Assembly (NCBI GenBank): GCA_004431415.1 | Contig: QPMI01000071.1 | Span: 248,001 to 312,000 of the forward strand | Length of the DNA: 64,000 bases | Reading direction: 5' to 3' | Origin: Cyanophora paradoxa CCMP329 | Taxonomy: Eukaryota; Plantae; Glaucophyta | Part shown: positions 1 through 64,000 of the stretch, piece by piece | Position numbering within the stretch: position 1 is the stretch's first letter | How the letters are laid out: each line of letters opens with the position of its first letter | Translations under genes and position numbers: made by a program | Notes under the pieces: generated by a model | Told to the model about the DNA's origin: nothing | What the model saw: the letters and a program-made list of their open reading frames with translations, nothing else | The model's database searches: none

Positions 1-3000
1 CCGCTGGGTCGACAGGACAAGGGGCGACGAGAGCGACGAGTTAACGTGCGCCGTCGACACGAGGGCGCTGTAAGGGAAAGCTCTCCCTGGAGGCAGCCCG
101 TCGTCCACGAAGGTCACTCCGGCACAGGAGTCAGATGCTGACGACGGGCACGGAGCGAGGATCCGTGATCCGTTCGTCGAGATCGTTCGGAGCGCCGTGC
201 CGTTCCGGAAGACCATGACACGCGCGATGAACGACGAAAGACTGATATTTCCGTCAGTAGGGAACACGATATTGAAGGACAGCCGCGTGGCGGTGTGCGG
301 AGGCTCCACCACCACCTGCCACTGTGTAGGAGCGTCGGGTGCCGGGTGCGTGACGGCGAGTGCGACGGACGTATTTGACGGCGACCAAACCGTCGTGAAG
401 ATCGCAGTGTAACTCGCGCTGGATCCCGGAATCCGGCCCGAGTCGAGGAACCACGTCATGTTTTGAGCGAGAAACACAGTCATTGCACCGCCAGCGCCGG
501 AGCGAGTCAGATTGGTTCCTGTCACAACTGAAGCGCTCCCGTCGATCGGGTACCTCACAGATATGTTCACTTGCGATGGAGTAATCCAGTCAATGGACAG
601 AACGGGCGCCTGCGGAATAGATGCTGTGGCAAGGAAGATGGCTGAGAGGGACCCGCGGGAGAGGGCGCTGTCCGTGCTTTCCAACACCGTTCCTGCAATG
701 CCGACTCCAAAGAACCGCGCCGTGTACGCGTATTGCCGCCCTGGCACCACGCTCCCGTCAACGTATTCGGCCAGCGCCCCGCCAGTGTAGTTGAACAGCG
801 AAATTCCGTCGCGGTACATGTAGGTCTGTGTGAATTGAGCCGTTGAAGATCCACTGGCTGGCGCGATGCTGATTGTGATGTCTGTTGCACGAGACTTCAC
901 CAGCGCCAGCGTCGGTGCGCGTGGGGCCGTGAGCGCCTGCTGAGGATCGCTGAGCGCTGATCGCTGCCATTGGCCCTGGGTTGTATAGTCTGCAGTGTAA
1001 AAGTAAAGCGTCTCCGATATGCGACCCACATCGATGACAGTTGTCGTAGACGCTGCCACGGTCGCGAACGGCGTGGCAGATCCGTTGCGATAGATGCTCA
1101 CGTTGCCAACGACGACGCCCGCTGTCACGGGCACTTGCACTCGAAGGGAGACGGTGTCGTTGCTCACGTCGGCCAGGCTGAGAGTCGGCTTAGGCGCGAG
1201 CTGCGTTGCGTTCATTGCTGCCACCGAGAACTCTGACGGACCCGCCGGCGACAGCAGCCGAGCTTGGCACTGGTAAGCCGTCCCCGGAAGCAGCGAAGCA
1301 AGGTCAATGACGAGCTCGCCACGGGGCCGGCGGACTGTTCCCACGGAGCCGTTGCAAACGATCTCTGTCCCGTTCGTTAGAGCCGCGCTTGCTGCGTCGC
1401 TTATCGTCACAGTCGCCTGCAGAGCCGTCGCGTTGAGTGGCGCCAGCGAGAGAGCCGACTTTGCAGGAGGCAGCGTCACAGTGTAGGCCGCCGACCAGGC
1501 CGAGGACCCCACGGACGAGTTCAAGCGTCCATGGCAAGCGTAGGCGGTGGCTGAAAGCAAGCCGGTCGCAATCGCTTGCGGGGAGGCGCGGGCCACTGTA
1601 TACGCCGTGCCATTGCAGACGATGGTAGACGTGATCCACAGCCCCGCGGTCGCGCTGTCCGTTGCTGAGACGGATATTTGGAGGCTCGTGGAGTTCAGTA
1701 CAACGAGTGCGAGAACAGGTGGCGACGGGAGCGTCGTCACGTTGAGGCTGCCGGGCTCGCTGGTGGTACCGCCTCTCCCGTCGAGGACACAGCTGTAGGT
1801 GTATGTTGTCGCATACACGACTTGTGCATCTACGAGATACCCTCCAGCTATGGCCGAGTATGCGCCTGCATCCCGCTTGCAGCGAGTGGCAACGACCAGC
1901 GAGGCGAACTGAGCCAGAGGCGACGCCTGTATCGTGACAGAGGGCTGCGTAGACGTGTTGATAAGCACGAGCGTCGGCGTAAGAAGCGCTGTCCACAGGT
2001 CCAGGCTGTCCGACGGATCGGAGACAGCTCGCACTCGGGTCTCATTTGTCGTCAGTACGGCGTGGAAGCTGTACAAGGTTCCGGGCTGGAGGCCAGTGCT
2101 CGTCCAGTTCAGCACGTTCTTCTGGAGCGTGGCTACGAGCGTCCCGTTGCGGTACACTTCCGTCCCATTGTAGAGCGCCGCGCTACCGTCGCTGGGCAGG
2201 CTGATCTTGACGCTGACAGAGGTGGCAGTCGAGGCGGCAACGCCCTGCGTGATCAGCGGCTTTGAGGGAGCCGCGGTCGCCACGAGACTCGAGGAAAGTC
2301 TTCCTTGTGTCATGGAGTTGCTTGTAGCAAAAAGCACCGTCCCTGGAATGCCTACGCCCAAGAAACGCACTGTGTACGTGTACTGCCGCCCCGGCACCAC
2401 GCTGGTATCCATGAACTCGGTCAGCGCGCCGCCAGTGAAGTTAAACGTCACAACTCCATCTCTGTACACAAGCGTTTGTGCGATCGGAGCCGTAGGCGAG
2501 GTACTGGCCCGTGTGATGCTGATTTGAATCCCTGTTGAACGATCAAACATCAGCGCCAGCGTCGGTTCGCGATGGGCTGCAATCGCGTGCTGAGCGTCGC
2601 TAAGCGCTGATTGCTGGCCTTGAGTCGCGTAATCTGCCGTGTAGATGTACAGCGTTTCAGGATCGCATACGTCAGTGATGAGAAGAGATCCGCTCGCAGG
2701 TATTGAAAATGTTGTACGGATAGATCCGTTCCGATACAAGTTTACGGTTCCAACGACGACGCCCGCCGTATTCGGCACTCGCACATACAGGTATACGCTA
2801 TATGTTTGGCCGTTGTGCCGCGAGTCGTCTAGCGTGACCGTCGGCTTCGGTGCGAGCTGCGTTGCGTTCGTCGCCCCCGCTGAGAGCTCTGATTGTCCCG
2901 CTGTTGACAGCAGCCTCGCTTGGCACTGGTAGACCGTCCCCGGAAGCAGGCCGGTTGCAATCGCCTGCGGGGAGGCGCGGGTTGCAGTGTACGTTGTGCC

Positions 3001-3395
3001 GTTGCAGAGAATGGTAGCCGTGGTCCACAGTCCAGCGGTCGCGCTGTCCGCGGCCAAGACAGATATTTGAAAGCTCGTGGAGTTGAGAGCGATGAGAGAA
3101 AGAACAGGCGCCGACGGGAGTGTCGTGACGTTGAGGCTGCCTGGCTCGCTGGTAGTGCCGCCTTCACCGTCAAGGACGCAGCTGTACGTGTACGTTGTCG
3201 CGTACGCCACGCTTGCGTCGAGTACTTGGAGGCCGGCGAGCGCCGAGTACGTTCCATTCCAGGGCCCAGGACTACGACTGCAGTGGACCGCCGTGACGTA
3301 GACAGCACTTTCGTCGGTCGGCAGGATCACGTTGAAGCCAACCGAGGGGGCGCTTGTGGTGAAGTCCAGGATGAGCTTTGGGGCTCGAGGAGCCG
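1..3395 (-). CDS. Large exon of gene A, FN3-like Ser/Thr-rich repeats (~1130 aa, runs off window)
   Basis: Acceptor ttacttccag at ~3396. The same frame reads AAPRAPKLILDF...GLLPGTVYQCQARL...VSTAHVNSSLSSPLVLSTQR at both ends and at spot-checked points. It is absent from the ORF track, consistent with no stop inside the window. It has L.PG..Y.Y/C FN3 signatures. Confidence 0.8.
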
Positions 3396-6300
3396 CTGGA
3401 AGTAAAGTTAGTCAAAGAGGCAATTCCAATATCGGAGGCAAGTGTTGAAAGTATAATTAATGCACATGCAGGGATCGTGAATGCGGGTGTCTGAACACCG
3501 TCCCCGCCTACCGGATCCAAACGCAGCCTGTACAAACCGGTGTTGGTGCTGGAAGGGATTGTAACGGTGAACTCTCCTCCCGCCCGCGCCAGCGTCACCG
3601 AGGCTAAGAGTACGTGCTGCAGCAACTAAAAGATCATTACAAGATGCGAATGAATAAAAGAGGCACGAGGCACCTCGTACGGCAAATTGCTTGTGTTTGT
3701 GGCAACAAGAACCACAGAGGCGGGACCGAACGTCCGGCTTGCCGAAGACCACGCAACGCTCATCTGTCAAGGAAAAGTTAAGCGAGCTAAGCAGCTCTCA
3801 TTTTACAAGATGCTGAAATGCACGTGCATTTGAGCCTTTTTGCACAGTTTGGCCAGCGAACGGGGTCGACCAGGTCACGTTGGCACCAGGCACAGTGACT
3901 GATATACAAAATTAGAAAATCTAGAGAGCATCGTTAGACTTCTCGATCCAAGCTGCACCTGTCACTTCCGTAAGAGCATCGGAGAAGCCGTCACCTTCAG
4001 TGCCTCCGGCAGCAAAGCTAAAGAAAGCACATTGATTGGAGCCAGCGAGAAGCAAGGCATCTTAGGACAACGCACAGCTTGCAGAGAGGCGTGCCAGACA
4101 CGGTGGTGTCGTAGGAACCCAGCGCCGGGAAATTTAAATCGTAAGAATCAGTGTTATACGGGTTCCTGTACAAGAACTCCACTGCTCCGTCTGCAGCGTG
4201 TATTAGTAAGAAGCAAAAACATGATCACTGCTAGTAAGAAGCAAGAATATGATCACCAACAGGGTTGACCAGTATCAAACCTGCTGTGCCAGATGGCTCT
4301 AATCTCTCTGCAAGATGATGTTGTAAGTAGCTATAGGAGATGAAGATCTAGAAGAAGAAAAAGATGCACACCGGCAGCCATCAAAAGGAGCCCACGGCAT
4401 GGTTCCGCCAGCTTGATCCAGTTGCTAAATTCGAGATGATGATCAAGATCGGTCAAGTAGGTCCAACGCTTCCCCGGCCCAGCCGCCAGATCCACAGAGC
4501 TGCGTCATGGCTGAATTGTAATCGCGCTCATGTGTTTCAGGAAAGCTCACTACACATCAGCCTTGTAGACTTCGTTCGGACAAGAAGGCTGCCCGCAGTA
4601 CCAGGACAGCCGAAGAAAAAGGACAAAGTTGGCGAGAAAGCCGGCGTGGGTGTGCACACACTGATGTTGGCGCTCACTCTGGCGCAAAGGGGTGTGAATA
4701 AATCTTGCACGACAGTGCCTTTCACAATAGCCAGGGAACTAACCTTGCTCTTGCAAGGTTGTGGAGGAGGAAAAGGGCGCTCGCGTCGACCCCCGCAGTG
4801 CTTGCACGGCCGAGCAGCGTCGAACTTCGCTTTCGGCAGAACGAAATTGAAGAAGCGTTCTTATTTGCCGCACAGTACGAGTCTGTATGGGAAAATCATA
4901 TTATTTTGCAGGTTCCGAAAGCAACGCTGAAGATCAGAGCATTGTGTGCAGGCAAACGTTGCACGCACATAGAGGCAAAGGGTCAGAGCCCCCTGACTTG
5001 CAGTACTCCGATTTGCTGCGATCGAGCAGCGTATCATGATCATCATGCAAATCGAGAAAGGTACGATTACGCAGGGTTACCGCGGAAAATCAACATGCGT
5101 GAGCCCGTTTTCATTGACCCAGGTGGCCCACGTTTGAGACCCTTTATTCTGCGGGAAATACGCGATGTAGTACGTGCCTGCACGTGTGCGCTATGACCGG
5201 GACTGGATGAAAATAATCATAGAGCACGAGGACGCCTTCGTACCAGACAAGAGAACTTTGGTATTAGTGGAAATGCGGAGACCATTATCGACCGAATACG
5301 CGGAATTACCCCAAGAGTAGCTGTACATCCAATCTTTTTTCTGTGAGGCATCTATAATGAGCATTACCAAAATGCACTGGCTTAAGCACTTGTGTCCGAG
5401 CTGTACTGCGGGCGCACAGCAACAATGTTGGATGTCGGGTCTGCGGGGCATCCCTGGGAAGCGCGCTCGTGAGAGTGAAACTCAAAGGAGCCGAAGGAGG
5501 AAGGGGCCCGCACATCCGTTACGACCATTGCCTCCGACATCCAGACACACCAGTGGCCTGCCTCGCGCGATCGACTCGTTATGATCCTCGAAGAGATTTG
5601 GGCAACTGGTCCGCACCAGAGTGAGCGCTACCGCCGTACAGGTCCCCGCTGCTGCCCCGTTCGAAAGGAGAGACACACTCGGCCCGGCGGGGTAAGAAGC
5701 GATTTCCGTTGTTGTCCAGACGTACTTCCCCGCTGTTCAGAGAAAAGGGCAGCTCAAAGCGCATGACGTGATCAGAGATTTGGGGCAATTGAATTTGCAG
5801 GTAGTCGGTCCAGATGCCAGCCTTCTGGACCAGCCATTGCAGATTCTGCGCGCCGCGGTGACGGTCATTGCAATTACCGAAGGTCGCAGGCCCGCCGCGG
5901 CACCTGAACGCTGCGGGCTCGAGCGACGACGAGGTCCTGCGAGCACGTTCCCAGCGGGACAAACTCGCAGGTGCCGTCATCGGTCCAGTGGTCGGGCGCG
6001 TAATCGTGATATGGGCACGCGACGGTGTCAAAGACGTCGAGGCGGAAGGCGCCCGTCGCATTTCCGAAGCCGCCCCGTCGGTACGACGTGAGGCCGGGCC
6101 CCGCAACGTTCCCATATTCAACGTTGCCCTGGACGAGGATGTAGTACGTGCCGGGCCGGATCGACGCCCCTGCAGCGATCGGAGTGCGTTGGGGCCCAAA
6201 CTTGGGGGGGCGGGAGAGACCGCAAAAATTCGATCATGGGGAGTGTGGATGTACCGTGTCGCTCTACAATGGGATTGGGTAATGGCCACACGTCCTCTGT

Positions 6301-9300
6301 GCGGAACCACCCGTACAGGCGCCGCTCGTACGACGGCATCGTTGGGTTCCCGACGTAGATCGCGAGCGACGGGTAGGTCAATTCTAAGTTGCGCAGCGTG
6401 ATCTCGAACCCGTTGCTGCGCGCGCTCGTCACGTGCCGAGCGGGCGTCGAAGGCAAACCGCGCGCACTAGTCCTGTTCGAGACGGAGGCGGGCGAGGAAG
6501 ACGCCAGAGGCCTTGGCGGGCTCGGAGGCGACGTCAAAGTACGCGTCGCCCCACTGCAGCAGCTGCCGGTGCAGCGCGCTGGGCAGCCCGGCGGTCGTGC
6601 TTGGAGTGAACGAGCACATGCCGATCTCGACCCCCGAGAAGAGGGAGGCGTCGTACGCGGCGGGCCCAACCGCGCTGGTCGCACCTGCACGTTAACAATG
6701 GTCAGGAAAGTCCAGCGTTACCATGTACGACACAAGCTCGAGCACCAGGCAAAAGAACTTTGGAGACGCTGAGGAGACGGTTCGGGCTGCCATTCAGGAT
6801 CGAGGCCCGCATCGCGGCGACCGAGCCGCTCACCATCGTGTCCTCGATAACCTGCCGGCATCGGGCCGTCAAATGGACCGTATCGACCTGCTCGGCTCGC
6901 GGGCGCACGGATAGCGGCGATTCAGGGAGGGCCTGGAGGTAGAGGGCAGCGACGCCGGCAGTGACGCCGGCGGCGTAGGATGTGCCGTGGAAGATGCCGG
7001 TGGTGGCGTTGAAACCAGGTCGGCCGTTCGCGCCCGTCACCGCCTTCGGTCTCATCGCCGATCGCACATTCTGCCCGGGCGCGAACAGCGTGACGCAGCT
7101 GCGCAAGCCCGAGTCAAGACTGGCGCCCGAGCTTTTGGCGGGGTCCTGTGATCGACCCGGACCTGCCATAATTCGAGAAGCCGGCGCGGTAGTCGTCCTG
7201 GTCGCTGGCGCCGACGTTGATCGCCCCTGGCGTGTTGCCTGCGGTGCAAGAGTGAGGCCAATGCTGGCCCCGCCCGCGCCGAGGGACGGCTCGCATGCAC
7301 GCCTGGCATGTTGCTGCACGCGTCGGCGTAGTCGTTGCCTGCCGCCTGCGCAGCGCCGTCGGCTTCGGCGGCGGCGTGAAGCAGTGCGCAGGGCCCGCAC
7401 CGTGATCACGACCGATTCGGCCTCGCGCAAGCGTGCGACGACGTCTTTGTACAGTGCAACGACCTCCGCTTTCGGCAGAGAGGAGTCTGCATTGCTCCAG
7501 GTCGACGAGATGGCGAGAAGCGTCACGGACGGCCGGCCGCGATTCTGGACGGAGGCGAGGACGTGCTCCAGCCCTGGGCACGAGCGGGCATGGCGGTCAG
7601 AGCGTGACAGGAGCACCGGAAATAAGGCGCTAGAGGGAATGGGGGCAGTGAGCTCACCAGCCAGCACATCCTCATGTCTTGCTCTTGCGGAGCAGTTGCC
7701 GGCGGCCCCGCCGGAGCGCGCAACCTTCACGGAGAGGACGGTGGCCCCCGGGGCGACGCCGAGCGTGCGACCGGCGGCAGCGGCGGCGGTGGCCGTCCCG
7801 TGCGACTCGGGCGAGCAGTCGCTCCCCAGGAGCTCGCTGCCAGGCGCGAACAGCGCCGAGTCTATGTCGTGGAGGGGGACCTGCGGCGCCATCGCTTCCG
7901 CTGCCAAGCGGAGAGAGCACGGGGTGGCATGGGGCGCACGACGCGGCCCTGGAGCTCGGGGTGCGTGGCGAGCACGCCCGTGTCGACGACGTAGATGTCG
8001 ACGCCCGAACCGTCCACTGTCCCCCGGTCGAAGCGGCCGTCCAGCGGGCCCGACGCCTGGTCGAGCCTGCGCGCGCCGCCGGGGCTTAAGAGCAGCTGTG
8101 GCCTCTGTAGCCACGTGCGGGTGTGGGCGGCGTGCGCACCGGTCGAGGTGCCACGGCACGACGTTGCCCCAAGGTTGCGGGCCGTAGCCAAACACCGTAA
8201 AGTCCACCGCCTCCAAGCCGTTGACTGCTGGCGCTTCAGGCGGCGTGGTCACCGTGATGCTCGCGTTTGTGCTCTTCATGTTCTCCTGCCCAACGTAATA
8301 CGCAATGTACGTGTGCATCGTCCCTGGCAAGGCCGTGCTGTCCGTGCAGTCAGCGTTGCCAGCAGCGCCGCCCAGCCATGACGAGGTCACGGTGCAGCTG
8401 TACCCCCCGCTGACGCGCTCGAGCACGAGCTTGCTGATGTCGCTGTCTGCCGTCGACGGCACAATGCGAATAACGTTCGTCGACACGCCCATGGTTGAAG
8501 TGGTGGATGAGCTCAAGCTCAAGACGGGCGGATTTGGGGAAGTCCACGCCGAGTCTGAAAGGCTGATTTTCGAGTCCAGTCCCGCCCTTGAGTTGGGATT
8601 GCCCGCCGTCGTGTAGTCCGCCTTGTATAAGTATTGCGCGCCAGCCTCCAGGCCACTGTGAGTGTACTCGTAGGTCGTTTCCGTGGTCGGAGACGACTTG
8701 CTGATGTTGACAAGCGACGTGTACGAGCTCACAACTCCCGCAGTCACGGTCGCGTTGTAGATGCGGATCGCGACAGCGGCCGCCTGCTCGGGCACGGGCC
8801 TCGTCACCGTCACCTTCACGGACGTGGCGTCGATGCCCGAGGCCGTCACTGTCGGCGCCTCCGCAACAGCCGTCGTCACCGACACGGAGCCGTTGCCCGA
8901 CTGTGTGTAGGCCGTGAACAAGGCCGCCTGGTAGCTAAACGTCAGGCCTGGTGGGAGCCCCGCATCGGTGAAGACGTAGTTGATGCTGCTCAGATCCGCA
9001 ATCTTGCTCTCTTTAAATTCCCCATCGCGGTACAGGTCGATGCGGTTCACCTTGGGCGCGAGATCTTCTTGAGGGTCCGTGGAAGGGACCGCCGCAGGCG
9101 GGCTCGGGAAGGCGACTCGGATCTGAACGGAGGTGGCGGTGGGGGCATCCGTGTCCGGGTGAACGGAGAGCACGGGTGCTGCCGGTCTAAGCTGCATGAC
9201 TTGCAGAACGCTTGACATGAGCGATGCCGTGGCGCTCGTCGTGTAGTACGCAGTGAAGTTCGACGTGGTTCCGGGCTCCAGCGAGGTCCATGCCCGGCAC

Positions 9301-12300
9301 TGCACCGACACGGCAGGATATCGTGGCATCGAGTACGTCTCAGGCGCAGTTTCCAGCGAGGGCAGCCAGAGTCTTGTGAACTCCGTCGTCAAGATCTCGA
9401 CCTCGCTGCCGTCCGTCGGATAGGTGACGCAGACCCGTGCTGTTGTCGCCGTTATCTGCTGAACGGACAGCACTGGAATCGATGCAGTTACAAGGTCCGA
9501 CGTGACGGTGAGAGGGCCCGACTCGGGCCCGTTCTCCCACCTCTCGGACCCGCCGTAGAAGACCTTGCCCTCGTACTGCGCGACGTACACGTAGGCCGTT
9601 CCCGGTTGGATGGCTGCTGCAGTGTCCGCGCAGCTCCCGACTGCCGCGTTCTTATTGGTACCGCAGTCGACGTTGTCCGCGGTGCTGTTACGCGAGACAA
9701 AGGTGCGGGTGATGAGAGTCGTGTTGAGGGGGGGGCCGTTGTCGAAGCTTATCGTCACCGAGAACGCTCTCACGTTCTCCTCGGTCACCGAGATCCGCGG
9801 TGCCGGCGGGCCCGTCCGCGCCAGCTTGGAGTCGCTCTCCTTCGAGGGCACTGGAGTGAGGTACACGGCCTTGTAGTAGTAGTACGTCTGAGGGTTCCGG
9901 CCCACGTCGACGAATGTGCGAGTCTGGGGCGTCGCCCCGCTGTTGATCATCGGGAGCGTCGTCACCTCGGCCCAATCCGAGACGTTGTTCGGCGAGCGGA
10001 AGATGCGAACACCGCTCACGACCACCTCCGCAGCCAGCTCGGGCACCTCCATCATGATCCAGACGGCCGTCACGTTCACGCCGGTCGTGGTCAGCGTAGG
10101 CTTGGGCAAATCGTCCGTGGTTGCAGACTTGGAAGTGGAGTTAGCTGAGCTACCTGCTGGCGAAGTGGCCTCTGCGAAGCACGTGTACACAGTGCTCGGA
10201 CGCAGGTTGTCGAGGGTAGCCGTTTGCAATGGCTTCTGAAGGATGCGCGCTGCGTTCGTGTCGTTGCAGTACAGAATGAAGCCTGTTGCGAGATTTGCGC
10301 TCGCTGTGTCGTCCAGAATCTGAATGTCAACTCTTATCTCGTTTGAGCTCGTGACGAGAAGCACGACCGACGGCGCTCTTGGCGGCAGCGTCACGCTGAC
10401 CGAGCCCGACGCGCTCATGGTGCCGCCCATGCCGTCGAACACACACGTGAATGTGTACTGGCCCGCGTAGGCGACTTGTGGCGATCCCTCCACGATCTGC
10501 CGGCCCTGGATGGCGACGTACCCACCAGCGAGGTCTTCCCGCTTGCAGCGCGTCGCGGTCACGACTTTAGCCATGTAGTCCATTGGTAGGGGCACACTGA
10601 TCGTCACCGACGGGCTCGCAGACTTGTTGGCAACCACGGGCACCGGTGCGTTCACTGCCGTCCATGCGATATGCTTGTTGGATGGCTCCGATTCCACGCC
10701 GACCGGACCGGACATCACTGGCATCGTGAGCGTCGCGTAGAACTCGTACGCCATGCCCGGGCTCAGCCCGCCGTTGGTCCAGACGCGCGTCGCCAGTAGG
10801 GTCCCGTCCCACTGGATCGCTGCCGTGGCATTGCGGAAGAGGTTCGTGCTGTTTGCCAGGCTCGCATCCGAGGTGGTTTTGATGGTGATTTTAACGGTCG
10901 TACTTGTCGAGTCCGCGCCCGAGCCCGACAAGGTAGGTGCGTTTGCGGAGCTCACGACCCACAGGTAGTTCGAGTCCGCCGACTTGTTCCCATCACTGGA
11001 AACGTACATTGCGCGGTACGTGTAGTTCGTGCCAGCCAGAACGTCGCTGTCCTCGAAAAATCCTTCGAGCACGCCCGCCGACAGGATTGGCTTCGAGGCC
11101 TGCTCGCCACTCGCGGCCGCCGTCCAGGCCGGCGTACGGTACAGCTCCACGTGCGTTGCGCCGTCCAGGCTGCAGGAGGTGGCGAACGCACACGCCGGCT
11201 CGCTGATATTGAGCACGATTTTGGAGCGTGTAGCAGAGACCATTGCGAGGACGGGCGGTTCTGGCACGACAGCCGCAATGACTACCGCAACGGCGTCGGA
11301 GAGGGGGGAGAAGACGTTGGCCAGGCCTAGGGCTCGCCCCGTGCAGGAGAGCTCGTACGGGCCCGCCGCCCGCGCAACATTGATGACGAAAGCCACGCCG
11401 GCCGCGTTGGCATCATCCACAAACGCGCTCGCTGCGTACGGGCCGCCGAACCCGGTGCAGCTGACTTCGATTTTGTTGATGAAGCTGCCCGTGGGCCAGA
11501 ACACGGTGATCGACACGCTGGTCGAATTTAAAGCGGTGGCATTGAGAACCGGTTTGGGGACGGGCATGGGCGAAACGGTCGCTGGGCAATTGAAATAGAC
11601 ATCACCGCTCAACTGCAGCAGCGATCAGCGAATGCAGTCATGATTCATCATCACGACCAAGGCGGCCAACGCTCACCAGCGCGTGTCGCCCGTTGCCAGA
11701 CCCATCAAGGGCCGTTCGTGTCGCGCTTGAAAGGGTCGTCAGACAGTCGTTGAAAGGCAGGTGCAGGTGGACCGAGGAGCGTGTCGGCCCGACGTTGAAG
11801 TAGTGCTCCATGACCTGCCCGTCCGTCCGCGTGCCGCTCCAGAGGTGCAGTTCGGTCAGCACTATTCCGTGGAAAAACGGCCTTCCCTAGAAATCTCGCC
11901 AGCGTTAGCTAGACAGCGCTCGCGGCGTTCGCGATCAGCTGCAGGGTGGGCGATCGGAATGGACGCACCCACTCGTTCCCCTTTCCAATGAAGTTGGAGG
12001 TGCGAGCAACGCTCTTGATAGACTTGATGGTGGTCGTCGTGACGAGGAGGCCGTCCCAGTGCGCCTTCAGGGTGCTGATGCCCGCCGCGTTGGGAGGGCC
12101 GAACTGCAGCAAGATATACTGCCAGGACCCTCCGATCTGCGTGTTGACGCTCGCCAGTTAGGAACCTATTTCAAATTGCAAGCTTAAGAAATGAAAATGT
12201 ATGTGCAAGTGCAAACGTGCGAGTGCCGTCGCAACAGGGTCTCACCGTTATTCCATTAGTGCTACCAGTAAACACGTCCGCTTGGCCGACGCGGGTGGTC

Positions 12301-15300
12301 CTGTTGAAAACCTCGACCCGCAGTGCGAAACGTCCAGCAGCGACCTGCCGGGTGAATTCGGAAATATTAATGCACAGAGCGAGCTTGAGTGGCGGATCAG
12401 GCCCGCACAGTGCACTGAGTGGTGCAGGCGCTGATGATCTGTTTTGAGAATCAACTGGTCAGGGCAGTGCGAAACGAAACCGTTGAACGGAAGCGGGTCG
12501 CAGTGGCGGCGCACGAGGGAGTCCACGTTGTATGCCGTCGACGCAGAGAGCGGGTCGTAGTTTCCGAAGTCGAAGAGGACCGCCCCGTGGGCCGGAAGCC
12601 GGAGTGGCTTCATCCACACCTCCAGCACGACGCTCCCGCCGAAGGTCAGGGCCGGTATCGTGAGCGACCTCGGGCCCTGGGCGCCGTTGCTAGTGCCCAG
12701 AACGACGCCGGTATCTGCACGAATCAGAAACCGGGGCGTCAATAAAACGCTTCCGGGGGCTGAGCGCTAGAAGACGAGGCCGACCGAGCGAGGGCGAATA
12801 TCGCGGCGGGCAGTCCGGGAGGTTTGCGCTTTGCGTCCTCCCGTTACCGGACTGCCGATCGAAACACGTGAGGCGCAGCTAACAGAGAAGGGCTTCGTTC
12901 GGTAGCGCAAGCCGTGCGGCGCACCCGATCGCAGACTGCGTTGGCGCCGCACTGGAAGAGGCAGTCAAAGATGTCCATGCGGACGTCGAGGTAGCGGTCG
13001 CGCCCCGTTGCGACGGCGTTGCTTGCGTACGCGTTCCAGATCTCGGTGCCGGAGAGCCTGCCGTTGTACCACCCGAAGTAGGCGACTCGCGCGTTCGCGA
13101 TGGAATTCCCGGCATTCCAGGAGGTCCAGACTCTCGAAGTTGCCCACGTTTCTGCCCGTCACGCTCAGCTGGCGCACCAAGAGATGGACTGGATTCGGAC
13201 TCACTCCACGGCAGTCCACCGGGGCGGCCGTACCCCCCGATGTGCTGACCGTTGCGGTAGAAATTGAGGGTCCCTCCTCCGTGCGTGAAGGCGAAGTGCT
13301 GCGCACAAACAACGATAGCCACGCAAGACTTCTAAAATCAACCGCGAGCATAGCACGCGCTGACCGTCCACTCCCCAATCTGCAGAACAGAGAAAAACAG
13401 AGCGTGAGGGGCTCCACATGCTTGTATTCGACAGCGCCATGCAGGTCGCGCACCTTGAATCCGAATGTACCGGTTATGTAGACCTGGAACGCGGAAGTGC
13501 CGCCATCGCAGTAGGTGCTGCACGAGCTCTTCAATTAGAGACGCGAGACTGACATCAACTTCATGAAATGAGAATCAGAGTGGTGCACCAGGACCAAAGA
13601 AATGACGAGTAGCCCGCCGCAAATCTTTGACCGCCCCCCGCCAGAACGTTTCCGTTTGCGTCGCAGGGGTCGCTTTCCGGACAGAACCTGCAGGGTAAAA
13701 AATATTGAGACACGGCTCGAGAGTTGCGTGCATGATCAGGTGCGATTGGGCGAACCACAGCGACATTTCTTGGTCCATATCAATATAGAAGTCTTCTTCT
13801 GGAATCGGCTGGTATTTCCATATCTGAGGGCAGCCAGTCGGATTCCAGGTTCAACTCAGCCCCAAAATCGAACTTTGCGCACATCCCTAAAGCTCAAAAT
13901 GCCGTTGTACTTGGACTGGCCTTGATTGATTTTCAACCTGCCGCAGCAGTCGACCTCGTGAGCGAGTCGACCGCATGAGCGATTCTCGTCAGCATGCGGA
14001 CCAGAACATGAAGGTTGTGTCCCCGCCCCACCCCCAGTTCACGTCCCAGTAATTCCCCCAGATATACGCGCCTGCAAGCGGATGTTTAATGACCCAGACC
14101 TCTGGATTTTGAGGACCTCTTCGCACTTCTGGTCGGCCCTGAGAGATAAGAGACCGGCGCTACCGGTGGCGTGGTCACCGTGATGCTCGCGTTTGTGCTC
14201 TTCATGCTCTCCTGCCCCACGTAGAAAGCAACGTACGTGTACGTTGTCGCTGGCAAGGCTGTGTTGTCCGTGCAGTCAGCGTTGCCAGCAGCGCCGCCCA
14301 GCCATGACGAGGTCACGGTGCAGCTGTACCCCCCGCTGACGCGCTCGAGCTCGAGCTTGCTGATGTCGCTGTCTGCTGTCGACGGCACAACGCGAATGAT
14401 GTTTGTCGATGTGCCCGTGGTCAAAGAGGTGGATAAGATCAAGCTCAGGACGGGTGGATTTGGGGAAGTCCACGCCAGGTCTGGGAGGCTTATCTTTGAA
14501 TCCAGGCCCGCCCTGGAGTTGGGATTGCCGGCTGTCGTGTAGTCCGCCTTGTAGAAGTACTGCGTGCCAGCCTCCAGGCTACTGTGGGTGTACTCGTAGG
14601 TCGGAGACGACTTGCTGATGCTGGTGAGCAAAGTGTACGGGCCCACGACTCCCGCAGTCACGGTCGCGTTGTAGATGCGGATCGCGACCGCAGCGGCCTG
14701 CTCAGGCAGGGGTTTCGTCACCGTCACCTTCACGGAAGTGGCGTCAATGCCCGAGGCCACCACCGTCGGAGCTTCCGCAAAATCAGTCGTCGCCGACACA
14801 GTGCCATTGTCCGACTGCGTGTAGGCCGTGAAAAGGAAAGCCCAGTAGCTGAACGTCAAGCCCGGCGGCAGGCCTGTATCGGTGAAGACATAGCTGGTGC
14901 TGCTCAGATCCGCAGTCTTGCTCTCCGCTAAGTACCCATCGCGGTACAGGTCGATGCGGGTCACCTTGGGCACGAGGTTCTCTTGAGGGTCCGTGGAGGG
15001 GACTGCCGCAGGCAGGCTCGGGAAGGCGACTCGGATTTGAACGGAGGTGGCGGTGGGGGCGTCCGTGTCCGGGTGAACGGAGAGCACGGGCGCTGCCGGT
15101 CTAAGCTGCGTGACTTGCAGAGTGCTCGACACGAGCGATGCCGCGGCATTCATCGTGTAGTACGCAGTGAAGTTCGACGTGGTTCCGGGCTCCAGCGAGG
15201 TCCATGCCCGGCACTGCACCGACACGGCAGGATACCGTGGCATCGAGTACGTCTCAGGCGCAGTTTCCAGCGAGGGCAGCCAGAGTCTTGTGAACTCCGT

Positions 15301-18300
15301 CGTCAAGATCTCGACCTCGCTGCCGTCCGTCGGATAGGTGACGCAGACCCGTGCTGTTGTCGCCGTTATCTGCTGAACGGACAGCACTGGAATCGATGCA
15401 GTTACAAGGTCCGACGTGACGGTGAGAGGGCCCGACTCGGGCCCGTTCTCCCACCTCTCGGACCCGCCGTAGAAGACCTTGCCCTCGTACTGCGCGACGT
15501 ACACGTAGGCCGTTCCCGGTTGGATGGCTGCTGCAGTGTCCGCGCAGCTCCCGACTGCCGCGTTCTTATTGGTACCGCAGTCGACGTTGTCCGCGGTGCT
15601 GTTACGCGAGACAAAGGTGCGGGTGATGAGAGTCGTGTTGAGCGGAGGGCCGTTGTCGAAGCTGATCGTCACCGAGAACGCTCTCACGTTCTCTTCGGTC
15701 ACCGAGATCCGCGGTGCCGGCGGGCCCGTCCGCGCCAGCTTGGAGTCGCTCTCCGTCGAGGGCACTGGAGTGAGGTACACGGCCTTGTAGTAGTAGTCCG
15801 TCTGAGGGTTCCGGCCCACGTCGACGAATGTGCGAGTCTGGGGTGTCGCCCCATTATTGATCATGGGAAGTGTTGTCACCTCCGTCCAATCCGAGGCGTT
15901 GTTCGGCAAGCGGAAGATGCGGACACTGCTTACGACCACCTCCGCGACCAGCTCGGGCACCTCCACCATGATCCAGACGGCTGTCGCGTTCACGGCGGTG
16001 GTGTAAACGTTCGCTGGGCAAGCGAAATATGCATCACCGCTCAACTGCAGCAGCGATCAGCAAACGCAGTCATGACCAAGGCCGCCAACGCTGACCTGCG
16101 CGTGTCGCCCGTTGCCAGACCGATCAAGGGCCGTTCGCGTCGTGCTCCCGGCCGTCACGCAGTCGTTGAAAGGGAGGTGCAGGTGGACCGAGGAGCGCGT
16201 CGGCCCGACGTTGAAGTAGTGCTCCACGACCTGCTCGTCCGTCGAGTTCCCGCTCCAGAGGTGCAGTTCAGATAGCACTATTCCGTGGAAAAACGGCCTC
16301 CCCTGCAATGAAGTCATGATCAAGCCTGGAACGAGGCTAAGATCGGATGCGTTGCACCGGCTCGCTCGGCTTTCCAATGTAGTTCGCGGTGCGTGTGATG
16401 TTCTGAATGGACGTGATTGACGTGCTGGTAGCGAGAAATCCGTTCAGGTAAGCTTTCAGGGAGCTGTTGCCAGCCATGTCTGCAGGGCCAAACTCCAGCA
16501 TAACGTACTGCCACGATTCCCCGACCTGTGCATGCTCGCGTGAGATAAACGAGCGATTTTACTCCATCTTCATCGCGCACGGCAAATCCAGATGCAGTGC
16601 TATTGTAGCCGCCAGCAAACACGTCGGCGACTCCAACGCGGGTCGACCCCCGGTAAACCTCGACCCGCAAAGCAAAGCGGCCAGCCTCGACCTGTGCGGG
16701 CAGATCATGAATGCGCCGCGTGGCACATCCAAGGGTGCTCGCACAGCGCATTCCGGAGCCGAACAAGCGCTGATAATCTGGTGCGAACGAAGGACAATCA
16801 ATTGCCCACGAATTCGTCCAATCGAGCAATCGAGGCGCACGAGGGAGTCCACGTTGTATGCCGTCGACGCGGAGAGCGGGTCGTAGTTTCCGAAGTCAAA
16901 GAGGACCGCCCCGTGGGCCGGAAGCCAGAGTGGCTTCATCCACACCTCCAGCACGACGCTCCCGCCGAAGGTCAGGGCCGGTATCGCGACGGACCTCGGC
17001 CCCTGGGCGCCGCTGTTCGTGCCCAGGACAACGCCTGGCGCGCAATCAAACAGGAGCATCAATACAGTGCTTCCGGGGGCTGAGCGCTAGAAGACGAGGC
17101 CGACCGAGCGAGGGCGAATATCGCGGCGGGCAGTCCGGGAGGTTTGCGCTTTGCGTCCTCCCGTTACCGGACTGCCGATCGAAACACGTGAGGCGCAGCT
17201 AACAGAGAAGGGCTTCGTTCGGTAGCGCAAGCCGTGCGGCGCACCCGATCGCAGACTGCGTTGGCGCCGCACTGGAAGAGGCAGTCAAAGATGTCCATGC
17301 GGACGTCAAGGTAGCGGGCCCGGTTCGTCGCAACGGCGTTGCTTGCGTACGCGTTCCAGATCTCGGTGCCGGAGAGCCTGCCGTTGTACCACCCGAAGTA
17401 GGCGACTCGCGCGTTCGCGATGGAATTTCCGGCATTCCAGAAGGTCCAGACTCTCGAAGTTGCCCACGTCTCTGCCCGTCATCCTCAGCTGGCGCACCGG
17501 TACCAAAAGGTGGACTGGATTCGGACTCACTCCACGGCAGTCCACCGGGGCGGCCGTACCCCCCGATGTGCTGACCGTTGCGGTAAAAATTGAGGGTCCC
17601 TCCTCCGTGCGTGAAGGCGAAGTGCTGCGCACAAACAACGATCGCCACGCAAGACTTCTAAAATCAAACGCGAGCATAGCACGCGCTGACCGTCCACTCC
17701 CCAATCTGCAGAACAGAGAAAGACAGCGCGTGAGGGGCTCCACATGCTTGTATTCGACAGCGCCATGCAGGTCGCGCACCTTGAATCCGAATGTACCGGT
17801 TATGTAGACCTGGAACGCGGAAGTGCCGTTATCGCAGTAGGTGCTGGACGAGTTCTTCAATTAGAGACGCGAGACTGACATCAACTTCATGAAATGAGAA
17901 TCAGAGTGGTGCACCAGGACCAAAGAAATGACGAGTACCCCGCTGCGTATCTCTGACCGCCCCCCGCCAGTACATTTCCGTTTGCGTCGCAGGGGCTGCT
18001 TTCCGGACAAAACCTGCAGGATCAAATATTGAGACACGGCTCCGGAGTTGCGTGCATGATCGGGTGCGGTTGGACGAACCACAGCGACATTTCTTGGTCC
18101 ATATCAATATAGAAGTCTTCTTCTGGAAACGGCTGATATTTCCATATCTGAGGGCAGCCAGTCGGATTCCAGGTTCAACTCAGCCCCAAAATCGAACTTT
18201 GCGCACATCCCTAAAGCTCAAAATGCCGGTGTACTTGGACTGGCCTTGATTGATTTTCATCCTGCCGCAGCAGTCAACCTCGTGAGCGAGTCGACCACAT

Positions 18301-21300
18301 GAGCGATTCTCGCGATCGTCAGCATGCGGACCAGAACATGAAGGTTGTGTCCCCGCCCCACCCCCAGTTCACGTCCCAGTAATTTCCCGAGATATATGCG
18401 CCTGCAAGCGGATGATCAACGACCCAGACCTCTGGATTTTGAGGACCTCTTCGCACTTCTGGTCGGAGCTCGAGCTGGGAGAGAAGAGACCGTTGTAACG
18501 GTGAGAGGGCCCGACTCGGGTCCGTTCTCCCACTTCTCCGACCCGCCGTAGAAGACCTTTCCTTGGTACTTTGCGATGTACACGTAGGCCTTGCCCAGTT
18601 GGATGACTGCCGCAGTGTCCACGCAGCTCCCAATTGCTGCATTCTTGTTGGTACCGCAGTCGACGTTGTCTGCAGTGCTGTTACGCGAGACAAATGTGCG
18701 CGTGATTAGAGTCGGGTTGAACGGGAAGCTGTTGTCCAAGTTTATCGTCACCGAGTACGCTTTCACGTTCTCCTCGGTCACCGAGAGTCGCGGCGCTGGC
18801 GGGCCGGTCCGCGCCAGCTTGGAGTCGCTCTCCTTCGAAGGCTCTGGAGTGAGGTACACGGCCTTGTAGTAGTAGTCCGTCTGAGGGTTCCGGCCCCCAT
18901 CGACGAATGCGCGAGTCTGGGGCGTCGCCCCGCTGTTGATCATCGGGAGCGTCGTCACCTCGGCCCAATTCGAGACGTTGTTCGGCGAGCGGAAGATGCG
19001 AACACCGCTCACGACCACCTCCGCAGCCAGCTCGGGCACCTCCACCATGATCCAGACGGCCGTCACGTTCACGCCGGTCGTGGTCAGCGTAGGCTTGGGC
19101 AAGTCGTATGTGGATGAAGAGACCACAAGAGGATCCGACACCTTCCCATTCTCATAGCTTTCTCGTCCGTCGTAGAAGACCAGCCCCTCGTACTGTGCCG
19201 TGTACATGTATGTGGTGCCGGGGCTAATGTCCTGGTCCAGGCAAGAGGAGAGCCAGTTGTTTGACGCCACCGTGCAGATGCGAGACCCGTTGCGCAGGAG
19301 GTACGTCTCGGTGATGAGCTGTGTGTTGAGATCGGTCTGGACCAGGTTAACCGCCACTTCGTAGGCCTTCGTGTAGTTCAGCGACAACACGGGCATGGGT
19401 GGGCCCGTGCGGGCCATGGCTGTCGCGCTCTCTCTAGAGTCCGCCGGCGTCAGGAACACCGCCTTGTACCAGTACTCGGTTTGCGGAGCACGGCCAGCAT
19501 TGACGAGGCGGTACGTGCCGTCGGTGTCGGAGGAAGTGATTGTTGTGACGGTCGCCCAAGCACTCCCAACTGGGGCGTTGGACATCGCCCGGGAGATCCG
19601 CACACCGCTGACAGTGACCACGGAATCGAGCACTGGCAGCGTCACCTCGATCCATACCGCCGTTGCGTTAACGAGAGTCGTCCTCACAGTCGGCTGTGGA
19701 GAGCTGTCCGTCGTTGCAGACGCAGTGTTCGAGTTCTGAGATTCGCCCGCCGACGAAGTGGCTTTCGCCCAACACGTGTATGGTGTGCTAGGCTGCAGGC
19801 CCGTGAGGGTCACCATGGACGGGCCGTCCTGAGAGATGTATATCGTGCGAATCACGTTCGTGTCGTCGCAGGCCAGCCGGTAGCTATCAGCAAGTGCCTT
19901 GCTCGCAGAGTGGTTCTCGATGTCAAGGGTCACATCGATCGCGTTAGAGTCAACCATTGTCATCGTGACGACGGGGGCCTTCGGCGGCAGTGTCGCAGAG
20001 ACCGCGCCCAGCTCGCTCGTCGTGCCCCCCTGGCCCTCAAACACGCACTTCCACACGTACGTTGTTCCCCAATCCACCGTGTAGCCCGTATCACCGGGCT
20101 CACTCGAGACAAAGAAATGCTCATTGAGAACGAAGAAGGTGAAATCTGAGGATGAGTTCTCCCAGCAGAGTGTTCTCATGACAACGCTCTCAAGCCCCGG
20201 CGTTAGGGACACGGCCACAGTGACCGAGGGCTGATTCGTGACTGTGGCAACGTATGGCTGAGGCGCAGGCAGTGCGGTCCAGAGCTCCTTCTTCTCCGAC
20301 TCCGGGGATGTGACGCGTAAACCGCCATTGTTGACGGTGAGCAGTGCCGAGTAGCTGTACGAGTGGCCGGCCAGCAGACCGGAGTCGTTGTAGCGAAGGC
20401 AACAGCCGCTGATGACGCCAATCCACGTGCATGGCCCGCAGCTGGAAGGCGTGAGCGGAATTGTCGCAATCAGCCCCGCGTCGTCTCGGTAAAGTTCTGT
20501 GCCATTGATCTTGTCCCAGCCCGCAGGAAGCTCAATTTCTACGCTGATAAAGAAGATCTCTGCTGGATATGGACCCATGACGACCACCGGTGCTTCGGGC
20601 GGCGTCACAACCCGAACAGAATTCGATGGAGACGATGATTGAAAGTCAGTGAGAACATCTGTCAGGAAGACCGCGTGGTACGTAAATTCCTGTCCAGGAA
20701 GCACATCGGTGTCGATGAAAACGCCCTCAAGGACACCCGCAGCGAAGATTAACTTGTCAGCCGTGCTATCCGTGGGCCAAGCAGGCGACCGTGTCAGCTG
20801 GACTTGCGTCGCCCCGCTCACGCTGCAGGAAGCGGCAGACACACATGCCGGCTTGGAAACGCCAATCGAGACCGACAACTTGCTCGCAGACATCAATGCA
20901 AGGACGGGCGGCTGCGGAATGGTGCGGCCCCTCGACGGCTCGCTCATGAACGAGTCGGAGCCCGCGGCGCCCTCTTCTACGCCCTCCGTCGTGAAGTCCG
21001 CCGTGAACTCGTACAGCTCGCCCGCCTGCAAGCCGGTCACCCAGAACGTTACGGATGCAGCCGCAGGGTCCGTCGGCTTCGGCAGCGGCGCCGGAAGTAT
21101 CACTGAGCCGTTTGAGCTGTGGAGCCGGGTCTCCACCACTTTCACGGGGGAGAAGTCGCCATGCGGAATGTCCGTCACGGTCACGCGCAGCTCCGTCGTG
21201 CTCACGGTCTCCACGTTTGAGATCCGCGGGGCGCGCGCCCGGGCCGTCTGCATCGTCAGCTCGGACGAGAAGCTCGAGCTGATCAGTGCCGTCTCGACCA

Positions 21301-24300
21301 GCGTCTTGTACGTGTATGTCCCGTTCGGCCTCAGGCCGCTGTCCGTAAAGTCGTACCAGTTATCCGTGTCGCTCAAACCAACAACGCTGCTGCTGAGAAC
21401 ACGCTCCAGAAAAGCGCCGTCTCTGTGTATGACGATGCTCGTGATCCAGTCCATGAGCTTCACAGTGCCGTCCTTCGGCATGGTGATGCGGAAGCTGAGA
21501 GATGTCGCTGTGTCCGGGTCCGCCACCGGCAGCGGCGAGACTGTCGGCGCGTTGGGCGCTGGGTGCATGGGTGCTACGATCGCGATCGTGCAACGGCCTA
21601 AGACTTCGCCGATACCAGATAAAGCAGAAATGCTGCAGCTAACAGATTGATTTCCTGAGTACGAAGGTGCGATCGGACTGCGGATAAATATAGTATCCGC
21701 CTCCGCATCGCTGGTGTTCACGCTCGCTGGGAAAATGCGGTCCAGGCTGGTGCAGTTGGCGGCAAGGCTAGCTATGCCTACGCCGGGCGTGAAGGTTGCG
21801 ATGATCCACACGAACTGAGAGCTGCTATTGAAGCCAGAGCAAGCGAGAGGGGACGGTGCTCCTTGCTTCACAACAACGTACGGGGCAAGCTGATGGGCGC
21901 TGAAAGTCGAGGACCTGTCGACGATCCGAGGCACGTAGCTCCCTTCAGCAATGCCGGGCGGCAGCTGAAGCGACGCTGCCCCAAGGCTTGCTGTGATCGC
22001 GAGCTCGCCGACGAGCTCGCCCGTCCAGGACTGCGCATGCGCGATGCGTCATTATGAGGGCTGATAGATTTCCAGCCACAGAGAATCAATCTAGATATGT
22101 GCAACAAATTACATGTGCGCACCAGTACAACATCTGCAGTACTCGGGAGGAGGTACACTTGCGCGCTGAAATTGTACGCCGCAGAGATCCACCGGAGCAC
22201 AAGGGAATTCTCGCTCGTTTTCAAGATTTCGACGCCACCAGCCTGCGGGACGAGGCTGACGAGCGCTGGTGTCCCTGTTGTACGCGCATGGGCTAGCGTC
22301 AGCGCCCCTTTCCGCAGGAAGTTGAATTGGAGCAGAATTCAAACATGGCACACATGGTGGCACAACGAATCGTGGGGAAAATACGCTGGCCCCCTCTTCG
22401 TTGAATATCTCGAGCCTGTACACGCCTGAATTGACATTGCTTGAAATGAATACGTCCAGACTAGGGATCCCGCCAAACTTCAATATAGTAGCGTTTGCGG
22501 TCCATAGCATGATCTGGTTGAATGCGAATGATAAATTAATATGTCGAACACACACAAATATATTGATAGCTATAGATGCATCGAGATACGTCGATTTAAC
22601 GCACATCAATAGGAGCTGTAGCGCTACTGGCGGAAACGATTCGGATTGATGCTTTGTCGAATGCTCTGTTGGGATACGAGTACAAAAAGGTAACCGAAGA
22701 TCCTGTAACTATGGTGGACATATCCTCTGGGGAGTCCCACGTGATGCGATGCTCCGGCACGACCGCTGCGGATGCAGGATACGGCGTTGGTTGGAGCGAT
22801 AGGTACAAAACCACGCGGCAAACCGGTCACGGAGAACATGTCCGAAGGTTCTTCCCAGACTTGATTTACTGCGTTGTATCTATGGCTGTACAGGAAGTAT
22901 CTGTGAATATCGGTTCCAGAACGTCAATCGCGAAACGAACGTCGTCAAATAGGGATACCGGATGTTTGCTTACGATGTGCAAGTAGAAGGGTCGACTGCC
23001 CGGGGACTGAAGTCGTCGGCAGTGAGCCGTATGGGGGACGGGTCCAAATATCTTGCGTTGGCAAAGCTTCCGTGGACCGAGTGCAGCAGTGCCGCCAATA
23101 TCCAGACGCCTGACGATATAGTGGGAACAATGCGGTCAATATATAAAGTACATAGCAATCTAGCAAAATCGCGTGTCTTGCAGCGAGAAGCGCAGCGGAT
23201 CGGATTTACCGTGCACATAAGTAACGGGATTTGTATAGCGAAAAGGTGCATTTGCAAAGTAGTAGAGCTGGCCGCCGTATGCGTAAACGCCAAGCACGCC
23301 CTTACAAATGCCCAGCCCTTCCGGGGTCATCGCGGCTGTTTTATTGAAGTTGTTGAATTTATCGATGTACTGGAAAGACTTGTTTGCAGAAGCAAGATCG
23401 ACCATGCTACCGCGCAGCGTCAACAATACTAATAAAGGACAAAAATTAAAAGAATATGCCGCGCACTACACGTCGTTATAGAAGCCTTTGTTATTTGTCC
23501 CGGCCTGGAAATCCATCATTCGAAAGCCAGCTGCGATGTAAAAACGACTTCCTACGCGAATGACGCAAGCCCGCACGGGTCGAAAAAGCTTCGTCAGTCG
23601 AGATTGCGATTGATCACAGATCTAGTACGCACCGCCTCGCGCGCATATTGGGGATTTGCGCCGCGTCAGTGTCGATTGTGAAAGGGAAATTTCGGTGGTC
23701 CATTTGCGATCCGCGATTGAATATCTGTCGGAGGGGGGGAGTTCGTTGAAGGTACGACCATAGACGTCCAAAGAGGAGGGAGGAGGGGGGGGGGGGGGAA
23801 GGGTGGGGAGAGGGGGGGGGAGGAAGGGAGGGAGGGCGGGGGGGATCCGGAGGGGGGCCATAGAATATCTGTCGAAAGGGAGGGGAGGGGAGAGAGGGAG
23901 GCACGACATTAGAAGCACCTGACAAGATCGTTGCGCTCGCCCGACCAATCCAGCCCCGATGCACTGTACGCTGGGCACACTGAGTCGCAGTTGGCAGAAG
24001 TCCACCCTGCAGCGGCCTGATGGAGAAACCCCCATCATTCGGTCGGCCTTTAGCAAACTAAGAAGAGGGAGATACAGTAAAAGCAACGCACATAGATACT
24101 GCCGTTGTAATGCGTTAGGCCTGCAGAAACGCGTCAAAGCTCTTTAAAATTGGAATTAAGTGGAATTAAGAAGCTTGCTGCTCACAGTGGTTCATGCGGC
24201 CGAATAAGGGAATAGAGTGCGGCAGCACTTCTATACCAGCCAAGTCCATCGTTGTTGGGAAAGACCAAAAATAATTGCTCGGTTTAATTCTTGGGTCCCC

Positions 24301-25811
24301 AGTGTCTGTCTCTGCACTCGAGTAATGCAGAGAGTGGAGAGGACAGATATTAGCTGTACAACGAAATATCGAGCGTAATGAAGATTTGCACCGAAGCACC
24401 ACCAGCAGTCGTTCACAGGAGTAGGGATGGGAACCCATCCAGTGCAACTAATGAAGAAGTAAATAAACACAGATAGTCAATAGCTAAGGATAAATGTTTT
24501 TACTATATCTTGGACCCCTCATCCCAAGTGCACTTGATGTTGTACGCAGAGATGTTGTACCCCGCCGGGACTTTCATGGGCGTCAGCTCCCACCGGTCTG
24601 TGCCTGCGCGCGGGCGTTATAATGAACTCTCGCGCTGGTATCATAGACCCAGGCCTCGTCGACACCCCCGCCGATAAGCAGAAGCTTCGAGCTTCCGCGC
24701 TGGTTATAATCACTCCCCCCCTTCAGTTAACGAAACGCGCCGATATCATAGACCCAGGCCTCGTCGACACCCCCGCCGATAAGCAGAAGCTTCGAGCTTC
24801 CGCTCGCGTTGCGAAAGAAGACCAAATCGGCGTTCAGGCGCCGGCCAAACGCAGGCGCCGTGTGCGCCTTGAAGGACACATTGTATGCTTCAGGCCAGAG
24901 GGAATCACCCAGTCCGGCTGCACATGCGTACGAAAGAGACAGGGAATCAGCGGAGAGAGATCATGATCAGTGTCCGACGGTCTGTAGCCTAGTAAAATGC
25001 ACTGCGGTACTAGAGAAATGTCTCTCGGCGGCTTTAATTTGAAGAGACAGATCTAGAGAATGGATGGGTGGTGGGTGGTGGGTGGTGGTTGGGGTGGGGT
25101 GGGGGGTGGGGGGGGGGGTTGGGGGGGGGGTGGGGGGGGGGGGGGGGGGGGGGAAGACAAGCGAGGCGGGGCCGCGGTGCACATGAGCCATGCTTGGGGG
25201 GGGGGGGGGGGGTGGAGGAGGGAGGGGGCTAGGGAGTGGAGTCAGAGTCAGGGAGTGTCCGAAGGGTAGGGTAGTCAGAGAAGAGGGATCGGAGTCGAAA
25301 GGGTAGTCCGAAGAAGGAATCGGGGTGATCGTGAGGGGCGAACTATAAAGTCTAGTCTAAAAATTTGATAATTTACTGAGGGGCTGAGGCAGAAACAAAG
25401 AGGAGGAGTTTGGGGATGGGGGTTGTGGGGATGGGGGTTGCAATTGGAAAGAAGAGGGGACATTGCAATTGGCAGGGTCATTGGCTGGTAAAGGGAGGCC
25501 TTGCAGAGTATTGTGAATAAGGCCCTGAGGGGCTGGAGTATAGTGGTCATAGGGGCTGGGTTAGGGAGAAACGCACCTTGTCCGAGGGCCTGCGGGATAA
25601 CTAAAAGCGCCACGACGAATGCTAACGCGACGAAGGCGGCGACGGCCGCCGGTCCAGAAGACAGCAGAGCGCGCTCGAGATTCGGCCGCGCACGAGATGC
25701 ATATGCAGAGGAAGCCCTCGACCGCCACACCCGAGGCGCCGGAGCCCGATTTCCGCCGCGGCCGCGGCCGCGGCCGGCCCCCCGGGCGCCGTCCCGCCTG
25801 CAGCTGCGCAT
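1..25811 (-). CDS. Gene A: giant multi-exon secreted/surface protein (signal/anchor - Kelch-like - FN3 array - LamG x2 - FN3 - LamG x2 - FN3 array - S8 peptidase - accessory domains - FN3 array); 3' end outside window
   Basis: First exon (ATG 25811, donor after 25577) encodes hydrophobic AAVAAFVALAFVVALLVIPQALG. In-frame GT-AG splicing was checked by hand at the FN3->LamG (PTR|SAYISGNYW), LamG->FN3 (SGNGRHAQ|LSGD) and S8->next-domain (VLLP|GATSAVG) junctions. Continuity across ~3.6-4.5 kb and 22-25.5 kb is plausible but not fully resolved, so this could be more than one gene. Confidence 0.6.
4600..6685 (-). CDS. Post-protease accessory region of gene A (several small exons; unknown Cys-containing domain(s), last part loosely PPC-like)
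   Basis: Exon-by-exon homology to gene C 59.1-61.0 kb: GVEIGMCSFTP, ERRLYGWF, VMRFELP, GTYYxxxF..TWAxWV, SFCRKRxSTLLGRAS, FxPTxSFxFGCPGTAGSLLV. Confidence 0.6.
6740..8210 (-). CDS. S8 subtilisin/proteinase K-like domain of gene A (triad intact, no I9 prodomain)
   Basis: VDIYVVDTGV (Asp), SHGTATAAAAAG (His), AAGN (oxyanion Asn), HGTSYAAG (Ser TCC 6980-6978), LFAPG, NRLL; split by short introns. Confidence 0.9.
8210..11612 (-). CDS. FN3-like repeat exon of gene A (~1130 aa)
   Basis: 5' part of ORF 6702..11612, with repeated GLxPGxxYxY / DxxLxPGTxYxY motifs. Confidence 0.85.
11680..14130 (-). CDS. Two LamG/concanavalin A-like domains (copy 2), multi-exon
   Basis: HFAFTHGGGTLNFYRNG, NGRLSGTEIWN, TFGGSVVLEVWMKP, FFHGIVLTELHLWSG, HLPFND...ALDGSGNGRH motifs typical of LamG_3-type domains. 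Confidence 0.75.
14130..16044 (-). CDS. FN3-like repeat exon of gene A (~640 aa)
   Basis: ORF 14086..16044; near-identical to 8230-10080. Confidence 0.85.
16095..18410 (-). CDS. Two LamG/concanavalin A-like domains (copy 1), multi-exon
   Basis: Same motifs and intron positions as 11680-14130. Confidence 0.75.
18455..21890 (-). CDS. FN3-like repeat exon of gene A (~1150 aa)
   Basis: ORF 18416..21934: FTDSGLRPNGTYTY, VTGLQAGELYEF, LTGLQPSTPYTC. Confidence 0.85.
22100..24870 (-). CDS. N-terminal exons of gene A: Kelch-like repeats followed by an Ig-like/Ser-Thr module
   Basis: KLLLIGGGVDEAWVYDI|GTDRWE and GSRFYIAAGF...FYNDV|MVDL (Kelch GG, YD..T..W and ND.. signatures). Module FISSNVNSGVYRLEI..FSPRFVVP recurs at ~3.5 kb as IPSSTNTGLYRLRL..TPAFTIP. 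Confidence 0.55.
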
Positions 25812-26846
25812 ACTCTCTCCACGCGCAGCCTCGTCATGATCAGGCCTAGGCCTGCCGATCCAAGGATAATCTGGATCCAATGATGCATATATATATGTGC
25901 TCGAGCTCATATGTGCATATGTGCGCGGTACCCGCTGATCATGACCGGTGCTGCGGCGGAGCACTGCCGCACGACGGTGGACGGCTATATACATATTTAG
26001 ACTGTGCTGTGCTGTTCTACGCGTCCTGTTCGGACTGCTGCTGCACGCGAACGGCCGGCGCGGCTATGACACGATATATACGCACGCATTGACATGCACA
26101 CCGTGGCACATCTACATGCATGTGCATTGCCCGCTGCCCGCTGCTGCCAGCTGCTGTGCACAAACGCAAGCGTGTACCGTAGTACGTACGCTTAAGCTTA
26201 CGGTACTACGGTACTAGTATCACAGTACACTGAGTATATCGTCCGACGTCGACCCACGGCCCACGGGGCCACGGGCCAGTGACCGCCGCCCAGTGGCCCA
26301 GTGGCCGGGTGTGGCCCTGCCGGAGGCTGCCGCCGGCTGCCGGCGCCGGCGCCAGCCCTGCACTGGGCCTGCACTGGCCGACTAGTGCTGGGTTCAGTCA
26401 GGCAGCTGATCATGACCCAGTCGCTCAGCCCCCCTGACTGTGACTGAATCAGTCAACCCGAGGTTCAGTCAGGCTACCGTGCAAAAACTGACGAAAATGA
26501 CCCGGAAATGATCCAGATGCGATCCATCTAAGTTGCCAAGCACAGTACGCGGGCAGTAGGGAGTGATTAGGCGAGCAAAGCTTCAGCACACTGGTGAAAG
26601 GAATTCGGCCCCCGTTAGCCTCGGTAGCGCGGGGCGGTTTCGTTCAGATTACGCTGTTTTTCTGGATCCCCCGGAGGTAAGACGACAGAAGATCCTTTTT
26701 AGATCAATCCACGTCGAGCTTCAGATGGAAAAAGCCCACCGGGGGGCACGCTCCCAGCAGGGTTTTGTATGGGACTGAGAGTCAGTGAGAGAACCTCAGT
26801 CGGCCAATTTGGTGACTCAGTCGGGTCTGCGGCCGGGGCCCGGGGC

Positions 26847-27327
26847 TAGAGGTGGGGCTCGAGCCAGGCTGGCCAGCCGCTGAGCTGGCTCGAGCCGGGC
26901 CGGGCCGGGCCGAGGCCGCGGCCGATCGCGAGGGGCCGAGCGGGCCGGAGCGGCTCGCGAGTCGCGAGTCGCGAGCCGCGCCGGGCTGCGGGGCAGTGCA
27001 TGCGGGCCACGTGCACGCGAGCCGGCTCGAGCCGAGCCGCTCGACTCGGCGAGGGGATCCGGATTCCGGATTCCGGCTTTAAAAATTTGTGAGCTAGGGG
27101 CGAGCCGACGAGCCGGCGAGCCGTCTAGCTATTTTATATAGTTTTTTGGTATACGTATATCTATCGATATCGACTATTATATAAGAAAAGCACTGCGTAC
27201 GCATGCAGCGAACCCCCCGCCTCGGGCCGGCTCGAGCCGGCCCGTACGCGTGGCTCGAGGGGTGTCGACGTCGGCTCGAGCCCGGCTCGAGCTCGAGCCG
27301 CCAATTTGCGCTCGAGCCCCCCCTCTA
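26847..27327. mobile_element. hAT-like MITE (481 bp)
   Basis: 18-bp TIRs TAGAGGTGGGGCTCGAGC / GCTCGAGCCCCCCCTCTA (1 mismatch), arrays of CGAGCC/GGCTCG subterminal motifs, AT-rich core. The 8-bp flanks match only 5/8. Confidence 0.65.
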
Positions 27328-29164
27328 CGGGGGCCGGCCGGGGCCCAGCCGGTTGCAAGTTGAATTCGAAATTAAAGGCCGGGCCGGCGCGCGCCCGGTT
27401 CAGAAGGTTGGCCATGGGGCCCGTTGGGGGTACGTACGGAGTGAAAGGCCGATTCATGATCACTTCCGAATCTTCCGATTCGAGTCAAATTCACAACAAA
27501 TTCACAAGTTCGAATGCCGAATTCGAAATTAAAGTGTTTGCGGCTTCAAGCCGCTCATGCAACTTGGCAAGCCTGCAGGCTGCAGCTGGCAATGCCTGGC
27601 ATGCGCAAGCTCCAAGCCAACCAAAATTAATACAGAAAACCAAGCTCCAAGCGCAAGCTACAGAAATAGGAAAGGGGGTATACGTATACTATGATACTTT
27701 AGTAGCTCGGGCACGTGCACATGTATACGTAGTATTACGTACAGCCAGCTGGATCGATCCGGAATCATTTGAATACGCAGGCCGCCTAAAGCTACTACTA
27801 CTAGGCTAGGCTAGGCGCAGCCCTATAGCGCTAGCTAGGCCTGGCCCAGTGGGCCCGCAAGCGCAGCCGGCCGCCCCTAGGCCTGTCGACGGACATCGAC
27901 ATGCATATGTACGTATACGTCTATATCATAGTACGTATACGGCCCCCGGCCCCCCCTAGGCCTCGAGCTCCCCCCTCCGGATCCCCCCCCCCCCCCCACT
28001 CCCGGCGCCCCCCCCCCCCCCCCCCCCCCCATGCGCAGCCTGCATGCGCATGCACATGCATACTAGCTGGCATATATATACATATGCATGCGCAGCTGGT
28101 CGCTGGCCATGGGCGCGGCAGCTGCAGCCTGTAGGCTGAGGCTGCAGCACGCCGGGGCCGTGCCACGTGCAGCTGCAGCGATATCGATGTGTCCCGGGCT
28201 CGAGCTGCCGGCCCCCCTCCCCTATCCGGATCCCCGACCAGCCCACCTCCGGATATATCGATCCGGCCTGCAGCTGGCCCGCCGCGGCGCGCGCGGCCGG
28301 CCCGGCCCCGGGCCCGGGCCCCCGCGCGCGGGCCGCGAGCTCGAAATCGAACTCGAGCTCCCCCATGCATCGATCGCGATATCCCCCCGCCCCCGGCCCG
28401 GGGGCCGCGGGCCGCGGCCGGGCCCGGGCCCGGGGCATGTTGCAATTGGGGCACTAGACGGCGCCCGGCCGGCGGCAGCTGCAGGCGGCTTTTGGCCGCA
28501 GTCATTTCATGATCAGGTCTGAGGGTTCATGCATATGATCATGAGTGCGCCCCCGGCCCGGCCCTCAACGAAGATCATCGATATCGGAACAAAGATTATA
28601 CTATGATATATATATATTTTCAATTGGAGGAGGATATATGGACCGGAGGGGGCGATGATAATGACGCTTAAGTTATAAGACCAACCGTCCCATTGCAAAA
28701 TGACACTGATGTGTGCTCATGATCACGGATCATGACTAGCAAATACTAGCAGGTACTACGGTATCATTGCATATGTAGCTACAGGATCTACTAGAAAATA
28801 GATACTAGAAAAAAATTCGCAGGTATCACTGCATATGCAGAAATTTGCATCGGCACGTGCACCGCTTATCATCATCGGAACATGAACCGAGGCCGTCGAT
28901 CATACATATACATACTAATGTGTGCCACTGGGCCAAGCGATGTAGGCTGAAAAATCCTATCAGTCACCGACTCACAGCTCTGCTACTCATACTAAATGCT
29001 ACATTAATATTCGAAGTACTTAGCTACATGCCATGCATGCATGGTCCGGCATGCATCCATCTGCATGAGACGCGTCACCCCGCCACGCTCGTCGTCCGCC
29101 GCCCGATCAGTTTGAGGAACCACTCTGCAGTGCAAGGAACAAACAAGCAAGAGGTCAGCTTCAA

Positions 29165-29306
29165 GGCTTCAACTAGCTTCAGATAAGCTTCTTGTTATAG
29201 ATAGCTTCAGATAAGCTTGTTATAGATAGCTTCAGATAGCTTTAGATAAGCTTCTTGTTATAGATAGCTTCTTTAGATAGCTTTGACTAGCTTCAGATAA
29301 GCTTCT
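29165..29306. repeat. Degenerate tandem repeat (agataagcttcttgttatagatagcttc) just 3' of the gene B stop
   Basis: 3-4 imperfect copies directly visible. Confidence 0.8.
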
Positions 29307-32300
29307 TTATATACTAAATAACGCACTGGAGACGGCGCGGCCGCCGGTATTTAGGTTGGCCATGGCCTCGTCGAGCGGGCCCGGCGGCTCCGCGGGGGCG
29401 GCGTGGTGCCCGCGGGACCCCGCCGAGACCAGCGCGGCCGCCGTCGCGGCGCGCCACTTGCGCTTCGCCTGCTGTGCAGACGTGGGGCCGGCCCCCCTGC
29501 GGCCCAACAAGTTAAGGAGAGATGTATGTTTGGAGTTGGGACTCGGGGCCGGGGCGCGCACCCGCTCCCTCTCCTGCCGAAGAGCCCCGTGGCGCTGCGA
29601 GAAGAGGAAACAAAGAAACTCACACAAAGCAAGATAGATAGAAAGATAGACAGGTAAGAAAGGCTCGCCTGGCGCGGCGCGGCTGGTTTCCGAGGAGCGG
29701 GCCATCCTCGCGATCCCCGTCCCACACGCCGTCCGCGCTGCCGATGGCCCCGACGCGCCCCGCCCCCGCCGCGCTCCCCGCCGCCCCGGCCCCGGACCCC
29801 TCCATCGTGACCTGCGCCATAGGATACGAAAGACAGAATCTCATTAGCTCTAAAATACGAATATATAACAAAAAGGACCTTTCTCAAGGATAAGAAAGAA
29901 AGATTCTCGTTAGGTCTTATTGGATTGTATAATAAAAAGCGTTAGAGGAGGACCTTTCCGAGGGCGAGCTGGGCGTAGTAGTCGCGGCGGGCGCGCTCCT
30001 CCTCCTGGATCCGCTCGTCCAGCCGGAACTGGCGGAGAGGAGGCGAGGTCAGTCAGGCCGGGGGCCCGGCGTGCACCCCCCCCCCCCCCTCCCCCCCCCC
30101 CTCCTCCACCGCGCCCCCGCCCACGCCCAGGGCCCCGCTGCTTCCCCGCCAATACCGCGCCCCCCGCCATGCCAAAGCGGGGCCGGCCCCCCTCGAACCC
30201 GGCCGCCGCCACCCCTCACCCCCGAACTTACACCATGACTCCGTCCCCCAACCCCCGAGCCCCCGACCCCCGCAGTGCCCCGGCCCCACTATCGCGCCCG
30301 GGCCTCGCGGATCCCCCGGCGCGGGGCGGGGGGCGCACGAGCTTGTGGCGGAAGGCGTCGGCGGTGCGGCGGTCGACGGCGCCGCTCTTGGAGGGGTCCC
30401 CCGGCCGGAACACGTTGATCACCGCCCCGATGAGGAGCAGCGAGAGCTGCCGGCGGCGGGGCAGGGCGGGGTGAGACGAAGCTCAAGATGAAGCTTATGA
30501 GAACTAGCTATAGATGCAGATCTATGGCTAGGTACGGAGAGGAGAGCCTCAAGAAAGAACAGAGGCAACGCGGAGGCGGCAGAGAGCAGAGCCTCAAGAA
30601 GAGAGGCGACGCGGGGGCGGCCTCGCGATCGGGACGATAAGATTCTATAGAGGCTCCTCTTGAGATTCTATAAATTATATAAGATTCTAAAGAGGCTCCT
30701 CTTGAGACTCCCAAGGGCCTGAGGGGCGCACGCCGACGATGGCGAGGACGAAGACCTTGAGGGCGGCCTCGAAGAGCCAGGCCACGGCGCCCGCCGTCGA
30801 GCCCCACGCGTACGCAATGAGCTGAGGGGGGCGGGGCGGGGCGCGGGTCAGTTTCGAGAGGAAAGGCGAAGGCGAGGCGCGCCGGCGAGGGAAGGCGCGA
30901 GCTAAGAGCGACGAGGCGGTGGGATTCCGCGACGTGGCGACGAGGCTTAAGGATTCAACGAGGCGGTACGCGTACGATCCCGCCATATGAGTGCTAGTAT
31001 GGGCGGCGGGGCTTTAATTTGGTACTTCGTTCGCCAACAGGAGACAGATAAGAGCACTAGTATGGGCGGCGGGGATTTACTAAGAATGTAAAAAAGCATT
31101 CGGGAATGGGCGGCGGGGCAGGGCGCGGCGGCGAGGCGGTGGGATTCCGCCATATGCGTACTAGTATGGGCGGCAATTCGGGAATGGGCGGCGGGGCGGA
31201 AGGGCGGGATTGCAAGCTTCGCTCGCCTGCAGGAGGGTGGGCCGCTTGTCGCGGCGGCTCCCGAGGGTCGGGTCCCACGCCCCCGCCTTCTTCCACGGCT
31301 TCTTCACCTGGGCGATCGCGAGCGGCGGTTTAGTATTTATTGGGCTCCCTCGATCCTAACACCGGGCTCTCTTAATGCCTAACACACCGGGCGCTTTTAT
31401 TGCTTCTATTCTAGGCCGCTCAGCAGAGAGGAAGGGGCGCACCGGACTCTTTTTGAAGAGAGACTTGCGGAGGGCGCGGATGTCGTCGCGCGCCAGCAGC
31501 TGCGTCGCGGCCCCGCGCAACCGCGTCAATCGAGGGCCGCGCTTGCGCTTAAGACTAAGGTGATAAGCGCGCTCAAGCTTATCACACGCGCAACCGCGCT
31601 AAGTTCCTCATGCACGGGGCGGGGCGGGTGAGGGGGGCGGGGGGGGGGGGGGGGGGAGGGGGGGGAGGGGGGGGGGGAGGGGGGGGGGAGGGGGGGGGAG
31701 GGGGGCGGGACATAATAAAGCCCGTTCTTAAATCAAAATCGTCTTCTAAGTTTAGAAGCTTTGCGGGGCGGAGCGGGGGGACCTGGACGGAGTGGAAGTT
31801 GAAGCGGCCGACGGGGAGGCAGCCCGGGTTGAAGAAGAAGGGCACCAGGATGCACACGATGACTGCCAGGCCGTCAGAAACGTCTCAGCGGAGGGCTTGG
31901 GAGTCCCTAGGCCGGGGGCCCAAGCCGGGCGCACTGAACATGTAGGCGTTCCAGAGGCCGCCGTGGCTGAGGGACATCTCCTGCAGCCGCGCCGCTGCAG
32001 GGGGGTCAGGCATGGGCGCGCGGGACCGAGGGACGGAGCCGGAGGGCTGCGCGCTGCAGAGCCGAAAGAGAGGAAGGCGGCGGCGCGATCCGCTTGGGCC
32101 CCGACCCCGCCGGCCCGCTAGCAGGTATACAAAGCCCGCCAACACGGCCAGCTAAAAGCTCGAGGCCCGAGCGCCGGCGGCGGGGGCCGGCATCGCCTAC
32201 ACGGCCAACTTCAGGCCCGGACGTCTAGAAGGCCCGCCTACACAGCTAAAAGCTCGAGGCCTACACAAGCACAGCGGACCGTGGTCGGCGAGCTCAAGGC

Positions 32301-35300
32301 GGATGTCGGGGTCCGCCGTGCGCGCGATGTCCGCCCTCACCGAGTCCCACATCTGAAGGCGGGGGGGCGGCGTGAGGGAGGGCGACGTGAGGGATGGGAT
32401 GGGATGGGATGGGATATGATGAGGGGCGGGCGTGAGGGACGGGCGGGGCGGGGCGGGGGGGTGGGATGGGCGGGGCGGGGCGGATGGGCGGATCGCGTGA
32501 GGCCGGCGGCGTGAGAACCAGACAGGACGGGACGGGGCGGAGGGATGGGATGGGGGGATGGCGTGAGGGCGGCGGCGTGAGGGGCGGCAGCGTAGGGATG
32601 GGCGGGGCGGGGCGGATAGATGGGAGGAAAGGTGGCGTGAGGGATGGGCGGGGCGGGCGGGGCGGATGGGACGGGACGGGATGGGGGCCGGACCGCGGGC
32701 ATGAGGAAGCCCTCCGAGGCGACCCTCGAGCCTGCGAACGAAGGAGGCGGAAGCGTAAGCTGAAGGCGTAAGCTTCTCTTCTATCTTATATCTAACTTAG
32801 CTCCACGCTCTTATATATCTTATCTCTTTGTATATTGAGCGCGGTGGAGCCCCCCGAAAGGGGCCGCGGCGTAAGCTGAAGGCTCCTCCGCGACGCGAGG
32901 CCCCGGTGGCCCGGGCTCCACATCTATCTATCTGAGCCCCATGACCTCTTTGCAAGTCATGATTATATGAGCTTCTCTCTGTTTAATGAGCGCGCGTGAG
33001 GCTCTACTACGACGCGTAGCCCCGGTCCGCTCGCTCAGTCTTCTCTTCTATCTTTTATAGCTAACTTAGCCCCACGGCCTCCGTTTAGCTTCTTTCTTCT
33101 TTCTATGTCAAGTGTGCGCGCGGACCGATGATGAGGGCGAGGAGGAAGAGGGCGTAGCGGAGGTGCCCCTCGTAGAAGGCGGCCACGAGGTCGGTCGCGG
33201 GGTCGTGCTGCAGCCCGAACCCGCGCCCCGACGGGATGTACCTGCCCGCCCCCGCCCCACCCCGGCGCGTCAGGTCGACGTCGCACGCTTAAACTTGCTT
33301 ATCGGGGTTGACGTTTCTGTAGCCTCTCGATCCTAAGAGATTCTAATCTTCTAGCATCAAGCTTAATTCTTTAGAGCGCACGCGGCGTTGGAGCGGAGGC
33401 CGTTGTAGAAGCCGACGGCGAAGGTGACGAGGTGGAACGAGTGGTACAGGCTCCTGCGGTCCATCCCGAAAAAGCGGCCGTGTGAGCGAGGCAGGGGCGG
33501 CTAGCGGCGCGCAGAGAATGTAGGGCCAAGGGCGCTCACAGCGCGACGAAGTCCCGGACGGTGGCCCAGAGGCCCAGCAGCGGCTTCTTCTGCACCAAAA
33601 TGTTCTCGAACAGGAGCGGCAGGGCCATCGGGAAGCCGACTGCGGCCGCGTCTCAGAAGAGATTCGATTTATACCGAAACGTCCGATCGATCCCGAATTA
33701 TTATATTCGAACCGTAAATGAAGGTGACGAGGTTGGCTGCGGTGGCGGGAGCGCGCACGCGCTGACGTCAGCTCTGGAACCGACGAACGGCTGAAATGTT
33801 CGAAATGTTCGGATTGGGAGGCTCACCCAGGTCGAAAGAGTTCGGGAGGACGATCCAGCGCGTGATCGGCTGCGCAAAAGGACGGGGCGCTCAGCTCGGC
33901 AGCTCGAAAGGCGGCCGACCTGCCCGGCGGAATCGCGTCGACGCGCGCACCTGGACGATCGACATGATGCAGCGAGAAAGGACGATGATGAGGACGCTGC
34001 GGGCGCGGTCAGATCCAATCCAGAAGCTCAAGCCCCACACGCGTTTCCGAGGTTCGTTATACCCATGACCAGCGCACCCATATCTGCGCAACGAGAAGCC
34101 ACGGAGTCAGATCCAACACGCAGCAGCGGAGATGCGAGTCGCGATCGAGGAACGCACTTGACGAAGAGGCCCTGGGTCAGGAAGTTCGTGACCGTCGTGT
34201 TGAACCTGCCGGCCGGCGGTATCAGACAGCAGAGACGCGCGGTGAAGGTGAAGCCCCCGAGGCTCGATGACGCCCCCGGCCACGGGGCCCAGCTAGCCCC
34301 CGGGCCCAACTAGCTTGCCCGAGTAGAGCAAAGCAGAGGAGTAGTAGTAGAGGAGTAGTAGAGCAAAGGCGTGGAGCAGGCTTGATGACGCCCCCGGCCC
34401 CCGGGCTCATGGCCAGCTAGAGCCACAAAGAGGGCGGGGCGCACAGGAAGGTCCGCTTGGTGAAGGAGATGTTGCCCGACACGAGGAGGTACCCGAACTC
34501 GCGCGCCATCGACTGCGCCATCGAAGTTATTAGTTTCCTTGGTGGATTTTACTGCAGAGAGGAGGCGGGGCCGTCGAACCATCTGGGCGGCGCCCTGCGA
34601 GATCTTCGACATGAACTTGTATGTCGTGAGCATCGACGTGTCTCGGGCCTGACAGAGATTACTCCACGATGAGACCGTGCTAAACGGGTTACGGCACCTT
34701 CCCGCCCTGCATGTACTCGACCTGGATGATGCGGCCGCCCGTCAGCTGCGCGTCGAAGCCCTTGAAGATGTCTGCGGGGGCGGGGCGTTCGGTCAAGGCA
34801 GGCGGGAGCGGACGCGGACGAAGGGAAGGAAACGGCGATGGGGCGGATGCGGACCCTCCGACACGTATTGGGTGTTCGACATGCCGCCGTTCGTGCGGAC
34901 GTAGGTGGCCTGGCCGCGGCGGCCGGTCAGCCTCTATAAAGGCGCGAGTGAAGCCGAGGAAACATAGGACGAGGCTACCTCGATGTAGTCGGGGTGCCCG
35001 TAGTGGTTTCTCACGCCAACCATGGCCAGCGCGCGCTGCGCGCCCCTCAGCGGAGCTCGCGAAGCGCAGAGATGCAGGGGCCTCGACCTGGGTGGCCGTC
35101 GTGAAGACGCGTTCCGAGACGCCGGACATGCGCGCGACGAGGTTCTGTGCGACGGAATTGGTGAGCAATTGATAAAAATCCGAGCGACGCGAACAGACGG
35201 ATCGAGCTGCGCGAGCGAGCGCACCCAGTCGGTGGTGATGACGAACTCGGGGAAGCCGATGATGCGGATCGAGCTGTCGTGCGTGAACTCCTCAAGCAGC

Positions 35301-38300
35301 GCCGGAACCTGACCACGAGCGATGTTAAGATAAGTCCGGATTTGATGATTCTTCTTCTACTTGATTTCACCTTGAGGGCCTCCTCGACGAAGAAGTCCTG
35401 GTTGCAATCGATGGCCTGGATGACCTGGTTCTCGCAGAAGATGAGCGCGTGGTTCTGCGGCCGCGACCAACGTCAACGGTGTGGAACACGACGGAGCAAG
35501 CCGATCCGCTTCGAGTCTCACCTGGTTCTCGCCCTTGGGGTACATGAGCATCGGGTCGCCGGCCATCTTCACGCGGCTGATCTCCTTCAGCGGCGGCGCC
35601 TCCGACGAGGGGCCCCGAGCGTTGTCCGCCAGCGGGTCGTACATGACGCGCACGCTCGAGTTCGAGCTCTTGTCGATGTAGACCAGCTCGAGCTGCGAAG
35701 AACAGCTCAGGAATGATATAGAAGGACGTAGATGCAGAAATAGAGATTATAGACAAACTGGTTAGACATCGATGAGATTAAGAGTACCAAACGAAGGTAT
35801 CTTCTTAGCAAACTAGTAGCAAAGAGCATGTGTCTTCTTACCTTCGGGAAGCGCTTGAGGATGCCGCAGACGTCGTTGTACTTGAGCCGGTTGTCGAGGG
35901 CCTTGGTCTTCGCGTCGCCCGCCTTGCGCCGGTCCTCGGCGCTCTCCGCCAGGCGCCCGCCCTGCGCCCGCAGCTGCCGCACCTCCTCGCCCTGCCAGAC
36001 ACGCCGTCAGCTTTAGGGCCTGAAGTTAACGGCCCGTCGCTCTTCCATCCCATCGAAGCCGTCACGAGTACTCTTCCATCTTATCGAAGTTATTCATCTT
36101 CTTCCTTTCATTGATTTTACCTTGGTCTTCTCCAGGCTGGCGAGGGAGCCGGCGCCGGCGAGGAGGGCCGCGCGGACCTCCGCCGCCTTCAGCTTGAAGT
36201 CCGTCAGCGTCTTCCCTGCGGCATGGATCAGGAAACCAAAGCGGCTCGACCGCGTCGAAAACCGAGCTAGCGTCCGAGTCTTGCTAGCATCCGCGTCCGG
36301 CCGCGTCCGAGTCTTGCTAGCATTGTCGCCGATTGTCGCCTATGAGCTATAAGGTTGCAGAGCCCAAAGGTCAGGCCTATAGCTAGGCTTCGCCGAGTGC
36401 GGTTCGGCCACGTTACAGAATCCAGAGACCAGGCTCGCCCAAGACACGGAAACCCAGGGCCTGTCGAGGAAATTGCGCACCCCAGGAGGCCCAGGCAGTG
36501 AAGATGGCCTTCTCGTCGTCGGAGAGCGGCTGCCGCGCCCGCTGCTTCGCCACCAGGTCGTCCACCAGCGCCAGGTCGTCCGCCGCCTAACACAAAGCTC
36601 AGAAACCTTAAAGATGCGATAGAATGGAAAATAGGCTGGAAAAGATGCGATGGAATGTTCAGATGTAACACAAAGTTCAGAAGCTTGAAAAGATGGGATG
36701 GAATGGCGATGTAGTTTAAGCTCAAAGAGTTGGAAGCTTAGGAGTTGAAGCCTTCAAAGATGGGATGGAATGGCGCACGGTGATCCGGTCCTGGAAGTTC
36801 TGGTAGGCGAAGATGACCTGGACCTTGGATGCCACGAGGGCGTCCCGCTCCCGCTGCCGCTTCTCCCGCGCCGCCGCGTCCTGTTTATATACTCCCATCA
36901 GCTCCAAAAACTTCGAAGTTCGGATGGAGCGCGCACCTGGTGGGCGGCGGTCATGTGGCCGTGGCGCTCGCGGTCCAGCCGGGTACGCAAGATGGCCGCC
37001 TCCGTCGTCGCAGGCTGCACCGAACCAGGTCAGAGTTAGAAATGGGCTGAGAAGACGGGTTCGGTCCAACTACCTGATCGGCGTCGAGGGGCGCAGGCTC
37101 GTCGGGATCGTCGTAGACGGTCGGGTAGTGCATCCGCGCCAGCAGGTCATACGCCTGCGAAGTAAACGGAAAGGTTAAATTCTATTAGAGAAAGTTAGGA
37201 ACAGTTTTGTTTGGTTATAAGGACCTTGAAGTAGGAGCAGATGCCGAAGAGCGTGCGGGCGAGGGGCTGGAAGCGCATGCTGGCCCACCAGCGGATGGCG
37301 AGCTGGTCGTCCGCCGTGAGGTCGTTCCAGCAGAGCAGCACCTCGCCTGAGGGCGACATGGTTAGCAAAACCAAACACCATAATCTAATACGGCTTGAAA
37401 CGTTAAATATTTATAGGCGATGGCCTCCGAGCTTGGACTCTCTATCCTTTTCGTCTGTCTTCTAGCTCATCTCACCTCTGAGCTTGGACTCGGAGAGGCG
37501 GCGGAGGGCCTCGAGGGCGGCGGCGTCACGGCGCGGGCGCGCCGGCGCGGCAAAGGGGTTGCGGGTCGTCATCTTGTTCGCCTCGCGCTGCTCGTCGTCC
37601 GCCCGCCGCTGATGGGAACCGGAGTTAGCTTGCTGCCAACATCGACAGTAAACGACGACGCTAGTTTATAAGCATAGAAGTTAATAAGAAAGCTCTAAAA
37701 GAGTCAGTTTATAAGGATAGAAGTTTATAAGACCTGGAGCTCGTCGACGAGTATGGTCCACTCGTTGGGGTGCATGTCGATGATGTGCTCGAGCCTGCAC
37801 GTCGGACGCACAAGTGAGCGGCGCCGGAGTCGCATCGCGTGCGCTACAGCATCCAGCATCCGACGCACGCGCAGATGCCGGACGCCTGCGCTCAAATCAG
37901 TAAGAGAAGGGCACAGAAACGGGAAATTAAAGCCAAACAACGCACGTCGGTCTCGAGGAGGTCCCGCTCCGCGTAGATGACGGCCTCGTCTCCGGCCGGG
38001 ATCAGCACTGTCAGCGACCTTGCCTGCAAGACGTTAAGCGACGTTAATAAGACGTTAATAACAATAAAGGCAGCGCTCGTTATGGCGTTAAGTGAAGAAG
38101 CGACTTTAAGGAAAGGGGCGAACCTGGCGGAGCGAGGCGCTGTCGGGCAGGTCGTTCATCAGGAGGCCGGACGCCCAGACGTGGATCCTGCGCTCGTTCG
38201 GTGAGCGACAGTCCGCGTCGGATCCATTTAACAGCGCCGCAATCAAAAGCTGGAGCACGGCCCGCACCGGCGGCGGGCCTCGGCGTTCTCTGGCCCCGTC

Positions 38301-41300
38301 GAGTTCTGCATCTGATCCAGATACTTCCGGTCGTGCTCCACTGCCAACAAGCAGGAATCGTTGGGAAACGCAAGCAGACGTTGCACTTCTTATTGAAGAA
38401 CGCTTATTTTAGCGCTTATTCTTATAGAACGCTGTTTGACGCACGGACGAGGGCCTCGTCGCGCTTGCGGTCGACGTGCTCGGGCGGCAGCGGCCGGTAC
38501 CGCAGGCGGTCGTACTCGGCCACCTTCAGCAGGTGCCGCTCCTTCAGATCTGCGAGAAGAAGGTTGACGAGCAAGAATACAAAAGAATCGTCGAATCGAA
38601 AGCGGCGGAGCGGAGCTGACCGGCAAGCAGGGTGCTCCACGCCATCGCCCACGCGCGGCACCGCTCCCGAACACTGACCGACTTGCGCCTGCGGCGTCGA
38701 CGGCGACGGCGTCGGCGTCAGCGGCGGCGACGGCGCTTTCCGAGGGGGGGGGGGGGGGGGGGAAGCTTGAGGGCCGACCTGGAGAGGGAGACCCGGACCC
38801 AGAAGCGCTCGCGGATGGCGCCGAAGTTGCCCAGGAACTTCTCCCAGCTCTTGATCTTCTCGAAGCCTTGGATCCACCCCTGGACAAATAGATGAGACGA
38901 GCAGCATAGCATAGTTTAACATAGGTCTAGCGGAGAATGCATGTGGTCCAAACATAGTTTTACGTAAGATCGACACCGAACTAGTGGATCCCGCTACTGT
39001 TTTTAATGCGAGAGAACCTTGAGGACGGCGATGAGGTCGAGGATGACGACGTATGCCACGTTCGAGGAGATGAAGAAGGAGAAGATGGTGGGGACCTGCG
39101 CGGGGGTCGGTCAGTCACAGTTGAGATCCAGTCTAAGCCGCGAGCACAGCGGCGGACCCAGCACGTGAAGGCGATGCACGCGATCCAGAGGCCCTGCTGC
39201 CACGTCGCGATGCCCTCCTGCGCCCGACGTCAGGTCGACACGCAAACCAAACCATTAGCCACATGTAAAACGCGAACGAAAGCACCTCGGGGAAGTAGTT
39301 GGCGTCGGCGAGGGGCTGGAAGACGAGGAAGTGGTCGCAGAGGATGACGACCGCCTCGATGGCAAAGAGGACGGCCCAACGTGCGAGCCCGTCGATCGTC
39401 TCCTTGTTCGACGCCGCGCTCACCTGCGCCGCAGAATTGTGAGGACTGGATGCGAAGACCAGGAGGACTCCCTCACCGTCAGGCGAGGCTTCACGACCTC
39501 GCGGCACATGGAGAGGGGCGGGAGCAGCCACCACCACAGCAGGAACTGCGGGGCGTTAAACAAACAGGTAGCTGCAAGCTCGGCGGGAAACGTAGCTACA
39601 GACGGACCTTCAATAGCTGGAGCAGGACGTACGTGCCGCCGAGGAGGACCCACAGGAGCCGGATGTCGCCGTTCGGGGTGGGGATCTGCGGTGCAGATTG
39701 GATCAGATAAGGCACAGCAGTCGAGCCCCGTTAAAAAGCGCTGCTTGAACGCGCCTGAGTCTCCCAGAACGCGTAGCCGACGTGCGCCGCGTAGCGAAGA
39801 CAGCTGCGAATAATTCGAAGCCGTTCAAGTGAGCAACACGGAAGAAGCTTCGAATCCCACTTTCGGAAAGAAGCCAGAGCTAAAGCTCGGGCGAATAATT
39901 CGAAGCCGTTTAAGCTCAAGTAAACAAGCCGAAAGCTTAAGAAGCTTCGGATCCCACTTTCCGATTCCGCGCACCCAATTTCAAAGACGGGCATCGTGTT
40001 CGAGATGAGGGAGAGCATGCCCAGCAGCGGGCTCCGCGAGCGCTCGTCGAACGTCTTCAGCCACACGTGGCTGCAGGAAAATGATAAGCCACACGTGCAC
40101 GAAACAAGAACAGTTAAGATGATAGAAGGGGTCACCTGTGGCGGTAGGCGGGGAGCTTGAAGCGCGAGTCGTCGGCCCTGAGCAGGTCGTTCGCCGTGGC
40201 GCCGATCGCCCTGCTCGCGGACGAAGCCATCAGAGCGATCCAACAGCGATTTAACTAATCTAGCGGACCTGGCCTGGCTGTCGACGGCCATCCGGCACGC
40301 CGGCAGCAGCGTGTTCACGTCGTACTGCGCGAAGCAGCAGGTTTAGAACAAAAAGACAGCAGAAATCAGCTAGACTAAGCGTAGAGAATCGCTAGACCGG
40401 CACCTTCTTCTAAGCTTAGTGATCAAACATAACAGAAATAAGCGATGCTAAGCTTTTAATCAATGATACTAAGCTGGAATAAGAGTAAGAGACATCGAAT
40501 TCGCACCTTCTTGAGCTCGGCGGCGACGCCGTCGACGAACTTGCGGAGGGAGGTCTCGACCTGCTTGCGGAACCCGAGCGCCGGGAGCGCGTTGCTCTCC
40601 ACCGGCGTCACCGCGTCGGCGCGCACCTGCAGCGTAATGAGCAATGAGTGAGGCGCAAGCTCTAACTCTATAAACAAAGCTTTTGATGATCTAGAAACAG
40701 ATCATATGAAGGCTTTAACGCCTAGACCGTTTAAGAATTTCACAAGCGCACGGTGCCGGCGAGCTCGAGGAGGCGCTGCTTGAGCTTGAGGGGGATGCGG
40801 TGTGCCTGCTCGTCGTCCGCCAGCGACTCGTGCGACTCGTCCAGCGCCGACGAGACCAGCCCCTCGAACTGAGCGAAAGAAAGAGAGACGGGGTCAGTCA
40901 GGAAAAGCGGAGATGGGCTGTGGCGGTAGTTTATGCTACAGTCTAGCGCGAGCGAAGCGGGAGCACCTCCTTGATGCTCTTCTGCAGCGCCCGCGCGAGC
41001 GCCCGGCGGCACGCCGCCGACAGAGCCAGCTGCTCGTGGTCAGACGTCAGGAACCGTTTGGCTAAGGCGTTGCCGAGACTCGAACCTTGTCCTTCTCGGT
41101 CGTGGCGATCTCGCTGAGCGCCTTGTCTACTGCCTCCTTGTCGTACTCGGCGGACGAGCGCAGGGTCGCGCTCCACGACTCGTAGTCGATGGGCTCGGGG
41201 TAGTACTGCGTGCGGCAGAGCCGGTTCAAACGAGGGGCGGGGAAGACGACGAAAAAGAGAGCCCACCTTCTGGCGGTTGGCAAAGCAGAGTCGGCCCTTC

Positions 41301-44300
41301 CCGCACCGCTTCGAGACAATGGCGTGCGCCCGCATCCTGAGAATCGAACGCACGATCAGCTAAAGCGCCGCAAACAAAAAACAGCGAGGGGACCAAACTA
41401 AGCCAAACTAAAGCGATTAGCTTGAGCGCCAATGAAGCTTGAAAATCACTTAGATCTAGAGGAAGGTGGCTATGATAAAACACTTTGGGATGCTCAAGGA
41501 CCTGACCAAACCAATCCAAGCCAAACTAAAGCGATTCACGCACCAGGCGTCCATGTGGACGTACTCGAGGCGGCGGGCGATGGCGGCGTCGCGGGCCGCG
41601 TCGTCGCCCCCGAGGGAGCCCAGGCCCTCCCCCCAGCTCCGGTTCCCGCTGCGAGAGAGGAGTGAGAAAATATTCAAGGGCAGAGGCGAGACGACCGCGC
41701 GATTGACGTTTTACGCGGTCTAACTTGGCTACAGTTTGCCCTATATCTCTTTAAAAATTGCTCGGAGTCATTTATTTATTGCGGACCTGTACTTGGTCGC
41801 GTCAAGCACGAAGCGCGGCAGCTCGTACAGCTCCGTCAGGTCCGAGTACGTCCTGCGTCAATGAATTCAGAGATTGAAATATAATAAGCTTAAGCTTCAA
41901 GTTTGATTCTGTGTATTTGTCGTTATTGTTGCTGTTCACGCACATGTAATCCTGCTGGCTTCGCGTGTTGGCGCGGAACATCTTGGCGCAGGAGAAGACG
42001 CGGTGCCAATACGAGACCTCCAGCTTGACGTATGCCCCCGGCGGCATCTTCCGCTCCCGGACCTGCACGTCACGATTTTACGCTTAGATTTAGCTTTATG
42101 CACTCTTTGGTGCTTTACTCTTTCTTAAGCTCTCTTAGTTGCCCGCGTACCTCGCCGGCGCTGTTCTGCACGATGGCCAGCAGGCGCTTGGCGGCGTAGA
42201 AGAGGTACGAGAGAAAGGAGGGGCAGCTCCTGAAGTTGGAGGCGGAGACGAAGACCAGGTCGCACAGGTACAGGTTCACCTGCGACGATGATAATAGTAA
42301 TTAGTAATAAGTGAATATCAGCTTCAGCATAAGCTTAAGGTTAAAGCACAAGCTTAAGCTCAAAGAGGTTCACCAGCATGGCGTTCAGCTGCTCGTCGTC
42401 GATGGCTGCCTCCGCGTCGGCCGCGCCGGCACCGGCGGCCGCGCCCCGCCGGCCGCCGCGGCGCCACGCCTTGACGATGGAAATGAAGGCGTACTTGGCG
42501 AAGGTGGGGACGTGGAAGAGGGCGCTGGTGAGGCCGCGCCCGAGCATGCGGACGAAGCGGCTCCAGATGGAGAGCGCCCCGGGGAGCGCGCTGCGTCGGA
42601 CATCGGTAAGATTAAGGCACAGTTCGTTGAGCTTAACTCTAGTAACACTCAAGACTAAATTAAACGCACAAGCTCATCCTGTAGAACCACTCGCGGTTGG
42701 CGTGGAGCTTGCGGTTGTGCAGCTCGAGGACGGCCCGCCCCTCGAAGTCGCCCTGCCGGTCCTGCACAGAAATTCACCTCAGCGAAAGAAACAAGCAGAA
42801 GGAACTCAACTATAGCAGTTGTTGTTGTGCGCTAATGCAAATCGTCTTATAACTTAACGAAAGCTCAAGAAAGCGCACCCTGGCGCCCTCGACGGCGTCG
42901 GTGACCTCCTTCATGACGAGGCGGGCCGCCTGCTGCTGCACGTCCGCCGAGAAACCTAACCGAAGGAGAAAAATAGACGAGGTTATCGAAGGTGAAACCG
43001 ACGAGGCTTCACGGGTGAGTGAGGCCGTCCGTCCGGCTCGCACCGGTGACTTCGTCGAGGTGCTTGATGACGGCCTGCAGCTTGTAGAGCACGCCGTCCT
43101 CGGGCCCGAAGACGGGGATCCCGTTCACCTGGTCGAAGAGATTTCAGCGCGCGTTTCACGTACGAAAATTAGCGGAATTCGAAGATGCCAGTTAATACGG
43201 GGATGCCATTCACCTCGGCGCGGGCGGAGGGCGCCGGCTTCGGCCGCGCGGGGAGCTGGTACGGAGCGGGCGACGGCGGCCGCGGCGAGGCCGCCGGCGT
43301 CCTGTGAGAGTTGCCGCCGCCGTTCGTGACGGCCGTCGGCACTTGCAGAAGCGCGCCCGAGCCGGCCGGCGCCGACTTCGCCTTGGGTAGCACCGGCAGC
43401 CCGGCGCCGGCGGCCGCGGTCGAGGCGATGGAACGGGCGGACGGGGGCGGCTGGCCGTCCTCGCTCCAGAGGGCGCCCAGGTCCCGAGGCTTCTCGAGGA
43501 TCGTCTTCGTCTTCTCGTCCAGGCGGCGCATGCGGGACTTCATCTCGGAGAGCGACAGGTGCCGCTTGATGCCGTCGCCGACGTCGTTGCTCCCGATGCT
43601 CTCGTCCGCCGACTCCGCCGAGTGCGTCTCGGAGGACGAGTCGTCGCTCGCGTCGTCGGCCGCGGCGTCGCCGTCGCGCCGGCGCATCTGCAGAACGACG
43701 TGCGAACCGCTGGCGGCGCCGGGCGACGGCGGCGGCGCGACGCCGTCGGCCGCCTTCAGCGGCTGCATTTCCTCCTCGTCCTGGTCGCCCCGGCGGCCGG
43801 CGCGTACTTTGCGGTTCGGCGCGGCGGAAATCTTGCGAAGCTCCGCGGCGGAGACCTGACGGGCGTCAAGTCAGATCTGTGCGGGCGGGCGGCGTCAATT
43901 TAAGGAGAAGACTCGCCTCCAGGTCTTCACGCTCGAGCCAGCGGCGGTTGCGGCGCTTCTCCTGGCGCTCTTGCTTCAGATCTGCGGGGCGGACATGAGG
44001 TGAGACGAGCTTCCTTCAAAGCCGGGAATTCGAAGATTTCGGGAGGAAAGCTTGCTCGCCCATGTAGAGGAACACGAGGAACACGGTCGTGAAGATTATG
44101 ATGAGGCCGCAGACTACAACCGGCGGGATCCAGGGGAGACCTGCAAACAAGGCCGATTACTCGACGCGTGACGGTAATGCAGGAAATTGAACAAGCTCTT
44201 TTTACCCTTGCGCGTTTCAGGTGGCCGGTACAGCTCAGGGAAGGTGTCATACAGGATCTCAGGGTCGTCTGTGTGATTCGAATCAACAAAACTTGAGAGA

Positions 44301-47300
44301 AAGATGGCAATATCCAGTTATCGATGCGCACCTGTGACATCCAGGATGTCCACGGCGACGGCGGCCCCAGAGTCCTGCGACAGCCGCCTCCCTCCTCCTG
44401 CGCCGGCCGCGGGCGCCGGCGCGGCCGATCGGAGCTGCAGACGGGCCCCGGACGTGTGCGCCACTTTTAGGCGCCACGAGACTTCGGCGGCCGACACCGT
44501 CGACTCGCTTTGGTCCTCCTTGATCAGCGCCAGAACCTGAAAACATTATTATAAGAAAAGCGTTGCGTAAACCATTGGGTTGAATTCAAGAAGCGAACCT
44601 CCTGCGACGTCTGCCACGAGACGATGCGAGTGGCGTTGGGAAGGGATCCGAAGCTCGCCCCGAGCGCCCGCTGGAAGCGGTCCTTGGACGCTTTCGGGCC
44701 GAGGACGAACATGACCGTGTTGCCGGCGCTGCCCCGCCGGACGCCCAGGAGGGTATCCCCGAAGCTGTAGTTCTGGATCGCGCGCCAGTCCGGAAGCACG
44801 CGCGCGTAGACGAAGTCGCCCCCGTGCACGGACGCAGGCTCCAGGTCCGGCCGCAGAAGCAGCTTGTAGTCCGTCCAGGACTCCGGGAACGCGCCGAACA
44901 GGTCGTCCGTGAAGAGAACCAGCGCCCGAATCGCGTCGCGGATCCAGACGGCCGAGACGCTCGGGACGGGACGGGCGTCCACGCCCGTCTCGACGTCGCC
45001 GAGCTCGGTGCTGCAGAACGGGACGGGCGTCGACGCGTCCCGCAGCAGGCTCGCGATCTGGCCGGCGAGGAACTCCGTCGCAAGGGAAGGGACGCTGTCG
45101 GAGCGCGAGAGCTGGAGCGCCGGCGAGGCGAGCGAGAAGGACAGCGCGTAGTGACGGGACGGATTCGCTGTGGCGAAACGAAAGTTAAACATCAATAAGA
45201 GCGCGTATCCCGCTCGTTTGTCACTCACCTCGGCAGACGCATCGGACGTCCTCCTTGCGGTCCTTGACGGGGTCCTGCCCCTCGAACCGGACGTACTTCT
45301 CGAGCGACAGCTCCATGCCGTCGGGGCAGTCTGGGTAGTGCCGGAAGCACGGCATCTTTCCCTTGGACAGGCAGACGGTGTTGGAAGCGACCCGCCGGGC
45401 CTCGCCGGCCGTGGGGGCGCCGAGGTAGCGGTGCAGTCCCTTCGGGCACGTCCGCGCCGCCGACGGGTCGCGGGGCGCGCAGGCGCCGTACCCGCCGATG
45501 CCGTCCGACCCCTCGAAGTTGTAGTAGCCGCTGGTGCGCGGGCACTCGCAGAAGGTACTGCCCGCGTGCAGCTTGCACTTCTTCGGCTCGGGCAGCTGCG
45601 GGCCGAGGCCGCTCGCCCTGTAGTCGTAGCAGGGAACGGCCTTCTCCCTCGACACGACGCCGATCTTGGCCGGCGGCGACCACGGCCCGCCGCAGACGGA
45701 GACGCTGGCCCGGACCACGCCGAGCTCGGACAGACCCATAGACTGCAGAAAAGAATGTTAGAATCCGAAAGCCCGAGACAACAAGCACATATTTCATTGA
45801 AAACTGACCTTTCCGAAATCCTTGAGGACGCCGACCACGCCCGGATCGTCCGTGCGGCACTGGAGGAAGCGGTACGCCCCCTCCATTCCGCTCTGCGGCC
45901 GGTTGTATGTAAGCTTGAGCCCCGAATAGAAGATGTGAAGCTTAAGCAAGCTTTCAAGATAATAAGTTTCCAGTTCAAATAGAGCGCACGGCGGTGACGA
46001 CGCAGGTGGGGCTCAGGCGGAGGATCCGCCCGTCCTTCTGCACGTCCACCGAGAGCCGAACGGCGTTCTGCAGGGATGAAAGAAAGCTTAGGGATTAGAT
46101 AGATAGCAAGATTAGGTATTTAGATATTTAGAAGTTTATATCAGAAAGCGTAGGGATGAGAATCCAGAAAGCAAAGCGTAGCACCTGCTCGGCGCTCGGG
46201 GAGAAGCCCGTCCCGAGGATGCCGATCGAGTAGGTCGCCGAGACAGGGAAGACGAGGTCCGTCTCCTGCAGCGAGACCGCCTCACCTGAAACGGAGTACA
46301 ACAGTTAGAAACGACGCGAAAGAAAGAGAACTATAGAAGTTTGGTAGCTATAGAACAAGAGAACAGAAGTTTTATAGAAGAGACGCGGAAGAGAACAAGT
46401 TTGGTAGCTATAGAAGCTTAGCGCACCGGATGCCAGGCAGTCGGCCCCCGGTTTTCTGTTGGAAAGGGGCACGTGCACGAAGTCGTGGACGATGAGCGGG
46501 CCGCCGGTGATGGTCCGCTCCGTCCCGCCGACCGCCACCTCGGCCGGCGCCGTCGAGGACTGCGGCTCCTGTCCCCCCCACATCCTGCGCGCCGCACAGA
46601 TTAGCGTTGGGTCTCTTAGTGCAGATTCGGGTTTGACGCATGCGCACCAGATGTTGATGCGGACGCGGTTGTGGCGGGGCCACGGCGTGCTCGCCGTCGA
46701 CTTCCACTTCGAGACGAGCCGCGGCTGCGCCGACTCGGCGTTGATCTCGCCCACGGGCACCACGCCCTTGTACGCCCAGAATTGGACCTGAAATCAACTT
46801 AGATTGAAAAAAGCAAGATTATCAAGCTTCAGCGTTGGAAAGGTCGCACCCCGTCGGGACCCCAAAGGAAGGCGGCTGTGACTTTCTTGTCCGGCGTCCA
46901 CTGCGCGTCCGTCTGGAAGAGGTCGCGCACGCGGTAGCGCTGCAGGTTGCCTGCGGAACGTCCGAATCAGCGACGGTAAAGCACGAAAGTGCCCGGCCGG
47001 ATTCGAACCTGGGGGCTCGAAGGGCATGACGACGAACTGCGCGTCGGAGGAGTCGCCCTCCTCGAAGGCGCCGAACTTGCCGAACTCGAGATCGATCTCG
47101 CGGTACGGCCCTGGCAAGGGTTTCAGCATTACTATTTGAGCCGATGATAATTAGAACAGAATGGTAAGAAAAGGGGCGAACATTCAGCGACGCCCGGCTC
47201 GATCCATGTACCCTGTGCAAGCGAATGGCATTAGTTGAAGAACGCCAAAAAGCGTTCAGAAGGCAAATGTGTATATAAGTAAATAACGCAAAAGACCGCC

Positions 47301-50275
47301 ATTAGCTTAAAGAACGCAAGCCTTTAGAAGACCAATGCTTATAAAATTCATTATAAGCACCTCCTCCTCGTAGACGTAGAGGCCCATGATGAGGTTCGGG
47401 TCGAGCGCCGGCAGCACGTGCGCCGCCTCGTTCACGACGAAGTAGTAGAGGCCGTAGTAGCTAAAACAGATAGAGAAATCAACATGATAATAAAGCAGAT
47501 AGAATGAAGCCGAGAAACCTGGGCGCACAAGTACTCGTCGGTGACCATCTCGGTCGCCCACCACTTGCCGTTGCGCTTGTTGATGTTCAGGTGGAAGCCG
47601 TCCGGCCGGAGCCGCACGTCGCGGGGGTCCCCGCTCCAGAAGTTGGGCCTGCACGACACGTAATAATAAGCAAAATGGGCGCGGGCGGATCGGATATAGA
47701 TACGGACCCCGGCTGGGCCGTGAACGGCTGGTCGGCCACGTCCGTCCGCTTCGGGAACCACCCGATGCACTTCCAAGGGACGAACGAGCGCTCGAGCACA
47801 AGCATCTGGACGGCGTAGGGCTGCAGGTTCTGCAGCCGGTTCGGGAAGCGCTCGGCGCTGCCGGTCGCGCCGCGGATGAACTGTGCGAGCCGGTCGAGCC
47901 GCTTGTTCTGGAGGAGGACGACGACGAGCTGCGTGGAGCCAGCGATGGCGGCGTGGCTGCCGGGCTCGACTCGGATGGCGCGGGCGCTGACGGGCCCGCA
48001 CGCCTCGAGGACGGGGCGCGCAGGCTCCGCCACCAGCTCCCAGAACTCCCCGCGCGAGAAGACGTACAGCGTGCACTCCGCGAGCTCCGCGCCGCACTGC
48101 TCCTCGGCGCGCCGGAGCGATCCGGTGCCGTTGACGTAGTACGCCGAGACGCCGTCGTCGCCGAGTCCGCCGCCGGGCGGGTCGAGCCGCAGGCACATCG
48201 GCACGAGCCGCTCGTGCCCCGCCTGCGCGTTGGCGTCGTACACAGCCGACTGCGCCCACAGGACAGCCTGGCGAAGCATAAGTAAGGAACAACGGACAGC
48301 GGGGGGCTGCGTATCAAGCGACTAACTTTGCGGGACGCGATGGCTTCCTCGGCGAGGAATGGCGGAATGGAAGGGAGGCCGTCCACGAAGTGCTCGGGGC
48401 CCGAGGCCGGCACGACGAACGCGGCCAGGCGCGCCCCGGCCGTGCCGTTGAGGCGGGGGGCGAAGGGCGGGACGGAGAATTCGCCGCCGGGCTCGATGCG
48501 GGCGGAGGGCGCGGCGGGCGTGGGGAGCCCGGCCCAGCCCGCGACCGCGCCGAAGAGGGAGAGGCGGCATCCCGCGAAGTTCGAGCCGCACGGGCCTTGG
48601 TCCGTCAAGCCGTCCAGCGCGACCCGCCCAACCTGCAACACGGGCGTTTAGATAGACGCTGAAAGGCTCTCAAACTAGATAGATTAGATCTTAAGTAAGA
48701 TAGATTAGCTATTTTAGCTTCGAACGAGACGCACGATAGGGTCGACAAAGGGGAAGATCGGAACGAAGAGTTCGATGGGGGACGCGCTGCCCGAGGTGGA
48801 GCTGCACTGGGGTCCGCCGAGGGGCGGCTCGGGGAACAGGGGCGAAAGGGGGGCCCGCGGCCGGTACGCGTAGCGGACGGAGACCGTCGTCGCCAGCGCG
48901 CTCGCCTGCGGCGAACGAAGCCCGCCGAGTTGCGCCCAGAAGAAGAAGATCGAGTATTAATACTAAAAAGCGTATATACCACAACGGTGGAGCGGTTCTC
49001 CGCGACGATGGAATCAAACTCCAGGCCGGATGCGAAGAACGCCTCGCTTCGCCGAAAGGATCAGCTCCCAGAGGTCATGTGAGCGATCATACTAAGCATG
49101 CTTCGTTCACACCTGATCAGGCGCGGGTCGGCGGCACCTCGGGGGGCGTCCGGGTCCACCAGGCCCGAATAGAGAGCGACAGAGATCTGCGCCGCAGCCG
49201 GTCGCGAACTTAGCGGGAGGCGGCGGCGGCGGCGACGACGACGACTAGCAAAAGCAAGTGGGGCAGGGGCAGGGGAAAGGAGGGCGGGGGGAAGGGGAAG
49301 GGGGGGGGAAGGAGGAGGGGAGGGGGGGAAGGGGGAGGGGGGGGAGGGGGAGGGGGGGCGGGCGGTGGCAGCCTAGCTGTAGCTAAAAGAGCGGGGGCCG
49401 GGGGGCGAGGCGTTAGCTAGAGAGGGGCCGCATATGCGAGACGGTACCCCCTTCGCCAGCTGGGACGGGGACCGGGCGGGCGGGCGGGGAGTGGAGAGAG
49501 GCCCAGGGAGGGGAGAGATCTCGGGGGGGGGGGGGGGGGGAGGGGGGCGGGGGGGGGGGGCGGGCGGGGGAGGAGGAGGAGGAAGAAGAAGAAAGTGAGA
49601 GAGGAAGAAAGGGAATCTAGCTATAGATAGAAGAGCGGGGGCCACCGGGCGGGGCGTTAGCTAGGGTGGGCCGGGGGCGGCGCACGCGAGACGGCAGCCA
49701 GCTGAAGAACGCTGTGAACTCGACCGCGTCCGGGTTGCGCCGGAACGCGTTGCGCTCGCCCGTCCGCACTGTGCACGCGAACGCCGTCGCCCCGTCGCTG
49801 CCCGTGACGGCCGTCGAGCGCTCCAAGACGATCTCGCTGTTGGTGCGGTCCTTGCCGCCCCCGAGTCCGCGCACGCTGCGCGAACAGTTCGCGTTAGCTA
49901 TGCTGCGGCCGCGAAGCGGGGGCGCGCGGCGGCGGCGGCGGAAGCGGCGCACAGGATGTGAGCGTTCGAAGGGCAGTCACTCTGACTGGCGGAGGAGGCC
50001 GAGACAGCGAGGATGACCTTCTGCGCGGACTCAAAGCGCTCGACGGTCCGTAGCTGGAGCACGTGCGTCCCGTAGCCGGCCGGCGCGCCCTTGGGGAACG
50101 ACACGCGGGCCGCCTCGTTGCCGCGGCCGACCACCTGCTCCCACGCCCACTCCTCGGCGGCGCTGGCAATTGCAAGCTGCGCCACGAACAGGAGGCCGAC
50201 GAAGAGCGCGATCCGCGTTTCGCGCCTGCATGCGCGGCTGAAGGCGCGCGCGCGCGAGCGTGAGACCATATGCAT
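29307..50275 (-). CDS. Gene B: GH16-GT48 fusion (signal peptide - extracellular domains - GH16 - Cys-rich - TM - FKS1 domain 1 - 1,3-beta-glucan/callose synthase)
   Basis: Start MHMVSRS..IALFVGLLFVAQLAIASA (ATG 50275/50269). In-frame splicing was traced by hand from GH16 through the TM into the FKS1 N-terminal region. Probable stop at 29307 (SALFSI*). The 3' exons (29.3-33 kb) are approximate. Confidence 0.75.
33140..38340 (-). CDS. GT48 1,3-beta-glucan synthase core of gene B
   Basis: FKS/CalS motifs in the expected order: PENAEARRR, SLTVLIP, HPNEW, RWWASMRFQPLARTLFG, SKVQVIFAYQ, EISRVKMAGDPML..KGENQ|NHALIF, QAIDCNQDFFVEEALK, LLEEF..IIGFPEFV, RNHYGHPD, GGMS..VSEDIFKGF, VEYMQGGKARD, KISQG, GFPMALPLL, YIPSGRGF. 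Confidence 0.93.
42150..43128 (-). CDS. FKS1 domain 1-like region of gene B
   Basis: LDEVTGFSADVQQQ (cf. FGFQxDN) and NLYLCDLVFVSASNFRSCPSFLSYLFY (cf. LYLLIWGEAANLRFMPECLCYIY). Confidence 0.65.
46460..47790 (-). CDS. GH16 glycoside hydrolase domain of gene B
   Basis: QPGPNFWS..DVRLRPDGFHLNINKRNGKWWATEM..YYGLYYF..LDPNLIMGLYVY..REIDLEFGKFG (ExDxE at 47099-47085)..AQFVVMP..GN..VRINIWMW. Confidence 0.85.
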
Positions 50276-51109
50276 ATGACGTAGCCGCCGGGCCGGCTGC
50301 GGGCAGGGATCGGAATCACAGAACACAACGAGCGCACGTCGCATATCTTGTTGCATGCAGTCGTGCATGCGAGATCCCTATGCTGATCATGATGCATAAG
50401 AGTCCCTCCTCCGCTGTTCTCGCCGCTGAGCTGCGTATATATGTCCGACGGTTTATAGCTATCGCCTACATATGCATGCCGCAGTGCTGCTGCAGACCGT
50501 GCAGACAGTGCGCGTGCTAGGCCTCATGTACTATGCATACAGTGTGCGAGGGTACTACGACTCCACAACCGCGCAACAAGTGAATCGACTCGGCGATATC
50601 GTACCGTACTGCGCCGTCCTGCGCCGTAGTGCGAAGACTCTTGAACTTCGGAAGAGCACGAGCTCGCCGGCTGCTTGAAGGCTTTCTGCGATGCTGGGCC
50701 GTGCGATGCTACGCGCGGCGGCTGAAACGTTGAACGCGGCGACTGAGACGCCCTACCGTAGTACCTGGTATGTCAATTAGCTAGTACTGGCTACTATAGC
50801 TACTGGCGCAGTGGGCTACTAAAGGCTACTCCCGGGCCCCGGCGTCTCGAGCTCCCGCGCCGCGGCCCGCGGCCCGCGGGGCCCGCGGGGGGGGGGGCCC
50901 CGGGGACCCCGGGGGACTCGGGGGGAGTCCCGCCCGCCGGGCGGCCGGGGCCGAACTGGCCCAGTGGGCAAGCTCACTGATCATGAGTCAGTGAAGTCAA
51001 CTTAAGCTTGCCAAGTTGGCAAGCTTTAAAGAAAGAAGTTCGAAGCCTTGAATCATTGAATTCATGATTCGTCAAGCCGCAACCGCCTCTGCGCAATTCA
51101 AGCCAAGGT

Positions 51110-51166
51110 GGCTAGCTAGCTAGCCTAGCTGGCTAGCTAGCTAGCCTAGCTAGCTAGCTAGCTAGA
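51110..51166. repeat. (GCTA)n microsatellite
   Basis: gctagctagctagcctagctggctagctag... directly visible. Confidence 0.85.
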
Positions 51167-52354
51167 AGCACCATATATTAAATACTATGTAATTGTTTTT
51201 GTTTTAATTTGGGTGCATAATATAGACGTATATAAAGTACTAGCTCCGGCCGGCCAGCATTAAATATTGCCATGGCCAAGCTTTTTAAGTTGTGGCCATG
51301 GCCATGGCCATAACTTAGTAAAGGCATGCCATCATGGCATGACAGTGATGATAACGTTCTATATATACTAGGCTAGAACGGGCAGCTAGGATTCGAAGGC
51401 AGATCGACGCCAGGCCGTCGCCAGGCGACGTCGACCCCAGCACAACTTGGCAAAATTGCTATGTAGTACCCGGGCCCCCGCGAAATTTCAGCCGGCCGGA
51501 GCTCGAGCTCGAGCAACCACCGAGGCTCGAGGCTCAAGCTCGACTCGCTGGCAGATCTAGAGTCGCTGCTCGAGCCGAGAGAAACTTAGCATGAATGAGT
51601 ATATTCGCGCATTTATGATTTAAACTCCCGATATCGCGATTCGCGATCGCGACTCGATCGCCGGGGCGGCGGCGATTCGCGAGCTTCGGCTCGAGCGCTA
51701 GCCGAGCCGACTCGAGCCTGCTAATGCAAGCCGGCGCCGGCGCCGGCGCCCTGCCGAACAGAGCGAGCCGAGCCGAGCCAAGCCGAGCTGGTGAGCTGAG
51801 CGAGCCTAGGCCGAATATTAATACCGGATCCCGGAGGCTCCCGAGCGCTAGCCCGGCTCGCGCGCGAGCCTCGGAGCGAGCTCAAGCCGAGGTTTAATTG
51901 TTGAATTTTTCGAATGTTCCGCGAAATTTCGGCTCGAGCTCGAGCTCATCAAGTTGAATTGGGACTTCCCGAGTCCGGCTAGCCTAGTAGCGGCGGCTAC
52001 GTATACGCCGGCGGGCTTAATATTTAATTACCCACTGGGCCAGGTACGTAACCGGAATCACCGTGGCACGTTACCGGATACGTTTAACCTTACGTATACC
52101 GTACGTAGCTTGCCACTGGCAAGCCCGGCCTGACCAGTTGACCTTACCGGATACGCTTGCCACTGGCAAGCCCGGCCTGGCCAGTTGGCCTGGCTTGGCC
52201 ATGGCTGACCGGTACCTGGCTTGCCGGCGCCAAGCCGGGGCCCGGGGCGGCGGGGCCCGGCCGCGGCGGGGCCGCCGGGCCGGCCCGGGCGCCGCTGCGC
52301 CGGCGCCGCCGCGCCGCGCGCGCGCGGCGCCGGCGGCGCCTCATGAATCATGAT

Positions 52355-53212
52355 TAGGGCAGTGGCGGCCGGTGGCAGTGGCAGCCTGCCACCGACCGAC
52401 CGGGTGGAAAGTCCGGCCCACCGCCATACAACGCCCGGTACCATACAAAATAAAAATTCTAGGGGGGGTAGGCTGAGCGCGGGCCCGGGCGGGGTCCAAA
52501 CGGCTGCACATGACAGGCCGGCGCCACATGTATACGTACATGCGCATGCTATAGCTAGCGAAGCCTAGCGCTAGCGTTAGCGTGAAACTAGTAGCACCGC
52601 GGCGCCCGGCCGCCAGCGCGCTGCAATTGTTTCCATTATTATCCATGTTAACGTTGGCTCTGCAGATTGAGCGCGTTTTCTCTGACGTCAACAACATTGC
52701 TTCCAATTGCAAGAAACGAATCTCCATGGCCATCTCCACCGGCGCCCGGCCGGGGCGCCGCCTGAACCAGGTTCGCTCTCCGTTTCTCTCGACAGTTTCA
52801 CATTTAATTATGACCCACAACACTCTTGTCTTGCGTAGTTAATTATAACGTTCATCTTCCTCCGCTCCTGCCTTGTGAATGGGATCCGCATCTTCAATGC
52901 AACGGATCCGAAGGGAGCTGACGTCGACGTCGACGTCGACGCCATCCCGTACCTCATGAGCATCAACCACCCCGGCCTCCCCCATGGCCACAACTGGCTT
53001 GAACCCGCCCCAAAGCACTCGCTTTAGATATATAGCTATAGTAGGCGCGTAGCGCCTTGAAGCTGTGCAAAATTAAGCGTACTTCCTGTCGATTTTCACG
53101 CACTGTAGCACGTACCCCCCCTCTACCGACCGCCACCGGTGGGTAACAGTCAGCGCTAGCGGGCCCACCGACCGGGTGGAGATTTAGGCCGACTGTGCCC
53201 GGCCCAGCCCTA
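52355..53212 (+). mobile_element. Internally deleted hAT transposon remnant
   Basis: Ends TAGGGC.../...GCCCTA, repeated subterminal CCACCGACCG(GGTGGA), and an internal spliced fragment IERVFSDVNNIASNCKKRIS..LNQ|LIITFIFLRS resembling the hAT C-terminal dimerisation motif (ERxFS...R.RL...LxFL). No clean TSD. Confidence 0.5.
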
Positions 53213-53234
53213 TACTCATGATCGGATCATGAAT

Positions 53235-53651
53235 TAGGCTTGCGACTAGCTCGGAGCCCCCCCGGCTCTAGTCAAGTCAAGCCGCCCGGACTCCTGGCTC
53301 TAGCCGCTAGCTAGTTTGGCTAGCGGAGGCACCTTCGGCGCCGCGCCTAATTAGCCGGCTAGCTAGTTTCGGGCTTCTCCCCCCCCCTCTAGCCGCCTCT
53401 AGTCCCGCGAGAAGCATGTCTATCGTGTTGTTGAACGTGCCGCGGCGAAAACATGCTCGCAATATTAATCACCTTAACATCACCTTAAGCTTGACACTTT
53501 TTTAAATTTGAGGCTCCAAATCACAGGCTGAGGTTTTTCACTAGCCAGTTTTCCCCCTTTCTGTACCCCTTCTGAGGGCGGCTAGAGTCGCGGGCCGAGG
53601 GCCGCTAGTCAAGCCGGCTAGCTAGTCGGCTTGACTAGAGCCGCAAGCCTA
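53235..53651. mobile_element. MITE-like element (417 bp)
   Basis: Perfect TIRs TAGGCTTGCG / CGCAAGCCTA plus inverted subterminal GGCTCTAGTCAAG / CTTGACTAGAGCC; no TSD seen. Confidence 0.55.
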
Positions 53652-54016
53652 ATATTTGACTCTGTAATTTTAACGTGCACGGTTACTAAGTTAGCTGCGG
53701 CTAGCATGATCATGGCTCAGCGGCTATGAAGCGTATTACATATGCATACTACGTAGTGTGGTAGCTATAGGAAACAGCAGGCATCACGCATGCCATGATG
53801 CATATGCCATGATGTTCCGGAGCCAGCGGTTAACAGTGCATACATATGCATATGCCATGATGGTTTGCGCAGCCCTGCTTCACCTGGCCAGCAGCGCGCA
53901 GCAGCGTTAGCTATGATATGTGCATGACAGAGCTGTGATCCATGTACATCTGCGACTGTAGCCCTGGCAGCCCAATCACGGCGGCGCGCTTGCGGCGAGC
54001 GCGCATATGCATATGG

Positions 54017-57000
54017 ATGTACATGTATCTTGCTGTCGCCGTGCTCGCGATCGTTGCCGCGAGCGTCTCGCGGCTGCGGCTGGACGGTGCACGGGGAGCA
54101 ACCATGGCCATGGCCAGCGTTCCAACGCACGCAACTGCCGCGGCCTGGCTGGTGCACGCGCCCATGGCCATCCGCCGAGTCGGCTTTGGATCCCCGATTG
54201 CAACTTGTGCGGCCCACTCCAGCGCTGAAGGAGAGCCGCAGCCTCGTAGCATTGTGCAAAGCGCGCCGGCCGCCCCCGCCCCCGCCGCAGCCGCCCTCGG
54301 GCCCGCAGGGCGTGATGCTTATGCCGAGTACATCGTGGTGCGCATTGTGTTGCGCAGGCGTCCTCGCGCTCCCGCCTGAGCCGCCCGCGACGCTCGGGCC
54401 CCGCGCCGCAGGTGCTGCGCGAGCACGCGGAGATGCGGCACCTCGCGGCGGTCACAGCACGCGCCCGCGCGGCGGCCGAGGCCGAGCGCGCCGCCGGCGC
54501 GGGCGGGGACGAGGGCGCGGGGGGCGGCGGGGTGCGGGTCCGCCACGTCTTCCGGCACGCCTTCCTCGGCTTCAGCGCCAGGTGCGCTCCGGCTCTGCCC
54601 GCCCCTTCCCTTTCCTTCCGCTTTTTTCTCCTTTCGCTCTTCTCGTCCTGCGACGCGGCCCGTCCCTATCGAGCGCCTGAAGAGCCCTAAACGCTCTTCC
54701 TGCCGCGCCGGCCCGGCTCCTAACCTCGCCGGCCCGTGTCCTCCCCATACCCCGTCCCCGCCCCCCCTCCTCCCCCCTCCCGCTTTTCCGCTCCCCCCCG
54801 TTTCTCCCCCACCCCACCCCCTCCCCCTCCACGTGCACTCCCTATTCCCTTCCTGCCCCCTGCCTCTCTTTCTCTAAACCCCTGCCTCTTCCCCAGATCC
54901 ATCCTCACCCCCCCCCCCCCCCCCCTCCCCTCCCGCCCTTAGCTTTGGCTTCTTAGCTTCTGCCCGACGCCCTCCGGCACCACTCTCCTCGACCCCTCCC
55001 CCTCCCGCTCGGCTCCTCTCCTCTCTCTGAAAAGCCTACCCCCCCTCCCCCCCCTCACTCCTCGCCCCGCTCCCAGCCACTCCCGCTCCTCCACCTACCC
55101 CTATCTGCCTCCACTGCCCGGCGTTCCCCCTTCCGCTTCTCCTTGACTTACCTCCAGCTATCTTCCCATCCTGCGACCCTCGCCCCCCCCCCCCCTTCCC
55201 CCCGCCCCCCCCCCCTCTCCTTCCCCCTCCCCGGGCACCCCGCCTCCTCTCCCTCTCCCGCCGCCCCCGCCTTCTCCGCCCACTATCTGTCCGCGTCCCT
55301 CTGGCGCCTGTGACTTGTCTCGTCTTGCAGCATGTCGCGCGGGGTGGCGGAGTCGCTCCGCTCGAGCGAGCATGTGAAGTTCATCGTGCCCGACGCGGTC
55401 CGCGCGCGCCCGCCGCCGTCCTCTCTCGACCTGACCCCGCGCAGGCCGTGTCGCCCGCACAGGCGGTGGACTTCACGGCGCTGGGCTACGGCCCCCAGCC
55501 TTGGGGGGACGTCGTGCCGTGGCACCTTGATCGGTGCGGTGTCTCCACGCATCCGGCACCGCTGCTTCTGACGGCCCTTGCAGGCTCGACCAAGCATCGG
55601 GCCCCCTCGACGGTCGCTTCGATCGGGGGACGGTTGACGGGACCGGCGTCGACATCTACGTCGTCGACACGGGCGTGCTCGAGACGCACTCAGAGCTCGC
55701 AGGCCGCGTCGTGCGATCCGCCCCGTAGTCGCTCTCAAGAGTCTAATCAAGAGCGATCTTTCAACACAAGCGAGCTGATCGCCGGGTTTCGCAGATTCGG
55801 TTCTATGATGTGGATTCGGCGCTGTACAACTCTACCAACGAGCACTGGGCGAGCGACTGTTCCTCGGAATCGCACGGGACGGCCGTCGCTGCGGCCGCGG
55901 CGGGGCTCACGTTTGGCGCTGCGCCTGGTGCCACTGTTCTCTCAGGAAAGGTCTACAGACGCTCCGGGAGCGCCGCCGCCGACTGTCCCTCCACGACGAC
56001 GGACAGTGATGTGTTGGCCGGTGAGCTTGCATGCCCCTTCGAATTTCAGATCTTCTTCATTCTTACGTGTCTGCGCGAACGCATTTTCGTTGGGCAGGGC
56101 TGGAGCAGGTCCTTCTCTCCATTCAGAGTCGCGGCCGGCCCTCTGTGACACTGCTCGCCGTCACGTCGACCTCGAGCGGAACCGCAAGCGCGCTATACAC
56201 GGATGTCGTGTCGCGCCTGCGCCAGGCCGGCTCTGTCGTGATCACGGTGCGACATCGTCCGCACTGCCAGGCTTCTACAATTCAACGCCAATGCTGGCGC
56301 CGCCGGCGTTGCGCAGGCCGCGGGCAATGACAACGCGGATGCTTGCGACACTGTGCCAGGTGCCATATCGGGTTGCGAGAGAAGCTGGGGTGCCGATCTC
56401 ACCGTTGCGAATGCAGGCAATACGCCGGGGGCAATCAATGTCGGTGCCAGCGACCAGGACGATTATCCTGCCGGCTTCTCGAATTATGGCCGGTGCGAGA
56501 ACAAGGAAATAATGCTCACAATGACGCTTTCACGGAAATAAAGTCATTCTCGCTCGCTAACGGGAATGTGTGCAGCTGCATCTCGCTGTTTGCGCCTGGG
56601 CAGAATATACAGTCGGCGCTGCGAATGAAGGCAGTGCCGAGAACAAACGGCCGGCCCGGCTTTACGGCCACCACCGGCGTCTTCCATGGCACGTCATTCG
56701 CGGCGGGCGTCGCAGCTGGTGTCGCTGCCCTCTACCGCCAGGCCCTCCCCGCCGCGTCACTCGCGGTGCGTTTGCGACTCCGGTAGCTGAACCAGCTCTT
56801 GTCAATGAGGCGACGCCGAACAGGCTATTGAGGATGCGCTGGTGAACGGCTCGGTCTCCGAGATGCGGTCCTCAGTTCTGAACGGCAGCCTGGACCACCT
56901 CCTCAGCGTCTCTAGAGTGCTTCTGCACGGTGTGCCCTGCTGATACCGAGCATGCCTTGCTGACGCGCTTTCGGGGCGTCTCTGACCATCATCTAGGAAT

Positions 57001-60000
57001 AACGGGCACCCGCAACGTTATGGGTCCCGCAACCGTTTCGCTCGTCTCCGCCTCCAACTCAAGCACGCCGACCTCGGACGCCGCCGATCGCGAGCAAGCT
57101 GCCCATTACATCGTGGTGCGCAATGCGCACGCGCTTGATGGCTCCTGTTGGAGCCGCCCCTTAAATCTTCGCAGGTGCTGCACGAGCACGCGGAGATACA
57201 GCACCTCGGGGCTGTCATAGCGCGTGGGATTAGCGGTGCAGACGGAGACAAGGACATGGGTAGCGGCAGGATGCGGGTCCGCCACGTCTTCCGGCACGCC
57301 TTCCTCGGCTTCAGCGCCAGGTGCGCTTCCATTCGGCCCTTTCATACATTCAGCATCTCCTCACTTTCCCACGCCACCACTCCTGCCTTTAATTCCTTAT
57401 CTCGTCTCGCAGCATATCGCGCGCGGCAGCCGAATCGCTCCGCTCACACGAGCACGTGAAGCTCGTCGTGCCCGACGCGGTCCGCGCGCGCCCGCCGCCG
57501 TCCTCTCTGGACCTGAGCCCGCGCAGACCGTGTCGCCCGCCCAGGCGGTGGACTTCACGGCGGTTGGTTACGGCCCCCAGCCTTGGGGAGACGTCGTGCC
57601 GTGGCACCTCGACCGGTGCGGTGCCGCGCCTATCGCAATTAATATCGCGGAGGGTCTTTGTCTCATTGTCCTTGCAGACTGGACCAGCAGTCGCGCGAGC
57701 TGGACGGCCGCTTTGACAGGGGGACAGTAAACGGGTCGGGCGTCGACATTTACGTCGTCGACACGGGCGTGCTCGCCACGCACAGCGAGCTCGAGGGCCG
57801 CGTCGTGCGCTCTGCCCATAGTCCCATCAAAAGTCTAATGAAGAGCGATCCGTCAACGAGCGCGCTCATGGCTGGGTACCGCAGATTCGGCTCTATGATG
57901 TGGATTCGGCGCTATACACCTCAAGCAGCGAGAATTGGGCGAGCGACTGCGCGCGATCACCCGACTCACACGGGACGGCCGTCGCTGCGGCCGCGGCGGG
58001 GCGCACATTTGGCGTCGCGCCAGGGGCCACCGTTCTCTCAGTAAAGGTCTTCAGACGGTCCGGCGGGGTCACCGACGATTGTCCATTTGTGGCAACTGAT
58101 AGTGATACTGTGGCCGGTAAACTTGCATGCCTGTTCAAGATCTCTTAATCTGACCATCCGCTCGTCCTCAGGGTTGGAGCAGGTTCTTCTCTCCATGCAA
58201 AGCCGTGGGCGACCTTCTGTGACGCTTATCACCGTCGAAACGACTTCACGCGGGAGCGCAAATTCGCTGTACACGAATGTCATTGCGCGCCTGCGCCAGG
58301 CAGGCTCTGTCGTGATCACGGTAGGAGATTGTTCTCATCGACGGCGGACGCCGATTCCCGGTCTTCGCTGCAGCTAATGCTGCGCAGGCGGCTGGAAATG
58401 GCTACTTTGATGCGTGCGACAGTGTGCCAGGTAAACCTGCGAGCCACACTACGTTGCGAGAAAGCTGAGGTGCCGATATCGATCTCACTGTTACAAATGC
58501 AGGCAACACGCCGGGAGTGATCAACGTCGGCGCCAGCGACCAGGACGATTATCGTGCAGGTTTCTCGAACTATGGAAGGTGCGAGTAAAAATCAGCACGT
58601 ACCAGTGCCAGAATAATACCCATGTGGAAATTTATGGAGTGATTCTAGCTCGCTGACGGCAACTTGCGAAGCTGCATCTCGCTGTTTGCGCCGGGGCAGA
58701 ATGTGCGATCGGCGCTGCGGCCAAAGGAGATGGCGAGCGCGAACGGTCTGCCCGGCTTCACGGCCAACGTCGGGACTTTTCATGGGACGGCGTTTGCGGC
58801 CGGCATCGTTGCGGGCGTCGCTGCCCTCTACCGCCAGGCCCTCCCCGCCGCGTCGCTCGCCGTGCGCCTTTAGCTTGAGCGATCGATTTGATCCTCGCCT
58901 CCGTTATTCATGGCCCAGGGTCGGCAGGTCATCGAAGATGCACTGGTGAACGGTGCAGTCCCAATGATGCGGTCGTCAATCCTGAACAACAGCCCCAACC
59001 GTCTCCTCAGCGTCTCCAAAGTGCTTTTGCCTGGTGCTAAGCTCTGCTCTGACGGGTCCACGTTGGGCTTTCCTAACCGTTGTTTGCATGCAGGTGCGAC
59101 AGGCACAATTGGGCCCGCCGCTTACGACGCCTCTCTCTTCTCGGGGGTCGAGATCGGCATGTGCTCGTTCACCCCAAACACGACCGTCGGGCGGCCGAGC
59201 GCGCTGCACCGGCAGCTGCTGCAGTGGGGCGATGCGTATTTCGATGTCGCCTCTGAGCCTGCCAAGGCCACCAGCGTCTTCCTAGCCCGCCTCCGCGTGG
59301 AACAGGACTAGTGCGCTTATCGCGAGTTTTGATGGCTGCACTTGAAACCTGAATCGGACGCGTGCAGCACCGGGCTCGAGATCACGCTGCGCGATTTTTC
59401 GCTAAGCCACCCTTCGCTCGCGGTGTACATCGGAAACCCAGCGATGCCGTCGAACGAGCGGCGTCTGTATGGCTGGTTTCAAACGCAGGGCTTTGAGAAC
59501 TCTCGATATGGTAGCCTCGTCCTGGAAGTGCAACTTCGCGCGCGATCTGATGCCCTCCGGCAGGGACCACTATCCGGCCTGGGACGTACTACATTCTTAT
59601 TCAGGGCAACATTGCAACAGGAAACATAGCCGGGCCCAGTCCCGTTCCATACCAACCAAGAGAATACGATCCCATCTTGACCGGCGATGTAACTAAGACG
59701 AGCTATGGTAACACGACGGGCTACTTCCGCCTCGATGCGTTCGACATCTCAGCGTGCCCGTACCGCGATCATGCACCCGACTACTGGACCGATGACGGCA
59801 CCTGCAAGTTTGCGAGCAATTTCGGAACCTGTTCAAGGAATTTGCTCGTTTCTCGATCCTACAGCGCTCAGGTACCACGGCGGATCCATTGTTTGCCGTC
59901 GGGGCTGGAATCGCTTACACGTGCGCAGGGTCTGCAATCGCTGCTCACGAGAGCGGGCTTAGGCTGGATTGGACCGTCGTCGTACCGGGATTTTGTCATG

Positions 60001-63000
60001 CGTTTCGAGCTACCTATATCAATGAACAGTGAGACGTTTTGGCTCAATAATCACGGAATCCGCATGATGCCGGACTGTGGGGAAGCGTACGGTGCGCCTC
60101 CTGTTGTTTTCGTGGCCTTTGCAGGTTTAGCAGTTGATGTTCGTATCCACAGGCGACTGGTGCAATCGTGACGGCCAGGCAATCGTCGTTACTGATAGTT
60201 GTCCTACTGACCCGGCGTCCAGTGTCGTTGCTGTGTGCCCGCTGTGCAGCTCGTCTTTTTTTTCAATCCGCTAACTTTGGGCACTATTTCACAGTCCAAT
60301 TACTGGACTGATTGGCATAACGCACGTTTGCCCATCTACACTGACACAAAAATTCTTTTGTCTGGTGAGCACACTTGAAATGCCAGTGTCCAGCATGCGA
60401 AATGCTAATATGCCAAATGCACTGCATGCGCAGGCACGTACTATGCCGTGCACTTCATGAAAAATGCAGGGACTGCCACTTGGGCGTCCTGGGTTACTGA
60501 GCACGGCCTCGCAGCCTCACATTTTACGAGGTCCGCTTTCCTCAAAGGCGCATACAAGTCTGTTTATCGGATTATAAAGTATACGGTTACAGGAAGACGG
60601 AGTACTGTCAGTTAGGCTCGGACCCGACGCCCACATGTAAGCGTATCTGTCTGAAATTTATGTAAGCCATCTCGCGCTTATCATGTGCTTTCAATTTCTT
60701 GCAGACTCTTATTGCCCGGCAAGCACAATCACGACTTCTCTTTCGTTCTGCCGAAAGCGAGACTCGACGCTGCTTGGGCGTGCGAGCGTCGCTGGGGGGG
60801 CCTTCCCGGGCGCTTTGTTTCTGCTCAGCAAGCTCACAAAAGCACGGTTGGTCTTCTTAGCAATGCAAAAGGGTTCAAAGGAAATTTTAGCTGACATTTC
60901 ATGCTGCACAGAACGGGTGCAAGCATCAGCGTGTGTAGCCCTACGCCAGATTTCACTCCGACTATCTCCTTCTACTTCGGCTGCCCCGGCACCGCAGGCA
61001 GCCTCCTTGTCGCCACAGGTGTGATCCTATGCCGGTTTGTTTCCTCGATACGCTGCTGCTGAGATATCATTTAGCCGTGGGCTGCTCACTGGTCGTGACA
61101 AACGCGAAGTACTACTCGCTGATGCCGGACAACCCGTACTACGTCGTTGTGGAAGGTGCGATTAGAGCTTAGTACTAAGCTTAGGGTCTGAGCTTAGTAC
61201 ATATGCGCAGGTTCTGTGCCGAGCTCTACGAGTGGCAGATTTACGCTATCTATATCGGATGCGCTTTGCGCGAGCCCTATCGAGTACGAGACTGTCATGC
61301 CTGTGCTAACCCTCACCGTTCTCAACTCCACGAGCCTTCAAGTATCTGTTTCGGCCACAGACAGCGACACTGCCGCGCTGTGGACCACCGCTAGTATCAG
61401 TTGCAATGGCGTGACATATACCGCGACCCGCGGTTCGTCGCAAGCGGTCTTCATCTTGAACAACCTGCTTCCAGCCACGGTTTATTCATGCCAGGGGCGT
61501 CTGGACCCGTCCGCGGGGTCCTCAGCCTGGTCGGCGGCCTACACTGTGACGCTGCCTCCTGCAACTCCTTCCCTATCGTTGGCACCGCTCAACGCGACGG
61601 CTCTGCAGGCGACTGTGACAATCGGCGACGCAGCAAGCGCGGCTCTGACCAACGGGACAGAGGTTGTTTGTACCGGCTCCGTGGGAACAGTCCGCCGGCC
61701 CCCTGGCGAGCTCGTCATTGACCTCGCTTCGCTGCTTCCGGGGACGGCCTACCAGTGCCAAGCTCGGCTGCTGTCAGCAGCAGGTCCATCGGATTTCTCG
61801 GCAGAGGCAACGGCCACCACGCAGCTGGCGCCGAAGCTAACGTACATAGCAGTCGATGCAAGGAGCGACTGGTTGGGTTTCAACGTGCGAGTGGCAAAGA
61901 CAGCGGGCGTGGCGGTTGGACAGGGCTACTTGTATGAGAACGGATCCGCCTTATTTCCATTTTCAATGTTTGAAATCAGCGGCAATCGCTTAGCAATGGC
62001 CTTCGGTATGACGAATCGCGTTCCCGAGACACTTTACGTCTACACGGCAGACTACGAGACACAGGGTCAGCGATCAGCGCTCAGCGACCCTCTGCAAATT
62101 ATCACAGCCCATCGTGCGCCGACGCTGGCATGGGTGCAATCTCGTGCAACAGATATCAGAATCAGCATAATATCAGCCGGCGGGTCATCTACAGCTCCCA
62201 TCGCGCAAACAATGGTATTTAAAGATGGAGTTCTGGTGTTTACTTACACTGACGGTGCACTGGCCGAGTATGTGGACACTAGTGTGGTACCTGGGCGTCA
62301 GTATGCATACACGGCGCGTTACATGGGTGCAGGCATTCCAGGGACAGTGCTCGACAGTACAGGCACCTCTATGACACGCGGCGAGCTTTCGTCGAGTCTC
62401 GTGGCAACCGCGGCTCCCGCAAAGCCACAGATCTCGCAGGGCGATGCCGCCTCGACCGCCACCTCTGTCAGCGTCAAGATCAGCCTGCCCAGCGACGGGA
62501 GCACGTCGCTTTACAACGGGACCGAAGTGTACCGCAACGGGACGCTCATAGCCACGCTCCAGAAGAATGTGCTGAACTGGACGAGCACTGGCCTTCAGCC
62601 TGGCACCTTGTACATCTTCCACGCCGTGCTGACGACAAGTGAGACCAGACTGCGAGTTGTCTCCGATTCGTCGGACAGCCTGGAGCTATGGACCGCCCTG
62701 CCTGCGCCTCAGCTGGCCATCGATGGCACTACACCTGTACCGTCGGTTACCGTGAACGTTCCCCTGCCTCCGGGGCTTGAGAGCACCGTCGTGATGACTG
62801 TCTGCTGGGAGACCTCGTCCCCAGATTTCACCTTCTTCGTTCTCAATGAGCAGTTCTTTGTCTCAAGTGCACCTGGTGATACGGGCTACACGGTAGACTG
62901 GGCGACAACGTACGTCTGGAAGTGCGTGTTCGAGGGCTTGGGTGGCACCACGAGCGCGTCGGGCTTGGTCAGCGTGACGCTGCCTCCAAAGGCTCCCATC

Positions 63001-64000
63001 ATCACAATGAGGGCAGTATACTCTGCAGCAATTAATGTGACCGTCGACATCGAGAACCACGCTGCAAGCAAGGCGCTTGCTACCGACTACCAGCTGACAT
63101 GCAACGACACAAACACGGCACGCACGGTTGCCATTGTGCTGAGCGGCCCGTCGCTGGTGACCCTAGCGGGCTTGCAACCGATGACCACGTACGCATGCTG
63201 GGCGAAGGTATCGTCATCGGCGGGCGACTCACGTAACTCGAAGACCGCGTCTGCAATAACAGATAACTTGCCAGAGCCGACCGTGAGGACGACCGCCGTC
63301 AACGCAACGGCGGTATGGGTCGAGGTTACACTGCCGGAGCTTCAAGCCCAGGTCAAAGTTTCAGGCGTGCGGATCTCCCGGGCCATGTCCAATGCGACAG
63401 CGGGGGGCGCCTGGGCAACCGTTGTGACAATCTCGACGGCGGACACCGACGGCAAGTACCGCCACGTCGACGGGGGCCGCGCCTCACAGACGGAGTACTG
63501 GTACAAGGCGGTGTACCTGACGCCGTCGGCCTCGAAAGAGAGCGCGACGACAATGGCCCGCACTGGCCCACCGGCAGCCATTCTTTCGTTGAACTACATG
63601 AAGGCCTACGAAGTGGCAGTGAACCTCGTTCAGACCGGTCTCAGCACGCAGCTCGTCTCCGGAACATACATTAGACGCAGCGGGACGCTTGTCTGCTCCT
63701 CAGCCACCGGCATGATAGCCTCGTGCCTGGATAACACCGAAGCGATCAGCCCCGGTGTCACGTACGAGTACACGGCGCAGTACGAGGGGCGGGTCTTTTA
63801 CGAAGGACAAGAGCGCAATGAGCAGGGGTTGATCTCGGCTCCGCTCTCCTTGACAACGCCGCTGGTGGCGAAGCCCGTCATCTCGTACCAGAAGATCACC
63901 GCGACGACTGCAGAGATCTGCGTGACGTACCCGGCAGACGGCAGCCACAAGGAAATTGTCACGACGGAGTTCTCTCGTGTATACCAGCCGACAAGCACAG
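54017..64000 (+). CDS. Gene C: secreted tandem subtilase (signal peptide - I9 - S8 - I9 - S8[Ser->Ala] - accessory domains - FN3 array); 3' end outside window
   Basis: MYMYLAVAVLAIVAASVS signal peptide. I9 motifs YIVVL..VRHVFRHAFLGFSA..VKFIVPD occur twice, each followed by an S8 domain. In-frame splice VLLH|GITG links the two units. The last exon from ~61211 reads as FN3 repeats to the window end. Confidence 0.8.
55460..56930 (+). CDS. First S8 domain of gene C (triad intact)
   Basis: VDIYVVDTGV, SHGTAVAAAAAG, AAGN, HGTSFAAG (Ser TCA 56694-56696). Confidence 0.9.
57540..59032 (+). CDS. Second S8 domain of gene C (pseudo-protease)
   Basis: Asp, His and AAGN motifs are retained, but the nucleophile motif reads HGTAFAAG (GCG 58790-58792). 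Confidence 0.85.
61211..64000 (+). CDS. FN3-like repeat exon of gene C (runs off window)
   Basis: After gcgcag|GT it reads SVPSSTSGRFTLSISD..NLLPATVYSCQG..LLPGTAYQCQAR..GLQPGTLYIF..GLQPMTTYAC; homologous to gene A exons. Confidence 0.8.

What the first reader, a model, noticed from the sequence alone, without database searches (positions are those of the whole stretch)
29307..50275. Single polypeptide joining an extracellular GH16 glucanase/transglycosylase to an FKS/callose-type GT48 beta-1,3-glucan synthase
Seen: signal peptide, intact GH16 ExDxE motif, Cys-rich region, one TM helix (WIPPVVVCGLIIIFTTVFLVFLYM) followed by a basic stretch (KQERQEKRRNRR), a low-complexity linker, FKS1 domain 1 and a full GT48 core. 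All lie on one strand and are joinable in frame by short introns. Known: fungal Fks and plant CalS proteins begin with a cytosolic N-terminus and carry no hydrolase. GH16 enzymes act on beta-glucans, and fungal alpha-glucan synthases (Ags1/Mok1) set a precedent for an extracellular GH fused to an intracellular GT. Inference: a one-chain 'polymerise, export and remodel' machine in which GH16 trims, cross-links or sets the length of the emerging glucan. I do not know of a described GH16-GT48 fusion but cannot search to confirm novelty.
Basis: partly seen in the sequence, partly recalled or inferred. Interest (0 to 1): 0.9.

Follow-up and report, generated by a model that had tools for sequence, protein, structure and literature searches.

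The report
Glucanase-like domain fused to glucan synthase
The alga Cyanophora paradoxa transcribes one very long gene that puts an outward-facing GH16 glucanase/transglycosylase-type domain and a GT48 beta-1,3-glucan synthase on the same membrane protein. This is a natural fusion of a sugar-polymer maker with a likely remodeller, a pairing so far shown as two separate proteins in yeast and only asserted as a fusion for oomycetes.

Summary

**One gene, one transcript.**
- The window is from Cyanophora paradoxa. The public gene model tig00000269_g23721.t1 (3150 aa, P0001) maps exactly to the minus strand, 50390-33106, in about 79 exons.
- Spliced transcript contigs from three RNA-like runs (two studies) run without a break from above 48000 to below 42149. 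They cross the GH16 exons, the TM helix, the linker and the first synthase exons in one open frame. None of these splice joints is in the DNA run.

**The GH16 call.**
- It fails every direct HMM test.
- It is nevertheless real. The segment belongs to a widespread prokaryotic GH16-like subfamily with an invariant E-I-D-x-E-F motif.
- A profile of that subfamily hits solved GH16 lichenases at 2e-10.
- An AlphaFold model (pLDDT 83) matches only GH16 structures among its top 50 hits.

**The GT48 part.** It passes Pfam (256 bits) and aligns to yeast Fks1 residues 704-1486. The model then stops about 390 residues early, and the stretch 33105-29307 is unverified.

**Mechanism and novelty.**
- The "polymerise, export, remodel" mechanism is inference only.
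- Novelty is partial. A 2026 paper describes a yeast GH16-GT48 complex and states that oomycetes have such a fusion. I found no description for Cyanophora or any other Archaeplastida.
- The scan had not noted this gene before on other DNA.

The parts
50338..50390 (-). First coding exon of the public model P0001 (ATG at 50390).
   Evidence: Exact mapping of P0001 to the window. RNA contig X1 has 459 nt more upstream of this ATG.
50156..50212 (-). Signal-peptide-like hydrophobic segment (P0001 residues 27-45, IALFVGLLFVAQLAIASAA). It follows a basic n-region.
   Evidence: Kyte-Doolittle mean 2.33 over 19 residues. No dedicated signal-peptide predictor was available.
47797..50237 (-). Exons for the N-terminal ectodomain (residues 19-454), of unknown fold. 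Residues 185-295 faintly resemble a domain of about 115 aa that precedes the GH16-like domain in some bacterial homologues.
   Evidence: Pfam and NCBIfam are blank. The local HMM gives only 6.3 bits.
46470..47796 (-). GH16-family domain (P0001 residues 455-720) spread over 8 exons.
   Evidence: tblastn to PGAP-annotated GH16 proteins at 4e-10 and 1e-7. 139 prokaryotic relatives. The A3 profile hits GH16 lichenases at 2.1e-10. AF2 model pLDDT 82.7, with all top 50 PDB fold hits GH16.
47085..47099 (-). Catalytic motif E572-I-D574-L-E576 (followed by F577).
   Evidence: Found. The E, I, D, E and F columns are invariant in 61 aligned family members and align with the EIDIEF motif of 1BYH/1MAC.
45229..45742 (-). 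Cys-rich exon (residues 823-993).
   Evidence: The exon is bounded by RNA joints. 15 Cys in residues 720-1000. No family match.
44595..45167 (-). Orphan ectodomain exon (residues 994-1184).
   Evidence: phmmer against 1.84 billion representatives finds only P0001 itself.
44061..44132 (-). Single transmembrane helix (WIPPVVVCGLIIIFTTVFLVFLYM).
   Evidence: Kyte-Doolittle 2.83. It lies in the RNA-supported exon 44060-44138.
43209..43981 (-). Basic stop-transfer stretch (KQERQEKRRNRR) and charged low-complexity cytosolic linker (about residues 1300-1540). It covers two exons joined to the TM exon by a GC-AG intron.
   Evidence: RNA joints 43981/44060 and 43854/43916. The frame stays open.
39087..43123 (-). 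Exons for the Fks-type N-terminal cytosolic region and first TM cluster (residues about 1542-2218). They include a weak FKS1_dom1 match.
   Evidence: P0001 mapping. FKS1_dom1 E 0.041, 14.6 bits against a cut-off of 27. Hydrophobic peaks at residues 2110-2246. Exons down to 42149 are RNA-supported.
33106..39086 (-). GT48 catalytic region and following TM helices (residues 2219-3150), equivalent to yeast Fks1 residues 704-1486.
   Evidence: Pfam PF02364 at 7.9e-76, 256 bits. PDB Fks1/Gsc2 at 1e-49, with the NQNHALIF, D-NQD, HYGHPD, EDIF-G and GK-RD motifs aligned.
29307..33105 (-). It is unverified and could be 3' UTR plus a repeat, further GT48 exons, or another gene.
   Evidence: No significant GT48 C-terminal match. 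There are only weak colinear motif matches at 31862-31783 (PFFFNP) and 30821-30732. Codon-usage-positive segments are present.

Best explanation
This is one real, transcribed Cyanophora paradoxa gene. It encodes a protein of about 3150 residues or more.

**Predicted layout.**
- A signal peptide takes about 1270 residues to the exoplasmic side. That ectodomain holds a domain of unknown fold, a GH16-family beta-jelly-roll domain with an intact E-x-D-x-E catalytic motif, a Cys-rich module and an orphan domain.
- A single TM helix with a basic stop-transfer stretch returns the chain to the cytosol.
- A disordered linker then leads into a divergent Fks/CalS-type GT48 beta-1,3-glucan synthase.

**Shown:** the single spliced transcript and open frame, the GH16 fold and motif, and GT48 family membership.

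**Inferred:**
- The GT48 part polymerises UDP-glucose into a beta-1,3-glucan and extrudes it.
- The tethered GH16 domain then cuts or, more likely, transglycosylates that glucan. It may branch it or link it to another surface polymer close to where it emerges.
- This would match the separate GH16 partner Ghs2 of Bgs3 in fission yeast and the extracellular domain of the alpha-glucan synthase Ags1.
For: **Transcript.**
- Contigs of 10342, 9202 and 7660 nt from runs X1, X3 and X2 (two studies) carry 24 canonical splice joints across 48000-42149. None of these joints is in DNA run X8.
- The joined exons form one open frame through the TM helix and linker.

**Independent gene model.** P0001 (EukProt, Cyanophora paradoxa) maps exactly to 50390-33106.

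**GH16.**
- tblastn hits annotated GH16 proteins at 4e-10.
- Pairwise E-values are 1e-17 and 7e-15, with the motif aligned.
- The E-I-D-x-E-F motif is invariant in 61 sequences.
- The family profile hits lichenases 1BYH/1MAC at 2e-10.
- The model has pLDDT 82.7 and pTM 0.82, and all top 50 fold hits are GH16.
- Language-model neighbours are all GH16.

**GT48.** PF02364 scores 256 bits. Fks1 and Gsc2 match at 1e-49 with catalytic-region motifs conserved.

**Precedent.** A Ghs2(GH16)-Bgs3(GT48) complex makes branched glucan in S. pombe (PMC13612389).
Against: - Pfam PF00722 does not detect GH16 in this protein.
- The GH16 motif type and best structural matches are lichenase-like. Lichenases cut beta-1,4 bonds next to beta-1,3 bonds, not pure beta-1,3-glucan.
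- The GH16 domain is about 550 residues from the membrane anchor, so action right at the channel exit is not implied.
- P0001 lacks the last ~390 residues of an Fks-type synthase, and no clear C-terminal exons were found. The synthase may be incompletely modelled or truncated.
- The papers I searched describe no beta-1,3-glucan in Cyanophora.
- Contigs cannot exclude an additional internal promoter or proteolytic separation of the two halves.
Confidence: 0.62

Rival explanations
1. These are two neighbouring genes, a secreted or anchored GH16 protein and a separate GT48 synthase. The joining comes only from read-through or from chimeric assembly and gene prediction.
For: Contigs cannot show transcript starts or ends, and the tool warns that a contig across two genes shows no single transcript. 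In run X2 the assembly is broken between 45742 and 46424.
Against: - The junction is made of spliced exons, not intergenic DNA: TM exon 44060-44138, then 43916-43981, then 43209-43854.
- These exons keep one frame with no stop for 967 codons.
- The same joints appear in three runs from two studies.
- The public ab initio/evidence model predicts the same chain.
- The break in X2 lies inside the ectodomain, not at the proposed boundary.
Confidence: 0.07
2. The fusion is real, but the GH16 domain does not act on the synthase's own beta-1,3-glucan. It cleaves or transglycosylates another polymer (mixed-linkage glucan, another surface glycan, or prey/bacterial glycan), or it serves as a carbohydrate-binding anchor.
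For: - The motif is the non-bulged EIDxEF type.
- The nine best fold and profile matches are 1,3-1,4-beta-glucanases.
- Crh5 and xyloglucanase NXG1 are also among the fold hits.
- About 550 residues separate the domain from the membrane.
- The prokaryotic relatives are small secreted or lipoprotein-type proteins with no GT48 partner.
Against: - The catalytic E, D and E are invariant, which argues against a pure lectin role.
- Covalent linkage to a glucan synthase is most simply explained by a shared substrate.
- In yeast the GH16 partner Ghs2 works on Bgs3-dependent glucan (PMC13612389).
Confidence: 0.22
3. The synthase half is a decaying or non-functional GT48, truncated after the equivalent of Fks1 residue 1486. 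In that case the expressed protein is in effect a membrane-anchored GH16 ectoenzyme with a vestigial tail.
For: - P0001 stops 45 residues after the GRGF motif.
- RNA contigs extend only about 455-553 nt past that stop.
- The HMM of GT48 C-termini finds nothing in 33100-29000.
- The nearest GT48 relatives are only about 30% identical.
Against: - About 1600 residues of GT48-type sequence remain open across more than 50 exons, with catalytic-region motifs conserved and coding-type codon usage.
- A GT donor sits at 33125, exactly where coding signal ends.
- A PFFFNP motif lies downstream in the right order.
- The contigs end inside or near a low-complexity repeat, where assemblies commonly break.
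Confidence: 0.09

Closest known systems
Fungal Fks1/Gsc2/Bgs and plant CalS/GSL beta-1,3-glucan synthases (CAZy GT48)
   Same: The Pfam Glucan_synthase domain is present. The protein aligns to Fks1 residues 704-1486 with conserved catalytic-region motifs. It has a cytosolic N-terminal region, then a TM cluster, a cytosolic GT domain and further TM helices.
   Different: - A signal peptide, an ectodomain of about 1270 residues and an extra TM helix precede the synthase. Fks and CalS proteins start in the cytosol.
- Identity is only about 30%.
- FKS1_dom1 is below threshold.
- The C-terminal ~390 residues are missing from the model.
S. pombe Ghs2 (GH16)-Bgs3 (GT48) synthase-remodeller module (PMC13612389, 2026)
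   Same: A GH16 domain on the exoplasmic side is physically coupled to a GT48 synthase. The proposed logic, synthesis tightly coupled to remodelling or branching, is the same.
   Different: - The yeast module is two polypeptides that bind each other, whereas here there is one chain.
- The Cyanophora GH16 belongs to a prokaryote-type, lichenase-like subfamily that Pfam PF00722 does not detect.
- No functional data exist for Cyanophora.
Oomycete GT48-GH16 single polypeptide, as stated in the discussion of PMC13612389 (citing Judelson 2017 and Morris 2009)
   Same: The same two CAZy families on one chain, if the statement is correct.
   Different: - That paper calls the architecture restricted to oomycetes, but Cyanophora is a glaucophyte (Archaeplastida).
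- I could not verify the oomycete case. Morris 2009 does not mention it in the text or held supplements, and Judelson 2017 is not held.
- The one oomycete relative retrieved (P0003, Hyaloperonospora) is a GT48-MFS transporter fusion with no GH16.
- Domain order and homology therefore cannot be compared.
Fungal alpha-1,3-glucan synthase Ags1/Mok1 (extracellular GH13-type domain + intracellular GT5 + multipass region)
   Same: The design principle is the same: an N-terminal exoplasmic glycoside hydrolase/transglycosylase domain, a TM helix, a cytosolic synthase and a multipass exporter on one chain (general knowledge; also cited in PMC13612389).
   Different: The enzyme families are unrelated (GH13/GT5 against GH16/GT48) and the polymer is alpha-glucan. 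This is an analogy only.
Bacterial GH16 lichenases (1,3-1,4-beta-glucanases; PDB 1BYH/2AYH, 1MAC, 1GBG, 3O5S) and the uncharacterised prokaryotic GH16-like subfamily (loci L004-L083)
   Same: Both share the beta-jelly-roll fold and the EIDIEF-type catalytic strand. Identity to the prokaryotic subfamily is 25-38% over about 220 residues.
   Different: - Identity to solved lichenases is only 14-18%.
- The subfamily has no characterised member that I could find.
- Prokaryotic members are small secreted or lipoprotein-type proteins, some with an N-terminal domain of about 115 aa, and are never attached to a synthase.

Membership tests
CAZy GH16 (clan GH-B) | Beta-jelly-roll (concanavalin-like) fold | tested here: met
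   The AF2 model of residues 455-720, built with a 61-sequence alignment, has pLDDT 82.7 and pTM 0.82. All top 50 Foldseek PDB hits are GH16 enzymes, with probability 1.00, E down to 1.1e-9 and target-normalised TM up to 0.69.
CAZy GH16 (clan GH-B) | Catalytic E-x-D-x(0,1)-x-E motif on one beta-strand | tested here: met
   E572-I-D574-L-E576 is present. The E, I, D, E and F columns are invariant in 61 family members and align with the EIDIEF of 1BYH/1MAC.
CAZy GH16 (clan GH-B) | Significant sequence or profile similarity to recognised GH16 members | tested here: met
   tblastn hits PGAP 'glycoside hydrolase family 16 protein' entries at 4e-10 and 1e-7. The A3 profile hits 13 PDB GH16 chains, the best at 2.1e-10. 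13 of 61 family members individually hit PF00722.
CAZy GH16 (clan GH-B) | Pfam PF00722 above the gathering score on the protein itself | tested here: not met
   No family is reported for P0001 or for residues 455-720 or 500-780, even at E up to 10. NCBIfam, PHROGs and PDB phmmer are also blank.
CAZy GH16 (clan GH-B) | Retaining endo-glycanase or transglycosylase activity | not testable with these tools
   This needs the recombinant domain and oligosaccharide assays.
CAZy GT48 (Fks/CalS beta-1,3-glucan synthase) | Glucan_synthase domain (PF02364) above the gathering score | tested here: met
   256.3 bits against a cut-off of 37.2, E 7.9e-76.
CAZy GT48 (Fks/CalS beta-1,3-glucan synthase) | Conserved cytosolic catalytic-region motifs aligned to solved Fks1 | tested here: met
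   phmmer hits Fks1/Gsc2 chains at 1e-49. The NQNHALIF, ID-NQD, HYGHPD, EDIF/Y-G, Q-GK-RD and GRGF motifs are aligned.
CAZy GT48 (Fks/CalS beta-1,3-glucan synthase) | FKS1_dom1 (PF14288) N-terminal cytosolic domain | tested here: inconclusive
   E 0.041 and 14.6 bits against a cut-off of 27, at P0001 residues about 1700-1793.
CAZy GT48 (Fks/CalS beta-1,3-glucan synthase) | Complete C-terminal TM bundle (Fks1 residues about 1487-1876) | tested here: inconclusive
   P0001 ends at the equivalent of Fks1 residue 1486. The HMM and blastx searches of 33100-29000 give nothing significant. Only weak colinear motifs appear.
Single-chain exoplasmic GH + cytosolic GT polysaccharide synthase (Ags1-like design) | Both modules on one translated chain, separated by a TM helix, with GH outside and GT inside | tested here: met
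   One spliced open frame runs across GH16, the TM helix, the linker and GT48. Orientation is inferred from the signal-like N-terminus and the basic residues after the TM helix. No experimental topology is available.

The most novel reading that the evidence does not exclude
A glaucophyte independently fused a prokaryote-type GH16 ectoenzyme to a GT48 glucan synthase. In this reading the two act in cis as a single-chain synthase-remodeller.
- This would be a natural 'Rosetta stone' for the yeast Ghs2-Bgs3 module.
- It would contradict the published statement that such fusions are confined to oomycetes.
- It would imply that the wall-less flagellate Cyanophora makes and remodels an extracellular beta-glucan, perhaps at division or in a cyst or mucilage layer, that has not been described.
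Probability: 0.4. Interest if true: 0.75.

Novelty: new variant of a known kind. Interest (0 to 1): 0.6.

Why it matters
How cells couple making a wall polymer to branching and cross-linking it is an open question. In 2026 fission yeast was shown to pair a GH16 protein with one GT48 synthase.

- **Independent evidence for the pairing.** A covalent fusion of the same two families, in a lineage as distant as glaucophytes, suggests the pairing is functional and recurrent.
- **A defined test object.** One chain carries a catalytic E572/D574/E576 triad and a synthase, so cis coupling can be tested directly.
- **An unstudied GH16 subfamily.** The work also exposes a large, uncharacterised prokaryotic GH16-like subfamily that standard HMMs largely miss.
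- **A possible unknown polymer.** It points to an unstudied beta-glucan in Cyanophora.

The value is tempered in three ways: nothing about activity is shown, a similar fusion is already asserted for oomycetes, and the synthase's C-terminus is unresolved.

Tried and rejected
**Searches that came back blank or weak**
- Pfam on single ORF pieces gave only two weak Glucan_synthase hits.
- Brute-force exon enumeration for 48000-46424 timed out twice. I replaced it by mapping the public protein.
- PDB phmmer, Pfam, NCBIfam and PHROGs on the GH16 segment were all blank.
- The word-indexed homologue search was blank for the GH16 segment as a short protein and as a region of the long protein. It also missed bacterial relatives that exist at pairwise E 1e-29. 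These blanks therefore say little about fused relatives elsewhere.
- Single-sequence AlphaFold gave pLDDT 30 and was unusable.
- The ESM Atlas search on residues 720-1275 gave no usable hit.
- The look-up of encoding contigs has no record of P0001.

**Attempts to extend the gene to 29307**
- tblastn and blastx with GT48 C-termini, an HMM of C-termini against all ORF pieces of the window, and a codon-usage and splice-site dynamic programme gave only sub-significant, colinear motif matches.
- The first dynamic-programme run started in the wrong frame and is discarded.

**Checking the oomycete fusion claim**
- Morris 2009 does not mention it in the text or held supplements.
- Judelson 2017 is not held.
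- The stramenopile storage-glucan paper mentions no fusion.

- I did not use complex prediction, because no protein-protein binding claim is made.
- I sent no joined spliced model to any search tool. Searches used exon references or the public protein P0001 by id. Exons were joined only in memory inside scripts, to check the reading frame.
Full report
**What is there**

The window has about 60% G+C and is eukaryotic, with many short introns.
- the TM helix at 44132-44061;
- the basic stretch from 43976;
- the EIDLE motif at 47099-47085.

A phmmer search of one ectodomain exon (window:44596-45165:-) against 1.84 billion representative proteins returned a single hit, P0001. It is 3150 aa long and 100% identical to the query over its residues 995-1184. 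P0001 is EukProt EP00741_Cyanophora_paradoxa_P024568, gene tig00000269_g23721.t1, and is a singleton cluster. So the organism is the glaucophyte Cyanophora paradoxa. An earlier follow-up in this scan reached the same organism on another piece of the genome.

P0001 maps exactly to 50390-33106 on the minus strand in about 79 exons. For the 76 introns I could place exactly:
- lengths are 49-201 nt, apart from one of 831 nt;
- 74 are GT-AG and 2 are GC-AG.

**Is it one transcript?**

Seven runs labelled as probable RNA hold about half of the sampled words of 41000-49000. DNA runs hold up to 97%.

I laid three RNA-like runs and one DNA run on 42001-48000:
- Each of X1, X3 and X2 gives a long contig (10342, 9202 and 7660 nt).
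- X1 and X3 follow the minus-strand exons from 48000 to 42149. X2's long contig covers 45742 to 42149, and a second X2 contig covers 46424-48000.
- There are 24 joints, of which 15 are listed.
- The listed joints read CT..AC on the plus strand, either as printed or at an equally fitting cut, so they are canonical GT-AG on the minus strand. Two exceptions are 43982-44059, which is GC-AG, and 43855-43915, whose ends are ambiguous.
- None of the joints is in DNA run X8. That also shows X1-X3 are cDNA.

Joining the RNA-defined exons from 46067 to 42149 gives one 967-codon frame with no stop. It runs through the Cys-rich module, the orphan domain, the TM helix, the basic stretch, the linker and the first synthase exons.

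The RNA form differs from P0001 at one point only. It uses an alternative donor at 42373 with the same acceptor, which removes 8 residues.

By length arithmetic, contig X1 is 459 nt of 5' sequence, then the P0001 coding sequence, then about 455 nt of 3' sequence. X3 has about 553 nt at the 3' end.

The contigs give no sign of this, but contigs cannot exclude an extra internal start.

The joined model was translated only inside scripts. Searches used exon references or the public protein by id.

**Is the N-terminal module GH16?**

Direct tests fail:
- Pfam, NCBIfam and PHROGs give nothing.
- phmmer against PDB sequences gives nothing.
- The word-indexed homologue search gives nothing.
- A single-sequence fold was useless, at pLDDT 30.

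Other evidence overturns it:
1. Language-model neighbours in the ESM Atlas are all GH16 clusters, with a top score of 0.90.
2. tblastn against plasmids hits genes annotated "glycoside hydrolase family 16 protein" in Priestia filamentosa (4e-10) and Chondrinema litorale (1e-7). Identity is 26% over about 190 residues, and REIDLEF pairs with REIDIEF and EEIDIEF.
3. A scan of one genome per prokaryotic species found 139 relatives at 25-38% identity across many phyla.
4. In a 61-sequence alignment with the Cyanophora segment first, W467, E572, I573, D574, E576, F577 and N680 are invariant.
5. The alignment's profile hits 13 solved GH16 chains, all 1,3-1,4-beta-glucanases or engineered forms of them, the best at 2.1e-10. 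A three-sequence profile already gave 2.8e-6.
6. 13 of the 61 members individually match PF00722. The Cyanophora segment does not.
7. With this alignment AlphaFold gives pLDDT 82.7 and pTM 0.82. All 50 best Foldseek PDB matches are GH16 enzymes: lichenases first, then laminarinases, the Crh5 transglycosylase and the xyloglucanase NXG1.

The domain covers P0001 residues 455-720 (window 47796-46470). It is a divergent GH16 member with an intact catalytic strand. The motif is the non-bulged E-x-D-x-E type, which from general knowledge of GH16 is typical of lichenases, XTHs and Crh enzymes rather than laminarinases.

**The rest of the ectodomain**
- Residues 46-454 and 721-1273 have no family match.
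- Residues 994-1184 have no relative at all in the representative library.
- Residues 720-1000 hold 15 cysteines.
- Residues 185-295 faintly resemble a domain of about 115 aa that precedes the GH16-like domain in some bacterial homologues. The score is only 6.3 bits, so this is a lead and not a finding.

**The synthase**
- PF02364 scores 256 bits.
- Fks1 and Gsc2 chains match at 1e-49 over Fks1 residues 704-1486. The NQNHALIF, ID-NQD, HYGHPD, EDIF-G, GK-RD and GRGF motifs are conserved.
- FKS1_dom1 is sub-threshold.
- The nearest relatives are only about 30% identical: an unnamed 1810-aa protein, a Hyaloperonospora GT48-MFS fusion, and plant callose synthase 9. None carries a GH16 Pfam domain.

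P0001 stops 45 residues after GRGF, about 390 residues short of Fks1. Downstream, in 33105-29307:
- There are codon-usage-positive segments.
- A GT donor sits at 33125, exactly where the coding signal ends.
- A PFFFNP motif lies at 31862-31783, where the conserved PF-FNP motif of GT48 would be expected.
- No match is significant, and an HMM of GT48 C-termini finds nothing there.
- The RNA contigs end either within or just before the low-complexity repeat at 32796-32200, or after about 500 nt of further exons. I cannot tell which.

The 3' end is therefore unresolved.

**How it most likely works**

Shown:
- one chain;
- a signal-like N-terminus;
- a GH16 fold with the catalytic triad;
- one strongly hydrophobic helix followed by K/R-rich sequence;
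- a charged linker;
- a GT48 domain.

Inferred:
- Topology is type I. The ectodomain is outside, or in the lumen of a secretory compartment. The chain enters the cytosol where an Fks-type N-terminus normally starts.
- GT48 makes and extrudes beta-1,3-glucan.
- The tethered GH16 hydrolyses or transglycosylates it nearby.

The lichenase/XTH/Crh-like motif and the long spacer make a cross-linking or branching role, possibly on a second polymer, at least as likely as simple trimming.

**Comparison and novelty**
- The closest functional precedent is the Ghs2(GH16)-Bgs3(GT48) complex of fission yeast (PMC13612389).
- The design analogue is Ags1.
[quoted passage not shown] I could not verify this at its sources.
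- No held paper links Cyanophora with GT48, callose synthase or this gene.

The protein sequence is public but undescribed. I class it as a new variant of a known kind: the same family pairing, as a covalent fusion, in a new lineage, with a GH16 module from a different and largely unrecognised subfamily.

**Limits**
- The blanks for fused relatives come from a word-indexed search. That search also missed clear bacterial homologues, so they do not show the fusion is unique.
- Only prokaryotic genomes were scanned for the GH16 subfamily, so no direction of transfer can be inferred.

Noticed in passing
Loci L004-L083 (e.g. L004:1444-2109, L013:1417-2088, L018:1423-2106): There is a large prokaryotic family of GH16-like domains of about 200-250 aa, with 139 hits in species-representative genomes across many bacterial phyla and a few archaea. 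It has an invariant W...REIDIEF...N signature. Only 13 of 61 sampled members are recognised by Pfam PF00722. Many members start with signal or lipoprotein-type N-termini.
   Followed up: partly
L005, L011, L022, L033, L056 and others, upstream of the GH16-like domain; window about 49000-48330 (P0001 residues 185-295): About 15 of the bacterial homologues carry a conserved N-terminal domain of about 115 aa (IEFTYVPPYGS...GWWTKP). The Cyanophora ectodomain shows a faint match to it (6.3 bits), which hints that a two-domain bacterial-type unit was incorporated.
   Followed up: partly
P0003 (Hyaloperonospora arabidopsidis, 2468 aa): An oomycete GT48 protein has precomputed Pfam sugar-transporter/MFS domains (PF00083, PF07690) on the same chain. 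This is a different GT48 fusion (synthase plus transporter) from the GH16 fusion asserted in the literature.
   Followed up: no
window 49187-50017 (-) and 32200-32796 (-): There are two long proline/serine-coding low-complexity repeat tracts. The first forms the only long intron (831 nt) of the public model. The second lies just past the model's stop, where the RNA contigs appear to break.
   Followed up: partly
window 42280-42373 (-): The RNA contigs use a donor 24 nt upstream of the one in the public model, with the same acceptor. This gives a protein 8 residues shorter, so it is either an alternative splice form or an annotation error.
   Followed up: yes
window 8139-11525 (-), 14503-16005 (-), 18500-21589 (-), 62428-63972 (+): The flanks hold very long uninterrupted ORFs (501-1129 codons) with coding-type codon usage, and two of them match fibronectin type III. 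They are probably parts of the giant FN3 surface proteins that other readers noted in this genome.
   Followed up: partly
L002 (Chondrinema litorale plasmid): The bacterial GH16-like gene sits between a DNRLRE-domain protein and a beta-N-acetylhexosaminidase. This is a possible clue to the subfamily's substrate.
   Followed up: no
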